A stretch of 64,000 nucleotides of DNA from Actinomycetota bacterium (GTDB taxonomy: Bacteria; Actinomycetota; Acidimicrobiia; Acidimicrobiales; Iamiaceae). Every line of letters starts with the position of its first letter. Position 1 is the first letter of the stretch. The notes beneath the pieces were generated by a model. That model was given only the letters and a program-made list of their open reading frames with translations, did no database searches and had not been told where the DNA came from. Made by a program: the position numbers and the translations under genes. The stretch is from NCBI GenBank assembly GCA_016185275.1, contig JACPNX010000015.1, positions 69,441 through 133,440 on the forward strand. The letters run 5' to 3'. Below are positions 1 through 64,000 of the stretch, in pieces.

Positions 1-1959
1 GTAGTCGTCGCGTCGCAGCGGCTTCTTCTGGCAGTCGAGGATGTCGTCGGCCAGCGGCATGCCCGCCGCCATGCGGGGCGTCCCGTACGACTGCACGGTC
101 TCGTCGCACACCGGCGAGGGGACGTCGGTGCCGGCGCCGTCGGTGCAGCGGTCGACCACGTCGCCCGGCTTGTCCTCGCGGATCTTGTGGGCCAGCGGCA
201 CCGCGCGCCGGTCGGCAGCCACCCGGGCGAGCCATCGGTCGACGGCGAACACCGAGGCATCGGCGAACGACGGGTCGCCGATGAGGGGAGCCTGCCCGCG
301 CCACAGCACCTGGTTGGCCGCGGTTCCGAAGTTCCGCAGCAGCCGGGCGCGCAGGGCGTAGGTGCGGTAGACGTCGTGGAAGGCGCCGGGGTCGGGCCCG
401 CGCAGGTCGATGATCGCGACCTGGTCGAGGTTGTTGGCCTCGTTGACGGCACCGGTCCGGTAGGCCCGCTCGACGGCCGTCCGATCGGGCTTCGACCGCT
501 GGGGGATGACGTCGAGGTTGTAGTCGAAGCCGCCGATGTTGGTGTTGATGTCCACGAACTGCTGCACGCTGATCGTCCCGTTGAGGAGGCCCTCCAGGCC
601 GTACTGGATGCCGTCGTCGCCCATCGGCCGGCGGGCGAAGCCGTCCGCGCGCTTGCCGAAGACGTTCACCATGTAGTCCTGCAGCGTGCACTTCACGCCG
701 CCCGGGTTCGTGTTCGGGTCGTACACCTGGCTGGCGGGCACGCCGGGACACGACCGGCTCGGGTCGCCGCTGTTCGGGATGGCGTTGGTGAACGTGACCG
801 GGTTCGAGATGTTCGGGTGGTCGAGCACCGCGCTCATGGCGACCGGATCCCACACCGTCCCCGGGGACCAACGGCTCGGATCCTCCCAGTACTTCAGCGC
901 GCCGTAGTAGTCGATGTACTCCATGGCCGACGACCAGGCGTCGGTGAACGAGCACTGGGGCGTGATCCCCTGGTAGATGCCGGGATAGGCGTTGGCGACC
1001 TGCTGTTGCACCAGTGAGCCGCCGGAGCATCCGGAGCCGATCGTCCAGCGCACCTCGCCGTAGCGGTCGATGACCCGTTCCTTGGCCATCACGAGCGACT
1101 CGGCCTGGGTGACGAGGTTGCAGTTGTGCCCGGCGTTGTCGAGCGCGGTGGACATCACGATGAAGCCGGCACCGAGCAGCTTGGGGTTCTGCACGCTCGG
1201 CGCAGACCCGGTGGCGTAGCTGGTGTCGCAGCTCGCCCCGTGGGTGATGACGAGGCGGCCGTTGTACTGCGCCTGCGGCGCCCACGGCTGCCAGGGCTGG
1301 CCGGGCTGCCACAGCGTGGCGATGGCGTACTGGTCCCGGTCGAGGTAGCCGGTCTCCTGCCGGACCACGAACGGCACGGTCACGCCCTCGGTCGTGGTCG
1401 TGCGGGCGATGGCCGAAGCGGGTGGCGGGTTGGACGGGTCGTAGCTCTGGAAGGGACCACCGGCGGCCGGCTCGTACACATAGGTGTACGTCGGCGGCTG
1501 GTTGCACTTGGCATCTCGCGCCCCCGCCTGGCAGGTCCACGGCTGGATCTGCGGGCCCGAGAAGACCGGTCCGCCGATCGGGTGGTCGGTGACGGTCAAC
1601 CGGGCGCCGCGGCCGTCGGGCAGGCGGGCGGTGAGCGTGTTGGCGCCGAGGCGCAGCCCGGTCACGAGACCCTCGAACTTGCCGTTGGCGCGGCGGGCGA
1701 AGCGGCCCGTGATGTCCGTGCCGTTCAGGCTCACCCGCACGGTCGACGGGTCGGTACCGGCCGGGAGAACCACCTGGGTCAGCGCGTCGCCGCCGGACAC
1801 GAGGTCGGCCCGGTTGCCCAGCGTCTTGATGGCCAGGGTCGTGGTCGCGGCCGACACGGGTGGGGGCGCGGCTCCGGGCGCTGCGGTCGCCAACGCCGCC
1901 GCGAGCACGACGACGGGGACGCAAGCCAAGACCAGGTGACGGCGCGGGCGTGCGGGCAT
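1..1959 (-). CDS. Secreted alpha/beta-hydrolase-like protein (tannase/feruloyl-esterase-like, possibly DUF6351-type); C-terminal end lies beyond the window edge
   Basis: Absent from the ORF track because there is no stop inside the window. Hand translation of the minus strand from ATG (complement of 1957-1959) stays open for all 653 codons to position 1: MPARPRRHLVLACVPVVVLAAALATAAPGA (signal-like) ... ERVIDRYGEVRWTIGSGCSGGSLVQQQVANAYPG (G-x-S-x-G-type elbow). Balanced composition, unlike the Arg/Gly/Pro-rich plus-strand shadows 187..1017 and 1126..2220. Family name is from memory, not a search. Confidence 0.6.
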   Translation of the reverse strand, partial: MPARPRRHLVLACVPVVVLAAALATAAPGAAPPPVSAATTTLAIKTLGNRADLVSGGDALTQVVLPAGTDPSTVRVSLNGTDITGRFARRANGKFEGLVTGLRLGANTLTARLPDGRGARLTVTDHPIGGPVFSGPQIQPWTCQAGARDAKCNQPPTYTYVYEPAAGGPFQSYDPSNPPPASAIARTTTTEGVTVPFVVRQETGYLDRDQYAIATLWQPGQPWQPWAPQAQYNGRLVITHGASCDTSYATGSAPSVQNPKLLGAGFIVMSTALDNAGHNCNLVTQAESLVMAKERVIDRYGEVRWTIGSGCSGGSLVQQQVANAYPGIYQGITPQCSFTDAWSSAMEYIDYYGALKYWEDPSRWSPGTVWDPVAMSAVLDHPNISNPVTFTNAIPNSGDPSRSCPGVPASQVYDPNTNPGGVKCTLQDYMVNVFGKRADGFARRPMGDDGIQYGLEGLLNGTISVQQFVDINTNIGGFDYNLDVIPQRSKPDRTAVERAYRTGAVNEANNLDQVAIIDLRGPDPGAFHDVYRTYALRARLLRNFGTAANQVLWRGQAPLIGDPSFADASVFAVDRWLARVAADRRAVPLAHKIREDKPGDVVDRCTDGAGTDVPSPVCDETVQSYGTPRMAAGMPLADDILDCQKKPLRRDDY

Positions 1960-2329
1960 GCGGGCTCCTCGGTGTCAGGTGCCTTCGCGGGCGAACAGGC
2001 GCGGACCCTCGCCTGTTCGACGCGAGGCACCCGAGTTCCTTCCCGCCTACCCTCGCGGGCGCCGTCTCTCCGGGCCCGCCGGTGGTGCGCACCATGCGCA
2101 GCGCAGTGCCCTCCGGGTCCGCGAGCACGTGGGCGCCCGCGCCGTCCTCCTCGACGCTACGGGCTGCTCCGGGGCGCCTTCGGTTTGGCTTGCCCGCCGG
2201 CGCGAACAGCCGACGGGTGAAGTGACGAGCCCGCGTTGTCCCGCCTACCGACCAGTAGGTAGGGTGACTTCCAGAGCCGTGCCGGCGCCCCGGGACGCCA
2301 CCCCCCACGCACCCGGAGAAGAGGGAACC

Positions 2330-3403
2330 GTGCCTCGAGCCAGAGCCATCGAACGCTCGCCCGACGAGAAGATCAACTGGAAGACGTCGGCGCCGTTCAT
2401 CGCGGTGCACTTCCTGCCCCTGCTCGCCTTCGTGACCGGCGTGACCGTCAAGGCAGTGATCCTCGCGGTCGTGCTGTACCTGGGGCGGATGTGGTTCATC
2501 ACCGCCGGCTACCACCGGTACTTCGCACACCGGTCGTACAAGACCAGCCGCTGGTTCCAGTTCGTGCTCGCCTTCGGCGGCGGCACCGCGGCGCAGAAGG
2601 GGGCCCTGTGGTGGGCCTCCCATCACCGCGACCACCACCGCTACAGCGACACCGAGCGCGACCTGCACTCACCGCAGAAGGGCTTCTGGTGGAGCCACGT
2701 CGGCTGGATCCTCTGCGACAAGAACAACGGGTGGGACGAAGAGGACATCCGTGACTTCGCCAAGTACCCCGAGTTGCGGTTCCTCACCAAGCACGACTGG
2801 ATCCCGCCGTGGACGGTCGGCGTGGCCTCGTACCTCATCGCCGGGTGGCCCGGGCTGGTCGTGGGGTTCTTCGCCTCCACGGTCCTGCTGTGGCACGGGA
2901 CCTTCACCGTGAACTCGCTGGCCCACGTGCTCGGCCGCCGCCGCTATGCCACCACCGACACGAGCCGCAACTCCTGGCTCATCGCCTTGTGGACCGGCGG
3001 CGAGGGCTGGCACAACAACCACCACTACTACCAAGCGTCGGCGCGCAACGGCTTCTACTGGTGGGAGTACGACCCGACGTACTGGGGCCTGAAGGTCCTG
3101 TCGTGGTTCCGGGTCGTGCGTGATCTCAAGGTGCCGCCGGAGCGCGTCCTGCAGCGGGCCCGGGTGCGCGACGGATCGTTCGACGTCGGCATCTTCCGCG
3201 CCCACTGGGCCCGGGCCACCGCCGCCCTGGCCGACGCCAGCAACCGCCAGGTCGAGGGTGTGGCGGCCAGGCGCGAGGCGTTGGCGGACCAGATCTTCTC
3301 GACGCGCCAGGCGCTCGAGGAGCACGTGCAGCACACGCTGCAGAAGGCCGACGAGCTGGGCAAGCTGTCCCGGCGCAACAACCGCGAGCTGGCCGCGGAG
3401 TAA
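2330..3403 (+). CDS. Integral-membrane acyl-CoA (delta-9-type) fatty acid desaturase
   Basis: Three histidine boxes within ORF 1958..3403: HRYFAHRS, HHRDHHRYSD, HNNHHYY. Start moved to in-frame GTG 2330, preceded by GGAGAAGAGGGA. The 124 upstream codons are Arg/Pro-rich with no family signal. Confidence 0.85.
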   Translation: MPRARAIERSPDEKINWKTSAPFIAVHFLPLLAFVTGVTVKAVILAVVLYLGRMWFITAGYHRYFAHRSYKTSRWFQFVLAFGGGTAAQKGALWWASHHRDHHRYSDTERDLHSPQKGFWWSHVGWILCDKNNGWDEEDIRDFAKYPELRFLTKHDWIPPWTVGVASYLIAGWPGLVVGFFASTVLLWHGTFTVNSLAHVLGRRRYATTDTSRNSWLIALWTGGEGWHNNHHYYQASARNGFYWWEYDPTYWGLKVLSWFRVVRDLKVPPERVLQRARVRDGSFDVGIFRAHWARATAALADASNRQVEGVAARREALADQIFSTRQALEEHVQHTLQKADELGKLSRRNNRELAAE

Positions 3404-3432
3404 GAGGGCCGGACCCGACGGGCCCGAGCGCC

Positions 3433-3452
3433 GCCGGCCGAACCCGGCCGGC
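3433..3452. terminator. GC hairpin between convergent desaturase and carD genes (terminator-like, no U-tract)
   Basis: gccggccg-aacc-cggccggc: perfect 8-bp stem with a 4-nt loop, 30 nt after the desaturase stop and 11 nt from the carD stop. Confidence 0.3.
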
Positions 3453-3462
3453 TCGGAGCGGC

Positions 3463-3942
3463 CTACGACAAGCCGTCGTTGAGCTTGTCGAGGGCGTCGT
3501 CCTCGGAGACGTTCAAGGCGAAGGACAGCTCGGACACGAGGATGCTGCGCGCCCGCTCGAGCATGGACTTCTCGGCCGTCGACAGGCCCTTGCCCTTCTC
3601 CCGGAGCGCCAGGTTCCGCACCACCTCGGCGACCTGGTACACGTCGCCCGACTTCATCTTCTCCTGGTGGTTCTTGAAGCGCCGCGACCAGTTGGCCGGT
3701 TCACGAACGTCGCGCTTGGCGATGAGCCGGAACAGGTCCTCGACGTCGGACTTGCTGATCGGCGGACGCATGCCCACCTCTTCGGCTTTGTCGACCGGGA
3801 CCCGCAGCGTGAGCTCGCCGTGCACCATCTGGAGGACGAGGTACTCGCGCTCCTCACCGAAGGCCTCGATCTTCTCCTTCTTCTTGACAACCGCCGCGCC
3901 ATGGTGGGGGTACACGACGCGGTCACCGACCTTGAAGCTCAA
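3463..3942 (-). CDS. carD: CarD-family RNA-polymerase-binding transcriptional regulator
   Basis: FKVGDRVVYPHHGAAVV...REYLVLQM...LTLRVPVDKAEEVGMRPP...NWSRRFKNHQEKMKSGD is the typical CarD/TRCF-RID plus C-terminal helical domain. Start trimmed to in-frame TTG 3942 with GAGGAG just upstream, giving about 160 aa, the normal CarD size. Confidence 0.9.
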   Translation of the reverse strand: MSFKVGDRVVYPHHGAAVVKKKEKIEAFGEEREYLVLQMVHGELTLRVPVDKAEEVGMRPPISKSDVEDLFRLIAKRDVREPANWSRRFKNHQEKMKSGDVYQVAEVVRNLALREKGKGLSTAEKSMLERARSILVSELSFALNVSEDDALDKLNDGLS

Positions 3943-4079
3943 CGCAGGCTCCTCGCACAACCGCCCGGAAGTGAACGGTGCACCAGTCTGCCAGGTCACG
4001 CCGCAGGCTCGAACCTGGAAGCCTGGCGGGTGACACAAGACTCATTGCAGGCAGGCTGCGACTTCTGGCGGACGAGGCG

Positions 4080-4085
4080 TAGCAT
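4080..4085 (+). promoter_or_regulatory. Candidate -10 hexamer (TAGCAT) placed for a leaderless P450 transcript
   Basis: TAGCAT ends 6 nt before the ATG at 4092, and no Shine-Dalgarno lies in between. No convincing -35 at 17 nt spacing. Confidence 0.2.
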
Positions 4086-4091
4086 CCAGCC

Positions 4092-5396
<1,305 letters not shown>

Positions 5397-5537
5397 GGGA
5401 CGGCCGCCTCGGCTCCGACGCCCACCTCGTGGTGCGCCGGCGGGCCTGAGCGGGGCCGAGGCCGGATGAGCTCGGGCGAAGCCGGACGAGCTCGCGAACG
5501 CCACCGAGCTGCGCCGAGCAGGCCGTACCCTTTCAGC

Positions 5538-6188
5538 GTGCCAACCGGGTTCGCGCTGCCGCCGTATCCCGGCCGCGGCGTCGGGCTCTTCACCGACACG
5601 TATGGCCAGCCGTGGTGGGCCTACTTCGTGACCGGCCGCAGCCCGGCGTCCCGCGCACGCGCGCTCGTCGCCGACGAGCGCGGGCTGGTGGTCGCCTCCA
5701 CCGTCGAGGGCGCCGCCCACGATTCCCTTCGCCACTACCGCTGCGCCCGGTCGGCCGGCGATCGGCTGGTGGTCGGCAACGGCGACCACGTGGACGCCCT
5801 CGCGGACGCACTCCTCGCCGGCGAGGATCTCGCCACGGCCGTCGAGCGCGTCGACCCCGAGCCGGATCCACCGCTGCACACGGCCCGGCTGGCATTGGTG
5901 GTCGGGCTCGCCGCCCACCTCGTGGCCGTCCGCGAGGAAGGGGGAGCGGTGGTGCGGACGGTCGACGAGCTCGAGCTCCGCTCGGGCGAGGGCTGGATCG
6001 CTCACACCTACGCGGGGCCGCTCGACGAACCGATCACGGCCGCGCGGCCGGTGCCCGTCCACGGAGTCGGCGACGTGGTGGAGACCGCCTCGGAGCTCTG
6101 GGAGGCGCTCGACGTGCGCCTGCGGGTCGGGCTCGCGCTCGGTCGCGCCCCGGAACCCGTGCCCGTGGTGACCCTGGCCCGGTCGTGA
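5538..6188 (+). CDS. IMP cyclohydrolase-like protein (archaeal PurO family homologue)
   Basis: YPGRGVGL...WWAYFVTGRSPASRAR, VVGNGDHVDALADAL and DPPLHTARLAL line up by eye with PurO blocks (YLGRILAVGR..AYRVSSRSFPNR; VSNGSHTDTIADKV; LNTPRIAA). Start is uncertain: GTG 5538 chosen, the ORF track starts at 5466. Confidence 0.55.
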   Translation: MPTGFALPPYPGRGVGLFTDTYGQPWWAYFVTGRSPASRARALVADERGLVVASTVEGAAHDSLRHYRCARSAGDRLVVGNGDHVDALADALLAGEDLATAVERVDPEPDPPLHTARLALVVGLAAHLVAVREEGGAVVRTVDELELRSGEGWIAHTYAGPLDEPITAARPVPVHGVGDVVETASELWEALDVRLRVGLALGRAPEPVPVVTLARS

Positions 6189-6198
6189 ACCGCGGCGC

Positions 6199-6879
6199 TC
6201 AGCCGGCCCGGGCGGCAGGCTCGGGCGCACGCTGGACGAACACCGACGTGGCGATCCTGGCCGACAACGTCCGGTCCGACCCGTCGACGGCGATGACCAT
6301 GGGCCCGTCGAACGGATGCTTCTCCTTCACCTCGACGGCCACGCCGGGGCGCACACCGAGGGTGTCGAGGAACTCGATCACCTGAGGGTCGGTCGAGCCG
6401 GGCACGGCCACCACCGCGATGTCCCCGGGCTCCAGGTCGTAGAGGGGTGGCATCGCAGGGATCTCCGCGGTCTGCTGCGCCGGGATGGGAAAGCCGTGTG
6501 GGCAGGTGGCCGGCCGGTCGAGCGCCCGGTAGATCCGGTCCTCGACCTCTTGCGGCAGATCGTGCTCGAACGACCCCGCCAGCCGGTCCGCCTCGTTCCA
6601 GGCGTAGCCCAACATGTCCGACAGGAACCGCTCGACGATGCGGTGGCGCCGGATCGCCGCCACCGCGGCCACCCGGCCCGACTCGGTCAGCTCCACCCCG
6701 CGGTAGGGCGTGTAGGCGACGAGGGCTCGCTCGGCGAGCCGCTTCACGGTGGTGGTGGCCGTGCCGGGACTGATCCGAAGGGCGTCGGCAAGGTCGCCGG
6801 TGTGGGCGACGGAGCGGTCGACCGTCAACCGGTAGACGGCCTTGAGAGCTTCGCGCTCGGACTTGCTGACCTGGGCCAC
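6199..6879 (-). CDS. DtxR/IdeR/MntR-family metal-dependent transcriptional regulator with C-terminal SH3/FeoA-like domain
   Basis: N-terminal wHTH (TGDLADALRISPGTATTTVKRLAERALV), metal and dimerisation helix (RRHRIVERFLSDMLGY...EADRLAGSFEHDLP), CPHGFPIP, and a C-terminal beta domain. GTG start. Confidence 0.85.
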   Translation of the reverse strand: MAQVSKSEREALKAVYRLTVDRSVAHTGDLADALRISPGTATTTVKRLAERALVAYTPYRGVELTESGRVAAVAAIRRHRIVERFLSDMLGYAWNEADRLAGSFEHDLPQEVEDRIYRALDRPATCPHGFPIPAQQTAEIPAMPPLYDLEPGDIAVVAVPGSTDPQVIEFLDTLGVRPGVAVEVKEKHPFDGPMVIAVDGSDRTLSARIATSVFVQRAPEPAARAG

Positions 6880-6897
6880 CGCCGTGCTTTCGATGGG

Positions 6898-6916
6898 GCC
6901 AAACCTACGTTTTGGC
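6898..6916. promoter_or_regulatory. 19-bp dyad GCCAAA-N7-TTTGGC upstream of the DtxR-family gene (candidate autoregulatory operator)
   Basis: gccaaacctacgttttggc has perfect 6-bp arms, the same overall length as DtxR/IdeR boxes, and starts 19 nt upstream of the GTG start. Confidence 0.3.
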
Positions 6917-6965
6917 GGCTCGCGGCGTCAACGCAGTGCGCGCGGTCAGCGCCGCTGCCGGTGCG

Positions 6966-7859
6966 TCAGACGTCGAGGTACAGGCTGGCGGCGATGCCGC
7001 TGAAGATGACGCTGACGGTGATGCCGACGACCACGAGGATGACGCTGATCCCGGTCACGTCGCTGTTGGAGACCGCGAAGTTGGCCAGCAGCTTGATGCC
7101 GCGCTTGTCGAGTTGGCTGTTGAACAGGTTGTTGCCGAACACGAGGACCGCCACGGCGAGGACGGAGCCGAAGATTCCCTGGACGAGGCCCTCGAGCATG
7201 AACGGGACGCGGATGAACCAGTTCGTCGCCCCCACCAGCTTCATCACCTCGATCTCGCGGCGGCGGGCGAACATCGCCATGCGGATGGTGTTGAGGATGA
7301 GGACCGCGGCGGTCATACCGAGGATCAGGGCGGCGAGCACGACCAGGTTGGAGATGAATCCCGCGATGGCCTGCACGGTCCGGATGGTGTCGTTGGCGCT
7401 GAAGACCTCACGCACGCCCGCCGACTTGGCGTACTGGTTCTCCAGCACCTTGACCGTGGCCACGTCGCCCCGGACGGGGACCACGCGGAACGACGGCGGC
7501 AGGTCCGACGGCTTGATGCTGGACAGCATCTCGGGCGAGTTCTTGAACAGCTTCTTCGCCTCTTTGTAGGCGGTCTCCTTGTCGACGTACTCGCTCCGTT
7601 TGACCTCCGGGTTGTCGGCCAGCGACGTCCTCATCGCCGCCGTCTGCTGCGGCGTCGCCGTCGGCTCCAGGTAGATGATGAGCTCGATGCCGCCCCGCCA
7701 GGTGGTGAAGGCGTTGTCCACCCCTTGGCGGATCAGGAAGGCCGCTCCGACCAGCACCAGCGACACGACGACGGTGAGGATCGTGGCGATGGTCAGACCG
7801 ACGTTGCGGACCAGGTTGGTGCCCGTCTCGCGAGCCACGTAGTCGACGTTCAGCGCCAT
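6966..7859 (-). CDS. ftsX: Cell-division ABC transporter permease FtsX
   Basis: Begins MALNVDYVARETGTNLVRN, with 4 TM segments, a large extracytoplasmic loop and the C-terminal REIEVMKLVGATNWFIRVPF motif. It lies immediately downstream of ftsE. The 30-codon N-terminal extension in the track was rejected. Confidence 0.9.
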   Translation of the reverse strand: MALNVDYVARETGTNLVRNVGLTIATILTVVVSLVLVGAAFLIRQGVDNAFTTWRGGIELIIYLEPTATPQQTAAMRTSLADNPEVKRSEYVDKETAYKEAKKLFKNSPEMLSSIKPSDLPPSFRVVPVRGDVATVKVLENQYAKSAGVREVFSANDTIRTVQAIAGFISNLVVLAALILGMTAAVLILNTIRMAMFARRREIEVMKLVGATNWFIRVPFMLEGLVQGIFGSVLAVAVLVFGNNLFNSQLDKRGIKLLANFAVSNSDVTGISVILVVVGITVSVIFSGIAASLYLDV

Positions 7860-7887
7860 GCGGGTGCGGATGCTCCGTGCGAGGGGA

Positions 7888-8565
7888 TCATTCGTAGACG
7901 CCGCGGACCTGGTCGCGCACGATCGAGCCGCGGTCGAGCTCGACGACACGGCGGCGCATGCTGTCGACGATCCCGCGGTCGTGGGTGGCCATGACGACCG
8001 TGGTGCCCGTGCGGTTGATGCGGTCCAACAGCCGCATGATGCCGACCGACGTGGCGGGGTCGAGGTTGCCGGTGGGCTCGTCGGCGAGCAGGATCAGCGG
8101 GCGGTTGACGAAGGCGCGGGCGATCGACACCCGCTGCTGCTCGCCGCCCGACAGCTCGTCGGGGTAGTTCCGCTGCTTCTTGGCCAGGCCGACGAGCTCG
8201 AGGATGGCCGGCACCTGCGTCTTGATGACGTGCTTCGGCCGGCCGATGACCTCGAGCGCGAACGCGACGTTCTCGTAGATGGTCTTGTTCGGCAACAGCT
8301 TGTAGTCCTGGAAGACGCATCCGATGTTGCGCCGCAGGTACGGGATCTTCCAGCTCGACAACCCGTTGATGTCCTTGCCGGCCACGAAGATCTTGCCCGC
8401 CTGCGGCACCTCCTCACGGTTGAGGAGGCGGATCATCGTCGACTTGCCGGAACCGGACGGGCCGACGAGGAAGACGAACTCGCCCTTTTGGATCTCACAG
8501 CTCGCGTCCTTGAGCGCGACGACGTCGCCCTTGTACACCTTCGTGACGTTCTCGAGCGTGATCAT
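7888..8565 (-). CDS. ftsE: Cell-division ABC transporter ATP-binding protein FtsE
   Basis: [11 protein letters not shown]..., Walker [10 protein letters not shown], signature [14 protein letters not shown], Walker [14 protein letters not shown]. Start set at ATG 8565; 49 upstream codons rejected. Confidence 0.95.
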
Positions 8566-8711
8566 GCGCGTCGGCGGGAGGTCAGGCGGCGGGACAGGCT
8601 GAGCGCGCCGGCAGGCGGCTCGACAAGCGGGCAACGCTACCATCGGCGCTCCGGCGGCCTCGATCACGCACCGCTCGAGCGTTCGCCACGGTGCCGGCGG
8701 GTTGAAGCACA

Positions 8712-9773
8712 ATGGCTCTCGTGACGGGGGCGGGAACGACCGTAACCATGCCTCTCGGCGAGGTGCGGCGTGCGTTGCCCAAGCCCGTACGCACCCTCGA
8801 TCTCGCCACGTGGGTGCTGGAGAGCGTCTCCGCGATCGTGGTCATGGGCACCCTGGTCGAACTGGGCGGCCGACCGGGCGCCACTGGAGAGCCGACCTCC
8901 AAGGTGGTCGCGGCGGCGGCCGTCGTGATCCTGTCGCTGGCCATCTGGATGGGACGGCGCCGAACCGCACGCCTCGACGGCGAAGGCCTGCACCTGCGAG
9001 CCGGGTGGCGCCGCCCACGGATCTGCACAAGGTGGAACGAGATCGGTGGCTTTGCGGTCGCGCGGCGCCTTCCGCTCGGATGGGCAGAGGTCGACGTCAT
9101 CCTCGCCGACGGGACCAGCAGCCGCATCCCCGGCGTGATGCGGCTCGGCGAGGATCGACCGGAGGTGCGGCACGACGCCTACGGTCCACACCTGGTGGCC
9201 TGGGCGCGCACCCGCCAGCGGGAGGTGCAGGGCTTGCGGCCGGCGCACCCGGCACCGGCCGCCTCCGTGCGGCTCGCCGAGTGGGTGACGACGGCTCGGG
9301 GCGAGGGCCCCTACTACGCGATGACTGCCGTCTGGTACGGCACCTGGGCCTGGCTCGTCATGCCACGCGCCCGGGTCTGGGGTTGGACCGGCGCCGTCAT
9401 CGGAGTGACCATCGCCGCCGGGCTGTGGATCGCCCCTTACGCACTGGCCGCCCAGTGGTTCCGGATCGATCTGACAGACGACGGCCTGACGGTTCGGTCG
9501 TGGCGGCGCCGCCGCCTGCCATGGTCGGAGATCGAAGCCATCGGCACGACCTCGAAGGCCGTCGTCGGCATCCGGGCGCCGCTTCGGGTGGCGTTGCGCA
9601 CGACCTCGGGAGAGCTGGTCGTGCTTCCGTTCGGCTCGTCGCATCCCACGGTCCCGGGCGGCGGTTGGGGAGGACGCCTCGTCGACGCCGGTGTCCGCGC
9701 CGAGATCCTCCGCCCGTTCGCCGACGTGGCCCGGGCCCACGGGGTCGAGGTGGTCGTCGACCGATCACTGTGA
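8712..9773 (+). CDS. Membrane protein with two TM-pair plus bacterial PH-like modules
   Basis: Internal duplication: ...[35 protein letters not shown]... and ...[30 protein letters not shown]..., each preceded by hydrophobic helices. This resembles bPH (YdbT/bPH_6-type) domains. Start is ATG 8712 or ATG 8748. Confidence 0.6.
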
Positions 9774-9885
9774 GGCTCGGGTAGCTCGTCCGGCCGGTCC
9801 GCCTGGTCCGGCCGCGATGGGAGGGCGGCGGAGCGTGTGGCCGGGTGTGCGGCCGGGCGGCCGGGCGGCGGCGGCGGCGCAGGCG

Positions 9886-10065
9886 GCGCATCGAAGCTGC
9901 GAGCCGGGGCGGGTAAACCGGGCGGCGGCGGCGCATCGAAGCTGCGAGCCGGGGCGGGTAAACCGGGCGGCGGCGGCGCATCGAAGCTGCGAGCCGGGGC
10001 GGGTAAACCGGGCGGCGGCGGCGCATCGAAGCTGCGAGCCGGGGCGGGTGAACCGGGCGACGGTG
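9886..10065. repeat. Intergenic 45-bp tandem repeat, 4 copies (3 identical, the 4th with 3 mismatches)
   Basis: Unit gcgcatcgaagctgcgagccggggcgggtaaaccgggcggcggcg at 9886, 9931, 9976 and 10021. It sits between the stop at 9773 and the start at 10086/10089. Confidence 0.95.
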
Positions 10066-10085
10066 ATCTCTAGCCTTGACCTTCG

Positions 10086-10652
10086 GTGATGCCCACCCCG
10101 CCTCCCGAACCCGTCGACCTGGGCGCCCGCTGGCCCGGCTCTCGCCAGCTGGCGGTGGACCTGGCCGGGGCGGGGGCCATGCTCGGTGGGGTGCTCGGCT
10201 TCGTAGCCAGCCGACCTCTCGCCTGGCTCGGGCTGGTGGCCGGCGCTGCCGTCGGGGCTCTGGCCGGCATCGTGCTCGCGCCGCGCCGCTTGAGCGTGCA
10301 GGTGGACGACACCGGCGTTCGCATCGGCCGCCTCACCTCGGTGGAGCGCATCCCATGGGAGGACGTGGTCGCGGTCGGCATCGAGGAGGGCTACCACGGC
10401 CGGTCGGGCCGATCGCTCGGCTTGGCCGTGTGCCGCCGCGGCGTGCTGCTGCCCGTCCGGGTCCCCGCGCTGACGCGGACGGCGTCGGCGTTCCGGTTCG
10501 GCGGCAGCCCACCGGCCGACCGGCTCGAGCCGTTCCGCGACCTCGCGCTGGCCACGGTGCGACCCTGGGCCACGTGGGCCGGCGTCCCGGTAGTCGATCG
10601 CGACATCGACCGCTGGTGGGACGCGCAGCCGGCCGCCGACGCCGGAAGCTGA
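10086..10652 (+). CDS. Membrane protein with a single TM-pair plus PH-like module (paralogue of the 8712..9773 modules)
   Basis: Two hydrophobic helices (AMLGGVLGFVASRPLAWLGLVAGAAVGALAGIVLA), then RRLSVQVDDTGVRIGRLTSVERIPWEDVVAVGI, the same pattern as the two modules upstream. Confidence 0.55.
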   Translation: MMPTPPPEPVDLGARWPGSRQLAVDLAGAGAMLGGVLGFVASRPLAWLGLVAGAAVGALAGIVLAPRRLSVQVDDTGVRIGRLTSVERIPWEDVVAVGIEEGYHGRSGRSLGLAVCRRGVLLPVRVPALTRTASAFRFGGSPPADRLEPFRDLALATVRPWATWAGVPVVDRDIDRWWDAQPAADAGS

Positions 10653-10829
10653 CCTCGCCGGCCTCGCACCCCGCCCTGCGCCGCGCTGGGCCGGAGCGTC
10701 GCCTCGCGCTGGCGGGCGGAGTCCGGTCCCGACTCCGTGACCGGCAGCTTCTCGGAGCGGGTGGGGGCCGGGTCCCCGCGTCGAATCGGTGCGCCCCACG
10801 TTTGAGCCGGCCGGTCGGCGGCTACACCG

Positions 10830-11435
10830 GTGGCCGTGCGCCGCGGTCTCTCATTGGTTCTCGTCCTTGCGCTCGCAACCGTCGCCTGCGGCACCAGCGA
10901 CACCAGCGACAGCGGAGCACGCGGGGAACCGACCACCACCACTTCGCCCGCATCGACTTCGACCACCGACCCGTGGGCGGTACCGGCGAAGATCGACGTC
11001 GCCTACGTCCAACGGGTCGTCGACGAGCTCAGCCGGATTGCGGCCAGGGCGTGGGAACGGACCCGGCAACAGGGCAAGGTCGACCCGCAGGTCGAGCGCC
11101 TGCTCCTGGCCATCTCCTCCGGGGCACAGGGACAGATGGACATCGAGGAGCTCCAAGGGTCTGTCCGTCAAGGCTTCTCGGATTGGGTGGAGCGGCCGCA
11201 ACCGGGATCGACTCGGGTTCGCCAGGTCGAGACGATCAGCCCGCGCTGTATCCGAGCGGCAGGTGCGATGGATTTCCGCAAGGCCGTCAGGAACGGAGGG
11301 GTCCGATCCGTGGTCATCGAATTGCGACGTGTCAAGGCTGCGGCTGATGCCACCAACCCGACGGGGTGGATCAAAGATGGCGTCTGGGCGGCCGGGGAGG
11401 CTCCCGCCGAGGGGAAGCCATGCGAACGAGGCTGA
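10830..11435 (+). CDS. Putative lipoprotein, function unknown
   Basis: Signal peptide with lipobox (LVLALATVAC|G) followed by a Ser/Thr-rich linker. Many A/T-ending codons relative to the core genes. Confidence 0.55.
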   Translation: MAVRRGLSLVLVLALATVACGTSDTSDSGARGEPTTTTSPASTSTTDPWAVPAKIDVAYVQRVVDELSRIAARAWERTRQQGKVDPQVERLLLAISSGAQGQMDIEELQGSVRQGFSDWVERPQPGSTRVRQVETISPRCIRAAGAMDFRKAVRNGGVRSVVIELRRVKAAADATNPTGWIKDGVWAAGEAPAEGKPCERG

Positions 11436-12319
11436 CCGCGACCGGAGTGCTCGCTTTAGCGCTCCTCATGACGAGCCCGGCGATACCGGCGCGCGCAGGT
11501 AGTCGCGAACCCGGCGCTTGGCCTGCGACAACCGGCCCGGCCGTCGGCCGGGTCAACTCGAACGACATGTGTCGTGCGAGGCGCGTCGGTCTACGCGGGA
11601 CGACGCGATGCGAGCAGGGAGCTGTCGGAGGGACTTCGGGCAGGCGCGGCGAGCGGAAGGGCCCGGCGAACCGCACCGGCGGCGCACAGAGCCGCGACGA
11701 ACCCCGCTGGCCGCCGACCCGTGAGGAGATCCTCGCCGCGCAGCGACGGGCCAGAGCCCGCGCGATCGTCGGTCCGGCCGGTGGCTGCGTCGACCTGAGC
11801 GATCCCAACCCGACGCGCGTGGTTGGCGTGCCGAACCCCGAGCGGATCACGGGCGGCACGGTGTGCCTCGGCCCGCTCGGCGTACCGGCCTTCGACCCTG
11901 CTGCGTTCGCCGAGCAGTATCTGCGCGACGTGCCCCTGCCGGTCCCCGATCCGACCATCCCGCCCGGGCGCATGATCGTCGCGTTTCCGGCCACGGTCGT
12001 GACCACCACGCCCGTCACCTTCGACACCACCGCACCGAGCCCGTTCGGGCCGCTGCGGATCCGCGCCCGAGCCGACATCGTCGTCGACTGGGGCGACGGC
12101 GAGCAGACCGGCCCCTACGACCACCCCGGCGAGCCCTATCCCAACGGCCACATCGTCCACCGCTACGCCTCCGCCGGCCGCTACGACGTCACCGTCACCT
12201 ACCGATGGACCACCACGTGGACCTGGGGTGCGCAGAGCGGCGCCATCCCCGGCACCATCGACACCACCACCACGATCCCCCGCTTCACCGTCGTCGAGCT
12301 CCAAGCTCGCACCAACTGA
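11420..12319 (+). CDS. Secreted protein with C-terminal PKD-like domain
   Basis: Signal peptide MRTRLTATGVLALALLMTSPAIPARA. C-terminal VDWGDGEQTGPYDHPGEPYPNGHIVHRYASAGRYDVTVTY matches the PKD WDFGDG...H.Y...G.Y.V pattern. The middle region is Arg-rich with atypical codons, so the N-terminal half is less certain. It overlaps the previous gene by 16 nt. Confidence 0.5.
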   Translation: MRTRLTATGVLALALLMTSPAIPARAGSREPGAWPATTGPAVGRVNSNDMCRARRVGLRGTTRCEQGAVGGTSGRRGERKGPANRTGGAQSRDEPRWPPTREEILAAQRRARARAIVGPAGGCVDLSDPNPTRVVGVPNPERITGGTVCLGPLGVPAFDPAAFAEQYLRDVPLPVPDPTIPPGRMIVAFPATVVTTTPVTFDTTAPSPFGPLRIRARADIVVDWGDGEQTGPYDHPGEPYPNGHIVHRYASAGRYDVTVTYRWTTTWTWGAQSGAIPGTIDTTTTIPRFTVVELQARTN

Positions 12320-12420
12320 ACCCTCGGGCGGTACTTCCGATCGCAGCAGGCGACCCCTGGCGCAGTGAACTGCACTCAGAACGGGGAGCAACGCCAGGCG
12401 CACCCTGGAGCGGCTCGCCG

Positions 12421-12533
12421 CCGAGCGCCGGGCTCCGAGCGCCGGGCTCCATCGGCTCAGCCCGGGTCAACCCGGCTCAGCCCGGGTCAACCCGGCTCGG
12501 TCCGGGTCAACCCGGCTCGGTCCGGCTCAGCCC
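12421..12533. repeat. Short tandem repeats at the prfB 3' end: 14-bp x2, then eight 10-bp units (GGYTCRRYCC)
   Basis: ccgagcgccgggct x2 (12421-12448), then ggctcagccc gggtcaaccc ggctcagccc gggtcaaccc ggctcggtcc gggtcaaccc ggctcggtcc ggctcagccc (12454-12533). The ccggg-tcaa-cccgg mini-hairpins recur. The last unit contains the prfB stop. Confidence 0.9.
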
Positions 12534-13641
12534 GAAGGCCGATCACCCCCGGCTCGGCGCCAGCGCAGGAACGCCTCCATGAACGGGTCGAGGTCGCCGT
12601 CGAGCACGGCGTCGACGTTGCCCGTCTCGTGACCCGTGCGCAGGTCCTTGACCATCTGGTACGGCTGCAGCACGTAGGAACGGATCTGGCTGCCGAAACC
12701 GACCGAGCGCTGCTCGCCGCGGATCGTGTCCAGCTCCTCCTCACGCTCCTGGCGCTGCAGCTCGGCCAGCTTGGCCTTGAGGATCTGCATCGCACGGTCC
12801 TTGTTCTGGTGCTGGCTGCGTTCGTTCTGGCACGACGTGACGACACCCGTCGGAAGATGGGTGATGCGCACCGCGGAGTCGGTCACGTTCACGTGCTGGC
12901 CGCCAGCACCCGAGGACCGGTAGGTGTCGATGCGCAGATCCTTCTCGTCGATCTCGATGTCGGGCACGTCTTCGAGGAACGGCGTGACCTTGAGGGCGGC
13001 GAACGCGGTCTGGCGCTTCCCCTGGGCGTTGAACGGCGACATCCGCACGAGCCGGTGGACGCCGTGCTCGGCCCGCAACCAGCCGTACGCGTTGCGACCC
13101 TTCACCATGAAGGTGGCCGACGAGATGCCCGCCTCCGATCCAGGTGACACGTCATCCAGTTCGACGCCGAAGCCGCGCCGCTCGGCCCAGCGCAGCTCCA
13201 TGCGCAGCAGCATGTTGGCCCAGTCCTGCGCGTCGGCGCCGCCCTCACCCGACTGCACCTCGCAGATGGCGTCGTTCGCGTCGTGCTCCTCGGTGAACAG
13301 CGACCGCAACTCGAGCGACGCGAACTCGGCACGCAGCGCGTCGATCTCGCGCTCGATCTCCCCCGCGACCGAATCGTCACCCTCCTCGCGGGCCAGGTCG
13401 AACAGCGTCTCCGCATCGGCGAGGCGCGCCTCGAGCGCGTCGTAGGTCTCGAGGTCGTCGGCAACGGCCGACAGCTCGCCGGTGACGCGCCTGGCCGCAT
13501 CGGGGTCGTCCCAGAGGTCGGGGCGCCCAGCCTCGGTCTCGAGCTGTGGCCGCCGGGCGCGCAGCTGGTCGACCTTCAGGTACTGATGGGCCTCGTCGAG
13601 CTGCGCCCGCAGCGCCTTGAGATCATCGGTGGCGTCACGCA

Positions 13642-13642
<1 letters not shown>
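12527..13642 (-). CDS. prfB: Peptide chain release factor 2
   Basis: SPF tripeptide (RMSPFNAQ), GGQ (RSSGAGGQHVN) and QNERSQHQNK. One uninterrupted 371-codon frame from MRDATDDLK. The ATG overlaps the secA TGA by 1 nt. Confidence 0.95.
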
Positions 13643-16365
<2,723 letters not shown>

Positions 16366-16401
16366 GAGGTCACCGAGTCTACGGGTGGGCGTCGGGCCCG
16401 C

Positions 16402-17085
16402 TCACCCGGGGTCGATCAGGTGCTCGCGAACCGCGTACATGGCGGCCTCGGTGCGCGAGTGCAGGTGGAGCTTGTCGAGGATGTTGCGCACGTGGTTCTT
16501 GACCGTGTTCTCGGAGATGAACAGCTTCTCGGCGATGTCCCGGTTGGTACGGCCGGTCGACACGAGGCGCAGCACCTCGATCTCGCGGTCGGTGAGACTG
16601 TGCATCGCCCCGGCCGCGGGTCTGCCCTCCGCGCGCCGGGCCAGGGCCGAGAACTCGGTCACCAGCTTGGCCGCCATCGACGGCGTGATGAGGCTGTGGC
16701 CGGCGACGACCGAGCGGACGGCATCACCGACCTCTTCGATCGACACGTCCTTGAGCAGGTAGCCGACCGCACCGGCCTTCACCGCCTCGTAGAGGTCGTC
16801 CTCCTCGTCGCTCACGGTCAGCATCACGATGCGGCACCCCGGCACCGCCGTCGCGATCCGCCGGGTGGCGTCGATGCCGGTCAGCCCCGGCATCCGCACA
16901 TCCATCAGCACCACGTCGGGCTGGAGCTCGCGCGCCCGCTCGACGGCCTCGGTGCCGTCGCACGCCTCGCCCACCACCTCCACGCCGTCGCCGTCGGCCA
17001 GCACCATGGCCAGCCCGCGCCGGAAGACTGCGTGGTCGTCGCAGATGAGGACACGGACGGTGTCGAGCGCTGACACGGTGGACAT
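16402..17085 (-). CDS. NarL/LuxR-family two-component response regulator (no cognate kinase adjacent)
   Basis: Receiver domain (VLICDDH...PDVVLMDVRMPG...MLT) plus LuxR HTH (LTDREIEVLRLVSTGRTNRDIAEKLFISENTVKNHVRNIL). Confidence 0.9.
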   Translation of the reverse strand: MSTVSALDTVRVLICDDHAVFRRGLAMVLADGDGVEVVGEACDGTEAVERARELQPDVVLMDVRMPGLTGIDATRRIATAVPGCRIVMLTVSDEEDDLYEAVKAGAVGYLLKDVSIEEVGDAVRSVVAGHSLITPSMAAKLVTEFSALARRAEGRPAAGAMHSLTDREIEVLRLVSTGRTNRDIAEKLFISENTVKNHVRNILDKLHLHSRTEAAMYAVREHLIDPG

Positions 17086-17156
17086 GGCTCCTCGCGAGTG
17101 CCGGGGGGAAACGCTCCAAGGAAGCGACTTCGCGGCTGGGTTGTCGGATGTGGCGG

Positions 17157-17795
17157 TCAGGGGGTTTCGTCGATGAGGCCAACGTCACCGTCGTCGCGCT
17201 GGTACACCACCGCGGCGCGACCGGTGTCGAGGTTGGTGAAGAAGAAGAACCCGTGGCCGAGCAGATCCATGCGGGTCACCGCATCCTCGGCCGTCATCGG
17301 CATCGACGCGAACTGCTTGCTCTTGACGATGCGCGGCGCGCGCGGGGCTCGCGGTGCCGCCGAGCCGTCGGCCTGCGGTTCCGGACCGGACGCAGGAGCG
17401 AGGCGCTCACCCGCCGCCGCGCCGGTGACGGTGTCGTCGCCCGTGCTCGCGGCGGGTTCGAGGGAGCGGGCCGAGCGCACGGGAGGACCCTGGTGGCGCC
17501 GGTGCAGCTTCGTCTTGAGCTTCTGGAGCTGCTGCTCGAGCTTGGCCACCGCCTGGTCGACGGCTGCGCCCGTATCGGCCGCGCGGACCTTGCAGCGCAC
17601 ATGGTGACCGTGGCCTTCCATGGTCACCTCGCAGACCTCGCGCTCGACGATGCGCGGGTTGCGCTCCTCGGAGAAGTGCACCTCGGCTCGCTCCATCCCG
17701 TCCACGAAGCGGGCGAGGCGCTGGATCTTCTCCTCGGCGGTGCGGCGCAGGGCTTCGGGAACCGTGCGGTGCCGGGCGCTGACGATGACGTCCAA
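17157..17795 (-). CDS. hpf: Ribosome hibernation-promoting factor, long form (S30AE/RaiA family)
   Basis: N-terminal S30AE fold (VIVSARHRTVPEALRRTAEEKIQRL...AVDQAVAKLEQQLQKLK), a disordered linker, and the C-terminal dimerisation domain (IVKSKQFASMPMTAEDAVTRMDLLGHGFFFFTN...VVYQRDDGDVGLI). Start set to TTG 17795, preceded by GGAGGAG. Confidence 0.9.
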   Translation of the reverse strand: MDVIVSARHRTVPEALRRTAEEKIQRLARFVDGMERAEVHFSEERNPRIVEREVCEVTMEGHGHHVRCKVRAADTGAAVDQAVAKLEQQLQKLKTKLHRRHQGPPVRSARSLEPAASTGDDTVTGAAAGERLAPASGPEPQADGSAAPRAPRAPRIVKSKQFASMPMTAEDAVTRMDLLGHGFFFFTNLDTGRAAVVYQRDDGDVGLIDETP

Positions 17796-17882
17796 AGAGC
17801 TCCTCCTCGCCGACCGGTGCACGCGGATCGTAGAACGACAGGGCGAGATCGTCGCCCGGACCTCGCGAATCCCGACCGATGC

Positions 17883-17897
17883 GGCCAACGGTTGGCC
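17883..17897. promoter_or_regulatory. 15-bp perfect dyad GGCCAAC-N-GTTGGCC in the comF-hpf spacer
   Basis: ggccaacggttggcc lies about 45 nt downstream of the comF stop and about 90 nt upstream of the hpf start. It could be a protein site or part of a terminator stem. Confidence 0.25.
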
Positions 17898-17942
17898 GGG
17901 CCCGTCAGGAATGCGACGGCCGACGATGGGATGGGGAACCGC

Positions 17943-18548
17943 TCACCTGGACTCGGTGCGGGCGGCCACGACGGCACGCACGTCGGCCGCCCCGGCGCGA
18001 TGGAGTGCGGCCGCGACCGCCGACAATGAACCGCCCGTGGTGACCACGTCGTCCACCACGAGGACCCGTCTGCCGGCCGCGACGGAACCGGAGATCGGCT
18101 CGACCCGCGGCCCGGCGCGGCGCTCGACTCCCGACCGCCCGGTCTGGGCGGGGCCGTCGAGCCGGCGGACCAGGCGAGCCACGGGGAGTCCGAGATCGGC
18201 GGCCACCGCCCGGGCCAGCAGCTCGGCCTGGTCGAACCCGCGACCACGCCGGCGCGCCCCGGTGGTCGGCGCCCACGTCACCACGTCGACGCGAGCGGTG
18301 TCGACCAGTTGGGCCATTCCGCCGGCCAGCCACCGCAACGAGGCCCGGGCGTTGCGGTACTTCAGCCGGGCCACCAGCTGGCGAGCGGCACCCTCGTAGG
18401 CGAGGAGGGCCCGGCAGTCCGACAGGCCGCGCGGCGCAGGCGCCGGTGCGGCGCGCCGGACGCGACCCGCGCACGTCGCGCACGGCGACGGGCCCGGTTG
18501 ATCGCACGCGCCGCAGCGGCTGGGGAGGAACACCCGCCCATCCTGCAC
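17943..18548 (-). CDS. ComF-family phosphoribosyltransferase-like protein
   Basis: N-terminal Cys pairs (CGACDQPGPSPCATC) and a PRTase loop VLVVDDVVTTGGSL. Start set to GTG 18548 after AGGGGGG; the 283-codon upstream extension is junk-like. Confidence 0.8.
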   Translation of the reverse strand: MQDGRVFLPSRCGACDQPGPSPCATCAGRVRRAAPAPAPRGLSDCRALLAYEGAARQLVARLKYRNARASLRWLAGGMAQLVDTARVDVVTWAPTTGARRRGRGFDQAELLARAVAADLGLPVARLVRRLDGPAQTGRSGVERRAGPRVEPISGSVAAGRRVLVVDDVVTTGGSLSAVAAALHRAGAADVRAVVAARTESR

Positions 18549-18601
18549 GGCCCCCCTGACAGCACACCGCGACGGGTTCCGTACCGGCCGGTGGCGGCGT
18601 C

Positions 18602-18713
18602 GCGGCCGGGACCGGCGCCGTCGCCAGCCGGCGCGGCCGGGGCATGCCCAACCCGGCGCGGCCGGGACCGGCGCCGTCGCCAGCCGGCGCGGGCGGGGCA
18701 TGCCCAACCCGGC
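18602..18713. repeat. 56-bp direct repeat x2 (55/56 identical), each carrying the 10-bp palindrome GGGCATGCCC, in a divergent promoter region
   Basis: gcggccgggaccggcgccgtcgccagccggcgcgg[c/g]cggggcatgcccaacccggc at 18602 and 18658. Palindromes are at 18640-18649 and 18696-18705. The repeat lies between the comF start (18548, minus) and the 18747 start (plus). Confidence 0.9.
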
Positions 18714-18746
18714 CGGCCCGCACCGTGCCGTCGGTAGCCTCTCCCG

Positions 18747-19421
18747 GTGGCCGCCACCGTCTCCCCCGGGTGCGGCGGCGCCGCGCCCGCGCGGGACGAA
18801 CCTCTGCCCTCGAACGCCCGGCGCCTCCGGCGCTGCGTGACCGGCCTCGTGCTGTGCGGGCTCGGTTTCTCGGCCCTCGTGCGCGCCGGCCTGGGCCTCG
18901 ATGCGTGGGACGTCTTCCATCAGGGCGTCGCGCGCCAGTTGGGTCTGCCCATCGGGACGGTCACCATCGGAACCGGGTTCGTCGTGCTGCTCGGCTGGAT
19001 CCCGTTGCGGGAACGGCCGGGCATCGGAACGTTGCTCAACGCGGTGGTCATCGGTTCGGTGATGAACCTGGTGATCCCGCGCCTGCCCGGGCCGACGGTG
19101 TGGCCGGTCGCCTGGACGTTCCTGCTCGGCGGCATCACGCTGGCCGCCGTCGGGTCGGGCCTCTACATCGGTGCCGGGCTGGGTCCCGGCCCGCGCGACG
19201 GGCTCATGACGGGCATCGCCCGGCGGGGCCACTCGGTCCGGGTGGTGCGCACCGCGATCGAGCTGAGCGCGCTGGCGGCGGGCTGGCTGCTCGGGGGCGA
19301 CGTCGGCATCGGGACGGTGGTCGCGGCCGTGACCATCGGTCCCGCGGTGCACCTGGCCCTCGACCGCCTGGCCCTGCCGCCCCGGGCGCGGGCGCACGCC
19401 GAGGCGATCGAAGGGACCTGA
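18747..19421 (+). CDS. YczE/YitT-like polytopic membrane protein
   Basis: LGLDAWDVFHQGVARQLGLPIGTVTIGTGFVVLL...GIGTLLNAVVIG...GLYIGAGLGPGPRDGLMTGIAR is typical of the YczE-like (DUF6198) family, recalled from memory. Confidence 0.6.
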   Translation: MAATVSPGCGGAAPARDEPLPSNARRLRRCVTGLVLCGLGFSALVRAGLGLDAWDVFHQGVARQLGLPIGTVTIGTGFVVLLGWIPLRERPGIGTLLNAVVIGSVMNLVIPRLPGPTVWPVAWTFLLGGITLAAVGSGLYIGAGLGPGPRDGLMTGIARRGHSVRVVRTAIELSALAAGWLLGGDVGIGTVVAAVTIGPAVHLALDRLALPPRARAHAEAIEGT

Positions 19422-19427
19422 CGGCGC

Positions 19428-20270
19428 TCAGGCCTCCGGCAGGAAGCCGTGCGCCGGGGCGTCGCCGGCGATGATGCGCTCGGCTCTCACCGCGATCATC
19501 GGGTTCCACTCGGGATGGGTGAGGATGTAGAAGCGGCGCTCGAGCACGGCGGCGAGCACCTGCTCGGCCACGTCCGCCGGGTCGAGCCCGGTGGCCAGCA
19601 GGCTGCGCAGCACGTCCCGGGCGGCGGCGCGGTCCTCGGTCGCGTCCTCGGGCCTCGGGCCGCCCGGCCGGTTGCGATCGGCATCACCGATGCGCGTGTT
19701 CACCCAACCCGGGCACAGCACCGAGACGCCCACGTTCGAGCCTTCGAGCGACAGCTCACCGTGGATGGTCTCCGACAGGGCCACCACGCCGAACTTCGAG
19801 ACGTTGTACGGGCCCATGAACGGCGAGGCGGTGAGGCCCGCCATCGACGCGGTGTTCACCACGTGGCCCTCGCCCTGGTCGCGCAGGAGCGGCAGGAACA
19901 CGTGGCAGCCGTAGATGACACCCCACAGGTTGACGTCGATGACCCAGCGCCAGTCGGCGAGGTCGCTGTCCCACACGGTGCCGCCGCCGCCGACGCCGGC
20001 GTTGTTGCACACGACGTGGACGGCGCCGAAGGCGTCGAGGGCGGCGTCGCGCAGGGCCTCAACATGCGCCAGCTCGCGGACGTCGGTGCGGACCCGGATG
20101 GCCTCGGCCCCCATCGAGCGGACGTCGTCCAGCGCGGTGTCGAGCGCGTCGTCCTCGATGTCGGCCATCACGACCTTGGCGCCGGCCGACGCGAAGCGCC
20201 GGGACATGGCCAAGCCGATGCCCGACGCGGCCCCGGTCACGACCGCGACCTTGCCTTCGATGGTGTCCAC
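19428..20270 (-). CDS. Short-chain dehydrogenase/reductase (SDR) family oxidoreductase
   Basis: TGAASGIGLA cofactor motif, NNAG, catalytic S...YNVSK. Confidence 0.9.
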   Translation of the reverse strand: MDTIEGKVAVVTGAASGIGLAMSRRFASAGAKVVMADIEDDALDTALDDVRSMGAEAIRVRTDVRELAHVEALRDAALDAFGAVHVVCNNAGVGGGGTVWDSDLADWRWVIDVNLWGVIYGCHVFLPLLRDQGEGHVVNTASMAGLTASPFMGPYNVSKFGVVALSETIHGELSLEGSNVGVSVLCPGWVNTRIGDADRNRPGGPRPEDATEDRAAARDVLRSLLATGLDPADVAEQVLAAVLERRFYILTHPEWNPMIAVRAERIIAGDAPAHGFLPEA

Positions 20271-20345
20271 GCGTCCCCCGGGGTTGCTCGTGCCGGCCTC
20301 CGAAGGACGGTAGCCCGCCGGTCGGCGGACCGAGCGCCGACGGGA

Positions 20346-21005
20346 TCACCCGCGTCGCGCCAGCCGCCACCGCAGGTCGGGCCACCACGACGCCAGCGCG
20401 TAGCCGGCCGAGCCGACCAGCGCGACGGCGCCGAAGAGCCGGTGCGCCGGACCCCACCCCGCTTCGAGGGGGCCCGACGCCAGGAGCGGTCGGTAGAGCA
20501 GCCCGCCGGCCGCGTAGGCCGCGAACACCGCCGGGGCCGCCGCCACTCCGCCCTGGCGCTCGGGCGTCAGGGCGGCGAGCACGACGCTCGACATCGAAGC
20601 GACGGCGATGAACGCCGCCAACTCGGTGGTGAGTGCGGCGCTCGGCAATGGCCCGATGAGGCGGGCGATCGATGCGACCGTGACGGCCCACGAGAGGGCA
20701 GCCCCCGGTAGCACGACGACGGCTCGGTAGAGGCGACGGCGGGCGAGGCTCACGGGCAGGGCGGAGGTCAACTCCCTGGCCGTGTCATCCTGGGAGAGCC
20801 CCGCGGCTACCGCGATCGACAGGGCGGCGATGCGAGCCGCTCGCACCGCCGTCGCCGGAGCGGTCGAGAGCGACATCGCGACCACGGTGGCGACCGGCAG
20901 GCCGGCGCCAACGATCGGAGCGGACCGCGGCACGACCGCCGCGGTGTAGCGAAGCAGCACACGAGTACACCGCACGCGCGCGCCGATCTGCTCGGTCAGG
21001 GACAC
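20346..21005 (-). CDS. Polytopic membrane protein, last gene of the ABC operon
   Basis: Only the C-terminal 219 codons of track ORF 20346..22613 look protein-like, with about 6 hydrophobic helices. GTG 21005 overlaps the upstream stop by 10 nt. Start is uncertain. Confidence 0.5.
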   Translation of the reverse strand: MSLTEQIGARVRCTRVLLRYTAAVVPRSAPIVGAGLPVATVVAMSLSTAPATAVRAARIAALSIAVAAGLSQDDTARELTSALPVSLARRRLYRAVVVLPGAALSWAVTVASIARLIGPLPSAALTTELAAFIAVASMSSVVLAALTPERQGGVAAAPAVFAAYAAGGLLYRPLLASGPLEAGWGPAHRLFGAVALVGSAGYALASWWPDLRWRLARRG

Positions 21006-22651
21006 GGTGGCGTCGGGCCGGTGATGCTCGGTGGTGCGGCTCGAGGCTCGCTCTGCCGGGGCAGAACGAGCCCGACGGCCCGGGCCAGGGCGTCCACGGA
21101 GAGGCGTCCCGCCCGCACCTGCGCCCAGCGTCCCCGGAGCACGGCCTTCACGCGTGACTCGGGAAGCCGGGCCAGGCGGGTGGCGGCCTGCGCCTGACCC
21201 GGCTCCACGTACACGCCCCCGGCCACGATCAACCAGACCGCGGTCGTGCCGGCCGAGGCGGTCGCACGGCGCGCCAGGTCGGCGAGAGCCTTCGCCGTGG
21301 CGGGATGGTCCTTCGCGGCCAGCCACAGGCCGATCACCGGGCGGCTGTCCGGGGCCGAGCACATCACGACAGGCGGCTGCATCCCTTCGGCGTCGCCTTC
21401 TGTGGTGAACAGTCGCTTCCCGGGCTGCGGTGCCGGTGGCAAGCCGGCGGCCCACATCCCCACGGCCGACCGGAAGTACAGATCGCGCTCGCCGGAACCG
21501 GTCGCCTTCACCATGCCGACCCTTGCCGAGTCCTCGTGGGCGTCGCGATAGAGCGCGTCGTCGACGGCGACCAGGACCCGTGGTGGATAGGCGTCGACGG
21601 GCAACCTTGGCGGTCGCTGGTAGATCGTGAACCGACCGGCGGGGCCAGTGGACGGAGCACCGGCAAGGACCTCGCTCGCTGCAGCGAGGTAGTCGCCCGA
21701 CCAGCCCACGTAGCCGGGGTAGAGGCAGGCGCGCACCTGCCCGCGGCTCGCACAGCGCTGCGTGCCGGGCGCCCCGAGCGCGAACCGTCTGGCGCGGGCG
21801 ATGTCGGCCTGGCTGGCCGGTCGAAGTTGCAGCCCGCCCGCGGCGACGGCACCTGCAAGCGACACGGCCGCGGCCACCTGCCGCGGGCGCCGCCGACGCA
21901 CCGCCAAGAGGCATCCCAGGGCCACGGCGATGCCGGCGAGCGCCGCGCCGTGCAGGACGGTCGGGCGGCGGGCCAGTTCGATGGCATCGGCCTTCGTCGA
22001 GAAGTCGACGAAGGGCTGCAGCCACCGGCTGCGGCTGGTCCCGTCGCCGTTGAGCTGGAACGTCGCCACAGCAGCCAGGACGACCAAGGCAACCGGGGCG
22101 ACCACCGACGGCAGCCAGCGGGCCAACGCCAGACCGGCAAGACCGGACAGCCACACGAGCACCAGGCCGACCGACAGCTCCGACCAGGCCGGCGCCCCGA
22201 CCGAACCTCGGAGTACGAGCACGACCGTGAAGGCGGCTGTGGCTGCCGCGCCCAACAGGGCGGGCACGGCGGTGACCGCGGTCCAGGCGGTCCACCGGGT
22301 CCGGTCGTCGTGCGGCATCGCCGCCAGGAGCTCCTCGGTGCCCAACCGGCGGTCCCGTAGCCCCAGAAGGTTCAGAGCGAACAGCGTGGCGACGGCGAGC
22401 GGCAGGAGCGACTTGGCGACGTAGACGGAGTCGCGCTGGAGGACCGGGCTGGCGCCTCCGGTCTCCCTCCAGAACAGGACGATGGACAACAGCAGCCCGG
22501 CCAGGACCAGCGGCTGGCGCAACAACCGCGGGGCCTCGGCGACGGCCAGACCTACGACGATCCGGCGCCGGCGGCGGCGCTGGCGCCGGGCCCCGTCGTC
22601 GACCTCGCGCCATCCCGTTGGCCGCTCGGCGGGCGCTTCCGCGACGGTCAC
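20996..22651 (-). CDS. ABC-2-like membrane protein with a large additional C-terminal domain
   Basis: About 6 N-terminal TM helices followed by about 280 aa of non-hydrophobic sequence. The start overlaps the ATPase stop by 4 nt. Confidence 0.65.
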   Translation of the reverse strand: MTVAEAPAERPTGWREVDDGARRQRRRRRRIVVGLAVAEAPRLLRQPLVLAGLLLSIVLFWRETGGASPVLQRDSVYVAKSLLPLAVATLFALNLLGLRDRRLGTEELLAAMPHDDRTRWTAWTAVTAVPALLGAAATAAFTVVLVLRGSVGAPAWSELSVGLVLVWLSGLAGLALARWLPSVVAPVALVVLAAVATFQLNGDGTSRSRWLQPFVDFSTKADAIELARRPTVLHGAALAGIAVALGCLLAVRRRRPRQVAAAVSLAGAVAAGGLQLRPASQADIARARRFALGAPGTQRCASRGQVRACLYPGYVGWSGDYLAAASEVLAGAPSTGPAGRFTIYQRPPRLPVDAYPPRVLVAVDDALYRDAHEDSARVGMVKATGSGERDLYFRSAVGMWAAGLPPAPQPGKRLFTTEGDAEGMQPPVVMCSAPDSRPVIGLWLAAKDHPATAKALADLARRATASAGTTAVWLIVAGGVYVEPGQAQAATRLARLPESRVKAVLRGRWAQVRAGRLSVDALARAVGLVLPRQSEPRAAPPSITGPTPPCP

Positions 22652-23541
22652 CCGTCGCCGTCCCTGGCGAGCAGGCTCAGGTAACCATCCTCGACGTTCG
22701 GTTCGGCCGGTTCCCGCCCGTCCGGCCGCGCTCCGAGATGCCGGCTCACGTCACCGGCCAGCGCCTGCGCGAAGTCGCTTCGATCGGTCGGCGGTCCGAG
22801 CCACACCCTGCCCTCGGCCACTGCCGCGAGCTCCGCGGCCGTGCCGGTGAACCGGATCCGGCCACGGTCGAGCACCATCACCTGGTCACACAGGTGGGCG
22901 ACGTCCTCGGTCTGGTGGGTGGACACCACCAACGTGGTCCGCCGACCGAGCTCCACGAGCAGACTCCGCAAGCGGAGCCGCTGCTCCGGGTCGAGGCCGG
23001 CGAACGGCTCGTCGAGGATCAGCAGCCGAGGCTCGGCGAGGAGCGCCTGCGCGATGGCCAAGCGCCGGCGCTGGCCGCCCGACAGCGCCCGGATCTTCTT
23101 ACCGGCCGACGCCTCGAGCCCGACGATTGGCAGTACTCGCTCGATGGCCTCCCGGCGATCGTGCGTCTTGGACATCCCGCGAAGAATGGAGATGTAGTCC
23201 AAGAAGGCGGTGACCGAGAAGTGCGAATAGAAGCCCGGCTCTTGAGGAACATATCCCAGCCGGCTTCGTACGGCTTCCAAACTGTGGCTCGGATCGAGCT
23301 CGAACAGCTCGAGCGATCCTCGGTCGGGCGGCATCACCGTGGCCATGATCCGCAGGAGCGTCGTCTTTCCGGCACCGTTCGGTCCCAGGAAGCCGTAGAC
23401 GCCGGCACCCAGTGACAGGTCCACACCGGCCAGGGCCACCGTGGCTCCGAACGACTTGTACAGGTCCCTGCCGACGACGCTTCGACCGTATGTCTCGGAT
23501 CGCAGGTTCGCAGCTGTCGCCGACGGATCCACGGGGATCAC
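22648..23541 (-). CDS. ABC transporter ATP-binding protein
   Basis: Walker A GPNGAGKTTLL, signature LSGGQRRRLAIAQAL, Walker B LLILDEPFAGLD, H-loop STHQ. The GTG start overlaps the upstream TGA (GTGA). Confidence 0.9.
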   Translation of the reverse strand: MIPVDPSATAANLRSETYGRSVVGRDLYKSFGATVALAGVDLSLGAGVYGFLGPNGAGKTTLLRIMATVMPPDRGSLELFELDPSHSLEAVRSRLGYVPQEPGFYSHFSVTAFLDYISILRGMSKTHDRREAIERVLPIVGLEASAGKKIRALSGGQRRRLAIAQALLAEPRLLILDEPFAGLDPEQRLRLRSLLVELGRRTTLVVSTHQTEDVAHLCDQVMVLDRGRIRFTGTAAELAAVAEGRVWLGPPTDRSDFAQALAGDVSRHLGARPDGREPAEPNVEDGYLSLLARDGDG

Positions 23542-23918
23542 GCTACAACGACCTCAATCCGACCGGGGTTGATGTACGTTCCGGTGCAGGACGTCTTGTA
23601 GGTGTCGCCATTGGTCCCCGAGATCGGGCCGTACGCCCATTCGGGGGTGCGGTTGGTGTTGCTCGAGGCTGGAAACGTGACACCCGAGTGCGAATGCCAC
23701 CATCCACTATGGCGGTGGATCGGTTTGCAGCTGACCGTGAGCGATGCCACAGTCATGTTGCAACTACCTGAGCCACCGATGTTGTAGGCGGTGTCGCTCA
23801 GCCGAGCGATCTTCGCCACCGTCGAGCAGCTGTGACCAGCGCTTGCAGGCTGGGTACTGAACGCAAGCGCCGCAGCGGCGAGCAACAAGAGAACACCGGA
23901 CTTGCGGATGACTGTCAC
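23538..23918 (-). CDS. Small secreted Cys/His-rich protein of unknown family, atypically low GC
   Basis: Signal peptide VTVIRKSGVLLLLAAAALAFSTQPASA, then about 99 aa with 4 Cys and the cluster HRHSGWWHSHSG. GTG 23918 is preceded by GAGGGGA. Alternative in-frame starts are ATG 23975 and TTG 23999. My hand-counted GC is about 57-68% per 60 nt, against more than 70% in neighbours. Confidence 0.6.
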   Translation of the reverse strand: MTVIRKSGVLLLLAAAALAFSTQPASAGHSCSTVAKIARLSDTAYNIGGSGSCNMTVASLTVSCKPIHRHSGWWHSHSGVTFPASSNTNRTPEWAYGPISGTNGDTYKTSCTGTYINPGRIEVVVA

Positions 23919-23975
23919 ATCATTCCCCTCTCGACGGCCCAAGCCGAGCGGCCACCACCCAGCGGCGAGGAGCAT

Positions 23976-23985
23976 CCCCCCCCCC
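23976..23985 (-). repeat. Homopolymeric G10 tract (C10 on the plus strand) directly upstream of or inside the 5' end of the small secreted protein gene
   Basis: The minus strand reads ATTGACTTTTCCGCTG-GGGGGGGGGG-ATGCTCCTC. A TTGACT hexamer lies at 23994-23999 and GATGCT at 23971-23976. Confidence 0.95.
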
Positions 23986-24029
23986 AGCGGAAAAGTCAAT
24001 AGGGAGTTGCACCGGCACCGCAGCCTTCG

Positions 24030-25475
24030 TCAGTACCGGTAGTTGTCGTGCTTGTACGGACCCTGGGCCGGGATGCCGAGGTAGTCGGCCTGCTCGGTGC
24101 TCAGCTTGGTGAGCTTGACGCCGAGGGCGTCGAGGTGGAGCCGGGCCACCTGCTCGTCGAGCTGCTTGGGGAGCACGTAGACACCCAGCGGGTAGTCCGC
24201 CGTCTTGGTGAACAGCTCGAGCTGAGCGAGCACCTGGTTGGTGAAGCTCATCGACATCACGAAACTCGGGTGCCCGGTGGCGTTGCCGAGGTTCAGCAGC
24301 CGCCCTTCCGACAGCACGATGATCGAGTGGCCGTCGGGGAACACGAACTCGTCCACCTGCGGCTTGATGTTCACGTGGCGGACGTCGCTCATGCGGGCGA
24401 GGCCGGCCATGTCGATCTCGTTGTCGAAGTGCCCGATGTTGCCGACGATGGCGTTGTGCTTCATCCGGGCCATGTGCTCGGCCGAGATGATGCCCTTGTT
24501 GCCGGTGGCGGTCACGAAGATGTCCGCGCGGCCAACCACCGATTCGAGGGTGTCGACCTCGTAGCCCTCCATCACGGCCTGGAGCGCGCAGATGGGATCG
24601 ACCTCGGTGACGATCACCCGGCAGCCCTGTCCGCGCAGGGACTGCGCGCAGCCCTTGCCGACCTCGCCGTAGCCGCACACGACGGCGACCTTGCCGCCGA
24701 GCATGACGTCGGTCCCGCGGTTGATCCCGTCGATGAGGGAGTGCCGGCAGCCGTAGAGGTTGTCGAACTTGGACTTCGTGACGGAGTCGTTCACGTTGAT
24801 CGCCGGGAAGAGCAGCTGGCCCTGCTCGAACATCTGGTACAGCCGGTGGACGCCCGTCGTCGTCTCCTCGGTGACGCCCTTGATGCCGCTGGCGATGGTG
24901 GTCCAGCGGCTGGCGTCGTCCTCGAGTGAGCGCTGCAGGAGGCCGAGGACGACCTTCCACTCGTCGCTGTCGTCGTCGCCCGGCTCGGGCACCACGCCCG
25001 CCTTTTCGTACTCGACGCCCTTGTGCACGAGCAGCGTGGCGTCCCCGCCGTCGTCGAGGATCATGTTGGGCCCGCCACCGTCGGGCCAGCGCAGGGCCTG
25101 CTCGGTGCACCACCAGTACTCGTCGAGCGTCTCGCCCTTCCAGGCGTAGACGGGGACGCCGCGCGGCGCGTCGACGGTGCCGTCGGGGCCGACGGCCACG
25201 GCCGCCGCGGCGTGGTCCTGGGTGGAGAAGATGTTGCAGCTCACCCAGCGGACCTCGGCGCCGAGGGCGACGAGCGTCTCGATGAGCACCGCGGTCTGGA
25301 TGGTCATGTGCAGCGAGCCGGTGATGCGGGCGCCGGCGAGCGGCTGGGCGTCGCCGTGCTCGGCCCGCAGGGCCATGAGGCCGGGCATCTCGTGCTCGGC
25401 GAGCTCGATCTCCTTGCGGCCGAACGGGGCCTGGGACAGATCCGCGACCTTGAAGTCGCCGGGGGCGACGGGCAT
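24030..25475 (-). CDS. ahcY: Adenosylhomocysteinase
   Basis: [37 protein letters not shown]..., [17 protein letters not shown]-binding [10 protein letters not shown], and C-terminal ...PYKHDNYRY. Start at ATG 25475 after AGGAGG; 130 upstream codons rejected. Confidence 0.97.
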
Positions 25476-25637
25476 GGGTGGGCACCTCCTGCGCGCACGG
25501 GCGCGCCTTCGGGAAACGGTCGGTTTCGGGGCTGGGGCCTGCTGGCCCACCCAGATCAGCCCGGGCCGGCCGCCACGCGACCGGTGGGCCAGCGTAGTCG
25601 CGCACCGTCGCGCACCGCCGCGTGACACCGCCTCTTC

Positions 25638-25672
25638 GGGTCTTTGGCAGCGCCTGGCGCCGCCAAAGACCC
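25638..25672 (-). other. Strong 16-bp stem-loop in the ahcY 5' leader / divergent intergenic region
   Basis: Minus-strand RNA GGGUCUUUGGCGGCGC-CAG-GCGCUGCCAAAGACCC (one G-U pair), about 165 nt upstream of the ahcY ATG. A second hairpin, gcgcgc-ccgt-gcgcgc, abuts the AGGAGG. Confidence 0.4.
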
Positions 25673-25756
25673 AAAGTCGAGATGACCATGACACCGGCGC
25701 GCTCTCGCCCCTGACCGGCCTCGGGCCCGCGCCACGACCACCGGTATGGTCGCCCG

Positions 25757-26215
25757 ATGGCCCAGGTGCTCGCCCCCGACCCGACCTCGTTCGCGCCCCT
25801 CGCCCCCGAGCGCCTGGAGCGCTGGTCCGCCTTCCCCGACATGGGCCAGCCGATGTTCGGCTCACTGATCGGCCTGGTGCTCGAGGAGGTGCGCGAGGAC
25901 TACGCCCGGATGCGGCTGCCGTGGCGACCGGAGCTGACCCAACCGGCCGGTGTGATGCACGGTGGTGCGATCTCCACGCTGATCGACACGGTCGTCGTAC
26001 CGGCGATCGCGGGCGCCTACGACGACCGGCCGGTGATGCTGACGCTCAACCTCGACGTGTCGTTCCTCGGCGCCGTCCGCGACGAGGACGCCGTCGCCGA
26101 AGGCTGGATCACCCGCCGGGGGCGGTCCGTGGTGTTCTGCGAGGCGCTGGTGCGCACGGCATCGGGCGCGCCCGCGGCGCGCGGGTCGCTCGTCTACTCG
26201 ATCCGCGTGCCGTAG
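25757..26215 (+). CDS. PaaI/hotdog-fold acyl-CoA thioesterase
   Basis: ...[21 protein letters not shown]...[11 protein letters not shown]... is the typical PaaI-family core. 152 aa. Confidence 0.8.
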
Positions 26216-26314
26216 CGCGACGCGGCCGTTGCCGTCGGGGCCGGCCTACCGATCGCGGCCGAGCCTCGTCCTGAGCGTCGGTCCGAGCGTCGGCCGCCCG
26301 AGCGTCAGCCCGGT

Positions 26315-27427
26315 CTACGGCCGCGACTCGGCTTCCGCGCCGGCCTCGACGCCGACGCCGGTTCCGGCCTCGATTCCGGCCTCGGTGCCTGCCTCGGGTT
26401 CGGACAAGGCGAACTCGATGTCGTCGATCGCCGGCACCGGACCCGGGTCGATCCCCTCCTGCGCGGCCAGCTCCAGGCTCACCAGGTCACCGAACAGGAC
26501 GAGGTCGAGCAACTGGGCGAGCGGTCCCTCGCCCTCCGCTCGGACGACGTGGCGGTCGGCGACGACCTCGTCGAGCGCCTCCGCCAGGAGTGCGAAGCGG
26601 CGATCCTCCTGCGGGTGCTCGAGGTCGTGGCGCAGCAGCACCAGCGAGAAGACCTGGCGGGTGACGTCGCCGTGCTGGCCCCACCCGCTCACCTCGTCGT
26701 GGCACACCTGGGGAACGGCGCCGGCGAAGGCGGGGACCTTCGCGTTCTCGTTGCACTGCGCCTTCCAGCGGGCGGCCGCCACCGCGCCGATGGCCGACGC
26801 TCCGTACACGATCGGCAGGGTCCGCCCGATCCGCCGGGCGAGGTCGCGGGCGGGACCGCCGCCGGCGAGCTGGTCGCGGCGGCGCTCGAGCTGGGCGACG
26901 GCGTGGGCCGCCCACCCGTGCGCGCCGGGGAACAGGCCCATGCGCTCGAGGGCGACGAGCGGTGGCACGGCCAGGGCGCCGATGGCGGCCCGGGCCGTCG
27001 GCAGGCCGGCCGGCACCTCGACCCGCGCCGCCCCCCATTCGCCGGCCAGGGCACCGAGCCGGCCGCCGCGCGTCACCACCATGAGGTGCGCCCCGGCCAG
27101 CTGGGCCTCCTGCGCCGCCTCGATGGTCTCCTCCGTGTCCCCCGAGAAGGAGACCGCGATGGCGAGGGTGTCCTGGGCGACGAACGACGGTGCGTCGTAG
27201 CCCTCGGCCACCACCACGGGAACCGGGACGAACTCCTGCGCGAGGGCGGCGACGATGCGCCCGGCCAGCCCGCTCGCCCCGACGCCGAACACACAGATGT
27301 TGGCGATCTCCTCGCCCTCGGGCAGGCCGCGGATGGCGGCGCCGGCCTCCACCGCCGCCTCCACCTGCTCGGGCAGCCCGAGGGCGGCGGCGCGCATGCC
27401 GAGCGAGTCCAGGTTCGCGGGGAGCAC
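26315..27427 (-). CDS. Bifunctional phosphoglucose/phosphomannose isomerase (SIS domain)
   Basis: SIS motifs (VFGVGASGLAG..., AIAVSFSGDTEETI), C-terminal PGI/PMI block (KAQCNENAKVPAF...PQVCHDEVSGW), and a low-complexity (EAG)n tail. Its neighbourhood with manB is typical of actinobacteria. Confidence 0.8.
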   Translation of the reverse strand: MLPANLDSLGMRAAALGLPEQVEAAVEAGAAIRGLPEGEEIANICVFGVGASGLAGRIVAALAQEFVPVPVVVAEGYDAPSFVAQDTLAIAVSFSGDTEETIEAAQEAQLAGAHLMVVTRGGRLGALAGEWGAARVEVPAGLPTARAAIGALAVPPLVALERMGLFPGAHGWAAHAVAQLERRRDQLAGGGPARDLARRIGRTLPIVYGASAIGAVAAARWKAQCNENAKVPAFAGAVPQVCHDEVSGWGQHGDVTRQVFSLVLLRHDLEHPQEDRRFALLAEALDEVVADRHVVRAEGEGPLAQLLDLVLFGDLVSLELAAQEGIDPGPVPAIDDIEFALSEPEAGTEAGIEAGTGVGVEAGAEAESRP

Positions 27428-27440
27428 GGCTCAGGCCTCC

Positions 27441-27482
27441 GCGACTGCGACTGCGACCGCGACGGCGACTGCGCCTGCGGCG
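27441..27482. repeat. Hexanucleotide microsatellite (GCGACN)x7 in the Trm112-PGI/PMI spacer
   Basis: gcgact gcgact gcgacc gcgacg gcgact gcgcct gcggcg. Confidence 0.8.
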
Positions 27483-27540
27483 GCCCGCGCCGATGCTGCG
27501 ACCACGACGTGGCCGCGGGGGGAGGGCGGCCGGAGGCGGG

Positions 27541-27780
27541 TCACGAGGCGTCGAACGTGGGCGCGATCCCCTCCGCCTCGGCTTTGGCGGTGAGGCGGTC
27601 GTGCTCGGCGTCGTCGACGGTCTCGGCCTCGTCGACGAGCATGACCGGGATGCCGTCGTCGATGCGGTAGCTGCGCTTGAGCCGCGGGTTGTACAGGCGC
27701 TGCTCGTCCTCGAAGTACAGCAGCGGGCCCTTGTCTTCGGGGCAGGCCAGGATCTCGAGCAGGGTGGGGTCGAGCGCCAT
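27541..27780 (-). CDS. Trm112-family small zinc-ribbon-like protein
   Basis: LLEILACPEDKGPLLYFEDEQRLYNPRLKRSYRIDDGIPVMLVDEA is the canonical Trm112/DUF343 pattern. 79 aa. Confidence 0.8.
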   Translation of the reverse strand: MALDPTLLEILACPEDKGPLLYFEDEQRLYNPRLKRSYRIDDGIPVMLVDEAETVDDAEHDRLTAKAEAEGIAPTFDAS

Positions 27781-27827
27781 CGGGTTCCTCCGGCGGATCG
27801 GGCGGCGACAGCCGCGATGATGCGGCG

Positions 27828-29177
27828 TCAGCCGCGGATGAGAGCGAGGACCTCAGCGACCCGGGCGTCGCACTCTTCGCGCGCCGGCGCCTCGAGGTTG
27901 AGTCGCAGCAGGGGTTCGGTGTTGGAGGGTCGGAGGTTGAACCACCAGTGGCCGAGGTCGACGGTGAGGCCGTCGAGCCGGTCCTGGTCGCCGTCGGGGT
28001 ACGCGCCGGAGACCCGCTCGATCACGGCCCGAGGATCGTCGACCGCGGTGTTGATCTCACCGGACATGGCGTAGCGCTCGAACGGTGTGCGCAGCTGCGA
28101 GAGCGGCCGGCCGGCCCGGCTCATCTGCTCCAGGACGTGCATCGAGGCGATGAGGCCCGAGTCGGCCCGCCAGTTGTCGCGGAAGTAGTAGTGGGCCGAG
28201 TGCTCACCGCCGAACGCGGCGCCCGTCTCGGCCATCACCTGCTTGATGAACGAGTGCCCGACCCGCGTGCGCACCGGCGTGCCGCCCTTCTCCCGGACGA
28301 TCTCCGGCACGGCCTTGGAGCAGATCAGGTTGTGCAGGATCGTCGCCCCCGGCTCCTTGTCGAGCACGCCGCTCGCGACCATGGCCGTGGTGGTGGAGCC
28401 GGCGACCGGCTCGCCCTGCTCGTCGACGAGGAACACGCGGTCGGCGTCGCCGTCGAAGGCGAGACCCACGTCGGCGCCGACCTCGACCACGCGCCGCCTG
28501 AGGTCCGCGAGGTTCTCGACCTGGATCGGGTCGGCCGGGTGGTTGGGGAAGGTGCCGTCGAGCTCGCCGTAGATCACTTCGAGATCGAACGGAAGGGCGT
28601 CGAACACGGCCGGGACCACGAGGCCGCCCATGCCGTTGGCCGTGTCGGCCACGACCTTGAGCGGTCGCAGGACGCCGAGATCGATGAAGGATCGGACGTG
28701 CTCGGCGAATGCGTCCAGCAGCTCGGCCCGCTCCACCGACCCGGCCGGCTCGGCGGCAGGCGGCGGGTCGAGGACCAACGCCTTGATGCGCTCGAGCCCC
28801 GTGTCCTGGCCGACGGCACGAGCACCGGCCAGGCAGAACTTGATGCCGTTGTACCGCGCCGGGTTGTGCGAGGCGGTGAACATGGCCGCGGGCGCCGCGA
28901 GGTGACCGGACGCGAAGTACACGAGGTCGGTGGAGCACAGTCCGAGATCGACCACGTCGAGCCCCTGGCTCGTGACCCCGGCGGCGAACGCGGCCGCGAA
29001 CTCGACGCCCGAGGTGCGCATGTCGCGTCCCACCAGGACGCGGGTCGTGGCCGGGTCCTCGTCCCGGGCGAAGCGGGCGAAGCCGGCGCCGATGGCGTGG
29101 CACAGGGGGGCGTCGAGCTGGTCCGGCACGGTGCCCCGGACGTCGTAGGCCTTGAAGATGGCGTCGAGCGGTCCCAT
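27828..29177 (-). CDS. manB: Phosphomannomutase/phosphoglucomutase
   Basis: FKAYDVRG, phosphoserine loop TASHNPARYNGIKF, metal loop FDGDADR, sugar loop GGEHSAHYYF. Start ATG 29177; 446 upstream codons rejected. Confidence 0.9.
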   Translation of the reverse strand: MGPLDAIFKAYDVRGTVPDQLDAPLCHAIGAGFARFARDEDPATTRVLVGRDMRTSGVEFAAAFAAGVTSQGLDVVDLGLCSTDLVYFASGHLAAPAAMFTASHNPARYNGIKFCLAGARAVGQDTGLERIKALVLDPPPAAEPAGSVERAELLDAFAEHVRSFIDLGVLRPLKVVADTANGMGGLVVPAVFDALPFDLEVIYGELDGTFPNHPADPIQVENLADLRRRVVEVGADVGLAFDGDADRVFLVDEQGEPVAGSTTTAMVASGVLDKEPGATILHNLICSKAVPEIVREKGGTPVRTRVGHSFIKQVMAETGAAFGGEHSAHYYFRDNWRADSGLIASMHVLEQMSRAGRPLSQLRTPFERYAMSGEINTAVDDPRAVIERVSGAYPDGDQDRLDGLTVDLGHWWFNLRPSNTEPLLRLNLEAPAREECDARVAEVLALIRG

Positions 29178-29191
29178 GTCGGCGACGGACC

Positions 29192-30478
29192 CTACTCGGC
29201 CACCAACGGCCGCCCGGCCGGCGGATGCTCCCCGCCGGAGGCCCGTGGCGCGGGAGCAGCGGTGCCTCCACGCACCTGGCCGGTCGCCGCCGACGCTCGC
29301 TCGTCGGGGCCGAGGTCGTAGGCACCACGCCGGCCGAGCCTCAGGATCCGGGTGAGGTCGACGAGCAGCCGGGCGCCGTCGCGCAGGACCTTGACCGTCG
29401 ACCGCTCGGAGTTGGCCACCTCCACCGGCACCTCCACCAGCGACAGGCCGTAGCGCTCGACGAGGTGCAGCACCTCGACGTCGAACGCGAACCCGTCGAT
29501 GCGGGATCGCTCGAACACCACGCGCCCGACGTCGGCGCGGAACGCCTTGAGCCCGCACTGCGTGTCGCGGTAGGCGCCGAGCAGCACGGCATGGGTGAAG
29601 GCGTTGACGACCCGCCCGCCGAGCTCGCGCAACCGCCGGGCCCTGACCAGCGTGCGGGTCCCCGTGTGGCGGCGCGAGCCGACGGCGACATCCCAGCCGT
29701 CCTCGATCTGTGCCAGCAACCGCTCGATCTGCGCCGGTGCGTACGACAGGTCGGCGTCGGTGAACGCCACCGTGGCCCCCGAGGCGGCCAGCATCCCGGA
29801 GCGCACCGCGGCGCCCTTGCCGCGGTTGCGGGGATGGACGATGACGCGGTCGGCGCCCCCTTCGCGCGCCGCCTGCGCCGTGCCGTCCGGCGAGCCGTCG
29901 TCCACCACGACGACCTCGAGCCCGCCGTGGCCGGCCACCTCGGCCAGCTCCGCACGGACGCGCGAGATCGTCGCGCCGATGCGGTCGCGCTCTTCGTAGG
30001 CCGGGATCACGACCGAGAGCCGGACCGCGCCGACCGGTGGCGGCCGGCCTCCGCGACGGCTCAGGCCGCGGTGCACCTCCTGGAACAGCACCGCTCGATA
30101 GGCCCAGAACCGCCCGGTCGACGCGCCCGCCAGTGAGACGGCCTTGGCGACGAGGAGCTGCGCCACCCCGGTGCCCGAACCCGGCAGGACGCGCAGCACC
30201 GCCATCAGCACGGCGACGTCGAGCGCGGCGCCCAGCGCAGCGACGACGGCGAAGGTCGCGGGCCGCCGCACCCAGCGCACGGCGGGGTCGGCGGCGAAGG
30301 TCAGCGACCGATTCAGCAGCCACGAGGCGAGCGCGGCCGCGGCGATGGCGAGCGCATCGGCGAGTGCGGCCGGCACCCCGACTGCGGCCAGGGCAACCAG
30401 CAGGGCGACGTCGAGGGCCGTGACCGCCACACCCACCGCCGCGAAGCGGCGCAGCAGGGTGCGGGCGCGCGCGGCCAC
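29192..30478 (-). CDS. GtrA-like domain fused to a GT2 polyprenyl-phosphate sugar synthase (Ppm1/GtrB-like)
   Basis: N-terminal 4-TM GtrA pattern (FAAVGVAVTALD...SWLLNRSLTF). The GT2 part has LSVVIPAYEE, VVVVDDGSPDGT, NRGKGAAVRSG, TDADLS. Confidence 0.85.
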   Translation of the reverse strand: MAARARTLLRRFAAVGVAVTALDVALLVALAAVGVPAALADALAIAAAALASWLLNRSLTFAADPAVRWVRRPATFAVVAALGAALDVAVLMAVLRVLPGSGTGVAQLLVAKAVSLAGASTGRFWAYRAVLFQEVHRGLSRRGGRPPPVGAVRLSVVIPAYEERDRIGATISRVRAELAEVAGHGGLEVVVVDDGSPDGTAQAAREGGADRVIVHPRNRGKGAAVRSGMLAASGATVAFTDADLSYAPAQIERLLAQIEDGWDVAVGSRRHTGTRTLVRARRLRELGGRVVNAFTHAVLLGAYRDTQCGLKAFRADVGRVVFERSRIDGFAFDVEVLHLVERYGLSLVEVPVEVANSERSTVKVLRDGARLLVDLTRILRLGRRGAYDLGPDERASAATGQVRGGTAAPAPRASGGEHPPAGRPLVAE

Positions 30479-30481
30479 GGC

Positions 30482-33400
30482 TCAGTCCCCGGGATCGCGG
30501 CGCCGTGCCGGCCACGGCGACGGCTCGTCGACCACCGGCGGCTCAGGGACCGCGGCCGGCGGCAACGGCCGGGACGGCCACGGCGACGGCTCGTCGACCA
30601 CCGGCGGCGGAGACGGCCACGGCGCCGGCGATGGCGGCGGTTCGGACACCGGCGGCGGAGACAGCCAGGGGGGCGGCTCGGGCGACTGCGGCGGCGGAGG
30701 CCCGTCGACCGGGTCGGAACCACCGGCTCCATCGGGCGGGCCCTCGCCGTCTCCGGGCGCGCCACCGCTGCGCTGGTCACCCGGTGCGCCGTCGTCGAGA
30801 CCCGGGCCCGGCACGCCCAGCGGATCGTCGGCGCCGCGCTCGCCCCGGTCGGCCAGCCACGGGAACGGTCCCTCACCGTCGCCGACCCCGGCCCAGCGGG
30901 GCGACGGCATCGTGACCGGGGGACGCCGGGCCAGCCACACCGCCGCCGCGATGCCGAGCAGGGTCAGGATGATCGCCAGCCAGTCGACGCCCGTGCGCCC
31001 GTAGCTGAGCCGCACGTCGCGCGACGTCGGGATGACCACCATCAGGTTCGGTGTCACGCGCCATGGGCCGCGTGCTCCGGAGGCCTGCCAGTTCGGGAAG
31101 TAGGAGACCTTCACGAGCACGGGCACGCCGATGCGGTCGACGCGGAACGACACGGAGTCGTCGCCGCTGCGGATGTCGCTCACGGTCACCTTCGGCAGCC
31201 GCTGCTCGCGAACGGCCGGGAGCGAGCGGTCGCCGAGCTTGCGCTTGCACGGCGTGCGCGGCTCGCTGGGGGCGGCGCAGTTCGTTCCCTTGCGGAGCGA
31301 CGGCACCGGCGGCACGGTGACCCGGGGCCAGTCGGCGGGGCCATCCGTGGCGAGCGGCACCGACCAACGCTGCGGTTGCAGGAACCACGCGGCCGACGGA
31401 TCCAGCCACGACGACTGCTGGTCGCCGATGTTGCGCATGACCGCCGGCTTGGCGGTGAGCGGTGCGACGAGCGCGCTGTCGCGGATGCGGTAGACGCGCC
31501 AGGGCCCGCTCGCCGCCACACGGGTGAGGCGGCGGTCGGCGTCGGCGGCGCGCACGGCCTGGTCCGAGAACGCCATGTAGTACTTGACGCCCAGGAGCTG
31601 GAGCTGGCGGATGCCGAGGTCGAGGTCGAAGCTCCGGTAGGCGAGGTCGCGCTGCGCGCACGAACCCGTCTGGGACAGCTCGCACTGGGCGAGGAAGTGG
31701 TAGGGCGTCGTCGCGGACGACTCGAAGTACAGGCCCTCCATCGAACCGATGCAGCTGTCCGTGAAGTAGGGCAGCAACATCAGCGCCATCGGCGTGCCGT
31801 AGGTCTCCAGCCGGCTGCCGTACTCCCAGAAGGCCCGACCGCAGCCGAAGCGCGGGTCGTTGCCGAGCCGTTGCATGGTGGCCACGATCGCCCGGTACTC
31901 CGGCCAGCCGCCCTGGCCCTCGGGGGCCTTCTGGCCCGGCCCGTTGGCCGGCAGCTTCCCCTCGAGGCCGGAGAAGTTCCACTTCACCCACGAGGGCACG
32001 TCGTTGCGGTAGGTCCGGTGCAGCGTCAGCCCACCGATCCGCAGCTCCGCTCCGCCCGTCACCGGCAGGGTCGCACCGGGCAGCGTGCCGAGCGGGATGC
32101 CGAGGAACAGGGCAGCGGCCACGAACGCGGCGACGGCACCGCCGATGCCCATGGCCGCGCCCGGCCGCAGCGGGTCCCGGGCGAACAGCACGGCCAGTGC
32201 GTGGAGCACGAGCGCGACGCCGACCCCGGCCAGCAGGAACAGCGACACGTAGTAGAAGGGCAGCACCCGGGCGTTCCAGAGGCGGGCCTGGGGCACGAAC
32301 ACGAAGCCGAGCGCGGACAGGACGGCGCCAGCGGCGAGGAACAGACCCGCCCGGAAGCGGAAGATCAGCGACACCACCGCGCCGAGGCCCGCACCGATGA
32401 CCGGCCACAGCAGGGACCGGGGGAACAGGTAGTCCCAGATCGTCTGGGGCCCGCGGGGTCCGGTGGTGCCCTTCTGGGGCAACTTCTCCCAGCCCATGTC
32501 GTTGACGTACGCGCCGCGCCACAGGAACGGCAGCACCCAGAAGCTGGCGAGCAGACCGGCGACGACGAGCACCGGCGTGAGCCAGCGCAACCGGGCGCGA
32601 CCCGGCCACACGACCAGCGCGACCGCGGTCATGGCCAGCGCGAAGAACACGGGGATGAGGTGGCTGAGTCCGGCCAGAGCCAGGAGCACAGCGGCCGCGG
32701 TCCGGTGCCGCCCGGTCCTCAGCCCGTTGACGAGGAAGCCGAGGTACAGCAGCGTCAAGGCCAGGCTGATCGAGAAGGCGAACTCGCCGGCCATGGTCGA
32801 CGCGAGGTTGCCGCCGATGATGTTGCCGGTCCCGCCGTTGAGGTTGGGCTCCCGGTTGTAGATGACGAACAGCGACGCCACCGCGAGCAGCGCCGGGCCG
32901 GGGAACGGCGCGCCGGCCAGGCGCCCGAACGCCCACGCCGCGACGGGCAGCGCGAGCAGCCCGCTCACGGTCACGAGCTTGAAGGCCACGCCGTACGGGA
33001 CCGGGGTGGCGAGGACGGCCAGCACGATCCCGGCGCCGAGCAGGGCGCGCCGCCACGGTCGCAGCGCGACGACGAACCAGCCGCTGGCGGCGACCGCGCC
33101 GGCCAGACCGAGCGCCGGAACCACGAGCGCGGAGCGCAGCCCGACGTGCAGGGCCACGACCGCCAGCATCGGGACGACCATGTAGAACTGGTACGCGGGG
33201 AAGCCGGCGTACCAGTCGGGCGACCAGCCGGACAGCCGCCCGTGCGGCAGCACGTGGCGCAGCAGGTACATCGGTCCCCACACGTGGGCGCCCATGTCGC
33301 CGCCCGTGGGCGTGTTCTCCCGGAAGATCAGCGCGGGCTGCACGCTGAGCAGGACGAACACGACGCTGAGGACCACCACCGCGGCGGTGCACCACGAGGC

Positions 33401-33550
33401 CGGGGAGGCGCCGCGGAGGCGATCCACGGCGGGGCGCAGCACCTCGGCGGGTCCGAGGATGCCTCGCCGTCGCACCGGCCGATCGGGCGCTGACGGGTCC
33501 GCCGCGGCCTCCTCGCCGCCGGGACGTTCGAGCACCGCCGAGCCGGTCAT
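30482..33550 (-). CDS. Large polytopic membrane protein, putative GT-C-fold glycosyltransferase with periplasmic domain and Pro/Trp-rich tail
   Basis: At least 12 TM helices; first external loop ENTPTGGDMGAHVWGPMYL...GWSPDWYAGFP; about 350-aa soluble domain (contains FWEYG); one more TM helix; then a proline-rich tail. The stop lies 4 nt before the GtrA-GT2 start. The GT-C assignment rests on architecture and context, not a recognised motif set. Confidence 0.55.
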   Translation of the reverse strand: MTGSAVLERPGGEEAAADPSAPDRPVRRRGILGPAEVLRPAVDRLRGASPASWCTAAVVVLSVVFVLLSVQPALIFRENTPTGGDMGAHVWGPMYLLRHVLPHGRLSGWSPDWYAGFPAYQFYMVVPMLAVVALHVGLRSALVVPALGLAGAVAASGWFVVALRPWRRALLGAGIVLAVLATPVPYGVAFKLVTVSGLLALPVAAWAFGRLAGAPFPGPALLAVASLFVIYNREPNLNGGTGNIIGGNLASTMAGEFAFSISLALTLLYLGFLVNGLRTGRHRTAAAVLLALAGLSHLIPVFFALAMTAVALVVWPGRARLRWLTPVLVVAGLLASFWVLPFLWRGAYVNDMGWEKLPQKGTTGPRGPQTIWDYLFPRSLLWPVIGAGLGAVVSLIFRFRAGLFLAAGAVLSALGFVFVPQARLWNARVLPFYYVSLFLLAGVGVALVLHALAVLFARDPLRPGAAMGIGGAVAAFVAAALFLGIPLGTLPGATLPVTGGAELRIGGLTLHRTYRNDVPSWVKWNFSGLEGKLPANGPGQKAPEGQGGWPEYRAIVATMQRLGNDPRFGCGRAFWEYGSRLETYGTPMALMLLPYFTDSCIGSMEGLYFESSATTPYHFLAQCELSQTGSCAQRDLAYRSFDLDLGIRQLQLLGVKYYMAFSDQAVRAADADRRLTRVAASGPWRVYRIRDSALVAPLTAKPAVMRNIGDQQSSWLDPSAAWFLQPQRWSVPLATDGPADWPRVTVPPVPSLRKGTNCAAPSEPRTPCKRKLGDRSLPAVREQRLPKVTVSDIRSGDDSVSFRVDRIGVPVLVKVSYFPNWQASGARGPWRVTPNLMVVIPTSRDVRLSYGRTGVDWLAIILTLLGIAAAVWLARRPPVTMPSPRWAGVGDGEGPFPWLADRGERGADDPLGVPGPGLDDGAPGDQRSGGAPGDGEGPPDGAGGSDPVDGPPPPQSPEPPPWLSPPPVSEPPPSPAPWPSPPPVVDEPSPWPSRPLPPAAVPEPPVVDEPSPWPARRRDPGD

Positions 33551-33626
33551 GGGTCGCCCATCGTGCCACCCGGCCGCCGCCGTGCGGGGATCGGGTCCGG
33601 GCCTGCCTGCGACGCCGGCGGCACGT

Positions 33627-34406
33627 TCAGCTCGTCAGGAGCGACACGACGGTCACCAGGTTGAACACCAGGTGCCCGACGATGGCCGGTCCGAGGCGCC
33701 CGGCGCGCACGGTGACGATGGCGAGCACGGCGCCGAACGCGGCGAGGGCGGGGAACTGGAGCACCTCGAAGTGGGTGAGGCCGAAGACCAGCCCCGAGAC
33801 GGCCACGGCCCAGGCCACGCCCAGCCGCCGCTGGAGCGCACGCAGGAGCAGCCCGCGGAAGAAGAGCTCCTCGATGAGCGGCGCCCCGATCACGACGATC
33901 AGCACGAGCAGGACCACGCCGACCGGGCTCGTGGCCCGGTCGGCCAGGTCGCGGGCCGGCTGCTCGAGATCCTTGCTGGACTTGCCGAGCAGCGCGACCC
34001 ACGGAAGCGAGACGAGCGGCACGAGCGCGAGCTGCCCGACCAGGCCGACCACGGCGCCCACCCCCACGTCGATGGGCCGGAACCGCAAGCCGAAGTCGCG
34101 CACCACACCGCCCCCGCGCCAGCGTCCGGCGACGATGGGGGCGCCGGCGAGCCCGAGCCACAACGTCACCTGCAGGATGGCCACGAGCCACAGCGGATAC
34201 GTGGACGGCTTGTCGTCGAGCCGGCCGGCGAGGGCGAGCACCAGGCCGCCGAGGATGGCCGAGCCGGACATCGCCACCAGCCAGCCGGCGGCGGCGTCGC
34301 CGATCCCCCAGCGCACGGTCCCGGGCGCGGCGGCGCCCCGAGATGGGGCGGCGAGCGCACCGGTGGTCGCGAGCGGTGGGTCGGGAGGCGGCGGGCGGTC
34401 GGTCAT
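33627..34406 (-). CDS. CPBP-family intramembrane glutamic endopeptidase (CAAX protease-like)
   Basis: Motifs IEELFFRG, FGLTHF, GHLVFNL in a polytopic protein. Confidence 0.85.
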   Translation of the reverse strand: MTDRPPPPDPPLATTGALAAPSRGAAAPGTVRWGIGDAAAGWLVAMSGSAILGGLVLALAGRLDDKPSTYPLWLVAILQVTLWLGLAGAPIVAGRWRGGGVVRDFGLRFRPIDVGVGAVVGLVGQLALVPLVSLPWVALLGKSSKDLEQPARDLADRATSPVGVVLLVLIVVIGAPLIEELFFRGLLLRALQRRLGVAWAVAVSGLVFGLTHFEVLQFPALAAFGAVLAIVTVRAGRLGPAIVGHLVFNLVTVVSLLTS

Positions 34407-34550
34407 GCGGCGTCGACGGCCGTGCGCGACGACGGCCGACCGCAGCGTACCGGCGGGCCCCCGAGACGTCGGCGCGCGCCGAGCCGTCGCCGATGCCGGG
34501 ACGGACGATGCCGCGCCGGACGATCGCGCCGGTGCGGGCGCGCCGGACGG

Positions 34551-34790
34551 TCAGGAGGCCAGCGCCGCCCCCACGCCGCCCAGCGGAAGCTGGCGGATCG
34601 ACCTGTGGTCCTGGAGCGTCCAGCCGCGCGGCAGCGACAGACCGTCGGCGTGCCTGGCGCACAGCTCGTGGCGCATGGGGTGGGGCTCACCCTCCAGGCC
34701 GTCGAGCCAGACCGTCGCCGATGCGTAGTCGTAGGTGAGGGTCGTCGTCGCCGGGCCGTGGCAGTCCGGCCGGTCGCAGCGCCGGGCCAT
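34551..34790 (-). CDS. DUF3499-family small protein
   Basis: MARRCDRPDCHGPATTTLTYDYASATVWLDGL...HELCARHADGLSLPRGWTLQD is a pattern I recall for actinobacterial DUF3499 (Rv3258c-like). Start trimmed to ATG 34790. Confidence 0.75.
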   Translation of the reverse strand: MARRCDRPDCHGPATTTLTYDYASATVWLDGLEGEPHPMRHELCARHADGLSLPRGWTLQDHRSIRQLPLGGVGAALAS

Positions 34791-34870
34791 GGCCGGCGAG
34801 GCTACCGGTGGCGGGGCCACGGCCCGGGGATGCCGTCGTCCCAGGCCACATGCGCCCCTAGCATGGCCCC

Positions 34871-36922
34871 ATGACGCAGCAGGGCCCGCCCCCTCCGCCG
34901 CCACCACCGCCGCCACCCCCCGGCGGGTCCGGAGGCCCCAACCGGCCCGGATCCCCGGGGCCGGGCGGGTCGAAGGGCCGGCTGCGCACCGACCCCGGCC
35001 TGCCGAAGTGGACGTTGTGGGTGCTGCTCGCCGTCTTCGTCGGCGTCATGGTGCTGCTGTCGTCCGTCGGCGGCAGCAGCGGCTCGAAGATCTCCTACTC
35101 GACGTTCCTGAAGCGGGTGCGGGACAAGAAGGTCAAGACCGTCGAGTACGAGAACGGATCGGCCCGCATCACCGGCACGTACAAGGACGGCAAGAAGTTC
35201 ACGACGACCGGCTTCGTGCCCTTCCCGGACCGCGACCTGCGGACGCTCCAGGACTCCGGCGTCGAGATCAAGCCGAACACGCGCTCGGCCGGTTTCCTCG
35301 AGACCTGGCTGCCGTTCCTCCTGCCGATGGCGTTGATCCTCGGGTTCTTCGTCTGGATGCAGCGCCGGGCTCAGGGCCAGATGGGCAACATCATGTCGAT
35401 CGGGCGGTCGCGGGCCAAGACCTACACGACCGAGCGACCGGGCACGACGTTCGCCGACGTGGCCGGCTACGGCGGCGTCAAGCAGGAGATCACCGAGGTC
35501 GTCGACTTCCTGAAGCACCCCGAGAAGTTCGGCCAGATCGGTGCTCGGATCCCCAAGGGCATCCTGCTCGTCGGTCCCCCCGGCACGGGCAAGACCCTCA
35601 TCGCCCGAGCCGTGGCGGGCGAAGCCGGCGTGCCGTTCCTGTCGGTGTCCGGGTCCGACTTCATGGAGATGTTCGTCGGCGTCGGCGCCAGCCGCGTCCG
35701 CGACCTGTTCCAGTCGGCGCGCAAGCTGGGCCGGGCGATCATCTTCATCGACGAGATCGACTCGATCGGGCGCAAGCGAGGCGCCGGCCTCGGCGGCGGT
35801 CACGACGAGCGCGAGCAGACCCTCAACCAGATGCTGTCCGAGATGGACGGCTTCGAGGCCACCGAGGGCATCGTGATGATGGCGGCCACCAACCGCCCCG
35901 ACATCCTCGACCCTGCGCTCCTGCGTCCCGGCCGCTTCGACCGCCAGGTCGTCGTGCCGCTCCCCGAGCAGAGCGAGCGCTTCGCCATCCTCCAGGTCCA
36001 CTGCAAGGGCAAGCGGGTGGGCCCCAGCGTCGACCTCAACGTCGTGGCCCGGGGCACGCCGGGCATGTCGGGCGCCGAGCTGTCCAACCTGGTCAACGAG
36101 GCGGCCCTGCACGCCGTGCGGCGCGGCTCGGCCGACATCTCCATGGACGACTTCGAGTACGCGCGGGACCGGGTGCTCATGGGCGCCCGCCGCGAGTCCA
36201 TGGCCCTGTCGCCGAAGGAGAAGGAGCTGACCGCCTTCCACGAGGCCGGGCACGCCGTCTGCGCGGTCGTGCTGCCCAACGCCGACCCGCTGCACAAGGT
36301 GACGATCCTGCCGATGGGCATGGCGCTCGGCGTCACCCAGCAGCTGCCGGCCGAGGATCGCCACTCCTACAACCAGGAGTACCTGGAGGAGTCGATCGTC
36401 GTGGCCATGGGTGGCCGTGTGGCCGAGCGCCTCGTGTTCGAGATGGTCTCCACCGGCGCCAACAACGACCTCGTGGTCTCCACGGAACGGGCCCGCAAGA
36501 TGGTGCGCGAGTGGGGCATGAGCGACCGGGTCGGGCCCATGGCGTGGGGTTCGCAGGGCCAGGTGTTCCTCGGCGAGGACCTCATGCAGACCCGCGACTA
36601 CTCCGACGAGACGGCGAGGATCATCGACGAGGAGGTGTCGAAGATCTTGCGCCGCTGCGAGCAGCACTGCGAGGACCTGCTCAGCGAGAACCGCAACGGC
36701 CTGAACCTCGTGGCCCGCAGCCTGCTCGAGCACGAGACGATCTCCGGCGCGGAGGTCGTGCGCCTGGTGGGCCTGGGCCGCACCGGAGCCAAGCCGGAGG
36801 ACGTGATCAACACCGGCGTGGTCGAGGGTGACGGCGGCCTGCCGGTGGACCCGGCGGGACCGCCACGGGTCCCGGGCGCCTCGGTGCCCGGCGACTACTG
36901 GAACCGGCCCGCGGGACAGTGA
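34871..36922 (+). CDS. ftsH: ATP-dependent zinc metalloprotease FtsH
   Basis: Walker [10 protein letters not shown], Walker [12 protein letters not shown], zinc site HEAGHAV, two N-terminal TM helices. The N-terminus carries 12 consecutive Pro codons (34886-34921). Confidence 0.97.
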
Positions 36923-37012
36923 CCTGACACTCCGGCGGCGCTGGCGAGGGGGCCGACCGCCCGGGCAGCGCCCTGTGAGGTCCCGTCGTTCGGACCACGC
37001 GGCCGGTTCGGG

Positions 37013-37483
37013 TCAGGCCCGGCCGCGCGGCTCGCCGTGGTCGCAGCCCGGCGGCGTGGATCCCGGGGACCGCACCTCGGCCACCGCGGCCCACAGATCG
37101 GTCGCGGTGGGCTCACCGAGGAACGACGCTCGCACGACGCCATCGGCGTCCGCGACCACGACGCAGGGGACGGCCTCGACGCCATAGCGCTGGTGCAGGC
37201 TCCGGTCCGCTACCGCCTCGACATCCTGCACAGCGACCGCGTCGCTGGCCAGCGCCTGCACCTTCTGCCACACACCCCGACACGACAGGCACGTCGACGA
37301 CGAGAAGAGCACGACCAACCAGGGGGCTTCGGGCCGCTCGAAGTCGCGCCGGTCGAGCTGGCCGGGCACGGGCCACGATCCCTGGGTCGGCGGGTCGCGG
37401 CGCGTCCGGCGCTGCACGACGGCGGCCACCGCCGCCGCGGCCACCGCCAGCACCAGGAGCACGATCAGGCGCGACACGGTCAA
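37013..37483 (-). CDS. Membrane-anchored thioredoxin-fold protein (CxxC)
   Basis: N-terminal TM helix, then WLVVLFSSSTCLSCRGVWQKV and ...YGVEAVPCVVVAD (cis-Pro region). The start overlaps the upstream stop by 4 nt. Confidence 0.6.
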   Translation of the reverse strand: MTVSRLIVLLVLAVAAAAVAAVVQRRTRRDPPTQGSWPVPGQLDRRDFERPEAPWLVVLFSSSTCLSCRGVWQKVQALASDAVAVQDVEAVADRSLHQRYGVEAVPCVVVADADGVVRASFLGEPTATDLWAAVAEVRSPGSTPPGCDHGEPRGRA

Positions 37484-39006
37484 CCCCCGGACCGCGCGAT
37501 GGCCTCGAGCCCGGCCGCCAGCGGGACGCCCAGCGCCGTGCCGTTGCCCGCGTCGCCCCGGGCCAGGACCCAGCGCTCGGCGACGAAGGGCCCGTCACCG
37601 CGCAACAGCACCGACACGACCCGCTCGTCGAGCTTGCCGCGCAGGCTGAGCAGCCGGTGCTCGCCGGCGCGGACCACCGTGTCGGGCACGCCGATGTCGC
37701 GCAGGCGGCCACCTCCGTAGGCGCGGAGTCGCACGCGCACCGCTCGCGGCCCGGGGTTCAGCAGCATCAACCGCTCGTCGACCCGCCGTGTCACCGACCC
37801 GGCGCCCACGACCCACGTCGGCGCCATGACCGATGCGCCCGATGAGCTCGCCGAGTCGGCGCTGCTGAAGGGGTCGACCGTGTCGATCAGCCGCTCGGCC
37901 ACGACCGGGCGGTCGCTGCTGACGACGGCGCTGTGGCCGATGCCGGCCGGCACCCGCGGCTCGCGGTCGAGGTCGAGCACCTGGAAGCTGCCGGGCCCCA
38001 CGTCGAGCCGGAACGGGTAGAGCTGCCCGTTGCGCTGCGGGTCGTCGAGGGTGATGGCGAGGTCCACCTTGGCCACCGACGCCGGGTCGGGGTTGTAGAC
38101 GACGTAGCGCTCGTGGACACCGCTGCGCTTGGCTCCCATCGGGAAGGCCCACGTCGGGCGGGGCGACGGTACGCCGGGCGCCAGCGTCACCCCACGCCGG
38201 CGGAAGGGCTCCCGCGTGGCCTCCGCCTCGGTGGTGGCCGCGCCGGTGCCGTCGAAGGTCTGGATGCGGTCCACCACCAGCCGGCCGGTCCGGGTGCGGA
38301 CCACCGCCGACACCATCGCCCGCACGGTCACCTGAGCCGAGACGTCCGCCGCCACCACGGATCCACCGGGCACCGGCACGCCTTGGAGCGCCTCCGGGCG
38401 GCGGGTGCCGTCGACGGTCGCGAAGCTCAGGTCGGCGACGGCCGCGTCCGGGAACGGGTTGTAGAGCAGCAGGGTCTCCCGCGCGTCGCGCGTCGTGGCG
38501 CCCGAGGCGAAGAACCAGGTGTCCGACGCGCTCGACGCGCACGACGCGACGTCGTAGCCGTCAGGGCCCCGCACGGCCCGCTCCACGATCGCCTCCCCAC
38601 CGGCGAGCTGGACGGTGGCCGCGGCGTAGGGGGCGTCGACGATGTCGGTGAGCCGGACGTCCACCCGGCCCCGAGGGCCGACGATGAGCGGCTGGGACCG
38701 CGTGGCGCCTCGGCTCGGCACCACGATGATCCGCCCGGTGACCGGGCGGGCGCCGGGGTTGCTCACGACGAGCGTGGCGTTGGCCGCGCCGCCGGCGGTC
38801 GCGGTGCTGCCGGCGCAGTACCACACGGAGTCGAGGCTGCCGGCGGGTGCCGCAGTGGGCCCGAACCCGGCGAGGTCGGGCCCGCCGGCCAGCGCTCCGG
38901 CGCGCACCTTGGCCCGGCGGTCCAGCGCCGGCTGTCCCCGGTCCAGCGCCACGGCGGCGGCCACGAGCGAGGCGAAGATCACGACGGCGGCCCAGCGGCG
39001 GCTCAT
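37480..39006 (-). CDS. DUF5719-like secreted/anchored protein
   Basis: MSRRWAAVVIFASLVAAAVAL signal/anchor, then a beta-rich sequence with repeated ...YNP.P... segments. Only the C-terminal 508 codons of track ORF 37480..40911 look protein-like. ATGA overlap with the GT2 gene. Family name from memory. Confidence 0.6.
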   Translation of the reverse strand: MSRRWAAVVIFASLVAAAVALDRGQPALDRRAKVRAGALAGGPDLAGFGPTAAPAGSLDSVWYCAGSTATAGGAANATLVVSNPGARPVTGRIIVVPSRGATRSQPLIVGPRGRVDVRLTDIVDAPYAAATVQLAGGEAIVERAVRGPDGYDVASCASSASDTWFFASGATTRDARETLLLYNPFPDAAVADLSFATVDGTRRPEALQGVPVPGGSVVAADVSAQVTVRAMVSAVVRTRTGRLVVDRIQTFDGTGAATTEAEATREPFRRRGVTLAPGVPSPRPTWAFPMGAKRSGVHERYVVYNPDPASVAKVDLAITLDDPQRNGQLYPFRLDVGPGSFQVLDLDREPRVPAGIGHSAVVSSDRPVVAERLIDTVDPFSSADSASSSGASVMAPTWVVGAGSVTRRVDERLMLLNPGPRAVRVRLRAYGGGRLRDIGVPDTVVRAGEHRLLSLRGKLDERVVSVLLRGDGPFVAERWVLARGDAGNGTALGVPLAAGLEAIARSGG

Positions 39007-42000
39007 CGCCGCGCCCCCGCAGCCGCTCGTGCGCCGCTGCGCCGGCGGACGACGACAAGCACCGCCAACCAGAGCACCGCCTGAGCTCCCTGCAGCGCCC
39101 GCACCCCGGGCGGGGTGCGGTAGCGCAGCACCGCTGCGCCGCCGGACGGGGCGTCGAAGCGCTGCGCCCATCCGTAGCCGGGCGCGCCGGCCGGCGCCGC
39201 GCGACCGGCGACGTCGAGGGCCCAGCCGTCGGCCTCTGGTGCGGCCATCACGACCGACCCCGGGCCGGGCAGGCGGCCGCGCCACGTCGTGTCGCCCGTC
39301 CGCCGCAGCACGCCCCGCCGCGAGCCCGGCGGTTCGGCGGCGGCACCTGTCGCTCGCCCGGGCACCGGCGACGACGGTGCGCCCGACGAGACCAGCGGCC
39401 GCCAGGCGGCGTTGCGGTACACGACGAGAGCGGGGTCGGTGTCGACCCGCTCGAGGTCGAGCTGGCCGGCCATCGTGTCGACCACCCAGGGCGGGACGGC
39501 GAAGGACCTTCCCTGGTACGCGCTGGGAGCGGCGCGGCGGGGCACGACGATGTAGCGGACCCCGAACGGCGCGAGCAGCGCGCCGAGGTGGACGGTACGC
39601 CGGCTGCGGGCGAGCGCCACGTCGGCCAGGAGCAGCCGGTCGCTGCGGGTGACGGGGACCGCCCAGCGGTCGCCGACCTGAGGGTTCCCCTCGCTCACCG
39701 CCCACTGGAGGCCCGGTTCGAGCCGCTGCCCGGCGAGGGGCATGGCGTCCGGTGCCCCGAGCCAGAGCAACCGCGCCGGCTGGCCGCCGTCGCGCTCGAT
39801 GATGCGCGCCATCGCGCTGTCGAGGCCGCCGCCGGGCATGCGCCAGCGGCCGTCGACGAAGCCCGGTACGAGCGGCAGCACGGCCAGGACGAGCCCGGCG
39901 GCGGCCGCGGCGGCGAGCAGCTGGCGCCACCCGAACCGGTAGCCGGGAAGGTCGACCTCGAAGGCCGCCACGCCGAGCGCCGCCGAAAGGGCCAGAGCGG
40001 CGCCGGCCGGAGCGAGCAGGACCTCGTAGGCCGGAAGCTCGACCGGCAGCCAGCCCTGCTGACCGGCCCACAGCAGACCCCAACCGGCCAGCGCCACCGA
40101 CCATCCCCGCACCGCCCAGTCGAACCGCCAGCCCCGCCCCACCATGAGCGGCAGCACCGCGGGGACGAGGAAGGCCCAGCCGAGCGGCGCGGCTCCGAAG
40201 GGCCCGGTCTGGAAGCGCAGGAGGTCCGAGACCGTGAAGGCGGCGCTGGTACCCGCCCGGACGCCCGCGACGAGATGCCAGCCACCACCGTCGCGCAGCA
40301 CGACCGCACTCCACGGCAGGTTCAGAACGACGGCCACCAGTCCACCGAGCAGCGCGCCCGACGCCAGGCGGCCGACGCCGCGCGCGCGCCCCGCGACGAG
40401 CGTGCCGAGGGCGAGCGCCAGGCCGCTCACCACCGCCACCGGTACGACGGCCGGAACCAGCGCGCCGGCCACGCCGAGCAGCGCGCCCAGGCGCAGCGCC
40501 TGCACGAGGAACGGCCGGGCCGCGGGTGTGGCGCCGGCCTCCGGCGAGCCGGCCCGCAGGTCGGCCCGCCCGAACGGCGCCAGGCGGCTCAGCCGCGCCG
40601 AACCGAGCAGGAACCAGGGCGCGCTCCCGTACACGAGCAACCCGCTCCACGAGCCGCGCGCGAGGGCGTTGTACGGCACGGGAAGGGCCAGGTAGACGAC
40701 GAGGGCGGCCACGCTGGCACGTGTCGATCCGATCGGCCGGGCCAGGCGCCAGGCGCCGACGGCGCCGAGGGGCAGCATGCCGAGCACGAGGATCTTCTGC
40801 AGGAGACCCATCGCGCCGAGCGACACGAAGCCGAGCAGCGCGAGCAGGCCGAGACCGGTCGGCGCAGGTCCCGGCTGGCCCAGGCCGACGGCTCGCCAAC
40901 CGGACAGCCACCGGCGGGCGAGGATCGCCGGCCCGCCGGGGAACGGGGCCAGCTCACCGACCGACGGCAGCGGCGGGGCGACGAGGTTGCGGCTGCCCAG
41001 AGCGACGAGCAGCACCGCGACCAGCGCCACGACGAGCGCGACCCGGCTGGCACGCGAGCGCAGGCGATCGGCCAGGTCGCGCCCGCTGCGCGTCATCGCC
41101 GCCAGCCGGTCGTCGCGGCCCCCGATCTGGCCGCGCAGGTAGCCGGTGACCCGTGCGCTGCCCCGCACCTGCAGCTCGCGCACCTCGCGGTCGGGCACCT
41201 GGCGCACCCGGGCCAGGGCCTTGCGCTTGGCCCGGATCTGGCGGGGCCGGCGCAAGTTCCAGGTCCAGGCCGCGGCCACGTCGCGAGCGTGGCGCCCGTC
41301 CCCCGCCGCGATGGCGAAGGCGATCTCGACGAGGCTCACCGCGACGGCCTGGGGCAGCACGCGCGCCAGGTGGAGCGGGCGGTAGCAGGAGAGCATCGTG
41401 CGGAGGCGGTGCCTCGTCTGGAGGCGTCGCCGGTCGTCGTGGGGCCGGCGCAGGGCGAGCGCCTCGATGTGGCGGACCCGTGCCCCGGGCACGATCACCA
41501 CGCGGCCGCCGGCGACGTGGGTGCGCCAGCACAGGTCCACGTCGTCGCCGAGGAAGGTGATCGCCGGGTCGAAGCCGCCGAGGGCGCGGAACAGGTCGGC
41601 GCGCACGAGCGTGAAGGCGCCCGGGATCACGAACACGTCGCGCACGGCGTCGTGCTGCTCCTGATCCAGCTCGCCGGGCTCGGCGAACGGCGCCAGCACG
41701 CCGGTCTTGTCGACCGAGGCCGCGACCTGGCGGAGCCGCTTCGGGTCGTCCCACGACACGAGCTTCGGGCCCGCCAGCGCGGCGTTCGACCGGAACGCCT
41801 CCTCCACGAGGATCTTGACCGCGCCGGGGTCGGGAGCCACGTCGTCGTGGCACAGGAGCAGGAAGGGCGCTCCCTCGACGGCCCGCAGCGCCTCGTTGGC
41901 CGCCGCGCCGAATCCGGGGTTGGTCGCCAGCCGGCGGACGTGGGCGCGCGGCAGCACGCCGGCGATGCGCGGGGTCAGGTCCTGGGCGCTGCCCGCGTCG

Positions 42001-42197
42001 ACGACGAGCACGGCGAGAGCGGGATACGTCTGGTCCGCGAGGGCGCGGAGCGTGTCTTCGAACCAGTCGCCCGGGTCGTGGGCGACGACCACGGCGACGA
42101 CCGCAGGGGGCGCCGCGGCGGGGCCGGCGCCCGAGGGGGTCGGCGATCCGTCGCTCGCCCGGGGGCCGGCCTCGGGGCTCGCTCGTCGCACATCCAC
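39003..42197 (-). CDS. GT2 glycosyltransferase fused to a large polytopic membrane domain
   Basis: GT2 part: VVAVVVAHDPGDW, VLVVDAGS, LLLCHDDV, FLGDDVDLCWR. It is followed by about 12 TM helices and a C-terminal extracytoplasmic region. Start uncertain: GTG 42197 chosen, the longest ORF runs to 42305. Confidence 0.75.
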   Translation of the reverse strand: MDVRRASPEAGPRASDGSPTPSGAGPAAAPPAVVAVVVAHDPGDWFEDTLRALADQTYPALAVLVVDAGSAQDLTPRIAGVLPRAHVRRLATNPGFGAAANEALRAVEGAPFLLLCHDDVAPDPGAVKILVEEAFRSNAALAGPKLVSWDDPKRLRQVAASVDKTGVLAPFAEPGELDQEQHDAVRDVFVIPGAFTLVRADLFRALGGFDPAITFLGDDVDLCWRTHVAGGRVVIVPGARVRHIEALALRRPHDDRRRLQTRHRLRTMLSCYRPLHLARVLPQAVAVSLVEIAFAIAAGDGRHARDVAAAWTWNLRRPRQIRAKRKALARVRQVPDREVRELQVRGSARVTGYLRGQIGGRDDRLAAMTRSGRDLADRLRSRASRVALVVALVAVLLVALGSRNLVAPPLPSVGELAPFPGGPAILARRWLSGWRAVGLGQPGPAPTGLGLLALLGFVSLGAMGLLQKILVLGMLPLGAVGAWRLARPIGSTRASVAALVVYLALPVPYNALARGSWSGLLVYGSAPWFLLGSARLSRLAPFGRADLRAGSPEAGATPAARPFLVQALRLGALLGVAGALVPAVVPVAVVSGLALALGTLVAGRARGVGRLASGALLGGLVAVVLNLPWSAVVLRDGGGWHLVAGVRAGTSAAFTVSDLLRFQTGPFGAAPLGWAFLVPAVLPLMVGRGWRFDWAVRGWSVALAGWGLLWAGQQGWLPVELPAYEVLLAPAGAALALSAALGVAAFEVDLPGYRFGWRQLLAAAAAAGLVLAVLPLVPGFVDGRWRMPGGGLDSAMARIIERDGGQPARLLWLGAPDAMPLAGQRLEPGLQWAVSEGNPQVGDRWAVPVTRSDRLLLADVALARSRRTVHLGALLAPFGVRYIVVPRRAAPSAYQGRSFAVPPWVVDTMAGQLDLERVDTDPALVVYRNAAWRPLVSSGAPSSPVPGRATGAAAEPPGSRRGVLRRTGDTTWRGRLPGPGSVVMAAPEADGWALDVAGRAAPAGAPGYGWAQRFDAPSGGAAVLRYRTPPGVRALQGAQAVLWLAVLVVVRRRSGARAAAGARR

Positions 42198-42322
42198 GGG
42201 GAACCGAGGGTAACGGACCGCCCCGGTGGCGAGGCCCGCGCCCGGAGCCGGTCGAGGACCAGTCCCTCGCTCCGGCCGGCCGCACCAGCGGCCCGAGCGA
42301 CACACGTCACCGAGTCAAGTGC

Positions 42323-42351
42323 TTGCAACTGTTAGCACTTCCCCCTACTGT
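42323..42351 (+). promoter_or_regulatory. Candidate sigma-70-type promoter TTGCAA-17-TACTGT, overlapped by the inverted repeat AAGTGCT-N10-AGCACTT
   Basis: It lies in the only AT-richer stretch of this intergenic region, about 60 nt upstream of ATG 42410. The inverted repeat spans 42317-42340. Confidence 0.35.
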
Positions 42352-42409
42352 TGCGAGCACGAAGCGGCGGACGAGCGCCGCCCGATCGCTGAGCCGAGGA
42401 GCCCGAACC

Positions 42410-42853
42410 ATGCCCGAGATCCCCACCGCCGAGGATGTCACCAACTTCGCCAAGGAGGCGCTCTACGTGGGCGTCGGCCTCGGCGTGCTGACCTTCCAGA
42501 AGCTGCAGGTCCGCCGGCGCGAGATCGAGCGGGAGCTCGCCGACCGCTTCGCCGGTGTACGTGCCCAGGCCGAGAAGCTGGGCGAGGCCACCGAGGAGGG
42601 AGCGGGCGATGCCCGGGCCCGCATCGAGCGCCTCGCCGAGGTCGTCGAGGACCGCATCAGCGAGCTCGAGCGCCGCTTCGACGACCTGGAGACCCAGCTC
42701 GACGGGTACGTCGCTGCGCTGGAGGCCAAGCTGCCCGAGCAGGCCGCCGAACTGGTCAAGCAGGCCCGCGAGGCCGTCAAGGCGGCCCGCGCCTCCGCGC
42801 GTGACGCCGCCCGCGAGGCCCGCGGCCAGGTCCGCACGCTGCTCGCCGCCTGA
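42410..42853 (+). CDS. Helical/coiled-coil protein of unknown function (HbhA/phasin-like appearance)
   Basis: ATG 42410 after GAGGAG. Short hydrophobic segment ALYVGVGLGVLTF, then Ala/Glu/Arg-rich helices. No Cys, so it is not a WhiB protein. Confidence 0.5.
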   Translation: MPEIPTAEDVTNFAKEALYVGVGLGVLTFQKLQVRRREIERELADRFAGVRAQAEKLGEATEEGAGDARARIERLAEVVEDRISELERRFDDLETQLDGYVAALEAKLPEQAAELVKQAREAVKAARASARDAAREARGQVRTLLAA

Positions 42854-42870
42854 GCGAGCACCCCACGAGC

Positions 42871-42896
42871 CCTGCGCGCCGCACAGGCTGCGCAGG
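42871..42896 (+). terminator. Hairpin after the 42853 stop (terminator-like, no U-tract)
   Basis: cctgcgc-N12-gcgcagg: perfect 7-bp stem, 18 nt after the TGA. Confidence 0.3.
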
Positions 42897-43062
42897 CAAC
42901 TTCGAGCGCGCGGTGCTCCCCCCACCGCTGCGCTCATCTCCCGTCGCCCGGCTGCCGAGTCCCCCTGGCACCCGGGCGACGGTCTGCTTTGGGGCAACGC
43001 TCCCTTGGGGCGACGGTGCGCCTGGCCGGCGGGGCGGGACGCGTGGTGTGGGCCCGCTCAGG

Positions 43063-45237
43063 TCACGTCACCCTGCCGCGGTACTCGGCCGATGCCTGGA
43101 ACAGCGCGAGCAGGCGGCGGACCGAGGTCCCCGACTGCAGCTGCCCGACCCAGTAGGCGAAGCCCCCCGGGTCGGGGGCTCGGCCCAGCATCCCCAGGTA
43201 CGCCATGGTGACCTGGACCTGCGGGTCGAGGCGGCCGGCCGCCGCTGGGCCGCCGGCCAGCGCGGCCAGCCAGGCTCCCCGCGCCGTGCCCGACGCCAGG
43301 GCCCCGGTCGCGGCCGCCGCCTCCGCCGCCGTGGGCGCACGGCCCAGCAGGTTCGCGTACACCGCGGCCACGAAGGCACCGTCCGACGCGGCGGCGAGGG
43401 ACGAACCGGCGACCAGCTCACCGGCCACCGTCCCGAGCGAGGTGCCGAGCCGGATGCGGTCGGCCTCGCCGCGCACTGCGCCGGCGTCGCCGGGCGGCGA
43501 ACCGGTCACGCCGAGGTACAGGCGGACGACGGGTGCAACCGTCCCCCCGAACTCCGGGGAGTGGATGAAGGCGTCGATCACGCGATCGCCCGGCCAACCG
43601 ATCTCCTGCATCCGGCTGACCCAGGTCGCCAGGCCACCGGCGTCGGGGGTCCGCCCGAGGAAGTCGGCGTACTGGCGGGCGACGAAGTCGCGGGCACAGG
43701 CGAAGGGCCGCCACGGGGCCGGGGCCGCCGGCGCCGAGCTGCGGCGGTTCGGGGCCTGCTTGAACATCGGCCACGCGGCCCGGCACAGCGGTTGGCCGGT
43801 GGTGAGGACGAAGAGCCGACCGAGATCTCCACTGCGCACCGCCCCCGTGTGCCCGACCGCCTCCGTACCCTGCTGCACGATGATGGTGCGGCCGTTCACC
43901 TCGCCGATGGCGGGAGCGTTCGGCGGCGCGTAGAGGGCGGAGCCGGACAGCTTCACGCTCGCCTCGATCGTCCCGTCCGAGCCGACGATCCGCAGGGTCC
44001 GCTCGGAGGTGAGGACGAGCTCCTGGCGGCCGTCGGCGTCGACGTCGGCCATGGCCACCGTGGCATGGGTCGGCGAGGTCGAGTTGCACGCCGCCGTGTC
44101 GTCGCGCACGCATCGTGAGAACCGGCGGGTCCCATCGCCGTTGTAGAGGAACACCCAGCCGCCGTTCGAGGCGAAGGCCACCTCCGGCCGGCCGTCCCCG
44201 TCGACGTCGCCGGCCACCACCGCGTTGCCGACCTGTGCGCCGATCTCGACCGGCCAGCCGGGCAGCGGTGCGCCGGTGCGAGCGGTGTAGGCCCGCACGA
44301 GTCGGCCGCTCGCCGAGTCGCCGTAGGGGCTGTACAGGCCGTTGCCGACGACGATGTCGAGCCAGCCGTCCTGGTTGAGGTCCGCGATGGCCGGCGTGGA
44401 CCAGATCGTCATCCCGGGAAGGACCTTCGGGTAGCCGGGATAGTTCGCGCCGGTCCGGGTGAGGACCCAGAGCATCCCGCCCGGGGGCCAGCCGTACGGG
44501 TTGCCTGCGTACATGTCGCCGCCGACGACGATCTCGGGCTTGCCGTCGCGGTCGATGTCGGCGATGGCGGGGCTCGACCAGATCGTGTCCTCGAGGAACC
44601 GCCGGAACAGCAACGTGCCGCCGCGGCTCCAGGCGTAGAGGCTGTGGTCCCACGACGCGGCGACGATGTCGAGGATGCCGTCGCCGTTGATGTCGGCGAT
44701 CGCCGGGGTGGAGAAGAAGCCGTGCGGCCGGCAGTCCACGCCGACCGGGCAGTACATCGGGGCCCCTTCCCGGTACGTCATGCGGACGCGCCCCGTCGGC
44801 CCGTCGAGCCAGACGACGCGGCCATCGATGGTGCCGACGACGACGTCCTGGCGGCCGTCGCCGTCCATGTCGGCCACCGCAGGTGAGGCCTGGACGGCGG
44901 TGCTGCCGAGGTCGACCTTCCAGAGCACGCTGCGGTCGGTGGCGCGGTAGGCGGCCACGACGCCGTCGAGGTAGCCGGCCACGATCTCGGGCACGCCGTC
45001 GCCGGTGAGGTCGGCGAGCGTCGGGCTGGAGAAGGCCTCCGAGGTCGTATTGGGTCGCGTGCCGATGGCGCCCATCGTCCGGTCGATGGTCCCGACCGGG
45101 GTCAGGGTCGTGGTCACGGCCCCCGCGGCTCGAGACCGTGGCGTTCCGGGGACGGTCGGGGCGGCGAGGGTGGCGGCGGCGACGGCGATCGAGGCGAGCG
45201 CGAGCGCCAGTGCCCGGAGGGAGCGAGGGAACGGCAC
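43063..45237 (-). CDS. Secreted FG-GAP/VCBS-repeat beta-propeller protein with a C-terminal DUF4214-type repeat module
   Basis: Signal peptide; at least 7 repeats of the type SPA(I/V)ADxDGDGxxE(I/V)V; tail with FVARQYADFLGRTPDAGGLATWV..., YANLLGRAPT..., YLGMLGRAPDPGGFAYWVGQLQSGTSV. Confidence 0.8.
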   Translation of the reverse strand: MPFPRSLRALALALASIAVAAATLAAPTVPGTPRSRAAGAVTTTLTPVGTIDRTMGAIGTRPNTTSEAFSSPTLADLTGDGVPEIVAGYLDGVVAAYRATDRSVLWKVDLGSTAVQASPAVADMDGDGRQDVVVGTIDGRVVWLDGPTGRVRMTYREGAPMYCPVGVDCRPHGFFSTPAIADINGDGILDIVAASWDHSLYAWSRGGTLLFRRFLEDTIWSSPAIADIDRDGKPEIVVGGDMYAGNPYGWPPGGMLWVLTRTGANYPGYPKVLPGMTIWSTPAIADLNQDGWLDIVVGNGLYSPYGDSASGRLVRAYTARTGAPLPGWPVEIGAQVGNAVVAGDVDGDGRPEVAFASNGGWVFLYNGDGTRRFSRCVRDDTAACNSTSPTHATVAMADVDADGRQELVLTSERTLRIVGSDGTIEASVKLSGSALYAPPNAPAIGEVNGRTIIVQQGTEAVGHTGAVRSGDLGRLFVLTTGQPLCRAAWPMFKQAPNRRSSAPAAPAPWRPFACARDFVARQYADFLGRTPDAGGLATWVSRMQEIGWPGDRVIDAFIHSPEFGGTVAPVVRLYLGVTGSPPGDAGAVRGEADRIRLGTSLGTVAGELVAGSSLAAASDGAFVAAVYANLLGRAPTAAEAAAATGALASGTARGAWLAALAGGPAAAGRLDPQVQVTMAYLGMLGRAPDPGGFAYWVGQLQSGTSVRRLLALFQASAEYRGRVT

Positions 45238-45297
45238 CGTCTTCCATCGACCGGGCGCTCGTCACTTCCAGCGCTACGGCCGACTCGATGCGTCGGC

Positions 45298-46566
45298 TCA
45301 GGTCGGGGGCGTGGCGAACCAGTTCGACCTGAGGCGGAGGATGCTTTGAACCTGGTCGCCGGTGACCGACACGTTGCCGGACGAGAACCGGGCCCGAGCG
45401 GTCAGCACCCGCCCGCCGTCCGCCCCGAGACCGTTGCGGCTGAGCACGTCGAGGCCGTGGAAGTTGCCGAGATCCCGACCGGCCCACCGGTCGAAGGCGG
45501 CCTCCACGGTGGCGCGGCTGAGCGTGACGGTCCAGGCGTGGTTGGAGTTGCCGGCGTAGTCGTCACCGGCGTCGGCCACGGCCGGGAAGGTACCCCCGGC
45601 GGTCCAGCCGCCGGTCGAGGCCGAGAACTCGGTGAGGCTGATCGTGCCGGTGGAGGTCGACCGGCGGACCTGGCGCTGCGTGTCGCGGGTGGCCTTGTCG
45701 GTGCGGGGGTCCTCCTTGCGGACGGGCGTGGTGCTACCGGACGAGCGCGAGCCCGCACCGAAGTACGCCTGGCAGGACGTCCCGTCGCACGTCGTCGCGT
45801 ACGGCGCCCATCGTGCATCCCCCGCCCGCACGTAGGACCGGGCGGCCAGGGCCTGGGCCCGCAGTGCGGCGGCGCCCCGGCCACCGCCGAGGTCCGCCCA
45901 CGACGGCGACATCTCCTGGGCGATCACGGACCGGATCAGGTTCTCGGTGCCCACCCGGTTGACGGTCCACGTCGAGCCGGGCACGTGCACGGCGGTGAGG
46001 TCGCCGCGGTAGTAGGTCGTGCCCCCCGACCGGCACAGCTGGGGCAGGGTGGCGAGGTCCTCGGTCTGCGTCACCGTCGTGTTCACCGCGACCTCGGCGG
46101 TGCTGCCGATCGTGGCGCCGAGCGTCCAAGGGCCTGCGCAGCCCGGGCCCGTGTAGACCCGGAAGGTGGTGTCGCTCAACCGGATGACCATGATCGCCTT
46201 GGCCGGGCCGACGACCGAGCCGCCGCCCTGGGCCCGCACCTGGCCCGCGGCCGTCACCACGAGCGACCTGCCGACCTGACCGTCGAGCCGCACCCGTTGG
46301 ACCGGGTCGTCGGGCATGCGCACGGTCGACGTGCCGCCGTAGTACCGGTCGAGGATCTGGGTGCCCGACCACCCGTGGTCCACCGCGTAGCCGAGCGCGC
46401 CCCACTGACCCATGCCGCGCCCGTGCCCGTAGCCGTAGCCGCGGATCTGGATGGAAGCAGGTGGGGTGCCTGCGGACGCGGGCGGCGCGACGGCCGCCGA
46501 GACGAGCGCGGCGATGCCCCCCACGAGCGCGACCAGAGCGCGGCGGACGGGCGTGGTGCGAGCCAT
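45298..46566 (-). CDS. SpoIID/LytB-domain protein (peptidoglycan-remodelling)
   Basis: Signal peptide MARTTPVRRALVALVGGIAALVSAAVAPPASA; GYGYGHGRGMGQWGALGYA; ...ALRAQALAARSY...CDGTSCQAY. Start ATG 46566 after AAGGGGGA. Confidence 0.85.
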   Translation of the reverse strand: MARTTPVRRALVALVGGIAALVSAAVAPPASAGTPPASIQIRGYGYGHGRGMGQWGALGYAVDHGWSGTQILDRYYGGTSTVRMPDDPVQRVRLDGQVGRSLVVTAAGQVRAQGGGSVVGPAKAIMVIRLSDTTFRVYTGPGCAGPWTLGATIGSTAEVAVNTTVTQTEDLATLPQLCRSGGTTYYRGDLTAVHVPGSTWTVNRVGTENLIRSVIAQEMSPSWADLGGGRGAAALRAQALAARSYVRAGDARWAPYATTCDGTSCQAYFGAGSRSSGSTTPVRKEDPRTDKATRDTQRQVRRSTSTGTISLTEFSASTGGWTAGGTFPAVADAGDDYAGNSNHAWTVTLSRATVEAAFDRWAGRDLGNFHGLDVLSRNGLGADGGRVLTARARFSSGNVSVTGDQVQSILRLRSNWFATPPT

Positions 46567-46704
46567 GGCTTCCCCCTTCGGCACCGCCCCGGGAGACGTT
46601 AACCCTCCGACCGCCACGGCTACCATCGCCTGGCCGCCCGACGACCGCGCGGGCCCGAGCCGGAGGTGCCCGCCCGCCGTGTCCGGGCCCGGAAACGGAA
46701 CCCG

Positions 46705-48060
46705 ATGACCGAGCACGACGCCCTCCTCCGCCGCATCGACGACGCTGCCGACGAGGTCGCCGACGTACTGGCGGGCGCCGGCGGCGGCGAGCCGGGCCGT
46801 GAGGTGCTCACCGAGGCGCGCGAGCACCTCGCCACCGCGTGGCACTCGTCGGCCGCCGGCACCGAGCTGCCGCCCGGGACGCGCCTGCGCCAGGTGAAGC
46901 GCGGTGTGCTGGCCGTGACCCGCCCGCTCACCGCGCAACAGGTGCCCTTCAACCGCGAAGTGGTCGTCGCGGTCGATCGCCTGGCTCGGGTCGTCGACGA
47001 GCTGATCGACCGGGTGGCGCTCACCGAGGACCGCAGCCGCGCCGCCGGCTCACGGATGCAGGCCGCGCTGGCCACCACCGATCTGGCCGTGGACGACCTC
47101 GCCCATGGCGCGCACCGGTTGGCGAGCGCGTTCGACGACGTGGTGGAGCGCGTCGAGCGGCTCGAGCAACGCCTGGCCGACCAGCGCGCCGACGTTCGCG
47201 CCCTGCGCAGCCGCCAGGACATCGTCCTGCGGGCCCTGGCGGACCTCGGCGCGGCGGCCGTTCCGCATGGCGGCGACGGGCCGAGTCCCGCGGTCGGTCC
47301 GGTCGGCCCGGTCGGCCCGTTCCCCGCGGTCGCCTCGGCCGCCGCGGAGCTGGCTGCGGCCACCGACGAGCTCAGCGCGGAGCTGGCCGAGCTGGCCGCC
47401 GGCCCCCGCGACGAGGTGGTGCGGGAGCGGGCCCGCTGGTGGTCCGAGATCGGAGCCGTGCCCGGGGGCGGGCCGGTGGTGGATCTCGCCGCCGGCCGGG
47501 GTGAGTGGCTCGAGGTCCTCGCGGCGCACGAGGTCGAGGCCTGGGGGGTCGAGGCCAACGGCCACCTGAGGGCGCAGGCCCAGCGGCGCGGCCTGGACGT
47601 CCGCGACGAGGATCCGCTCGCGCACCTCGGCGGTCTCGACGAGGCCAGCGTTGGCGCGGTCAGCGCGTTCGGCGGGCTGGCCGGGCGGCTGCGACCGGCC
47701 GCGGTCGCCGAGCTCGTGGATCGGGCGCTGGTGGCTCTGCGCCCGGGTGGTGCCCTCGTGATCGAGGTGCCGAACGTGACCGCCCTGGACGTCGGCGCCG
47801 CCGAGGTCTGGCTCGATCCCCTGCTCGACCGGCCGGCGCACCCCGCCGCGCTCGAGCTACTGGTGCTGGCTCGGGGCTTCGCGGAGGCCGAGGTGCGCTG
47901 GCGTGAGCCCGTCGACGAGGCCTGGCAGCTCCGGGCCGATGACCTCGGCACCCGCGACGGGGCACGCGCCGAGGCGCTCGTCGAGCGCCTCAACCGCCTG
48001 CTCGCCGGGCCGCGGCGGGCCGCGGTCGTGGCCCGCAAGGCGGGAGCGCCGCCGGGGTGA
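46705..48060 (+). CDS. Class I SAM-dependent methyltransferase with a long N-terminal helical/coiled-coil region
   Basis: C-terminal motif I VVDLAAGRGEW, ...LRPGGALVIEVPN. The N-terminal ~240 aa are heptad-like (ERVERLEQRLADQRADVRALRSRQD). The stop overlaps the next start (GTGA). Confidence 0.7.
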   Translation: MTEHDALLRRIDDAADEVADVLAGAGGGEPGREVLTEAREHLATAWHSSAAGTELPPGTRLRQVKRGVLAVTRPLTAQQVPFNREVVVAVDRLARVVDELIDRVALTEDRSRAAGSRMQAALATTDLAVDDLAHGAHRLASAFDDVVERVERLEQRLADQRADVRALRSRQDIVLRALADLGAAAVPHGGDGPSPAVGPVGPVGPFPAVASAAAELAAATDELSAELAELAAGPRDEVVRERARWWSEIGAVPGGGPVVDLAAGRGEWLEVLAAHEVEAWGVEANGHLRAQAQRRGLDVRDEDPLAHLGGLDEASVGAVSAFGGLAGRLRPAAVAELVDRALVALRPGGALVIEVPNVTALDVGAAEVWLDPLLDRPAHPAALELLVLARGFAEAEVRWREPVDEAWQLRADDLGTRDGARAEALVERLNRLLAGPRRAAVVARKAGAPPG

Positions 48061-49286
48061 GCTCGCCTCGCCGCCGCACCCGGCCGCGGCGGATCGCGCT
48101 GCTCAAGCCCGACTTCGGTGTCCACGGTGGCTTCGAGCGCGTCGTGGACCGGGTCGAGGCGACGCTGCGGCGCGACGGCCACGACGTCACGCGGATGGGG
48201 GTCGAGGTCGACTCGCTCAGGTACCGGCGCACCGGACCCTCGGTGCCCGAGGAGCTCTGGGCCGGCGCGCCCGAGTACGCGCGGTACCTGGCGTCGGTGG
48301 CCGCCTTCCGCCGGATCGACACCCGGCTCTACGACGCCGTCGTGTCCACCCAGCCGCCGTCGTTCGCCGCCTCCCATCCACGGCACCTGGCGCTGTTCTT
48401 CCACCACCACCGTGTCTTCTACGACCTCGAAGAGCCGTACCTGGCGGCCGGCTTCGCGGCCGACCCCGGGCTGCACCGCCGAGCCGCCGAACAGGTGCGC
48501 CGGCTCGACCAGCCGCTGCTCGACTCGGTCACTTGGTTCCTCGCCGGCTCCGAGCGGGTCCGCGCCCGGCTGGCCGCGTTCAACGGCATCGACCGCGTGA
48601 GCCTGTTCCAGGCCGGCGTGGGCGTCGGCGACCGACCGCTGCCGCCGTCACCGGTGCCGCCGGCGGCGCGGCGCGGTGCCGTCCTGTGCGTCAGCCGCCA
48701 CGAGTTCCCGAAGCGCACGGAGCTGTTCGTGCTGGCCATGAAGCACCTTCCCGGCGTGGCCGCGGTGGTGGTCGGTTCGGGCGGCCGGCTGCCGTGGGTG
48801 CGCGCCCTCGACCACCGGCTCTCGCAGCCCGGCGTCGACCTCGCCGACGTCGACCCGGTCGGCGTCTGGCGCACAACCGCCGCCGGCCCGCCGCCGGCCC
48901 CCGGGCGCGGGGCGACCAACGTGGAGCTCCTCGGCCGCACCGACGACGCCACGCTCGAGCGCCTCTACGCGGAGGCGCCCTGCCTGGTCGCCCCCGCCTA
49001 CGACGAGGACTACGGCCTCACCGCGCTGGAGGCGATGCGCCACGGCACACCGGTCGTGGTCTGCGACGACGGCGGCGGGCTGGCCACGCTGGTCGACCAC
49101 GAGATCGACGGGCTCGTGGTCGCCCCGGACGGCGCCGCGATCGCCGCCGCCGTCGACCGCATCCTGACCGACACCGACCTGGCCGCGTCGCTGGCTGCCG
49201 CCGGGCGCGCCAAGGCGGCCCGCATCACGTGGGCCCGGGCCGACGAGCAGCTGCGCGACGGCCTCGCCGAGGTGCTGGCGGCGTGA
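48057..49286 (+). CDS. GT4-family (GT-B) glycosyltransferase
   Basis: EDYGLTALEAMRHGTPVVVCDDGGGLATLVDHEIDGLVV is the E-x7-E region of GT4 enzymes. Confidence 0.85.
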   Translation: MSSPRRRTRPRRIALLKPDFGVHGGFERVVDRVEATLRRDGHDVTRMGVEVDSLRYRRTGPSVPEELWAGAPEYARYLASVAAFRRIDTRLYDAVVSTQPPSFAASHPRHLALFFHHHRVFYDLEEPYLAAGFAADPGLHRRAAEQVRRLDQPLLDSVTWFLAGSERVRARLAAFNGIDRVSLFQAGVGVGDRPLPPSPVPPAARRGAVLCVSRHEFPKRTELFVLAMKHLPGVAAVVVGSGGRLPWVRALDHRLSQPGVDLADVDPVGVWRTTAAGPPPAPGRGATNVELLGRTDDATLERLYAEAPCLVAPAYDEDYGLTALEAMRHGTPVVVCDDGGGLATLVDHEIDGLVVAPDGAAIAAAVDRILTDTDLAASLAAAGRAKAARITWARADEQLRDGLAEVLAA

Positions 49287-49350
49287 GGGTCGGGCGCGCC
49301 GAGGTGCGGGCGGCGTGAGGGTCGGCCTCGCCGAGGTGCTGGCGGCGTGA
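49255..49350 (+). repeat. 32-bp tandem triplication of the GT4 gene junction, creating two chained 11-codon mini-ORFs
   Basis: Units ending in TGA at 49286, 49318 and 49350: gcgacggcctcgccgaggtgctggcggcgtga / gggtcgggcgcgccgaggtgcgggcggcgtga / gggtcggcctcgccgaggtgctggcggcgtga. Mini-ORFs are 49283..49318 (VRVGRAEVRAA*) and 49315..49350 (VRVGLAEVLAA*), each joined by GTGA overlaps. Confidence 0.9.
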
Positions 49351-51959
49351 AGGTCGGCATCGTCGCGCCGGCCCCCGTGCCCTACGCACCGGGTGGCGCA
49401 GAGCGGGCCTGGACCGGCCTGCAACGCGCCCTCGGCCGGGCCGGTCACGCCGCCGAGATGGTCACGCGGCCGTTCTCCGAGTCCACCCTCGCCGAGGTGG
49501 TCGACGGCTACCTGCGCTTCGCCGCCCTCGACTTGAGCGGCTTCGACATCGTGATCTCGTCGAAGTACCCGGCGTGGATCGCGCCACATCCCCGCCACGT
49601 CGTCTGGATGTTCCATCCGCTTCGGGGTCTCTACGACACGTACCACACGTTCCGTCTGCCGCCCGCGGTGGAGCCGCGCGAGCCGTCACTGCGGGCTCTC
49701 CTGCGGGCGTGCGCGGCAGCGCCCGAGCGGCGCGCGCTGCCCGAGATCGCGGCGGCGTGGGAGGCGGCCGTGGCCGACGTGGGCGTCGACCACCCGCACC
49801 TCGCGCTGCCGTCGCCCATCGGTCGGGCCGTCGTCCACTGGCTGGACGCAGCGGCCTTGAGCCCCCGGGAGGTGGTCCGGCACCTCGCGCTCTCGCGGAC
49901 GGTGGCGAGCCGCCCGGGGTACCTGCCGCCCGGCGTCGTCCCTCGCATCGCCTACTGCCCCAGCGATCTGCCGGTCGCCGCGCCACCGAGTCCGTCGGCG
50001 CCGCGCCACCTCTTCACGGTCAGCCGCCTCGATGCCGCCAAGCGCGTGGAGCTGGTGGTGCGGGCCATGGCGTCGGTGCCGGGCGACGTGCCGCTCCTCG
50101 TCGGCGGCTCGGGCCCCGAGGCCGACCGCTTGCGCGCCATCGCCGCCGGCGACCGCCGGGTCCGCTTCCTCGGACCGGTCGCCGACGCGGACCTGCCCGA
50201 CCTCTACGCCGGGTCGCTGGCGGTCCCGTTCACCCCCTTGGAGGAGGACTACGGCCTGGTCACGGTGGAGGCCTTCGCCGCCGGCGCGCCGGTCGTGACC
50301 TGCGACGACAGCGGCGGCCCCGCAGAGCTGGTGGTCGACGGCAGCACCGGCCTCGTCGTTCGTCCCGCCCCCCGCGCGGTCGGGGCGGCGCTGGCCCGCC
50401 TCGTGGAGCACCCCGAGGAGGCGCTCGCCATGGGCGCGGCCGGCCGCCGGCGAGCCGCTTCCATCACCTGGGAGCGCACGGTCGACCTGCTGCTGGGCAC
50501 ACCCCGACCGCACCGGGCGCCCGCCGCAGGCCCGAGCCGGGCGGGCCCGAGCCGAGCAGGCCCGAGCCGGGCGGGCCGCGCAGGTGGAGCGGGCGAAGCA
50601 GGTGGAGCGGGCGGAGCAGGTGGAGCAGGCGCGGCCGGACCTGCAGGCCGCGCCGCGGGCGGCGCCGACGTGCTCAGCGCCGCCCGCCACGAGATCCACC
50701 CCGACCAGTCCGGCACCCGCCCCCGGCGGGCCCGCCGCAAGATCGTCGTCGCCAGCACCTACCGGGTCTCCGAGGCCCGCCACGGCGGCCAACTGCGCTG
50801 CTTCCACCTGTACGGAGCGCTGGCGCGCCACGTCGACGTCGAGGTCGTGGCGCTGGTCGACCGCCCCTCCGACGCGGGGCGGACCGTCATGGCGCCCGGG
50901 TTCCGCGAGGTGCGCATCGCCCGCTCGGCGCTGCACCACGCTCGGGACGAGGAGGTCTCGCTGGCCGCCGGCGTGCCGGCGAGCGACATCGTGGCCGCGT
51001 CCGACATCGACGCCTCCCCGGAGTACCTCGCCGCCCTCGGCCGAGCGCTCGACGGCGCGGAGGCCGTCGTGCTCGCCCACCCGTACCTCCTGCCGGCGCT
51101 CGAGTTGCTCGACCGCGGCGTGCCGTTCGTGTACGACGCCCACAACGTCGAAGCGGCGCTCAAGGCCACCGTCCTGAGCGACGACCGGACCGGCCGGCGC
51201 CTGCTGGATCTCGTCCGCGACGTCGAGCGCCGCGCCGTGCAGGGAGCGGTTGCCGTCGTGGCCTGCTCGCCCGACGATGCCCGCACGCTGCGCTCGCTGT
51301 ACGGGGAACCGGCGGGTGCGCTCGTCGTCGTCCCGAACGGCACCGACGCGCGCGTCGACGCGCGGGGACCGGAGCAGCGCGCCGAGCGGCGCGCCCGGTG
51401 GCTCGGGTACTGGCGCTCCACCGACCCCGGCCGGGCGCGGGTCGGGCACGTGGCCGTGTTCTTCGCGTCGTGGCACCCGCCCAACCTCGAGGCGGCACGG
51501 GTCATCATCGGCCTCGCCCCGGCCCTGCCCGAGGTTCTCTTCCTCCTCGGCGGTTCGCACGGTGACGCCTTCGCCGACGGCGCCCTACCGGCCAACGTGG
51601 TCCTGACCGGAGTGGTCGGCAACCGGGCCCGTGACGACCTCCTCGGGCTGGCCGACGTGGCACTGAACCCGATGCTGTCGGGCTCGGGCACCAACCTGAA
51701 GGTCATCGAGTACCTCGCGCACCGGGCCCCGGTCGTGTCGACTCCGGTCGGGGTCCGGGGGCTCGACCTGCGCGACGGCGAGCACCTGCTGGTGGCCCCG
51801 ACCGGGCAGCTCGCGGACGCGATCCGGGCCACGCTGGACGATCCGGTCTCGGCCGCCGCGCGGGCCAGTGCCGGCCGCGCGCTGGTCGAGGCGAGCTACG
51901 ACTGGCGGGCACTCGGCGACCGCTTGGCCGCATCCGTCCCCGGAGCGACCGGCCGGTAG
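49347..51959 (+). CDS. Dual-domain GT4 glycosyltransferase (two GT-B modules joined by a repetitive linker)
   Basis: Module 1 has EEDYGLVTVEAFAAGAPVVTCDDSGGPAELVVDGSTGLVV. Module 2 has ...NPMLSGSGTNLKVIEYLAHRAPVVSTPVGVRGL. The linker is (GPSRA)3 (AGGAGx)3. Confidence 0.8.
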   Translation: MKVGIVAPAPVPYAPGGAERAWTGLQRALGRAGHAAEMVTRPFSESTLAEVVDGYLRFAALDLSGFDIVISSKYPAWIAPHPRHVVWMFHPLRGLYDTYHTFRLPPAVEPREPSLRALLRACAAAPERRALPEIAAAWEAAVADVGVDHPHLALPSPIGRAVVHWLDAAALSPREVVRHLALSRTVASRPGYLPPGVVPRIAYCPSDLPVAAPPSPSAPRHLFTVSRLDAAKRVELVVRAMASVPGDVPLLVGGSGPEADRLRAIAAGDRRVRFLGPVADADLPDLYAGSLAVPFTPLEEDYGLVTVEAFAAGAPVVTCDDSGGPAELVVDGSTGLVVRPAPRAVGAALARLVEHPEEALAMGAAGRRRAASITWERTVDLLLGTPRPHRAPAAGPSRAGPSRAGPSRAGRAGGAGEAGGAGGAGGAGAAGPAGRAAGGADVLSAARHEIHPDQSGTRPRRARRKIVVASTYRVSEARHGGQLRCFHLYGALARHVDVEVVALVDRPSDAGRTVMAPGFREVRIARSALHHARDEEVSLAAGVPASDIVAASDIDASPEYLAALGRALDGAEAVVLAHPYLLPALELLDRGVPFVYDAHNVEAALKATVLSDDRTGRRLLDLVRDVERRAVQGAVAVVACSPDDARTLRSLYGEPAGALVVVPNGTDARVDARGPEQRAERRARWLGYWRSTDPGRARVGHVAVFFASWHPPNLEAARVIIGLAPALPEVLFLLGGSHGDAFADGALPANVVLTGVVGNRARDDLLGLADVALNPMLSGSGTNLKVIEYLAHRAPVVSTPVGVRGLDLRDGEHLLVAPTGQLADAIRATLDDPVSAAARASAGRALVEASYDWRALGDRLAASVPGATGR
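50529..50634 (+). repeat. In-frame tandem repeats in the inter-domain linker: 15-bp x3 followed by 18-bp x3
   Basis: ggcccgagccgggcg / ggcccgagccgagca / ggcccgagccgggcg (50529-50573); caggtggagcgggcgaag / caggtggagcgggcggag / caggtggagcaggcgcgg (50581-50634). Confidence 0.9.
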
Positions 51960-52112
51960 CCTGACCGGCGACCGCCTGCCGCGAGGAGCCCCACGCCCGT
52001 GGTCGACAGCCCAACCCGCCCCGCGCCCGCGGCCACCGGATCCGCGCGCACCGATGCCACCGTCGAGGCGCGCCCCGGCGGAGCCTCCCGCGCCAGCGGC
52101 GAGGTGCGCGAG

Positions 52113-53015
52113 ATGTCGAAGCGCCCGAACCCGCTCGAGCGGGCGGTCAACGTCTGGCGCTACCGCGAGCTGCTCGTGAACCTCACGCGCAAAGAGCTCA
52201 AGGTCAAGTACAAGAACAGCGTCCTCGGGTTCGTGTGGACGCTGCTCAACCCGGCCCTCTACCTCGTCGTGTTCAGCCTGGTCTTCCAGGTCGTGCTCCA
52301 GGTGAAGATCCCCTACTACGGGATCTTCTTCCTGGCGGGACTGCTGGGGTGGAACTTCTTCGCGACGGCCGTGTCGGCCGGGACGACGTCGATCGTGGGC
52401 AACTCCCAGCTCGTGTCGAAGGTGTGGTTCCCCCGCGAGATCCTCCCACTCGCGTCGATCGGCGCGGCGATCTTCCACTTCCTGCTGCAGCTCACCGTGC
52501 TGGCCGCGGCCCTCATCCTCTTCCGGCGGGCCCCCTCGCTGCACTACCTGCCCGCCCTCGTGCCGGCGCTGGTCGTGCTCCTCCTGTTCGCGTCGGCCCT
52601 TGCGATCGCTCTGGCCGCGGTCAACGTCTACCTGCGCGACACGCAGCACCTGCTCGAGCTGGTCCTGCTCGCCTGGTTCTGGATGACGCCGGTGGCGTAC
52701 CCGTACCAGCTCGTGGCCGACCGCCTCGGCCCGGCACGCGAGTGGTGGGCGGCGGCCAACCCGATCCTCACCGTCGTGGTGACGTTCCAGCAGGCCCTCT
52801 ACAACCCCAGCCGTCCGGCCTTCATGTGGCTCAGCAACGGTCCGCGCGATCCGAGCAACGTCGTGCGGGACCAGGTCACGCCGGCGCTGCCCGAGCACCC
52901 CCTCACCTGGTACCTCACCCGGCTCGGGTCGAGCGCGCTGGTCGGCGCGTCGCTGCTCCTCGGCGCGCTCTGGTTGTTCGGCCGGCTCGAGGACAACATG
53001 GCCGAGGAGATCTGA
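52113..53015 (+). CDS. wzm: ABC-2 polysaccharide export permease (Wzm/TagG/KpsM type)
   Basis: VWRYRELLVNLTRKELKVKYKNSVLGFVWTLLNPALYLVVF is the hallmark N-terminus of Wzm/TagG permeases, and there are 6 TM helices. ATG 52113. Confidence 0.85.
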   Translation: MSKRPNPLERAVNVWRYRELLVNLTRKELKVKYKNSVLGFVWTLLNPALYLVVFSLVFQVVLQVKIPYYGIFFLAGLLGWNFFATAVSAGTTSIVGNSQLVSKVWFPREILPLASIGAAIFHFLLQLTVLAAALILFRRAPSLHYLPALVPALVVLLLFASALAIALAAVNVYLRDTQHLLELVLLAWFWMTPVAYPYQLVADRLGPAREWWAAANPILTVVVTFQQALYNPSRPAFMWLSNGPRDPSNVVRDQVTPALPEHPLTWYLTRLGSSALVGASLLLGALWLFGRLEDNMAEEI

Positions 53016-53025
53016 TGCCGGCGGC

Positions 53026-54300
53026 GTGGGGACGGCGGTGAGCACGGCGGTGAGCACGGCCGCCATCGAGATCCACCAGGTGACCAAGTCGTTCAAGCTG
53101 TACCGGGAGAAGGCCCAGTCGGCCAAGGAGCGCGTGATCCGCGCCGGGCGGAACCCGCACACGACGTTCAAGGCGCTCGACGACGTGTCGTTCAGCGTCG
53201 GGACCGGCGAGACGGTGGCGCTCCTCGGCCACAACGGCTCGGGCAAGTCGACGTTGCTCAAGTGCGTGGCCGGCACGCTGCGCCCCACGAGCGGGCGGAT
53301 CGTCACCCGGGGCCGGCTCGCCGCGCTGCTCGAGCTCGGTGCGGGGTTCCACCCGGACCTCACGGGGCGCGAGAACGTCTACCTCAACGGGTCGATCCTC
53401 GGGTTCTCGCACGCCGCCGTGGACCGGATCTTCGACGACATCGTGGAGTTCGCCGAGCTGGAGCAGTTCATCGACAACCAGGTGAAGCACTACTCGTCGG
53501 GCATGTACGCGCGGCTCGGCTTCGCGGTCGCCATCAACGTCGACCCCGACGTGCTGCTCGTCGACGAGGTGCTCTCGGTCGGCGACGAGGCGTTCCAGCG
53601 CAAGTGCCTCGACCGCGTGCAGCGGCTCCAGCGGGAGGGGCGCACGATCCTGCTCGTCAGCCACGCCACCGAGACGGTGCGCCAGGTCGCCGACCGGGTC
53701 GTGGTGCTCGACCACGGGCACATGGTCGTCGACGGCAGGACGGGCGAGGCGATCCGGGCGTTCCGCGAGACGCTCCAGAAGCGCGGCATCCCGCTGCCCG
53801 AGGGGGTCGACGCCCACGTCGACCCGGAGGCGACCGGCGAGGTGCCGGTCGTGCCCGGGCCCGCCTTCGACCACGACCCGTCGGCCACCGTGGCGTTCAA
53901 GGACGTGACCGTCCGCTACCACGAGAAGACCGCGGACCACGCCACCCCCGGAGAACCGCTGTCGATCGAGATCCCGTACCACGCCACCGGCACGATCCGC
54001 GACGTGGTCCTGTCGATCGAGGTGTTCGACGTCGACGGCCACAAGCTCATGGGGACCAACACCGACTTCATCGAGCAGCCGATCGCCGGCATGAAGGGTG
54101 ACGGCACGATCGTGTTGCATCTCGAGACGCTGCCGCTGCTCGACGGTCGCTTCCACCTGCGCCTCGCCTTCCACACCCGCGACGGCGGGCGCGTCTACGA
54201 CGAGCGGGACTTCGTCGACTCGTTCCAGGTGATGAACCCGACCCGGACCCAGGGCACCATCCACCTCCCTGTCCGGGTCGAGCACCTCTACTCGTTCTGA
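53026..54300 (+). CDS. wzt: Polysaccharide export ABC ATPase with a C-terminal extra domain (Wzt/TagH type)
   Basis: Walker A GHNGSGKSTLL, signature YSSGMYARLGFAVA, Walker B LLVDEVLSVGD. About 170 extra C-terminal residues are beta-rich (VAFKDVTVRY...LSIEVFDVDGHKLMG...GRFHLRLAFH), consistent with a Wzt_C-type carbohydrate-binding domain. Start is approximate. Confidence 0.85.
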   Translation: MGTAVSTAVSTAAIEIHQVTKSFKLYREKAQSAKERVIRAGRNPHTTFKALDDVSFSVGTGETVALLGHNGSGKSTLLKCVAGTLRPTSGRIVTRGRLAALLELGAGFHPDLTGRENVYLNGSILGFSHAAVDRIFDDIVEFAELEQFIDNQVKHYSSGMYARLGFAVAINVDPDVLLVDEVLSVGDEAFQRKCLDRVQRLQREGRTILLVSHATETVRQVADRVVVLDHGHMVVDGRTGEAIRAFRETLQKRGIPLPEGVDAHVDPEATGEVPVVPGPAFDHDPSATVAFKDVTVRYHEKTADHATPGEPLSIEIPYHATGTIRDVVLSIEVFDVDGHKLMGTNTDFIEQPIAGMKGDGTIVLHLETLPLLDGRFHLRLAFHTRDGGRVYDERDFVDSFQVMNPTRTQGTIHLPVRVEHLYSF

Positions 54301-54416
54301 GGTGGCGCGGCACGCGGCCGGCGCGGCCTGACCGCGACATCCGTGAGCGCGCCCGGGCTGAGCGGGAGTACCGTCGCCCCGGGCCGGGCGGGGCGCTGGG
54401 CCCAGGAGGGGAACAG

Positions 54417-55829
54417 ATGGCACACATCGTCGTCGTCGGTGCCGGCATCGGTGGCCTGTCGAGCGCGCTGCTGCTGGCCGCGGACGGCCACGACGTGACC
54501 GTGCTCGAGCGCGACGGCACCGCCCCGGTGCCGCCCGAGGACGCCTGGGACGCCTGGGAGCGCAAGGGCGTCAACCAGTTCCGCCTGCTGCACTACTTCC
54601 TGCCCCGGTTCCGCTTGGAGCTCGAACGCCACCTCCCCGGCCTGCTGGGCGAGCTCCACGCCGCCGGAGCCCTGCGGTGGAACCCGTTCGACGGCATCCC
54701 CGAGGAGATGACCGGTGGGCGCAGGCCGGGCGACGACGACCACGAGTCGGTGACGGGCCGCAGGCCGGTGATGGAGGCCGTGATCGCGCGCTACGCCGAC
54801 GAGGCGGGCGGCGTGACGGTCCGCCGTGGTGTCGGCGTGACCGGCCTCGTCCCGGGCCCGGGCACGACGACCGGCGTACCGCATGCGGCGGGCGTGTGCA
54901 CCGCGACCGGTGAGCAGATCACCGCCGACCTCGTGGTCGATGCCAGCGGCCGGCGATCGGCGCTGCCCGGCTGGCTGGCCGACATCGGCGCCCGCCCTCC
55001 CTACGAGGAGATGGCCGACAGCGGGTTCGTGTACTACGGCCGCCACTTCCGCTCGCCCGATGGCTCGCTGCCCGCCGCCTTCGGTCCGCCGCTCCAGCCC
55101 TACGGCTCGTACTCGGTCCTGGCGCTGCCCGCCGACCACGGCACCTGGGGTGTCGGGCTGATCGCCAGCGCCAAGGACCCTGCCGTCCGCCGAGCCAAGG
55201 ACCTCGACCGCTGGGAGCAGGTGGTGCGATCGTCACCGCTCCACGCGCACTGGCTCGACGGCGAGCCGCTCGAGGACGGCGTCACCGTGATGGCCAAGAT
55301 CGAGGACCGGCTGCGCCGGATCGTCGTCGACGGCTCGCCGGTCGTCACCGGCGTCCTGCCCGTGGCCGACTCGTGGGCCTGCACCAACCCCTCGGTCGGT
55401 CGAGGCGCTTCGATCGGCCTGCTGCACGCCATCGCCCTGCGCGACCTCCTGAGGGAGGGGCCGATCGACGACCCGCGTGCGCTGGCCGAGCGCTGGGACG
55501 AGGTGACGGCGTCGACGGTCGAGCCGTGGTACCGCTCGACGCTCGCGTTCGACGAGCACCGCTTGGGCGAGATGGAGGCCGAGATCGCGGGGGGCCGGTA
55601 CGAGCCCGACGACCCGGCGTGGGAGCTCGGCCATGCCCTCCAGGACGCGGCGTCCCGGGACCCTGACTGCCTCCGGGCGATGCTCGACGTCGCGAACCTG
55701 CTGCGCACCCCCGAGGAGGTGCTGGCCGATGCCCCGACGCTCGAAAAGGTCATCGAGCTCGGGGCCGGCTGGCGCGACGAGCCGGCCCTCGGGCCGTCGC
55801 GCCAGGAGTTACTGGCGCTGCTGGGCTGA
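54417..55829 (+). CDS. FAD-dependent oxidoreductase/monooxygenase
   Basis: MAHIVVVGAGIGGLSSALLLAADGHDVTVLERD (GxGxxG dinucleotide fold) and DASGRRS. The ATG follows AGGAGGGG. Confidence 0.75.
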   Translation: MAHIVVVGAGIGGLSSALLLAADGHDVTVLERDGTAPVPPEDAWDAWERKGVNQFRLLHYFLPRFRLELERHLPGLLGELHAAGALRWNPFDGIPEEMTGGRRPGDDDHESVTGRRPVMEAVIARYADEAGGVTVRRGVGVTGLVPGPGTTTGVPHAAGVCTATGEQITADLVVDASGRRSALPGWLADIGARPPYEEMADSGFVYYGRHFRSPDGSLPAAFGPPLQPYGSYSVLALPADHGTWGVGLIASAKDPAVRRAKDLDRWEQVVRSSPLHAHWLDGEPLEDGVTVMAKIEDRLRRIVVDGSPVVTGVLPVADSWACTNPSVGRGASIGLLHAIALRDLLREGPIDDPRALAERWDEVTASTVEPWYRSTLAFDEHRLGEMEAEIAGGRYEPDDPAWELGHALQDAASRDPDCLRAMLDVANLLRTPEEVLADAPTLEKVIELGAGWRDEPALGPSRQELLALLG

Positions 55830-55880
55830 CCACCTGCGGCCGGCCGGCTGGCCGCCGCACCGAGACGAGGAGGAGGCGCC

Positions 55881-56696
55881 GTGCGCGTCGACGCCAATGG
55901 CGTGGCCATCGAGTACCAGGTGACCGGCGAAGGCGAGCCGGTCGTCCTTCTGCACGGCTTCCCCGACACCGGCCGGGTCTGGCGGCACCAGGTCGGTGCG
56001 CTGGCCGACGCCGGGTTCCGGGTGATCGTCCCCGACATGCGCGGCTACGGGGCCAGCGACAAGCCGGCCGCGGTCGAGGACTACGCCATCGCCCATCTCG
56101 CCGGCGACGTGGTGGCCGTGCTCGACGACGCCGGTGCCGAGCGCGCGCACGTGGTGGGCCACGACTGGGGCGCAGCGGTGGCGTGGGCCGTGTCGATCTT
56201 CGCCCCCGAGCGCGTCGACCGGCTGGTCGCCATGTCGGTCGGCCACCCTGCCGCCTTCCGCCGCGCCGGGATCGAGCAGCAGATGCGGTCGTGGTACATG
56301 CTGCTCTTCCAGTTCGAGGGCGTGGCGGAGCGCTGGCTGAGCGACGACGACTGGGCGAACATGCGCGCCTGGGGTGCGCACCCGGACGGCGACGAGGTCA
56401 TCGACGAGCTGGAGCGGAGCGGCTCGCTGACCCCCGCGCTGAACTGGTACCGGGCGAACGTGCACCCGTCGACGTGGGTCGAGCCCCCGCTCGACCTGCC
56501 CGGCGTGCAGGCGCCGACCATGGGCATCTGGAGCACCGGCGACTTCGCGCTCACCGAGGCCCAGATGACCGGCTCGGCTCGACACGTCGACGGCACCTGG
56601 CGCTACGAGCGAATCGAGGGAGCGGGCCACTGGATGCAGCTCGAGCGACCCGACGAGGTGAACCGGCTCCTGTCCGACTTCCTGCCGTCGCGCTAG
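55881..56696 (+). CDS. Alpha/beta hydrolase (epoxide hydrolase/haloalkane dehalogenase-like)
   Basis: LLHGFPDTGRVWRHQ, nucleophile elbow VGHDWGAAVAW, C-terminal GAGHWMQLE. The GTG start follows GAGGAGGAGG. Confidence 0.85.
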   Translation: MRVDANGVAIEYQVTGEGEPVVLLHGFPDTGRVWRHQVGALADAGFRVIVPDMRGYGASDKPAAVEDYAIAHLAGDVVAVLDDAGAERAHVVGHDWGAAVAWAVSIFAPERVDRLVAMSVGHPAAFRRAGIEQQMRSWYMLLFQFEGVAERWLSDDDWANMRAWGAHPDGDEVIDELERSGSLTPALNWYRANVHPSTWVEPPLDLPGVQAPTMGIWSTGDFALTEAQMTGSARHVDGTWRYERIEGAGHWMQLERPDEVNRLLSDFLPSR

Positions 56697-56832
56697 CCGC
56701 GCGACCGCCAAGAGATCGACGCAGCGTGCGGTGAGGGGGCCTCGCCACGCGCCCACAGTCGTGGTGGGCCGCATACGCTCAAACCGGGCGAACGGCCTCC
56801 GATGGGGACAGGTCCCCGACGAGGAGTCGAGC

Positions 56833-58818
56833 ATGTCGCCCCCAGTCTCCCAGCCGCTTCCCGTCCGATCCGCGGGATCAGACCCGGCCGGCGCCGGACG
56901 ACCGGCGCCGGCTCGGCCGGGCAGGCACCGCCGGCGGCTCGGCCGGTTCGCCGCCGCCCCGGTCGTGCTCACGTTCGCGTGGGCCGTCGTGACCGGCGCG
57001 GTGGTCCCGGCGCGTGCCGGCCAGCCGGGCCGGCTGGAGTCCTCGGTCGTCACCTTGGCCGGCCCGTCCGCCGCGGCGCTGGCGCCGGCGGCCGGCGACG
57101 TGGCCCGCCTGCGCGCCGCCGGCCGCACCGACGCCGAGTCGCCCCGCCGCACGACCGGCGCGGCGACCCGGGGCTGGTCGGGCGCGATCGACGTCACAGA
57201 CGGCACGCAGATGGTCGCCTTCACCTGGAGCGGTGCCGCCGACGGCGCGGTCGAGGTCCGCAGCCGCGAGGGCGGGCGCTGGTCGACCTGGACGCCGGCC
57301 GCTGCCAGCCCCGACGAGGGACCGGACACCGGAGGCAACGGGCGCACCGGCGTCGGCCCCGTGTGGCTCGGCAGCAAGGGCGCGGACCGCGTCGAGGTGC
57401 GGGTGGCTCGAGCCGGCCTGCGCGACCTGCGTATGCGGGCGATGCGCTGGATCGAGCCGGTCGCCGGCACGGGCCCGCAGCCCGCGGGCGCCGAACCGGT
57501 CGGTCCCGGCATCCGGCCCCGCAGCGACTGGGCGCCGGGCGGCTGGGTGTCGTCCAACGCGGGCTGCCCCGCCGCGCCCGAGGTGCAGAGCCAGCTCAAG
57601 TTCGCCGTCGTGCACCACACGGCCAGCAGCAACGACTACACGCCCAGCCAGGTTCCCGGGATCCTCGCCGGCTCGTACCTGTACCAGGTGAAGGACCTCG
57701 GCTGGTGCGACATGGCCTACAACTTCCTCGTCGACAAGTTCGGCACCATCTGGCAGGGCCGCAGCGGCGACATCGGGTTGCCGATCATGGGCGGTCACTC
57801 CAAAGGCTTCAACACCGACAGCATGGGCGTGGCCCTCATCGGCCAGTACCAGCCCGGTGAGTCGCCGGCCGCGGCGCCGCCGACCGCCGCCGAGTTCACC
57901 GCCCTGCGCGAGCTGCTGGCGTGGAAGCTGTGGATGCACCGCATCGATCCGCTCGGCACCGTGACCGTGGTGAGCCGCGGCAACACCAAGTACCGGGACG
58001 GCACGGTCGTCACCCTGCCGACCATCGGCGGCCACCGCGACAACGGCTACACCGCCGACCCCGGCGACCCGGTGTACGCCCGCCTGCCGCAGCTGCGCCT
58101 GGACGTGAAGGCGACGATCGCCGCGGCGGGCGTCGACGGGGCCCGGTGGGCTCCGTTCGCGTCGCCCCAGCAGCTCGCCTCCCGCCAGTACGCGGACTTC
58201 CTCCGGCGGCCGGCCACCAACACGGACGCGGCCTACTGGGCCACGCTCATGGTCCGCAGCGCGAAGACGCCGGCCGGCCAGACCGGCCGCCTCCTCCGCA
58301 GCGCCGAGATGGACAACCGGATCGCACCGGTGGTTCGCCTCTACCTGTCCGCCTTCCTGCGGGCGCCGGACCACCGCGGGTTCGTGTGGTGGCGCGACCA
58401 GATCCTCAGCGGCAAGCAGACGCTGCTGTCGATGGCCGACTTCGTCACGACGAGCAGCGAGTTCCGCCGCCGGTACGGGTCGCTCGGCAACCTCGACTTC
58501 GTGCGCCGCGTCTACCTCAACGTCCTCGGGCGACCGGCCGATGCGGGCGGTCTCGACTACTGGGCCGACCAGCTCACGGCCGGAAGGAGCCGAGGCTGGG
58601 TGCTGCTCGGCTTCTCCGAGGCACAGGAGTTCAAGCGGGCGTCGCGGGCACAGGTCGACGTCGACCTGGTGACCGAGTCGATGCTCGGCCGGACACCGAC
58701 GCAGGCTGGCCTGGACCGCTGGGCGGGCCAGATCCGCTCCGGCACGAGCGTGATCGAGGACCTGATCGCCCTCGACTTCGCGAGCGTCGAGTACCGCCGG
58801 CGCATCACCGGCGCGTAG
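56833..58818 (+). CDS. Secreted N-acetylmuramoyl-L-alanine amidase (Amidase_2/PGRP fold) with a C-terminal DUF4214-type repeat module
   Basis: FAVVHHTASSNDYT...WCDMAYNFLVDKFGTIWQGR...GGHSKGFNTDSMGVALIG...IGGHRD. The tail has RQYADFLRRPA..., VYLNVLGRPADAGGLDYWADQL, MLGRTPTQAGLDRWAGQIRSGTSV. ATG 56833. Confidence 0.85.
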   Translation: MSPPVSQPLPVRSAGSDPAGAGRPAPARPGRHRRRLGRFAAAPVVLTFAWAVVTGAVVPARAGQPGRLESSVVTLAGPSAAALAPAAGDVARLRAAGRTDAESPRRTTGAATRGWSGAIDVTDGTQMVAFTWSGAADGAVEVRSREGGRWSTWTPAAASPDEGPDTGGNGRTGVGPVWLGSKGADRVEVRVARAGLRDLRMRAMRWIEPVAGTGPQPAGAEPVGPGIRPRSDWAPGGWVSSNAGCPAAPEVQSQLKFAVVHHTASSNDYTPSQVPGILAGSYLYQVKDLGWCDMAYNFLVDKFGTIWQGRSGDIGLPIMGGHSKGFNTDSMGVALIGQYQPGESPAAAPPTAAEFTALRELLAWKLWMHRIDPLGTVTVVSRGNTKYRDGTVVTLPTIGGHRDNGYTADPGDPVYARLPQLRLDVKATIAAAGVDGARWAPFASPQQLASRQYADFLRRPATNTDAAYWATLMVRSAKTPAGQTGRLLRSAEMDNRIAPVVRLYLSAFLRAPDHRGFVWWRDQILSGKQTLLSMADFVTTSSEFRRRYGSLGNLDFVRRVYLNVLGRPADAGGLDYWADQLTAGRSRGWVLLGFSEAQEFKRASRAQVDVDLVTESMLGRTPTQAGLDRWAGQIRSGTSVIEDLIALDFASVEYRRRITGA

Positions 58819-58828
58819 GGGCCGCTCT

Positions 58829-59164
58829 TCAGTCGGGGCCTTGCGGGTCGGCTGCCGGCCGGCCCGCGAGCTCGGCCCGCAGGATCTCGATCTCGGCGCC
58901 GAGGTCGGTGCGGGCCCGGGCCAGCTCGGCCCTGAGCCGGGCGGCCTCCTCCTTGGCCGCGTCGATCTCGGGGCGCACCTCGGCCAGGACCTGCTCGCGG
59001 ATGCGGGCCACGACGGGTCGCCCGATGCTGGCCGCGACCCGCACGGCGCGCTGGCGCGCGGCGGCACCCTTGGCCGGCCGGCCCGGCGCCGGCTCGGCGG
59101 TGGCCGCGGTGGTGACGGCGCGCAGGCGCGCCAGGGACGCGGCCGTGATGGCGGGATGGCTCAA
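58829..59164 (-). CDS. Small Ala/Arg-rich helical protein, hypothetical
   Basis: GC3-rich frame; helical segment EIDAAKEEAARLRAELARARTDLGAEIEILRAEL. The TTG start overlaps the upstream TGA (TTGA). Weak support. Confidence 0.4.
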   Translation of the reverse strand: MSHPAITAASLARLRAVTTAATAEPAPGRPAKGAAARQRAVRVAASIGRPVVARIREQVLAEVRPEIDAAKEEAARLRAELARARTDLGAEIEILRAELAGRPAADPQGPD

Positions 59165-60225
59165 CGCTGACCTCCGGGTACCAGGGCGGTGGCGACGCGG
59201 GTCCGGATGCGGGCGACGGCAGGCGTCTCCAGCTCGTCCAGGCGACGGTCGAGGCGATCGGCCAGCGACACCGGCCCTCGGCCGGAACCGGGCCCCGAAG
59301 CGGTCGCGACCGACGTGACGGTCACAGCCTGATCGGCCGGCACGAGACCGAGGTGGCCGCGCAGGCGGTCGGCGGCGCGGGCCATGTCGAGGTGCGCCGC
59401 GGCGTGGGCGCGGGCGGCCCGGCCGAGGGCGGCGGCGCGGCGCTCGTCGCGCGCCAGCGCGGTGGCCTCGGCCGCCAGGGCCTGCTCGAGGGCGGCGCCG
59501 GTCAGCACGGCGTCATCGACCACTACGGCGGGCGGATCGTCGCGCGTGCCGCGCGGATCGGCGACCCCCTCGCCACCCGAGGGCAGCAGCGGCCGCAGCG
59601 TGCCGGCGGTGGCCACGCACGGCGTGCCGAGGGCGAGGCCGGCCGCGAGGTCCGCGGCGTCGCGGACGACGGCGACGGTGCACACGGCCAAGGCGGTCAA
59701 GCGGTCGGGTGGGGCAACGCCGGCGAGGTCGGCGGTCCACGGCTCGGGCAGCCCGGCACGCTGGCGCCAGCGCCGGCGCACGAGGGGTCCGAGGGGCGCC
59801 AGGTCCGGCAGGTCGAGCGCCACGGCCGGGGTCCGGACGCCGCTCGCCCCCGCGCCGGGACCCGCGTCGGCTCCGGCTCCGGCTCCGACGCCGGGGCCGA
59901 CGGGCACGACAGCGGCGGGCAACGCCGAACCCTCCGCCGGGCGGTCGAGCCAGACCGCGACGGGCACGCCCAGGTCGCCCACCGCGTCGAGCCGGTCGGG
60001 GTCCAGCACCAGCACCGCGCGCACCGCCCGCGCGGCGGGAGCGCCCGTCGTACCCGTGGCCGCGGGGCGGCCGGTGCGCGCGTCGAGCGCCGTGATGTCG
60101 ACGTGCCGCGCCAGTGCCCGCACCAGCGCGCGCGCCGCGTTCGGCGTGCCGGGTGCGGCGAGGAGACCGAGGAGCGGCCGACCCTCCTGCCGCTCGGCCG
60201 CGATCGTGGCCGGTGTCGGGGTCAC
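59161..60225 (-). CDS. Hypothetical protein inside the glycosyltransferase cluster
   Basis: Only the C-terminal 354 codons of ORF 59161..61230 look protein-like. GTG 60225 is 2 nt after the upstream TGA, with GGGGAG upstream. No motif recognised. Confidence 0.5.
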   Translation of the reverse strand: MTPTPATIAAERQEGRPLLGLLAAPGTPNAARALVRALARHVDITALDARTGRPAATGTTGAPAARAVRAVLVLDPDRLDAVGDLGVPVAVWLDRPAEGSALPAAVVPVGPGVGAGAGADAGPGAGASGVRTPAVALDLPDLAPLGPLVRRRWRQRAGLPEPWTADLAGVAPPDRLTALAVCTVAVVRDAADLAAGLALGTPCVATAGTLRPLLPSGGEGVADPRGTRDDPPAVVVDDAVLTGAALEQALAAEATALARDERRAAALGRAARAHAAAHLDMARAADRLRGHLGLVPADQAVTVTSVATASGPGSGRGPVSLADRLDRRLDELETPAVARIRTRVATALVPGGQR

Positions 60226-60227
60226 GG

Positions 60228-61244
60228 TCAACGCTCCCCCACCAGTGTGCGCGCCACGGTCGGCCAGTCGAGCCGGGCCACGCGCTCGTGGCCCGCCGCA
60301 CCCATGCGCGCCGCGGCATCGGGGTCGGCGGCGAGGCGGTCGATGGCGGCGCCGATGCCCGCCGGGGTCCCGTCGGTGACCAGCCCGTTGACGCCGTGCT
60401 CCACCCACTCCAGGACACCGCCGCTGTCGGCCGCGGTGATCACGGGCTTGCCGGCGAGGAAGGCCTGGAGGGTGACGTAGCCGTAGTCCTCGTCGTGGGG
60501 CGCGTAGAGGACGGCGAGAGCGCCGGCGAACAGCTCGACGAGGGCGTCGTCGTCGACGTAGCCCGGCATCTCGAGACGATCGAGGACACCGCCCGCGGCC
60601 GCCGCGGCCACCAGGTCGTGGTGCAGCGGTCCGGTGCCGGCGAGCACGGCGCGCACGCCCGAGCGCGCCGCGGCCAGCCCGTCGACGAGGCGGTCGGGAC
60701 GCTTGTTGGCGGCCAGCCGGCAGGGCGTGAAGACGTAGTCGCCGGGCGGGCCGGCGCGCAGGCGGTCGGCGAGCGGGGGTGGGTGGGCCAACGGCACGCT
60801 GTCGAGCCCGTTGAAGCGCGCCAGCCGGTCGCTGACGACACCCGAGATCGTGTAGCGCCGCTCGGCTTCCGCGAGCACCTGCGTGTCCCAGTCGGTGAGC
60901 AGCCGCTGGACCTCGAGGCTGTCGTCGTCGAGCCCGATGTCCGACCACGGTTGGCCGATGGCGTCGTAGGCGGCGCGGTGCTGGTGGATGAGCCACGCCA
61001 CCTTGCGGGGATGGCGCGCGTAGTACGACGGGAAGTTCGTGGTGACGACGAGGTCGGCGTCGAGCGGCAGCAGCCGCCAGGCGGCCGGCGCGTCGAGCAG
61101 CCGCTCGCGGTCCCAGGCCGCCGGCACCGACACCGCCTCGGCCCGGTGACCTTCGGCCTTCAGCGCGCCCACCAACCCCTCCACCAGCATCTCGAGCCCG
61201 CCGCGGGTGAAGGGCACCTGGGCCGCGCACACGAGGACGTCCAC
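60228..61244 (-). CDS. GT4-family glycosyltransferase
   Basis: VDVLVCAAQVPFTRGGLE... and HDEDYGYVTLQAFLAGKPVITAADSGGVLEWVEHGVNGLV (E-x7-E region). GTG 61244. Confidence 0.8.
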   Translation of the reverse strand: MDVLVCAAQVPFTRGGLEMLVEGLVGALKAEGHRAEAVSVPAAWDRERLLDAPAAWRLLPLDADLVVTTNFPSYYARHPRKVAWLIHQHRAAYDAIGQPWSDIGLDDDSLEVQRLLTDWDTQVLAEAERRYTISGVVSDRLARFNGLDSVPLAHPPPLADRLRAGPPGDYVFTPCRLAANKRPDRLVDGLAAARSGVRAVLAGTGPLHHDLVAAAAAGGVLDRLEMPGYVDDDALVELFAGALAVLYAPHDEDYGYVTLQAFLAGKPVITAADSGGVLEWVEHGVNGLVTDGTPAGIGAAIDRLAADPDAAARMGAAGHERVARLDWPTVARTLVGER

Positions 61245-61406
61245 GGCCCCAGCATGTCCGACGGCGGCCGCACCGCCGGACACGCCCCGCCTGGCGGCTC
61301 CGGGGCGGCGGGCGGCGGGCGGCGAGTCGGCGGAGCGGCGCGGGCGGGCCGGCGGCGATCCGGGTGCGACGGGACGGCCGGACCCGGGCACTACGGTGGG
61401 CCGGTC

Positions 61407-62597
61407 GTGGACCACCGCCGCCTCGCCCTCGTGCCGCCGCGCTACGGCAGCGACGTGGTGGGCGGAGCCGAGACCCTGTTGCGGGAGGCGGGCGCCGGGC
61501 TGGCGGCTCGCGGCTGGCAGGTCGACGTGCTGACGACCTGCGCCCGGGACCACTTCACCTGGGCCAACGAGTACCCGCCGGGTGAGCACCACGACGGCGA
61601 CCTGCGCGTGGTGCGGTTCCCGGTCGTGCGCGACACGTCGGGCGCGGACCGGGCGAGGGTCGAGGGCATGCTCGCCCGCGGCGAGAAGCCGGGGCTGGCC
61701 GACCAGGAGGCCTGGCTCAACGACGGCCTGCGCGTGCCCGAGCTGTTCCACCACCTTCTCGACACCGCCGAGCAGTACCGCGCCATCGTCGTGGCGCCGT
61801 ACCTGTTCTGGACCACGCTCGCGTGCGGCCTCGTCGCTCCCGAGCGGACCATCGCCGCCCCCTGCCTCCACGACGAGCCCCACGCCCGCCTCGACGTCTT
61901 CGAGCCGCTGCTGTCGGGCGTCGGGGGCATGTGGATGCAGACCGAGCCGGAGCTCGACCTCCTGGCCAGCATCGCCACCCCGCCTGCCCGGGTCGAGGTC
62001 GTGGGTGAGGGCGTGCCGGTTCCCGACGGGTACGACCCCGACCGGTTCCGCGCCCGGCACGGCCTCGGCGATCGCCGGTTCGTGCTGTGCGGTGGCCGGC
62101 GCGAGGGCGCGAAGGGTTGGGAGGAGCTGCTGCGCGGATGGGCGCGAGCGGTGCGCCGCAACGAGCTCGAGCTCGACCTCGTGACGTTCGGGGTGGGCGA
62201 CGTGCACGCCCCCGAGGACCTCGCGGACCGGGTCCACGACCTCGGCTTCGTCAGCGAGGCCGACCGCGACGACGCCATGGCCGCCGCCGACGCCTACGTC
62301 CAGCCGTCGGTCATGGAGTCGTTCTCGCGCATGATCATGGAGGCGTGGCTGGCGGGCACGCCGGTCATCGGCAACGGGCGCGGGGCCGTCGTTCGGTGGC
62401 ACTGCGAGCGGTCGGGCGCGGGCCTGCTGTACGACGACGACGCCGAGCTCGAGCAGTGCCTGCGCTACGTCGCCGAGGCACCCGACGACGCCGCCACGCT
62501 CGCCAAGCCGGGACGCGACTACGTGCTCGACCGCTACACCTGGCCCGCCGCCCTCGACCGCATGGAGTCGACCATCGAGCGCTGGTTCCCGGCGTGA
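61407..62597 (+). CDS. GT4-family glycosyltransferase
   Basis: RRLALVPPRYGSDVVGGAETLLRE... and MESFSRMIMEAWLAGTPVIGNGRGAVVRWHCERSGAGLLY. Start is GTG 61407 (after GGTGGG) or ATG 61254. Confidence 0.8.
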   Translation: MDHRRLALVPPRYGSDVVGGAETLLREAGAGLAARGWQVDVLTTCARDHFTWANEYPPGEHHDGDLRVVRFPVVRDTSGADRARVEGMLARGEKPGLADQEAWLNDGLRVPELFHHLLDTAEQYRAIVVAPYLFWTTLACGLVAPERTIAAPCLHDEPHARLDVFEPLLSGVGGMWMQTEPELDLLASIATPPARVEVVGEGVPVPDGYDPDRFRARHGLGDRRFVLCGGRREGAKGWEELLRGWARAVRRNELELDLVTFGVGDVHAPEDLADRVHDLGFVSEADRDDAMAAADAYVQPSVMESFSRMIMEAWLAGTPVIGNGRGAVVRWHCERSGAGLLYDDDAELEQCLRYVAEAPDDAATLAKPGRDYVLDRYTWPAALDRMESTIERWFPA

Positions 62598-64000
62598 GCG
62601 CCACCGACGGGTCGCGGACCGAGCCGCCGCGCGCCGCCGCGCGCCCGCGCGAGCCGGCGACCCCCGCGCGACCGGCGACGCCGGCGACGCCGGCAACCCC
62701 GGCCCGGCCGGCGCAACCGGCGACGCCCGCGCGACAGCGGATCCTCGTGGTCACGCCGTACGCACCCCAGCGCGACGGCATCGGCAGCTACGCCCTCCAG
62801 CACGTCAAGCGGTTGCGGGGCGCGGGGCACCACGTCGAGGTCTGCTCGCCGCGCCCCTCCGCGGCGCACCACCACCTCGACCTCGCCACGCCGGCCGGGC
62901 TCGGCGCCCTGGCCCGGTTGGCACGCGGGTTCGACAGGGTGCTGGTGCAGTTCCACCCCGACTACTTCTACCGGTGGCCGGCCACGCCGGCGGGCAAGGC
63001 GTCCACCGCCGTCGGCCTCGGAGTCGCCCTGCGCGCCGGGGGCGACAGCGAGCTTCGGCTGCACGAGTTCGACTGGCGGTGGGCGAACACGAGCGACCCC
63101 ACCGCGCCGCTCACCCGTTGGATGCTGCGCGGCGCCGACCGCATCTCGGTCCATTCGGCCGAGTGGCGCACGATGCTGATCGAGCGCTTCCGGGTGCCCG
63201 CCGCGAAGGTCGTCGTTGTCGACCACGGCGCCGACTTCCTGCGCCGCACGACCGCGGACCGCGCCAGCGCCCGAGCGACGTTGGGACTGCCCGCCGACGG
63301 CCACGTCCTGCTGTGCATCGGCTTCCTCGCCCCGCACAAGGGCTTCGACCGCGCCGCTCGCGCCTTCGAGGCCGCGGGTCTGGCGGAGCGCGGTGCGCGT
63401 CTCGACATCGTCGGGTCGGTGCGCGTCGACGACCCGCGCGTCACCGACCACGTCGACGAGCTGCGCCATCTGGCCCGCACGATCGAAGGCGTCCATCTGC
63501 ACACCGGCTACGTGAGCGACGAGGTCTTCGACCGCTGGATCGTCGCGGCCGACACGGTGGTGCTCCCGTACCGCCACATCTGGTCCTCCAGCGTCGCCGA
63601 GCGTGCCGCCCTCTACGACCGGGCCGTCATCGCCTCGGACCTCGAGGGCCTGGCCGAGCAGCTCGCCGGCCTGCCCCGCGTGTCGCTGGTCGGCGACGCC
63701 CGCGCCCTCGCCGCCGCCATGGCCGCCGCGGTGCAGGGCGGCCTCGATGGCGCGCCGGGACCGGTCGCCGGCTCGGAGCGCGCCGCGGAGCGCGCCCCGG
63801 GATCCACCACGGCGATCGACCGGGCCGTGGCCGCCGGTGCACGTCCCGGCAGCGGCACGGTCGTGGCCACGCCGTGGCCCGCCGGCAGCGAGCGCGAGGC
63901 CGTGCAGGCGGCGATCCGCGAGCGAGCCATCCGCGAACGCGGTGGTCCCGCGCGCACGGCCGGCCGCGACGGCGCGCCGGGCGCGTCCCCGTCGGCCCCG
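62594..64000 (+). CDS. GT4-like glycosyltransferase, 3' end beyond the window
   Basis: Not in the ORF track (no stop in window). Hand translation from GTG 62594 (GTGA overlap with the previous stop) stays open for 469 codons: Pro/Ala/Thr-rich leader, then RILVVTPYAPQRDGIGSYALQHVKRLR... and ...LLCIGFLAPHKGFD...VVLPYRHIWSSSVAERAALYDRAVIASD. Confidence 0.7.
   Translation, partial: MSATDGSRTEPPRAAARPREPATPARPATPATPATPARPAQPATPARQRILVVTPYAPQRDGIGSYALQHVKRLRGAGHHVEVCSPRPSAAHHHLDLATPAGLGALARLARGFDRVLVQFHPDYFYRWPATPAGKASTAVGLGVALRAGGDSELRLHEFDWRWANTSDPTAPLTRWMLRGADRISVHSAEWRTMLIERFRVPAAKVVVVDHGADFLRRTTADRASARATLGLPADGHVLLCIGFLAPHKGFDRAARAFEAAGLAERGARLDIVGSVRVDDPRVTDHVDELRHLARTIEGVHLHTGYVSDEVFDRWIVAADTVVLPYRHIWSSSVAERAALYDRAVIASDLEGLAEQLAGLPRVSLVGDARALAAAMAAAVQGGLDGAPGPVAGSERAAERAPGSTTAIDRAVAAGARPGSGTVVATPWPAGSEREAVQAAIRERAIRERGGPARTAGRDGAPGASPSAP

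Follow-up and report, generated by a model that had tools for sequence, protein, structure and literature searches.

Lactococcin 972 (Lcn972)-type bacteriocins are Sec-secreted beta-sandwiches whose genes are followed by ABC genes with a presumed role in immunity or transport, and pneumococcal scb loci without a functional bacteriocin gene exist (PMC11796350); Lcn972 itself has no cysteines (PMC8538875). LanFEG and CprABC, each encoded by one ATPase gene and two different membrane-subunit genes, have been proposed to expel the antimicrobial agent from the membrane (PMC5786555). The locus described here, from an uncultured actinobacterium, comprises four minus-strand genes (23918-20346) in a 64-kb stretch of DNA that we call the window, and all features given below with coordinates lie on that strand. 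We tentatively read it, with a probability of about 35%, as a Sec-secreted, disulfide-locked, probably metal-binding effector combined with a LanFEG-like self-protection pump, with a putative toxicity for the former and a putative immunity role for the latter.

The original prediction had described an operon-like chain of genes linked by start/stop overlaps, and both the ORF coordinates and the junction sequences agree with this layout. The small gene (23538-23918) starts at a GTG codon, 6 nt after a Shine-Dalgarno-like GAGAGGGG (23925-23932) read from the sequence; a 153-aa ORF that begins with TTG and extends up to 23999 is only the maximal ORF. GTGA overlaps join the small gene to an ABC ATPase gene (22648-23541, overlap at 23538-23541) and the latter to a gene for a 551-aa protein (20996-22651, overlap at 22648-22651), which shares the 10 nt GTGTCCCTGA (20996-21005) with the gene for a 219-aa protein (20346-21005). 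Relatives share the overlaps that link the three ABC genes to one another (4 nt and 10 nt); the overlap of small gene and ATPase gene is found in the window only, with gaps of 4-74 nt at this place in the relatives.

The N-terminus of the small protein has the basic residues, hydrophobic core and ASA/G junction of a signal peptide, predicted from hydropathy to be of Sec type, 27 aa long (MTVIRKSGVLLLLAAAALAFSTQPASA, 23838-23918) and cleaved between ASA and GH. It contains neither a twin-arginine motif nor a lipobox, and its homologues keep both the n/h/c layout and the junction PASA/[GS]HSC; the protein is presumably secreted. The mature 99-aa product (23538-23837, stop codon included) is modelled by AlphaFold2 as an all-beta, Ig-like sandwich (pLDDT 94.7, pTM 0.83). 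Foldseek returned generic beta-sandwiches only, with no specific match among PDB structures, and searches of Pfam, NCBIfam, PADLOC and PDB sequences gave no match, in line with the earlier statement that it belongs to no recognisable family. Four cysteines (C4, C26, C37 and C84) are conserved in the family alignments and probably form two disulfides. The histidine cluster HRHSGWWHSH (mature residues 41-50, 23688-23717) follows the family motif HRHxxxWHxH, in which H41, H43 and H50 are invariant and W47 and H48 nearly so (alignments A3 and A7). The signal-peptide-like N-terminus, the cysteines and the histidines are all present as first described and conserved in homologues. DSSP places residues 41-43 and 46-49 of the model on adjacent strands with a two-residue turn between them, and all four histidines would lie on one face. 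The resulting HxH-turn-(W)HxH hairpin is most likely a divalent-metal site, which would be displayed next to a conserved loop, GTNGDTYK (23595-23618; family motif GTNGDxYK), that precedes the last cysteine. In the window the protein stops 7 residues short, without the C-terminal ESxxVTL strand of the other full-length members, and this copy, being shorter than all of them, may be impaired.

The ABC ATPase (297 aa) matches PF00005 at E = 1.7e-27, with DrrA, GldA and NodI as best partial matches; its top NCBIfam matches, GldA and DrrA, reach about 173 bits and stay under their cut-offs. Its C-terminal extension, ending in EDGYLxLL, is conserved in the alignment with relatives. In the 551-aa protein, an Arg-rich cytoplasmic N-terminus is followed by six clear TM segments (residues 43-251, by hydropathy) and, judged by eye, a weaker seventh hydrophobic stretch at about 258-275. 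This membrane part (21827-22651; hydropathy, alignment A5) matches neither ABC2_membrane nor any other Pfam family; an ABC-2-like TM bundle plus an extra domain had first been described. The extra domain, about 276 non-hydrophobic residues at the C-terminus (20996-21826, alignment A5), is presumably extracytoplasmic and contains four cysteines that are invariant in alignment A5 (C300, C309, C431 and C550). It was modelled as an orphan alpha/beta fold (AlphaFold2 pLDDT 66.7, pTM 0.68) with no significant Foldseek match in the PDB, the best being the ColH peptidase domain (E = 0.043, TM 0.32), and it has no HEXXH motif. The 219-aa protein (20346-21005), with about 5-6 TM segments by hydropathy, is polytopic as anticipated and conserved in the loci L002, L004, L005, L006, L045 and L047; it has no family match and no detectable similarity to the TM part of the 551-aa protein, and presumably serves as the pump's other membrane subunit. 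Genes 2-4 would encode one pump, with a DrrA/GldA-like ATPase, presumably a dimer, and two unlike membrane subunits, the larger of which would expose a disulfide-containing domain outside the cell.

The foreign composition noticed in the small gene is confirmed by computed codon statistics. Its GC is 0.609 and its GC3 0.74, compared with 0.72 and 0.937 +/- 0.023 in 27 reference genes of the window (z = -5.7), making it a strong codon-usage outlier; GC3 is as low in just 0.2% of 126-codon reference windows. Its CAI-like index of 0.395 (reference genes, 0.761 +/- 0.058) is the lowest in the window. Its low GC1 (0.49) is a family-wide amino-acid effect, common to all homologues (0.47-0.58). The other three genes have CAI-like values of 0.54-0.60, under every reference gene (minimum 0.64), and GC3 values of 0.83-0.89; atypical codon usage therefore spans the whole four-gene block and is not limited, as first proposed, to the first gene. 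Flanks of more than 70% GC were also proposed; the adjacent ahcY has a GC of only 68%, but its GC3 is 0.97.

The orphan family to which the small protein belongs is very rare, with 22 matches among 1.84 billion representatives (about 16 true members or clusters) and, among GTDB genomes, occurrence in Streptosporangiaceae only. In no fewer than six distinct loci, with small-protein identities as low as 38-40%, the small gene lies beside ABC genes, which argues for a functional unit, and the parts appear to be inherited together because the same block of small gene, ATPase gene and genes for proteins of about 520 and 220 aa recurs over this range in several metagenomic loci (L002/L003, L045 and L047). 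In L033 and L049 the small gene is directly followed by the ATPase gene, and the contigs of L005 and L006 begin inside the latter. All components diverge in parallel: identities to the window for the small, ATPase, 551-aa and 219-aa proteins are 64, 71, 53 and 51% in L001/L004, 62, 47, 35 and 34% in L002, and 40, 42, about 27 and about 27% in L047, where hhalign still gives probabilities of 98.8 and 73 for the 551-aa and 219-aa proteins. The flanks differ in every host, and the closest homologue adjoins an IS110-like transposase and an integrase. Lesions in or beside the small gene occur while the pump stays intact, in the window, in L045 (no 5' signal-peptide region) and in L001 (an IS element directly downstream). 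The block is probably a self-contained, horizontally acquired cassette. The small gene is solitary, lacking an ABC module in its neighbourhood, in five Streptosporangiaceae genomes and on one metagenomic contig, the Nonomuraea and Thermoactinospora homologues being of this stand-alone kind; the protein is thus not obligatorily self-toxic, or other protection is used there.

With a Sec-type signal of its own, the small protein does not require the pump for export, and the dedicated export route considered in the original prediction is unlikely; in our reading, the small protein would be a secreted effector and the pump would give self-protection. The effector would be aimed at the envelopes of competitors, and the pump would recognise it through its outer domain and keep it away from the membrane or wall of the producing cell, following the logic of LanFEG and Lcn972-type loci. 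The conserved block, its island-like behaviour, the small-gene lesions, the confident fold and the architecture may all be taken as support. Against it, none of the bacteriocins, toxins and immunity proteins known so far came up as similar in profile, sequence and structure searches, the patch of four invariant histidines suggests metal chemistry and not one of the known bacteriocin mechanisms, and the window's copy may be impaired. The bacteriocin/immunity-locus reading first offered keeps its layout, foreign composition and linkage, finds no support for kinship with Lcn972 or its partners and is complicated by the solitary homologues.

The analogy with Lcn972-type loci (Lcn972; streptococcin scbABC) holds for architecture, with a small Sec-secreted beta-sandwich first in the operon and ABC genes after it (PMC11796350), and extends to patchy distribution and to lesions that, next to an intact pump, resemble scb loci lacking the bacteriocin gene. 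Membership was rejected: none of 20 family members matches Pfam Lactococcin_972, the 551-aa protein, with its big soluble C-terminal domain, fails DUF1430 and TIGR01654, the family has four conserved cysteines and an invariant His cluster where Lcn972 has no cysteine, an extra 219-aa membrane subunit is present in another gene order, and Lcn972 (2LGN) is absent from the best 50 Foldseek matches. With LanFEG/CprABC the block shares one ATPase gene and two membrane-subunit genes, co-transcribed and translationally coupled (putatively so in the window), and a neighbouring gene for a secreted antimicrobial, a putative role in our case. However, its ATPase scores 117 bits against TIGR03740 (cut-off 309.75), its membrane subunits differ greatly in size (551 and 219 aa, compared with about 25-28 kDa each), one carries the outer domain of about 276 aa, neither matches any ABC-2 permease profile, and the partner is a folded 99-aa protein instead of a lanthipeptide.

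The metal-binding alternative named in the original prediction gains from the invariant HxH/HxH hairpin, and computation does not separate toxin, signal and metal binder. The small periplasmic or extracytoplasmic metallochaperones CopC, PCuAC and CusF are secreted all-beta proteins of about 100 aa that bind metal by histidines on neighbouring strands, a size class that the small protein shares and a design that it may share. It could accordingly be a secreted or wall-associated chaperone, buffer or metallophore-like binder, with a pump that, under stress, exports or handles the metal itself or a ligand loaded with it; the stand-alone genes are easily explained for a binding protein, the L002 block has a fifth gene whose product ends in the His-rich tail DGHHHGQDHDAEH, and the solitary copies of N. 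sediminis and T. rubra adjoin a conserved membrane-bound HTH regulator with HH pairs in its outer domain. We nevertheless consider this unlikely. No locus has metal-homeostasis genes nearby (P-type ATPase, CsoR/ArsR, CopZ, ZnuABC-type importer), the link being to an exporter-type ABC module instead of cop, sco or cus genes; systems that pair a DrrA/GldA-like ATPase with polytopic proteins work as exporters and are not known to transport metal ions. The CopC, PCuAC and CusF proteins differ further by giving no sequence match and no top-50 Foldseek match, and the small protein has its own HRHxxxWHxH motif and putative disulfides. The leader contains no metal riboswitch or other Rfam element (Rfam search), and homeostasis genes are not usually so extremely rare or so island-like.

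It is similarly doubtful that the small protein is an accessory subunit, regulator or secreted signal that binds the outer domain of a pump for an unrelated envelope or secondary-metabolite substrate. The tight, long-standing linkage and parallel divergence would fit, the large orphan domain with its disulfide-capable cysteines would offer a docking site, and the neighbours include an ECF sigma/anti-sigma pair beside the L002 block, a GNAT-like gene and a gene for a small acidic protein after that of L047, and the sensor-like HTH regulator beside solitary copies. Yet the surroundings of the block contain no conserved biosynthetic genes related to a substrate, the solitary homologues show that the small protein works without the pump, and we found no precedent for a Sec-secreted Ig-like subunit of such a pump. 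That the window's small ORF is a decaying copy, or owes its 3' end to an artefact of MAG assembly, leaving only the ABC genes functional here, is very unlikely: its missing ESxxVTL terminus, lowest CAI-like index, unique GTGA overlap and the lesions elsewhere would agree, but the ORF is intact through four Cys, four His and G74, T75, D78, Y80 and K81 of the GTNGDxYK motif, its RBS and start codon are good, its product folds in AlphaFold (pLDDT 93 over the last 10 residues), and the N-terminal extension of the ATPase, similar in length to that of its closest relative, L004, and sharing only a short IPV stretch with it, means that the overlap is not obviously a frameshift artefact.

The small-protein profile search also brought up repeat proteins that contain Kazal units. 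The likeness is local, G-[TS]-[DN]-G-D-T-Y-x-x-x-C against the Kazal C-G-[ST]-D-G-x-T-Y-x-N-x-C; it covers a motif of roughly 30 residues (E = 0.2 against PSTI), and the small protein has no six-Cys pattern and is predicted to be a beta-sandwich, unlike the alpha/beta Kazal fold. Between ahcY and the small gene lies a 111-nt leader with a G10 tract (23976-23985), 58 nt upstream of the small-gene start codon. This tract is the sole homopolymer run of at least 7 bases in the whole window, and may be prone to slippage or mark a site sensitive to assembly.

The four minus-strand genes at 23918-20346, located in a metagenome-assembled genome, make up a rare and conserved cassette with island-like behaviour. 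It opens with the gene for a small protein of 126 aa (HYX34_05800, 23538-23918), which has a GTG start with GAGAGGGG six nucleotides upstream, and continues with the genes for an ABC ATPase of 297 aa (22648-23541), a membrane protein of 551 aa (HYX34_05790, 20996-22651) and a second membrane protein of 219 aa (20346-21005). The gene overlaps described in the original prediction were all found, in coordinates as well as in junction sequences: GTGA joins the small gene to the ATPase gene and the ATPase gene to the 551-aa gene, and the last two genes share ten nucleotides (GTGTCCCTGA). The 4-nt and 10-nt overlaps that connect the ATPase and membrane protein genes are also kept in relatives. For the three proteins other than the ATPase, none of the libraries searched contains a described relative.

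The small protein is a confidently folded β-sandwich with conserved cysteines and an invariant histidine cluster. Its precursor carries a Sec-type signal, recognizable from sequence and hydropathy, with a basic n-region, an LLLLAAAALAF core and a cleavage site between ASA and GH; it has neither a twin-arginine motif nor a lipobox, and it gave no match in Pfam (E ≤ 1), NCBIfam or PADLOC. Across 5.8 billion proteins, a word-indexed search brought up only two relatives (64% and 62% identity), and an exhaustive profile search of 1.84 billion cluster representatives returned 22 matches at E ≤ 1e-3, some 16 of which are small (100-185 aa) single-domain members of the family. The family alignments show C26, C37 and C84 (mature numbering) without exception, and C4 almost without exception. 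The motif C-x-P-[VI]-H-[RK]-H-x3-W-H-x-H includes the invariant H41, H43 and H50 and the nearly invariant W47 and H48, and a second family motif reads G-T-N-G-D-x-Y-K-x-x-C. With a 20-sequence alignment AlphaFold2 produced a confident all-β model (mean pLDDT 94.7, pTM 0.83), in which DSSP places H41 and H43 at the end of one strand and H48 and H50 on the next, with a two-residue turn between them. The four histidines probably sit together on a single face of this hairpin, I40 and W47 pointing toward the core. We infer Sec export of the protein, disulfide bonding and metal binding at the histidine hairpin.

Foldseek found nothing in the PDB at E ≤ 1e-3; its best matches there (TM 0.4-0.64), among them ester-bond adhesin repeats, CsgC and ASF1, are Ig-like sandwiches of a generic kind, and a viral structure library gave no specific match. 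A zinc hydrolase of the M23/LAS or another type was discarded, as no profile matched and the best 50 Foldseek matches are generic Ig-like sandwiches only. The remaining matches of the profile search are multi-repeat proteins, and the two that were inspected carry Kazal-like units that have in common with the family only a short G-[TS]-D-G-x-T-Y-x-x-x-C motif. A Kazal inhibitor, suggested by the multi-repeat matches P0010 and P0017, was also rejected: the profile search of PDB sequences gave only a Kazal motif at E = 0.2, local and about 30 residues long, the all-β fold is incompatible with it, the six-cysteine pattern is absent and the Pfam Kazal models match neither the small protein nor its family members.

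The other three genes encode an ABC module whose two membrane subunits differ from each other, one of them bearing an orphan soluble domain. The ATPase matches PF00005 (E = 1.7e-27), and its best NCBIfam matches, all partial and below the cut-offs, are GldA (173.5 bits, cut-off 402.6), DrrA (172.3 bits, cut-off 312.45) and NodI; PADLOC returned generic ATPase matches only. The 551-aa protein has an Arg-rich N-terminus and, by hydropathy, six clear hydrophobic segments within residues 43-251; an RRRRPR stretch is followed by a weaker seventh segment, assigned by eye, and then by about 276 non-hydrophobic residues. Because of the charge distribution and the cysteines, of which C300, C309, C431 and C550 are invariant in the family alignment, this C-terminal domain probably faces outward. 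Its AlphaFold model, built from a four-sequence alignment, is of middling quality (pLDDT 66.7, pTM 0.68) and has no significant Foldseek match in the PDB (best E = 0.043, TM 0.32). Weak recurrent matches to collagenase/M1 catalytic domains raised the idea of a gluzincin peptidase, which was rejected given their scores (E ≥ 0.043, TM ≤ 0.35), the pLDDT of 66.7 and the lack of an HEXXH motif. The 219-aa protein is polytopic, with approximately 5-6 TM segments by hydropathy. Neither membrane protein matched anything in Pfam, NCBIfam, PADLOC or the PDB, ABC-2 permease models included; ABC2_membrane in particular gave no match at E ≤ 10 in five members of the 551-aa family, nor at E ≤ 1 for the 219-aa protein. 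Reading by eye gave a lead, a loose GTxExLxxxP motif that comes after one of the early TM segments. The two subunits were considered as possible paralogues, an idea abandoned since no similarity is detectable between them.

The arrangement of the cassette is like that of lactococcin 972 (Lcn972) or LanFEG loci, and it is a member of neither group. In lactococcin-972-type loci, a Sec-secreted β-sandwich product is followed by two genes assumed to be for immunity and transport (PMC11796350). The window's protein shares the Sec signal and the small β-sandwich, generic features that are insufficient for membership, and membership in the Lcn972 family (PF09683) was rejected: the protein has no Pfam match at E ≤ 1, and none of 20 family members matches at E ≤ 10. 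Whereas Lcn972 is a cysteine-free peptide that binds lipid II (PMC8538875), the family described here has conserved cysteines, and, unlike in Lcn972 loci, the 551-aa protein and four relatives do not match the models of the partner, the 'bacteriocin-associated integral membrane protein' (DUF1430/TIGR01654). The pump resembles LanFEG and CprABC, the lantibiotic immunity transporters, in having one nucleotide-binding gene and two distinct transmembrane genes in one operon. However, those systems pair two transmembrane proteins that are alike in size and have six TM helices apiece (PMC5786555), while those of the window are unequal (551 aa with 6-7 TM segments and a 276-aa soluble domain, against 219 aa with about 5-6), and its ATPase scores 117.2 bits on TIGR03740, the lantibiotic-protection model, far under the cut-off of 309.75.

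Homologous loci keep the core of the cassette in varied surroundings. Loci L002 and L003, from two JGI samples, contain the small gene, the ATPase gene, genes for proteins of 525 aa and 215 aa, and a fifth gene for a 171-aa protein with a His-rich tail (DGHHHGQDHDAEH), which is conserved in L045 (34-37% identity) and is not found in the window; upstream of the block they encode a 173-aa secreted protein, faintly matched by Inhibitor_I36, as well as an ECF sigma factor paired with a putative anti-sigma protein of 241 aa (L002 features at 2606-4666 and 8379-8894; fifth gene of L045 at 9345-9815). L045 has the ATPase, a 504-aa protein, one of about 215 aa and the fifth gene, and its small gene (5784-6290) aligns with the family member P0008 from residue 17 on but not before, the signal-peptide part being replaced by the 3' end of an ORF of 923 aa (3220-5991); the pump genes downstream are intact. 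An ATPase gene follows the small gene 8 nt on in L033, and in L049 one lies 4 nt on from P0013 (38% identical by tblastn). In L047, P0009 (38-40% identical) precedes the ATPase and proteins of 514 aa and 227 aa, which hhalign relates to the 551-aa family with a probability of 98.8 (E = 4.8e-17) and to the 219-aa family with a probability of 73 (E = 3e-5), respectively. After the block, at positions 4387-5858, this locus, the most distant of those linked to a pump, also encodes a 396-aa protein with a faint match to the GNAT-type Acetyltransf_3 family of Pfam and a 94-aa acidic protein, neither of which was seen in other loci. The closest homologue of the small protein (L001) and the closest pump genes (L004) come from separate contigs of the same sample; in L001 (2135-3286, 5872-6006) the start of an IS110-like transposase (VEVIHPRCAGVDVSKRDAKACV...) follows the small gene, upstream of which there is a phage-type integrase. 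From one locus to another, identity drops in step for all four products, which argues for long co-inheritance.

In genomes the family was found in Nonomuraea species and Thermoactinospora rubra, among four GTDB species representatives and, for N. sediminis, in an NCBI assembly. The small genes in these genomes are solitary, the surrounding loci of 8-16 kb containing no pump homologue, and another solitary copy is on contig L048. N. sediminis (7112-7864 of L008) and T. rubra (7104-7844 of L009) share a conserved, divergently transcribed neighbour of the small gene (63% identity), whose product combines an HTH at its N-terminus with a single TM segment and an outer domain containing Cys and His; it may be a dedicated sensor or regulator. 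Neither GTDB genomes nor JGI metagenomes gave a match in pattern-based scans that used the 551-aa alignment; those for the small protein used a hand-made degenerate DNA pattern, family alignment A3 being too divergent.

The first gene had been called compositionally foreign, and it is a strong outlier, but the anomaly forms a gradient along the operon with no step at the small gene. Compared with 27 long, high-GC3 genes of the same window, the small gene has a GC of 0.609 (reference 0.72), a GC3 of 0.74 (0.937 ± 0.023 per gene) and a CAI-like index of 0.395 (0.761 ± 0.058, minimum 0.641). In 126-codon windows of the reference genes GC3 is 0.945 ± 0.036, which gives the small gene z = -5.7, and only 0.2% of those windows are as low. 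About half of its GC deficit resides in first codon positions (GC1 0.49 against 0.72). This is a family trait: every homologue has a GC1 between 0.47 and 0.58, the proteins being rich in Ser, Thr, Asn and Lys. Outliers too are the genes for the ATPase, the 551-aa and the 219-aa protein (GC3 0.83, 0.87 and 0.89), with CAI-like indices of 0.535, 0.581 and 0.603, each lower than every reference gene, and GC3 is 0.68-0.82 in the first 120 codons of the ATPase gene. The entire block looks foreign. No integration scar was found around it: flanking att-like repeats are at chance level only, the tRNAs are far away and offer no nearby integration site, and a plasmid collection contained no homologue of the small or 551-aa proteins.

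Since it has its own signal, the small protein does not depend on the pump for export. The cassette is rare, has atypical codon usage and variable flanks and has mobile elements as neighbours, all of which is in keeping with a locus of antagonism; the same goes for the lesions that recur in the small gene or next to it and leave the pump genes intact. Together with the tight linkage of a secreted protein to an exporter-type pump of one ATPase and two different membrane subunits, as in the LanFEG/CprABC immunity transporters (PMC5786555), and with the likeness to lactococcin-972-type loci (PMC11796350), this favours, with modest confidence (a probability of roughly 0.35), a cassette in which the small protein would be a secreted, probably metal-dependent effector and the pump would provide self-protection to the producer. 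A more specific proposal, which we consider tentative, is that it represents an undescribed class of Sec-secreted, disulfide-stabilised, metal-dependent protein antimicrobials from uncultured Actinobacteria, that a heteromeric ABC pump would shield the producer, with the orphan extracellular domain of the large subunit serving as toxin receptor, and that the three non-ATPase components would be three new protein families.

Two other roles, both unlikely in our judgement, are kept alive by the invariant four-histidine patch and the solitary homologues. The small protein could handle metals outside the cytoplasm; the CopC, PCuAC and CusF metallochaperones gave no Pfam or PDB sequence match and are absent from its top 50 Foldseek matches. 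Or the outer domain of the pump could have the small protein as its accessory or signalling ligand. More improbable still is that the window's genome holds a decaying copy of the small gene. At its 3' end (23538-23575) this copy stops seven residues early (…GRIEVVVA), without the E-S-x-x-[VI]-[TN]-L C-terminus found in every other full-length member, and the overlap of its stop codon with the ATPase start is seen in this locus only. A DNA alignment with L001, itself weak, suggests that 1 nt may have been deleted here. The DNA alignment is weak for the idea that a frameshift left the missing ESxxVTL end as the N-terminal extension of the ATPase; the closest relative's ATPase has an extension of similar length, common to the window's only in an IPV stretch. 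The early C-terminus may reflect a genuine deletion, a variant that still functions or a fault of the assembly.

The value of the cassette depends on deciding between a toxin, a metal-binding protein and a pump ligand. If the small protein is antimicrobial, it would be a protein bacteriocin of a new structural class, from an actinobacterial lineage that has been poorly sampled, and it would come with a new type of ABC immunity pump, with a bearing on antimicrobial discovery and on how ABC pumps recognise folded extracellular proteins. If it instead binds metal, the HxH-turn-HxH on its Ig-like scaffold would be a new metal site outside the cytoplasm. Whichever reading holds, the small, ~520-550-aa and ~220-aa families, unannotated in Pfam and NCBIfam, can be defined from the present alignments.

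From their translations, read by eye, we take the upstream flank (24030 upward) to be ahcY, for S-adenosylhomocysteine hydrolase, and the gene on the other side (19428-20270) to be short-chain dehydrogenase-like. Promoter and terminator scans, an Rfam scan and folding of the leader found nothing. The leader contains a run of ten G (minus strand, 23976-23985), 58 nt upstream of the start codon of the small gene; it is the sole homopolymer of at least 7 bases within the 64-kb window and may mark a phase-variable tract, prone to slippage, or a place that is sensitive to assembly. Farther along, positions 18300-18900 reach a GC of 0.77-0.83, with long overlapping ORFs on both strands and ambiguous gene calls between an ORF at about 17943-19397 and one at 18747-19421.

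Follow-up and report, generated by a model that had tools for sequence, protein, structure and literature searches.

Does the gene cluster near the end of this locus build a surface glycan that is capped before it leaves the cell, and if so, from which sugar and on which acceptor? We analyzed a 64,000-nucleotide stretch of DNA (the window) from an uncultured, monoderm Acidimicrobiia (Iamiaceae-type) bacterium, and we favor, with a probability of about 0.6, an ABC-transporter-dependent cell-envelope glycan pathway in which a methyltransferase-capped chain end is checked by the carbohydrate-binding domain (CBD) of Wzt before export. Capping followed by export through an end-checking ABC pump is a strategy already known in bacteria, and here it would operate in a little-studied Gram-positive lineage. 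The core of the cluster is a single operon at 46705–54300 (Table 1), encoding a coiled-coil methyltransferase (MT), a GT4 glycosyltransferase, a dual GT4, Wzm, and a Wzt that ends in a Wzt_C β-sandwich; its two glycosyltransferases together contribute three GT4 modules. A first-pass annotation had described a glycan cluster of this type with its coiled-coil MT and Wzt tail domain, which domain searches, predicted folds, and synteny confirm; the terminator, CBD, and polymerase logic that it proposed is supported by five-gene synteny across genera and by a cross-phylum linkage between the MT family and CBD-bearing Wzt. The cluster continues past the window end: the rest of the final GT4 gene, and another four genes, lie beyond base 64000.

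Table 1 Features of the glycan cluster and its surroundings, in window coordinates.
Coordinates	Strand	Feature	Basis
26315–27430		PGI/PMI (upstream)	
27828–29222		manB (upstream)	
29192–30481		GtrA-GT2 fusion (upstream)	
39003–42314	-	GT2 domain, about 9–10 TM helices, external C-terminal region; 1103 aa	Pfam GT2 at residues 70–284
46705–48060	+	Coiled-coil methyltransferase, candidate chain terminator; 451 aa	
48057–49286	+	Single-module GT4; 409 aa	Glycos_transf_1 69 bits, Glyco_transf_4 29 bits
49347–51959	+	Dual-module GT4, WbdA/WbpX-like architecture; 870 aa	Two Glycos_transf_1 stretches, Glyco_transf_4 at 481–668
52113–53015 (alternative start 51999)	+	Wzm, ABC-2 permease	ABC2_membrane 51.9 bits
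53026–54300	+	Wzt, ABC ATPase with C-terminal carbohydrate-binding β-sandwich (residues ~289–422)	Wzt_C, 8dku/7k2t, AlphaFold and Foldseek
54417–55829	+	FAD-dependent oxidoreductase; 470 aa	Only N-terminal FAD-binding motif matched
55881–56696	+	α/β hydrolase; 271 aa	Abhydrolase_1 116.6 bits
56731–58818	+	N-acetylmuramoyl-L-alanine amidase, secreted or membrane-anchored, two DUF4214 repeats	Amidase_2 53.5 bits, DUF4214 102.5 bits
58829–59164	-	Small Ala/Arg-rich helical ORF, last gene of minus-strand trio; 111 aa	Codon-position GC pattern fits minus strand
59161–60228	-	Fast-evolving protein, degenerate GT-B (GT4-like) C-terminal half	Family profile
60228–61304 (start uncertain: 61304 or 61244)	-	GT4	Glycos_transf_1 71.4 bits; frame plot
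61407–62597	+	GT4, first gene of divergent plus-strand operon; 396 aa	Glyco_trans_1_4 49.5 bits
62594–64000	+	GT4, 5' part (577 aa in all; ends window-equivalent 64327)	Pfam GT4

The MT opens with a conserved N-terminal motif (KR..RP.T..Q..FN), followed by a heptad-like helical stretch of ~125 residues, a disordered linker (186–206), and a 3DLI-type SAM-dependent domain (207–451). These last ~245 residues form a class I SAM methyltransferase, matching PDB 3dli, a structural-genomics protein, at 1e-15 for the single sequence, 1e-57 for the family profile, and 4e-17 (TMt 0.80) by Foldseek; Pfam Methyltransf_23 scored only 25.2 bits, under its 27-bit cut-off. AlphaFold (mean pLDDT 79.5) predicted helices over the first ~205 residues (2–24, 30–49, and two 60-residue helices at 62–121 and 126–185), and the family-averaged hydrophobic profile of residues 62–185 had its maximum at a 3.5-residue period, the value typical of heptads, so that the long heptad-like N-terminus originally noted holds up. 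Some homologues carry the JGI label “O-antigen chain-terminating methyltransferase”, and the MT is a candidate chain terminator. The model does not establish an extended ruler, because in the AlphaFold monomer the two long helices form a hairpin, whose turn has low confidence (pLDDT < 50 at residues 115–127). Among 23 homologues, the spacer between invariant anchors varies from 118 to 165 residues; that the length of this helical spacer sets chain length is speculation.

The MT had also been likened to WbdD, a relationship that homology does not bear out: WbdD appeared neither among the phmmer matches at E ≤ 1, nor among the 60 listed profile matches, nor in the Foldseek top 50, and the domain order is reversed, the coil being N-terminal and the methyltransferase C-terminal in the window's protein. 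We therefore rejected the MT as a WbdD homologue; the two share only the common Rossmann fold, and the MT belongs to a PDB 3DLI-like family.

When the cluster was compared across relatives, the order MT–GT4–dual GT4–wzm–wzt recurred in four genomes (G011, G012, G018, and G020) and MT–GT4–dual GT4 in a fifth (G010). The single-module GT4 directly follows the MT gene in 5/5 relatives (52–68% identity), all five encode full-length orthologues of the dual GT4 (44–51%), and the four wzm orthologues are 57–69% identical. The MT itself was found in 21 of 24 family genomes. By contrast, the loci of these five relatives yielded no tblastn match to the FAD oxidoreductase, no α/β hydrolase, and no match to the GT4 at 61407 within about 20 kb of the core; cluster membership is thus doubtful for the oxidoreductase, and doubtful too for the hydrolase, a variable gene. 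We also sampled 80 loci from many phyla, each encoding the MT family: 41 had a Wzt within 10 kb, a CBD-sized tail (153–206 aa) was carried by 37 of the 39 complete neighboring Wzt ORFs, and Wzt_C was matched by 10/10 sampled tails (74–136 bits).

In the window's Wzt, ABC_tran spans residues 51–182 and Wzt_C (PF14524) residues 300–413, the latter at 44.3 bits against a 30.4-bit cut-off and found once in the genome; the extra β-rich domain first seen at this C-terminus is thus recognizable by profile and modelled with a carbohydrate-binding fold. The window's Wzt aligned over its full length (residues 14–415, 2e-57) with the CBD-bearing A. aeolicus Wzt (8dku/7k2t), the AlphaFold model (pLDDT 87.7) placed an all-β domain at 289–422, and its best Foldseek matches were full-length A. 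aeolicus WzmWzt. Wzm itself matched NF050109 (galactan Wzm) weakly. The closest homologue with a solved structure, that of A. aeolicus, recognizes a 3-O-methyl D-Rha/D-Man cap, which is held by L300, T346, and W362 of its CBD (PMC9445017). These positions are E332, R379, and E393 in the window's CBD, where the pocket is more polar and charged and the trap loop shorter; in contrast to A. aeolicus, the Trp that stacks on the methyl group is missing, along with other residues of the pocket, from this CBD and from all eight actinobacterial CBDs compared. The cap or its reading may therefore differ.

Such a pocket would also suit an ABC-dependent pathway in which the MT is not the terminator, an unlikely but serious alternative: the MT would methylate internal residues or another substrate, its helical N-terminus would only dock it, and the CBD would read some other cap, e.g., a terminal sugar added by an extra GT4 or an anionic group. 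Glycosyltransferase terminators exist in K. pneumoniae O12 and O4, although the same work treats a coiled coil as the hallmark of terminator proteins (PMC11231755), and the conserved core encodes no other coiled-coil protein of similar length. The methyltransferases of the P. aeruginosa CPA locus behaved neither as chain-length regulators nor like WbdD, and a glycosyltransferase was put forward as the terminator in that system (PMC3560663). Within the order, nearly every genome encodes Wzt_C (38/41, many without this MT), and the MT is therefore not the sole possible partner of such CBDs. Yet across phyla the MT and Wzt_C are very tightly linked (37/39, above), and the MT gene opens its operon, its stop overlapping the GT4 start by 4 nt, which we read from the coordinates as translational coupling.

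For the remaining glycosyltransferases, six GT4 genes with seven domains had been counted; the dual-domain gene at 49347 stands, and is a candidate polymerase, but Pfam recognized five genes with six modules, and the supposed sixth gene encodes only a degenerate GT-B-like protein (59161–60228). The latter had no Pfam or NCBIfam match; it has 44 remote homologues, 10 of 27 family members matched Glyco_trans_1_2 (PF13524), and its family profile matched GT4 enzymes alone in the PDB, weakly (E 0.003–0.02) and over their C-terminal halves only. It is probably non-catalytic. In Aquihabitans (G012), its homologue lies directly downstream of the orthologue (62% identity) of the GT4 at 60228. The frame plot assigned three genes to the minus strand (58829–61304), the smallest without Pfam match; this placement and the contents of 54417–58818 are points that the first-pass annotation did not state. 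The amidase has one hydrophobic segment (73–96); its orthologues lie 1–5 kb past wzt in two relatives (G011 and G012), whereas in G020 the distance is about 10 kb. The GT4 at 62594 has a Pro/Thr-rich N-terminus and a tail that is briefly helical, then Gly/Asp-rich; next to it, beyond the window, come genes for a polytopic membrane protein of 621 aa (present in 17/24 family genomes; directly adjoining wzt in G006, G014, and G019), a Ppm1/GtrB-like GT2, and a small methyltransferase. On the other side, the divergent neighbor of the core operon (39003–42314; hydropathy segments 316–822 and 1071–1089) also sits beside the MT gene in three relatives (G011, G012, and G020; 48–59% identity), and is possibly an adaptor, primer enzyme, or second synthase.

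Under the capped-export reading that we prefer, a polyprenyl-diphosphate-linked primer would be supplied by a WecA/TagO-type enzyme encoded elsewhere, and the GT4 modules would use GDP-sugars at the cytoplasmic face to build a homopolymer or short-repeat polymer, D-rhamnose and/or D-mannose being the leading candidates. The helical N-terminal region would anchor the MT in a complex with the polymerase; O-methylation of the non-reducing terminal sugar would stop elongation, and binding of the modified end by the Wzt CBD would license export by Wzm–Wzt. Once the chain is outside the membrane, decorations may be added to it via polyprenyl-P-sugar synthases together with large polytopic (GT-C-like) proteins before final transfer to an acceptor, most likely peptidoglycan via an LCP enzyme.

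With capping and export unchanged, it is conceivable, though rather improbable, that the chain is instead passed to a protein (an S-layer glycoprotein or another one at the surface) or to a lipid anchor, in the manner of the ABC-dependent S-layer pathways of Geobacillus and Aneurinibacillus. Initiation and ligation enzymes lie elsewhere in the genome, which encodes two Wzy_C (O-antigen-ligase/oligosaccharyltransferase-like) proteins but neither on this contig, as well as four LCP-family proteins. Its Rmd is most similar to that of Aneurinibacillus thermoaerophilus (2pk3), in which D-rhamnose goes into the S-layer glycan, and large polytopic membrane proteins are encoded in and beside the cluster; however, no S-layer protein gene was recognized nearby, and the conserved peptidoglycan amidase with DUF4214 repeats points to the wall. 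We give very little credence to the MT being a decaying or non-catalytic copy retained for its scaffolding coil, with the polymer exported uncapped: although it is the most divergent sequence in its family alignment, with the first Gly of motif I changed to Ala (DLAAGRGEW), GGLAGRL replacing the usual HVVEHL stretch, and sub-threshold Pfam scores, and although the CBD of Wzt has the lowest score of those compared (44 vs 74–136 bits), the frame of the MT is intact with a strong third-position GC bias, the model of its methyltransferase domain has pLDDT > 90, it retains the acidic residues at the SAM-binding positions (D260 and E283), and close relatives (45–48% identity) in part share the same local divergence.

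As for the sugar, a mannose-rich glycan had been proposed from manB, PGI/PMI, and a polyprenyl-P-sugar synthase upstream. These genes are indeed present, the last as a GtrA-GT2 fusion, but a general phosphomannomutase/PMI neighborhood is no specific indication of mannose, and the GDP-D-rhamnose pair Gmd/Rmd is also encoded, on another contig (Gmd, 455 bits vs a cut-off of 415; Rmd, a clear match to 2pk3 at 3.5e-70). The distance between rmd and the orthologue of this cluster's wzt is about 2 kb in seven relatives (G001, G006, G007, G008, G010, G014, and G019) and 11 kb in another; gmd lies near MT homologues in 19/80 loci. As the polymer sugar, D-rhamnose is thus no less likely than mannose, which makes the Pseudomonas CPA/TET systems and the A. 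aeolicus O antigen nearer analogues than the E. coli O8/O9a polymannan originally taken as the model; most relatives encode RmlC, so L-rhamnose is possible for the family. The P. syringae TET operon reads wzm–wzt–MT–wbdA, and its MT mutant came out as a rough-LPS mutant (PMC7820976). Taken together, D-rhamnan systems of the CPA/TET type are the closest known kind for this cluster.

The glycan cluster is best understood as belonging to the known cap-dependent ABC glycan pathway, and its candidate terminator comes from a widespread methyltransferase family. By analogy, its SAM methyltransferase (MT), with a predicted coiled coil, would cap the non-reducing end of the chain, setting chain length and licensing export through the permease Wzm and the ATPase Wzt, in which a nucleotide-binding domain (NBD) is followed by a carbohydrate-binding domain (CBD). 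The cap strategy is well established in Gram-negatives and was the subject of a bioinformatic survey (Mann, Kimber and Whitfield 2019, cited in PMC11231755); the present locus extends this strategy and introduces no new principle.

The window corresponds to positions 69441-133440 of contig C14 in the source genome (G000; 3.44 Mb, 50 contigs, 92.7% complete). Since its DNA has a G+C content of 70-77%, raw ORF lists were crowded with shadow frames; genes were assigned by codon-position GC first and by domain matches second. The first-pass annotation had counted six GT4 genes with seven domains: the multi-GT4 character of the cluster stood, while the count came down to five genes with six modules (Pfam), the supposed sixth gene being a 355-aa hypothetical.

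Features of the glycan cluster and its surroundings, in window coordinates
Feature	Coordinates	Strand	Placement and remarks
PGI/PMI	26315-27430	-	upstream
manB	27828-29222	-	upstream
GT2 fused to ~10 TM helices	39003-42314	-	upstream, divergent from core operon
FG-GAP β-propeller protein, DUF4214 repeats	43063-45237	-	
MT	46705-48060	+	core operon
GT4	48057-49286	+	core operon; overlaps MT stop by 4 nt
Dual-module GT4, 870 aa	49347-51959	+	core operon
wzm	52113-53015	+	core operon
wzt	53026-54300	+	core operon
FAD oxidoreductase	54417-55829	+	3' of core operon
α/β hydrolase	55881-56696	+	3' of core operon
Amidase_2 protein with two DUF4214 repeats	56731-58818	+	3' of core operon
Helical ORF, 111 aa	59164-58829	-	minus-strand trio
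Hypothetical, 355 aa	60228-59161	-	minus-strand trio
GT4	61304-60228	-	minus-strand trio; codon-position GC and domain match
GT4	61407-62597	+	divergent operon
GT4, 577 aa in all	62594 to past window end	+	divergent operon
621-aa polytopic membrane protein, Ppm1/GtrB-like GT2, 190-aa methyltransferase	past window end	+	divergent operon

MT homologues are linked to CBD-bearing transporters. A scan of one genome per species yielded 80 loci with MT-family homologues, spanning Actinomycetota, Pseudomonadota, Acidobacteriota, Verrucomicrobiota, Cyanobacteria, Desulfobacterota, Firmicutes, and others. A Wzt NBD was encoded ≤10 kb from the MT homologue in 41 of the 80 loci, and a CBD-sized tail (153-206 residues) was present on 37 of the 39 neighbouring Wzt ORFs uncut by a contig end; when tails were sampled from nine lineages, 10 out of 10 were Wzt_C (74-136 bits). 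This linkage is the strongest argument for placing the MT family in the cap-dependent branch of the ABC pathway. It is in line with the listing of an MT-gene transposon insertion in the P. syringae TET operon among rough-LPS mutants (PMC7820976), and with the view of the Whitfield laboratory that a coiled-coil protein marks terminators (PMC11231755).

Within the order, MT was detected in 21 of the 24 genomes of the family and in 4 of the 16 outside it, and its closest homologues came from Acidimicrobiales MAGs. With Aquihabitans among the family-level relatives, this places the source organism as an Iamiaceae-type member of the Acidimicrobiia. The grouping of the core genes held in the comparison across related genomes: MT, the first GT4, and the dual GT4 were syntenic in all five relatives inspected (four genera), with wzm-wzt following directly in four. 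A GT2-polytopic gene was found nearby in three of the five, as was an amidase-DUF4214 gene (3/5), and the minus-strand GT4 recurs nearby in the family-level relative Aquihabitans sp. McL0605 (G012; NZ_CP188252.1). Neither the FAD oxidoreductase nor the α/β hydrolase, nor any gene from 61407 on, was found in the inspected stretches of these five relatives. Of 41 genomes sampled across the order, 38 encode Wzt_C, compared to 2 of 14 control genomes; as many of these 38 lack this MT, other terminators must exist there. A cap-reading exporter looks near-universal in this Gram-positive order.

For the window's own transporter, Pfam returned ABC2_membrane for Wzm (51.9 bits) and ABC_tran for Wzt (80.6 bits), the two genes being separated by 10 nt. 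That the Wzt tail would adopt a carbohydrate-binding fold, as proposed from the sequence alone, was borne out by Wzt_C (PF14524), which matched residues 300-413 at 44.3 bits against a gathering threshold of 30.4 bits (47 bits in the genome-wide scan, where it was the sole Wzt_C of the genome), and by a predicted β-sandwich matching A. aeolicus Wzt. Residues 14-415 align with the full-length A. aeolicus protein (8dku/7k2t; 2e-57). In the AlphaFold model (28 sequences; pLDDT 87.7), the NBD is joined through a disordered linker (262-280) to an all-β domain (289-422; pLDDT about 90-97), and Foldseek matched the model to full-length A. aeolicus Wzt over ~405 columns (E 5e-37).

The candidate terminator combines a helical N-terminus with a C-terminal methyltransferase domain. 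Residues 203-447 matched PDB entry 3DLI, a structural-genomics protein, at 1e-15 with the single sequence and 1e-57 with a 23-sequence profile, and Foldseek recovered the same entry (4e-17, TMt 0.80). The alignment with the 3DLI-like family includes the GRGEW motif I and a C-terminal LN..L.GP..YA..A.K motif, and JGI labels some of the 3DLI-like MTs with a helical extension and linked to wzm/wzt as ‘O-antigen chain-terminating methyltransferase’. Within its alignment, the window's MT is the most divergent member: motif I (residues 260-267) reads DLAAGRGEW versus D.GCGRGEW in the family, i.e., the first Gly is replaced by Ala, GGLAGRL takes the place of HVVEHL around residues 322-328 with a one-residue insertion, and the protein scores under the cut-offs of Pfam MT models.

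The long helical, heptad-like N-terminus noticed earlier was recovered in prediction. AlphaFold predicts the 205-residue extension, longer than the 150 residues set as the minimum for the family, as helical, with two helices of 60 residues, and the strongest hydrophobicity period of the family profile over positions 62-185 is 3.5 residues; this profile also matches coiled-coil proteins in the PDB. In the monomer model, the two long helices fold back into a hairpin whose turn is of low confidence; the real protein may instead be an extended oligomeric coil. Extensions in the 80 loci mostly span 138-640 residues, an upper bound counted from the upstream stop codon to the MT-domain match. Measured between two invariant anchors, i.e., the Asn of an N-terminal Q..FN and the Gly of an FRGS preceding the MT domain, the distance varies from 118 to 165 residues across 23 homologues, which fits a spacer and proves nothing.

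The suggestion that this enzyme is of the WbdD type did not hold. No WbdD appeared in phmmer searches (E ≤ 1), among the 60 profile matches listed, or in the top 50 Foldseek matches, and the MT domain is C-terminal; MT stands outside the WbdD family and resembles WbdD in its working at most by analogy. It has no hydrophobic segment and ends with the MT domain, so that there is no C-terminal membrane helix; a role for its conserved N-terminal motif as a stand-in for the membrane- or polymerase-binding end is conjecture. A KR..Q..FN motif was also suspected in the last GT4, whose C-terminal tail is short and helical; this was rejected, as BLASTP against the MT N-terminus gave E 0.24 and an HMM of the motif retrieved only MT itself from the six-frame translation of the whole genome. 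In one distant MT homologue (P0041), DUF4214 is fused to the methyltransferase itself.

We next consider what the CBD might read. The A. aeolicus CBD holds the methyl group of its cap in a pocket formed by L300, T346, A348, and W362, over which a trap loop closes (PMC9445017). The HMMER alignment placed E332, R379, A381, and E393 of the window's Wzt at these positions; with L300, T346, and W362 replaced, the A. aeolicus-type pocket is not conserved, and 2-3 residues are missing from the trap loop. Because characterised CBDs with different caps differ in the pocket, this mismatch limits the analogy with A. aeolicus and leaves Wzt_C family membership intact. Across a 28-sequence alignment, the pocket Trp, which stacks on the methyl cap in A. 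aeolicus Wzt, was kept in 20 out of 20 non-actinobacterial CBDs (one position off in locus L076) and replaced in 8 out of 8 actinobacterial ones (the window's Wzt and loci L029, L032, L036, L037, L054, L071, and L075), all eight of which have the shorter trap loop too (Wzt residues 331-394, window 54016-54207). The actinobacterial CBDs thus make up a Trp-less subclass, which may read the methyl sugar another way or may read another cap. We give the simple account, i.e., a methyl cap read by the CBD, a probability of roughly 0.6, lowered because the Trp pocket is lost in actinobacterial CBDs.

Beside the terminator-candidate and transporter genes, the 870-aa protein contains two Glycos_transf_1 stretches and one Glyco_transf_4 (Pfam), the multi-module GT4 layout of WbdA/WbpX-type polymerases, and it is kept in five of five relatives inspected. 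Its best PDB matches are generic GT4s (sucrose-phosphate-synthase-like, WbaZ, MshA, and PimB'), with neither GDP-mannose nor GDP-D-rhamnose singled out as donor by the sequence. Tandem repeats occur at two places in this gene region. The linker between the two modules (50529-50631) holds two in-frame arrays (15 bp x3.3 and 18 bp x3.4), and a 32-bp unit (x3.1, 89% matches; 49259-49358) crosses from the first GT4 gene into the dual GT4 gene, taking in the stop codon of the former and the GTG start of the latter; owing to this 32-bp repeat, the GTGA stop/start junction occurs three times and two 11-codon mini-frames lie between the GT4 genes. NCBIfam matches of the GT4, GT2, and membrane proteins were all far under curated cut-offs, hence no specific function was given to these proteins. 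The 355-aa hypothetical had no family match, and a word-based homologue search returned the query only; an exhaustive search recovered 44 remote relatives. In the PDB, the profile of this family matched solely C-terminal halves of GT4 enzymes (E 0.003-0.02), Glyco_trans_1_2 was matched in 10 of 27 members, and the Aquihabitans homologue comes after the GT4 orthologue. These observations weakly suggest a degenerate GT-B-like partner protein.

The first-pass guess of a mannose-rich glycan was only partly upheld: manB and PGI/PMI are indeed present upstream, yet both are general enzymes. They stand in a row with a Trm112-like small gene and an S-adenosylhomocysteine hydrolase (24030-29222, minus strand), an arrangement resembling the mycobacterial pmmA-manA...sahH neighbourhood, and this row is probably a housekeeping block outside the cluster. 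A search for ManC of the bifunctional (TIGR01479) type found none in the genome. Elsewhere, the genome encodes Gmd (455 bits versus a curated cut-off of 415) and an adjoining reductase whose best solved matches, 2pk3 (3.5e-70) and 6x3b (1e-55), are GDP-6-deoxy-D-lyxo-4-hexulose reductases; with Gmd and an Rmd-type reductase, GDP-D-rhamnose could be made. The gmd/rmd pair lies on contig C31, beside a second GT2 and small-MT pair. This second glycan locus (C31:110000-121100) comprises a WcaI-like GT4, Gmd, an HTH protein, and Rmd, and its GT2 and small-methyltransferase pair is paralogous to the one just past the window end.

An rmd orthologue (70-80% identity) was found in 21 of 24 family genomes. 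It lies ~2 kb or less from the Wzt_C gene in G001, G006, G007, G008, G010, G014, and G019, and 11 kb away in G011; in an Iamiaceae MAG (L037) it is the immediate neighbour of wzm. More broadly, 19 of the 80 cross-phylum loci have gmd ≤10 kb from the MT homologue. The A. aeolicus transporter exports a D-Rha/D-Man polymer with a 3-O-methyl-D-Rha/Man cap (PMC9445017). Given the Gmd/Rmd pair, the proximity of rmd to wzt, and this A. aeolicus polymer, a polymer containing D-rhamnose is no less likely than a polymannan. For an Iamiaceae-related isolate, the whole-cell sugars listed are rhamnose, ribose, mannose, and galactose, of unspecified configuration (PMC12263773). As for other sugars, a galactofuranan was rejected, no Glf being found in the genome. 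RmlC was not found in the 92.7% complete G000 and is present in 21 of 24 family relatives; an exclusion of L-rhamnose on this basis was dropped, as the absence may be an assembly gap.

Other contigs of the genome contain four LCP-family matches, two strong PF00953 matches (MraY/WecA type), and two Wzy_C matches; enzymes for initiation and attachment are thus present. The 621-aa membrane protein (L003:2852-4717, window-equivalent 64411-66276) has no Pfam or NCBIfam match and occurs in 17 of 24 family genomes; its gene directly adjoins wzt in G006, G014, and G019 and lies 2-4 kb from rmd in four others. It probably belongs to the same system at a late extracytoplasmic step, and is a candidate late-acting transferase or ligase. 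DUF4214 repeats end both secreted flanking proteins, the FG-GAP β-propeller and the Amidase_2 protein.

To our knowledge, the wall glycopolymers of Acidimicrobiia are essentially uncharacterised. The locus predicts a capped, ABC-exported, homopolymer-like glycan in actinobacteria abundant in soil, freshwater, and marine settings, and provides testable genes. The MT-CBD link (37/39) bears on numerous loci for O-antigens, EPS, and S-layer glycans in other genomes. The reversed MT domain order and the Trp-less CBD offer material for work on the measuring and reading of chain ends. A joint reading of these elements is speculative and, taken whole, unlikely: Acidimicrobiales would carry a Gram-positive cap-and-export system, in which the reversed-polarity MT of Iamiaceae (N-terminal docking motif, variable coil, distal MT) measures and caps a D-rhamnose-rich wall polymer, and the Trp-less CBD reads its end unlike solved Gram-negative CBDs, with the exported polymer bound by the DUF4214 repeats of the secreted proteins on either side, the conserved amidase among them.

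Among known systems, E. coli O8/O9a (= K. pneumoniae O5/O3) likewise combines a terminator (WbdD; here a candidate with a predicted coiled coil), a multi-module GT4 protein (WbdA), Wzm, and a β-sandwich-tailed Wzt, and its parts act on a polyprenol-linked chain in the cell, as by analogy they would here (PMC11231755, PMC3482155). WbdD, however, has its catalytic domains at the N-terminus and binds membrane and polymerase through its C-terminal end (PMC11231755), whereas the present protein has the reverse order, coil first and MT last, belongs to another MT family, and lacks both the kinase and the C-terminal amphipathic membrane helix. The host is also a monoderm without a lipid A-core acceptor, and the sugar may be D-rhamnose instead of the mannose of the O8/O9a polymannan. 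ABC-dependent S-layer routes of bacilli include Geobacillus stearothermophilus, with WsaE and a methyl-rhamnosyl cap, and Aneurinibacillus, with a D-rhamnose glycan. Their likeness lies in the Gram-positive host, the ABC route, the methylated terminal sugar (putative here), and D-rhamnose via Gmd/Rmd, and the best PDB match of the genome's Rmd is the Aneurinibacillus enzyme. In these bacilli, however, the MT is built as a domain into a multifunctional rhamnosyltransferase and an S-layer protein serves as acceptor, whereas no S-layer gene or nearby oligosaccharyltransferase was recognised at the present locus. Mycobacterial Wzm-Wzt (Rv3783/Rv3781 type; 9qfx) is also actinobacterial and handles a wall polymer on a polyprenol carrier; the window's Wzt NBD matched 9qfx at 4e-42, with NCBIfam galactan models among the matches. 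Yet mycobacterial Wzt is without a CBD (chains of 260-263 aa), and mycobacterial galactan export is not cap-dependent.

Two systems come closer. Over NBD and CBD, the nearest solved homologue is A. aeolicus WzmWzt (7k2t, 8dku), whose CBD is documented to read a methyl cap (PMC9445017), although the window's Wzt differs in the cap pocket. Pseudomonas CPA and P. syringae TET have the same genes, with a stand-alone SAM-MT by a CBD-bearing Wzt and a dual GT4: the TET operon, likened here from its description, runs wzm-wzt-SAM-MT ‘wbdD’-bifunctional GT4 ‘wbdA’ (PMC7820976), and the CPA/TET D-rhamnan is made from Gmd/Rmd-derived GDP-D-Rha, a gmd/rmd link common to both (PMC7820976, PMC3560663). A Pseudomonas locus with wzm, wzt (Wzt_C), and an MT homologue (L082) was moreover recovered with the window's MT family as query. 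Differences are that MT opens the operon here but follows wzt in Pseudomonas, that a search of the Pseudomonas homologue did not detect the N-terminal KR..Q..FN motif conserved in actinobacterial MTs, and that the Pseudomonas acceptor is LPS, unlike here. Taken together, the O8/O9a-like logic of terminator, CBD, and polymerase put forward in the first-pass annotation was largely right, while the cluster stands closer to the D-rhamnan CPA/TET systems and to A. aeolicus.
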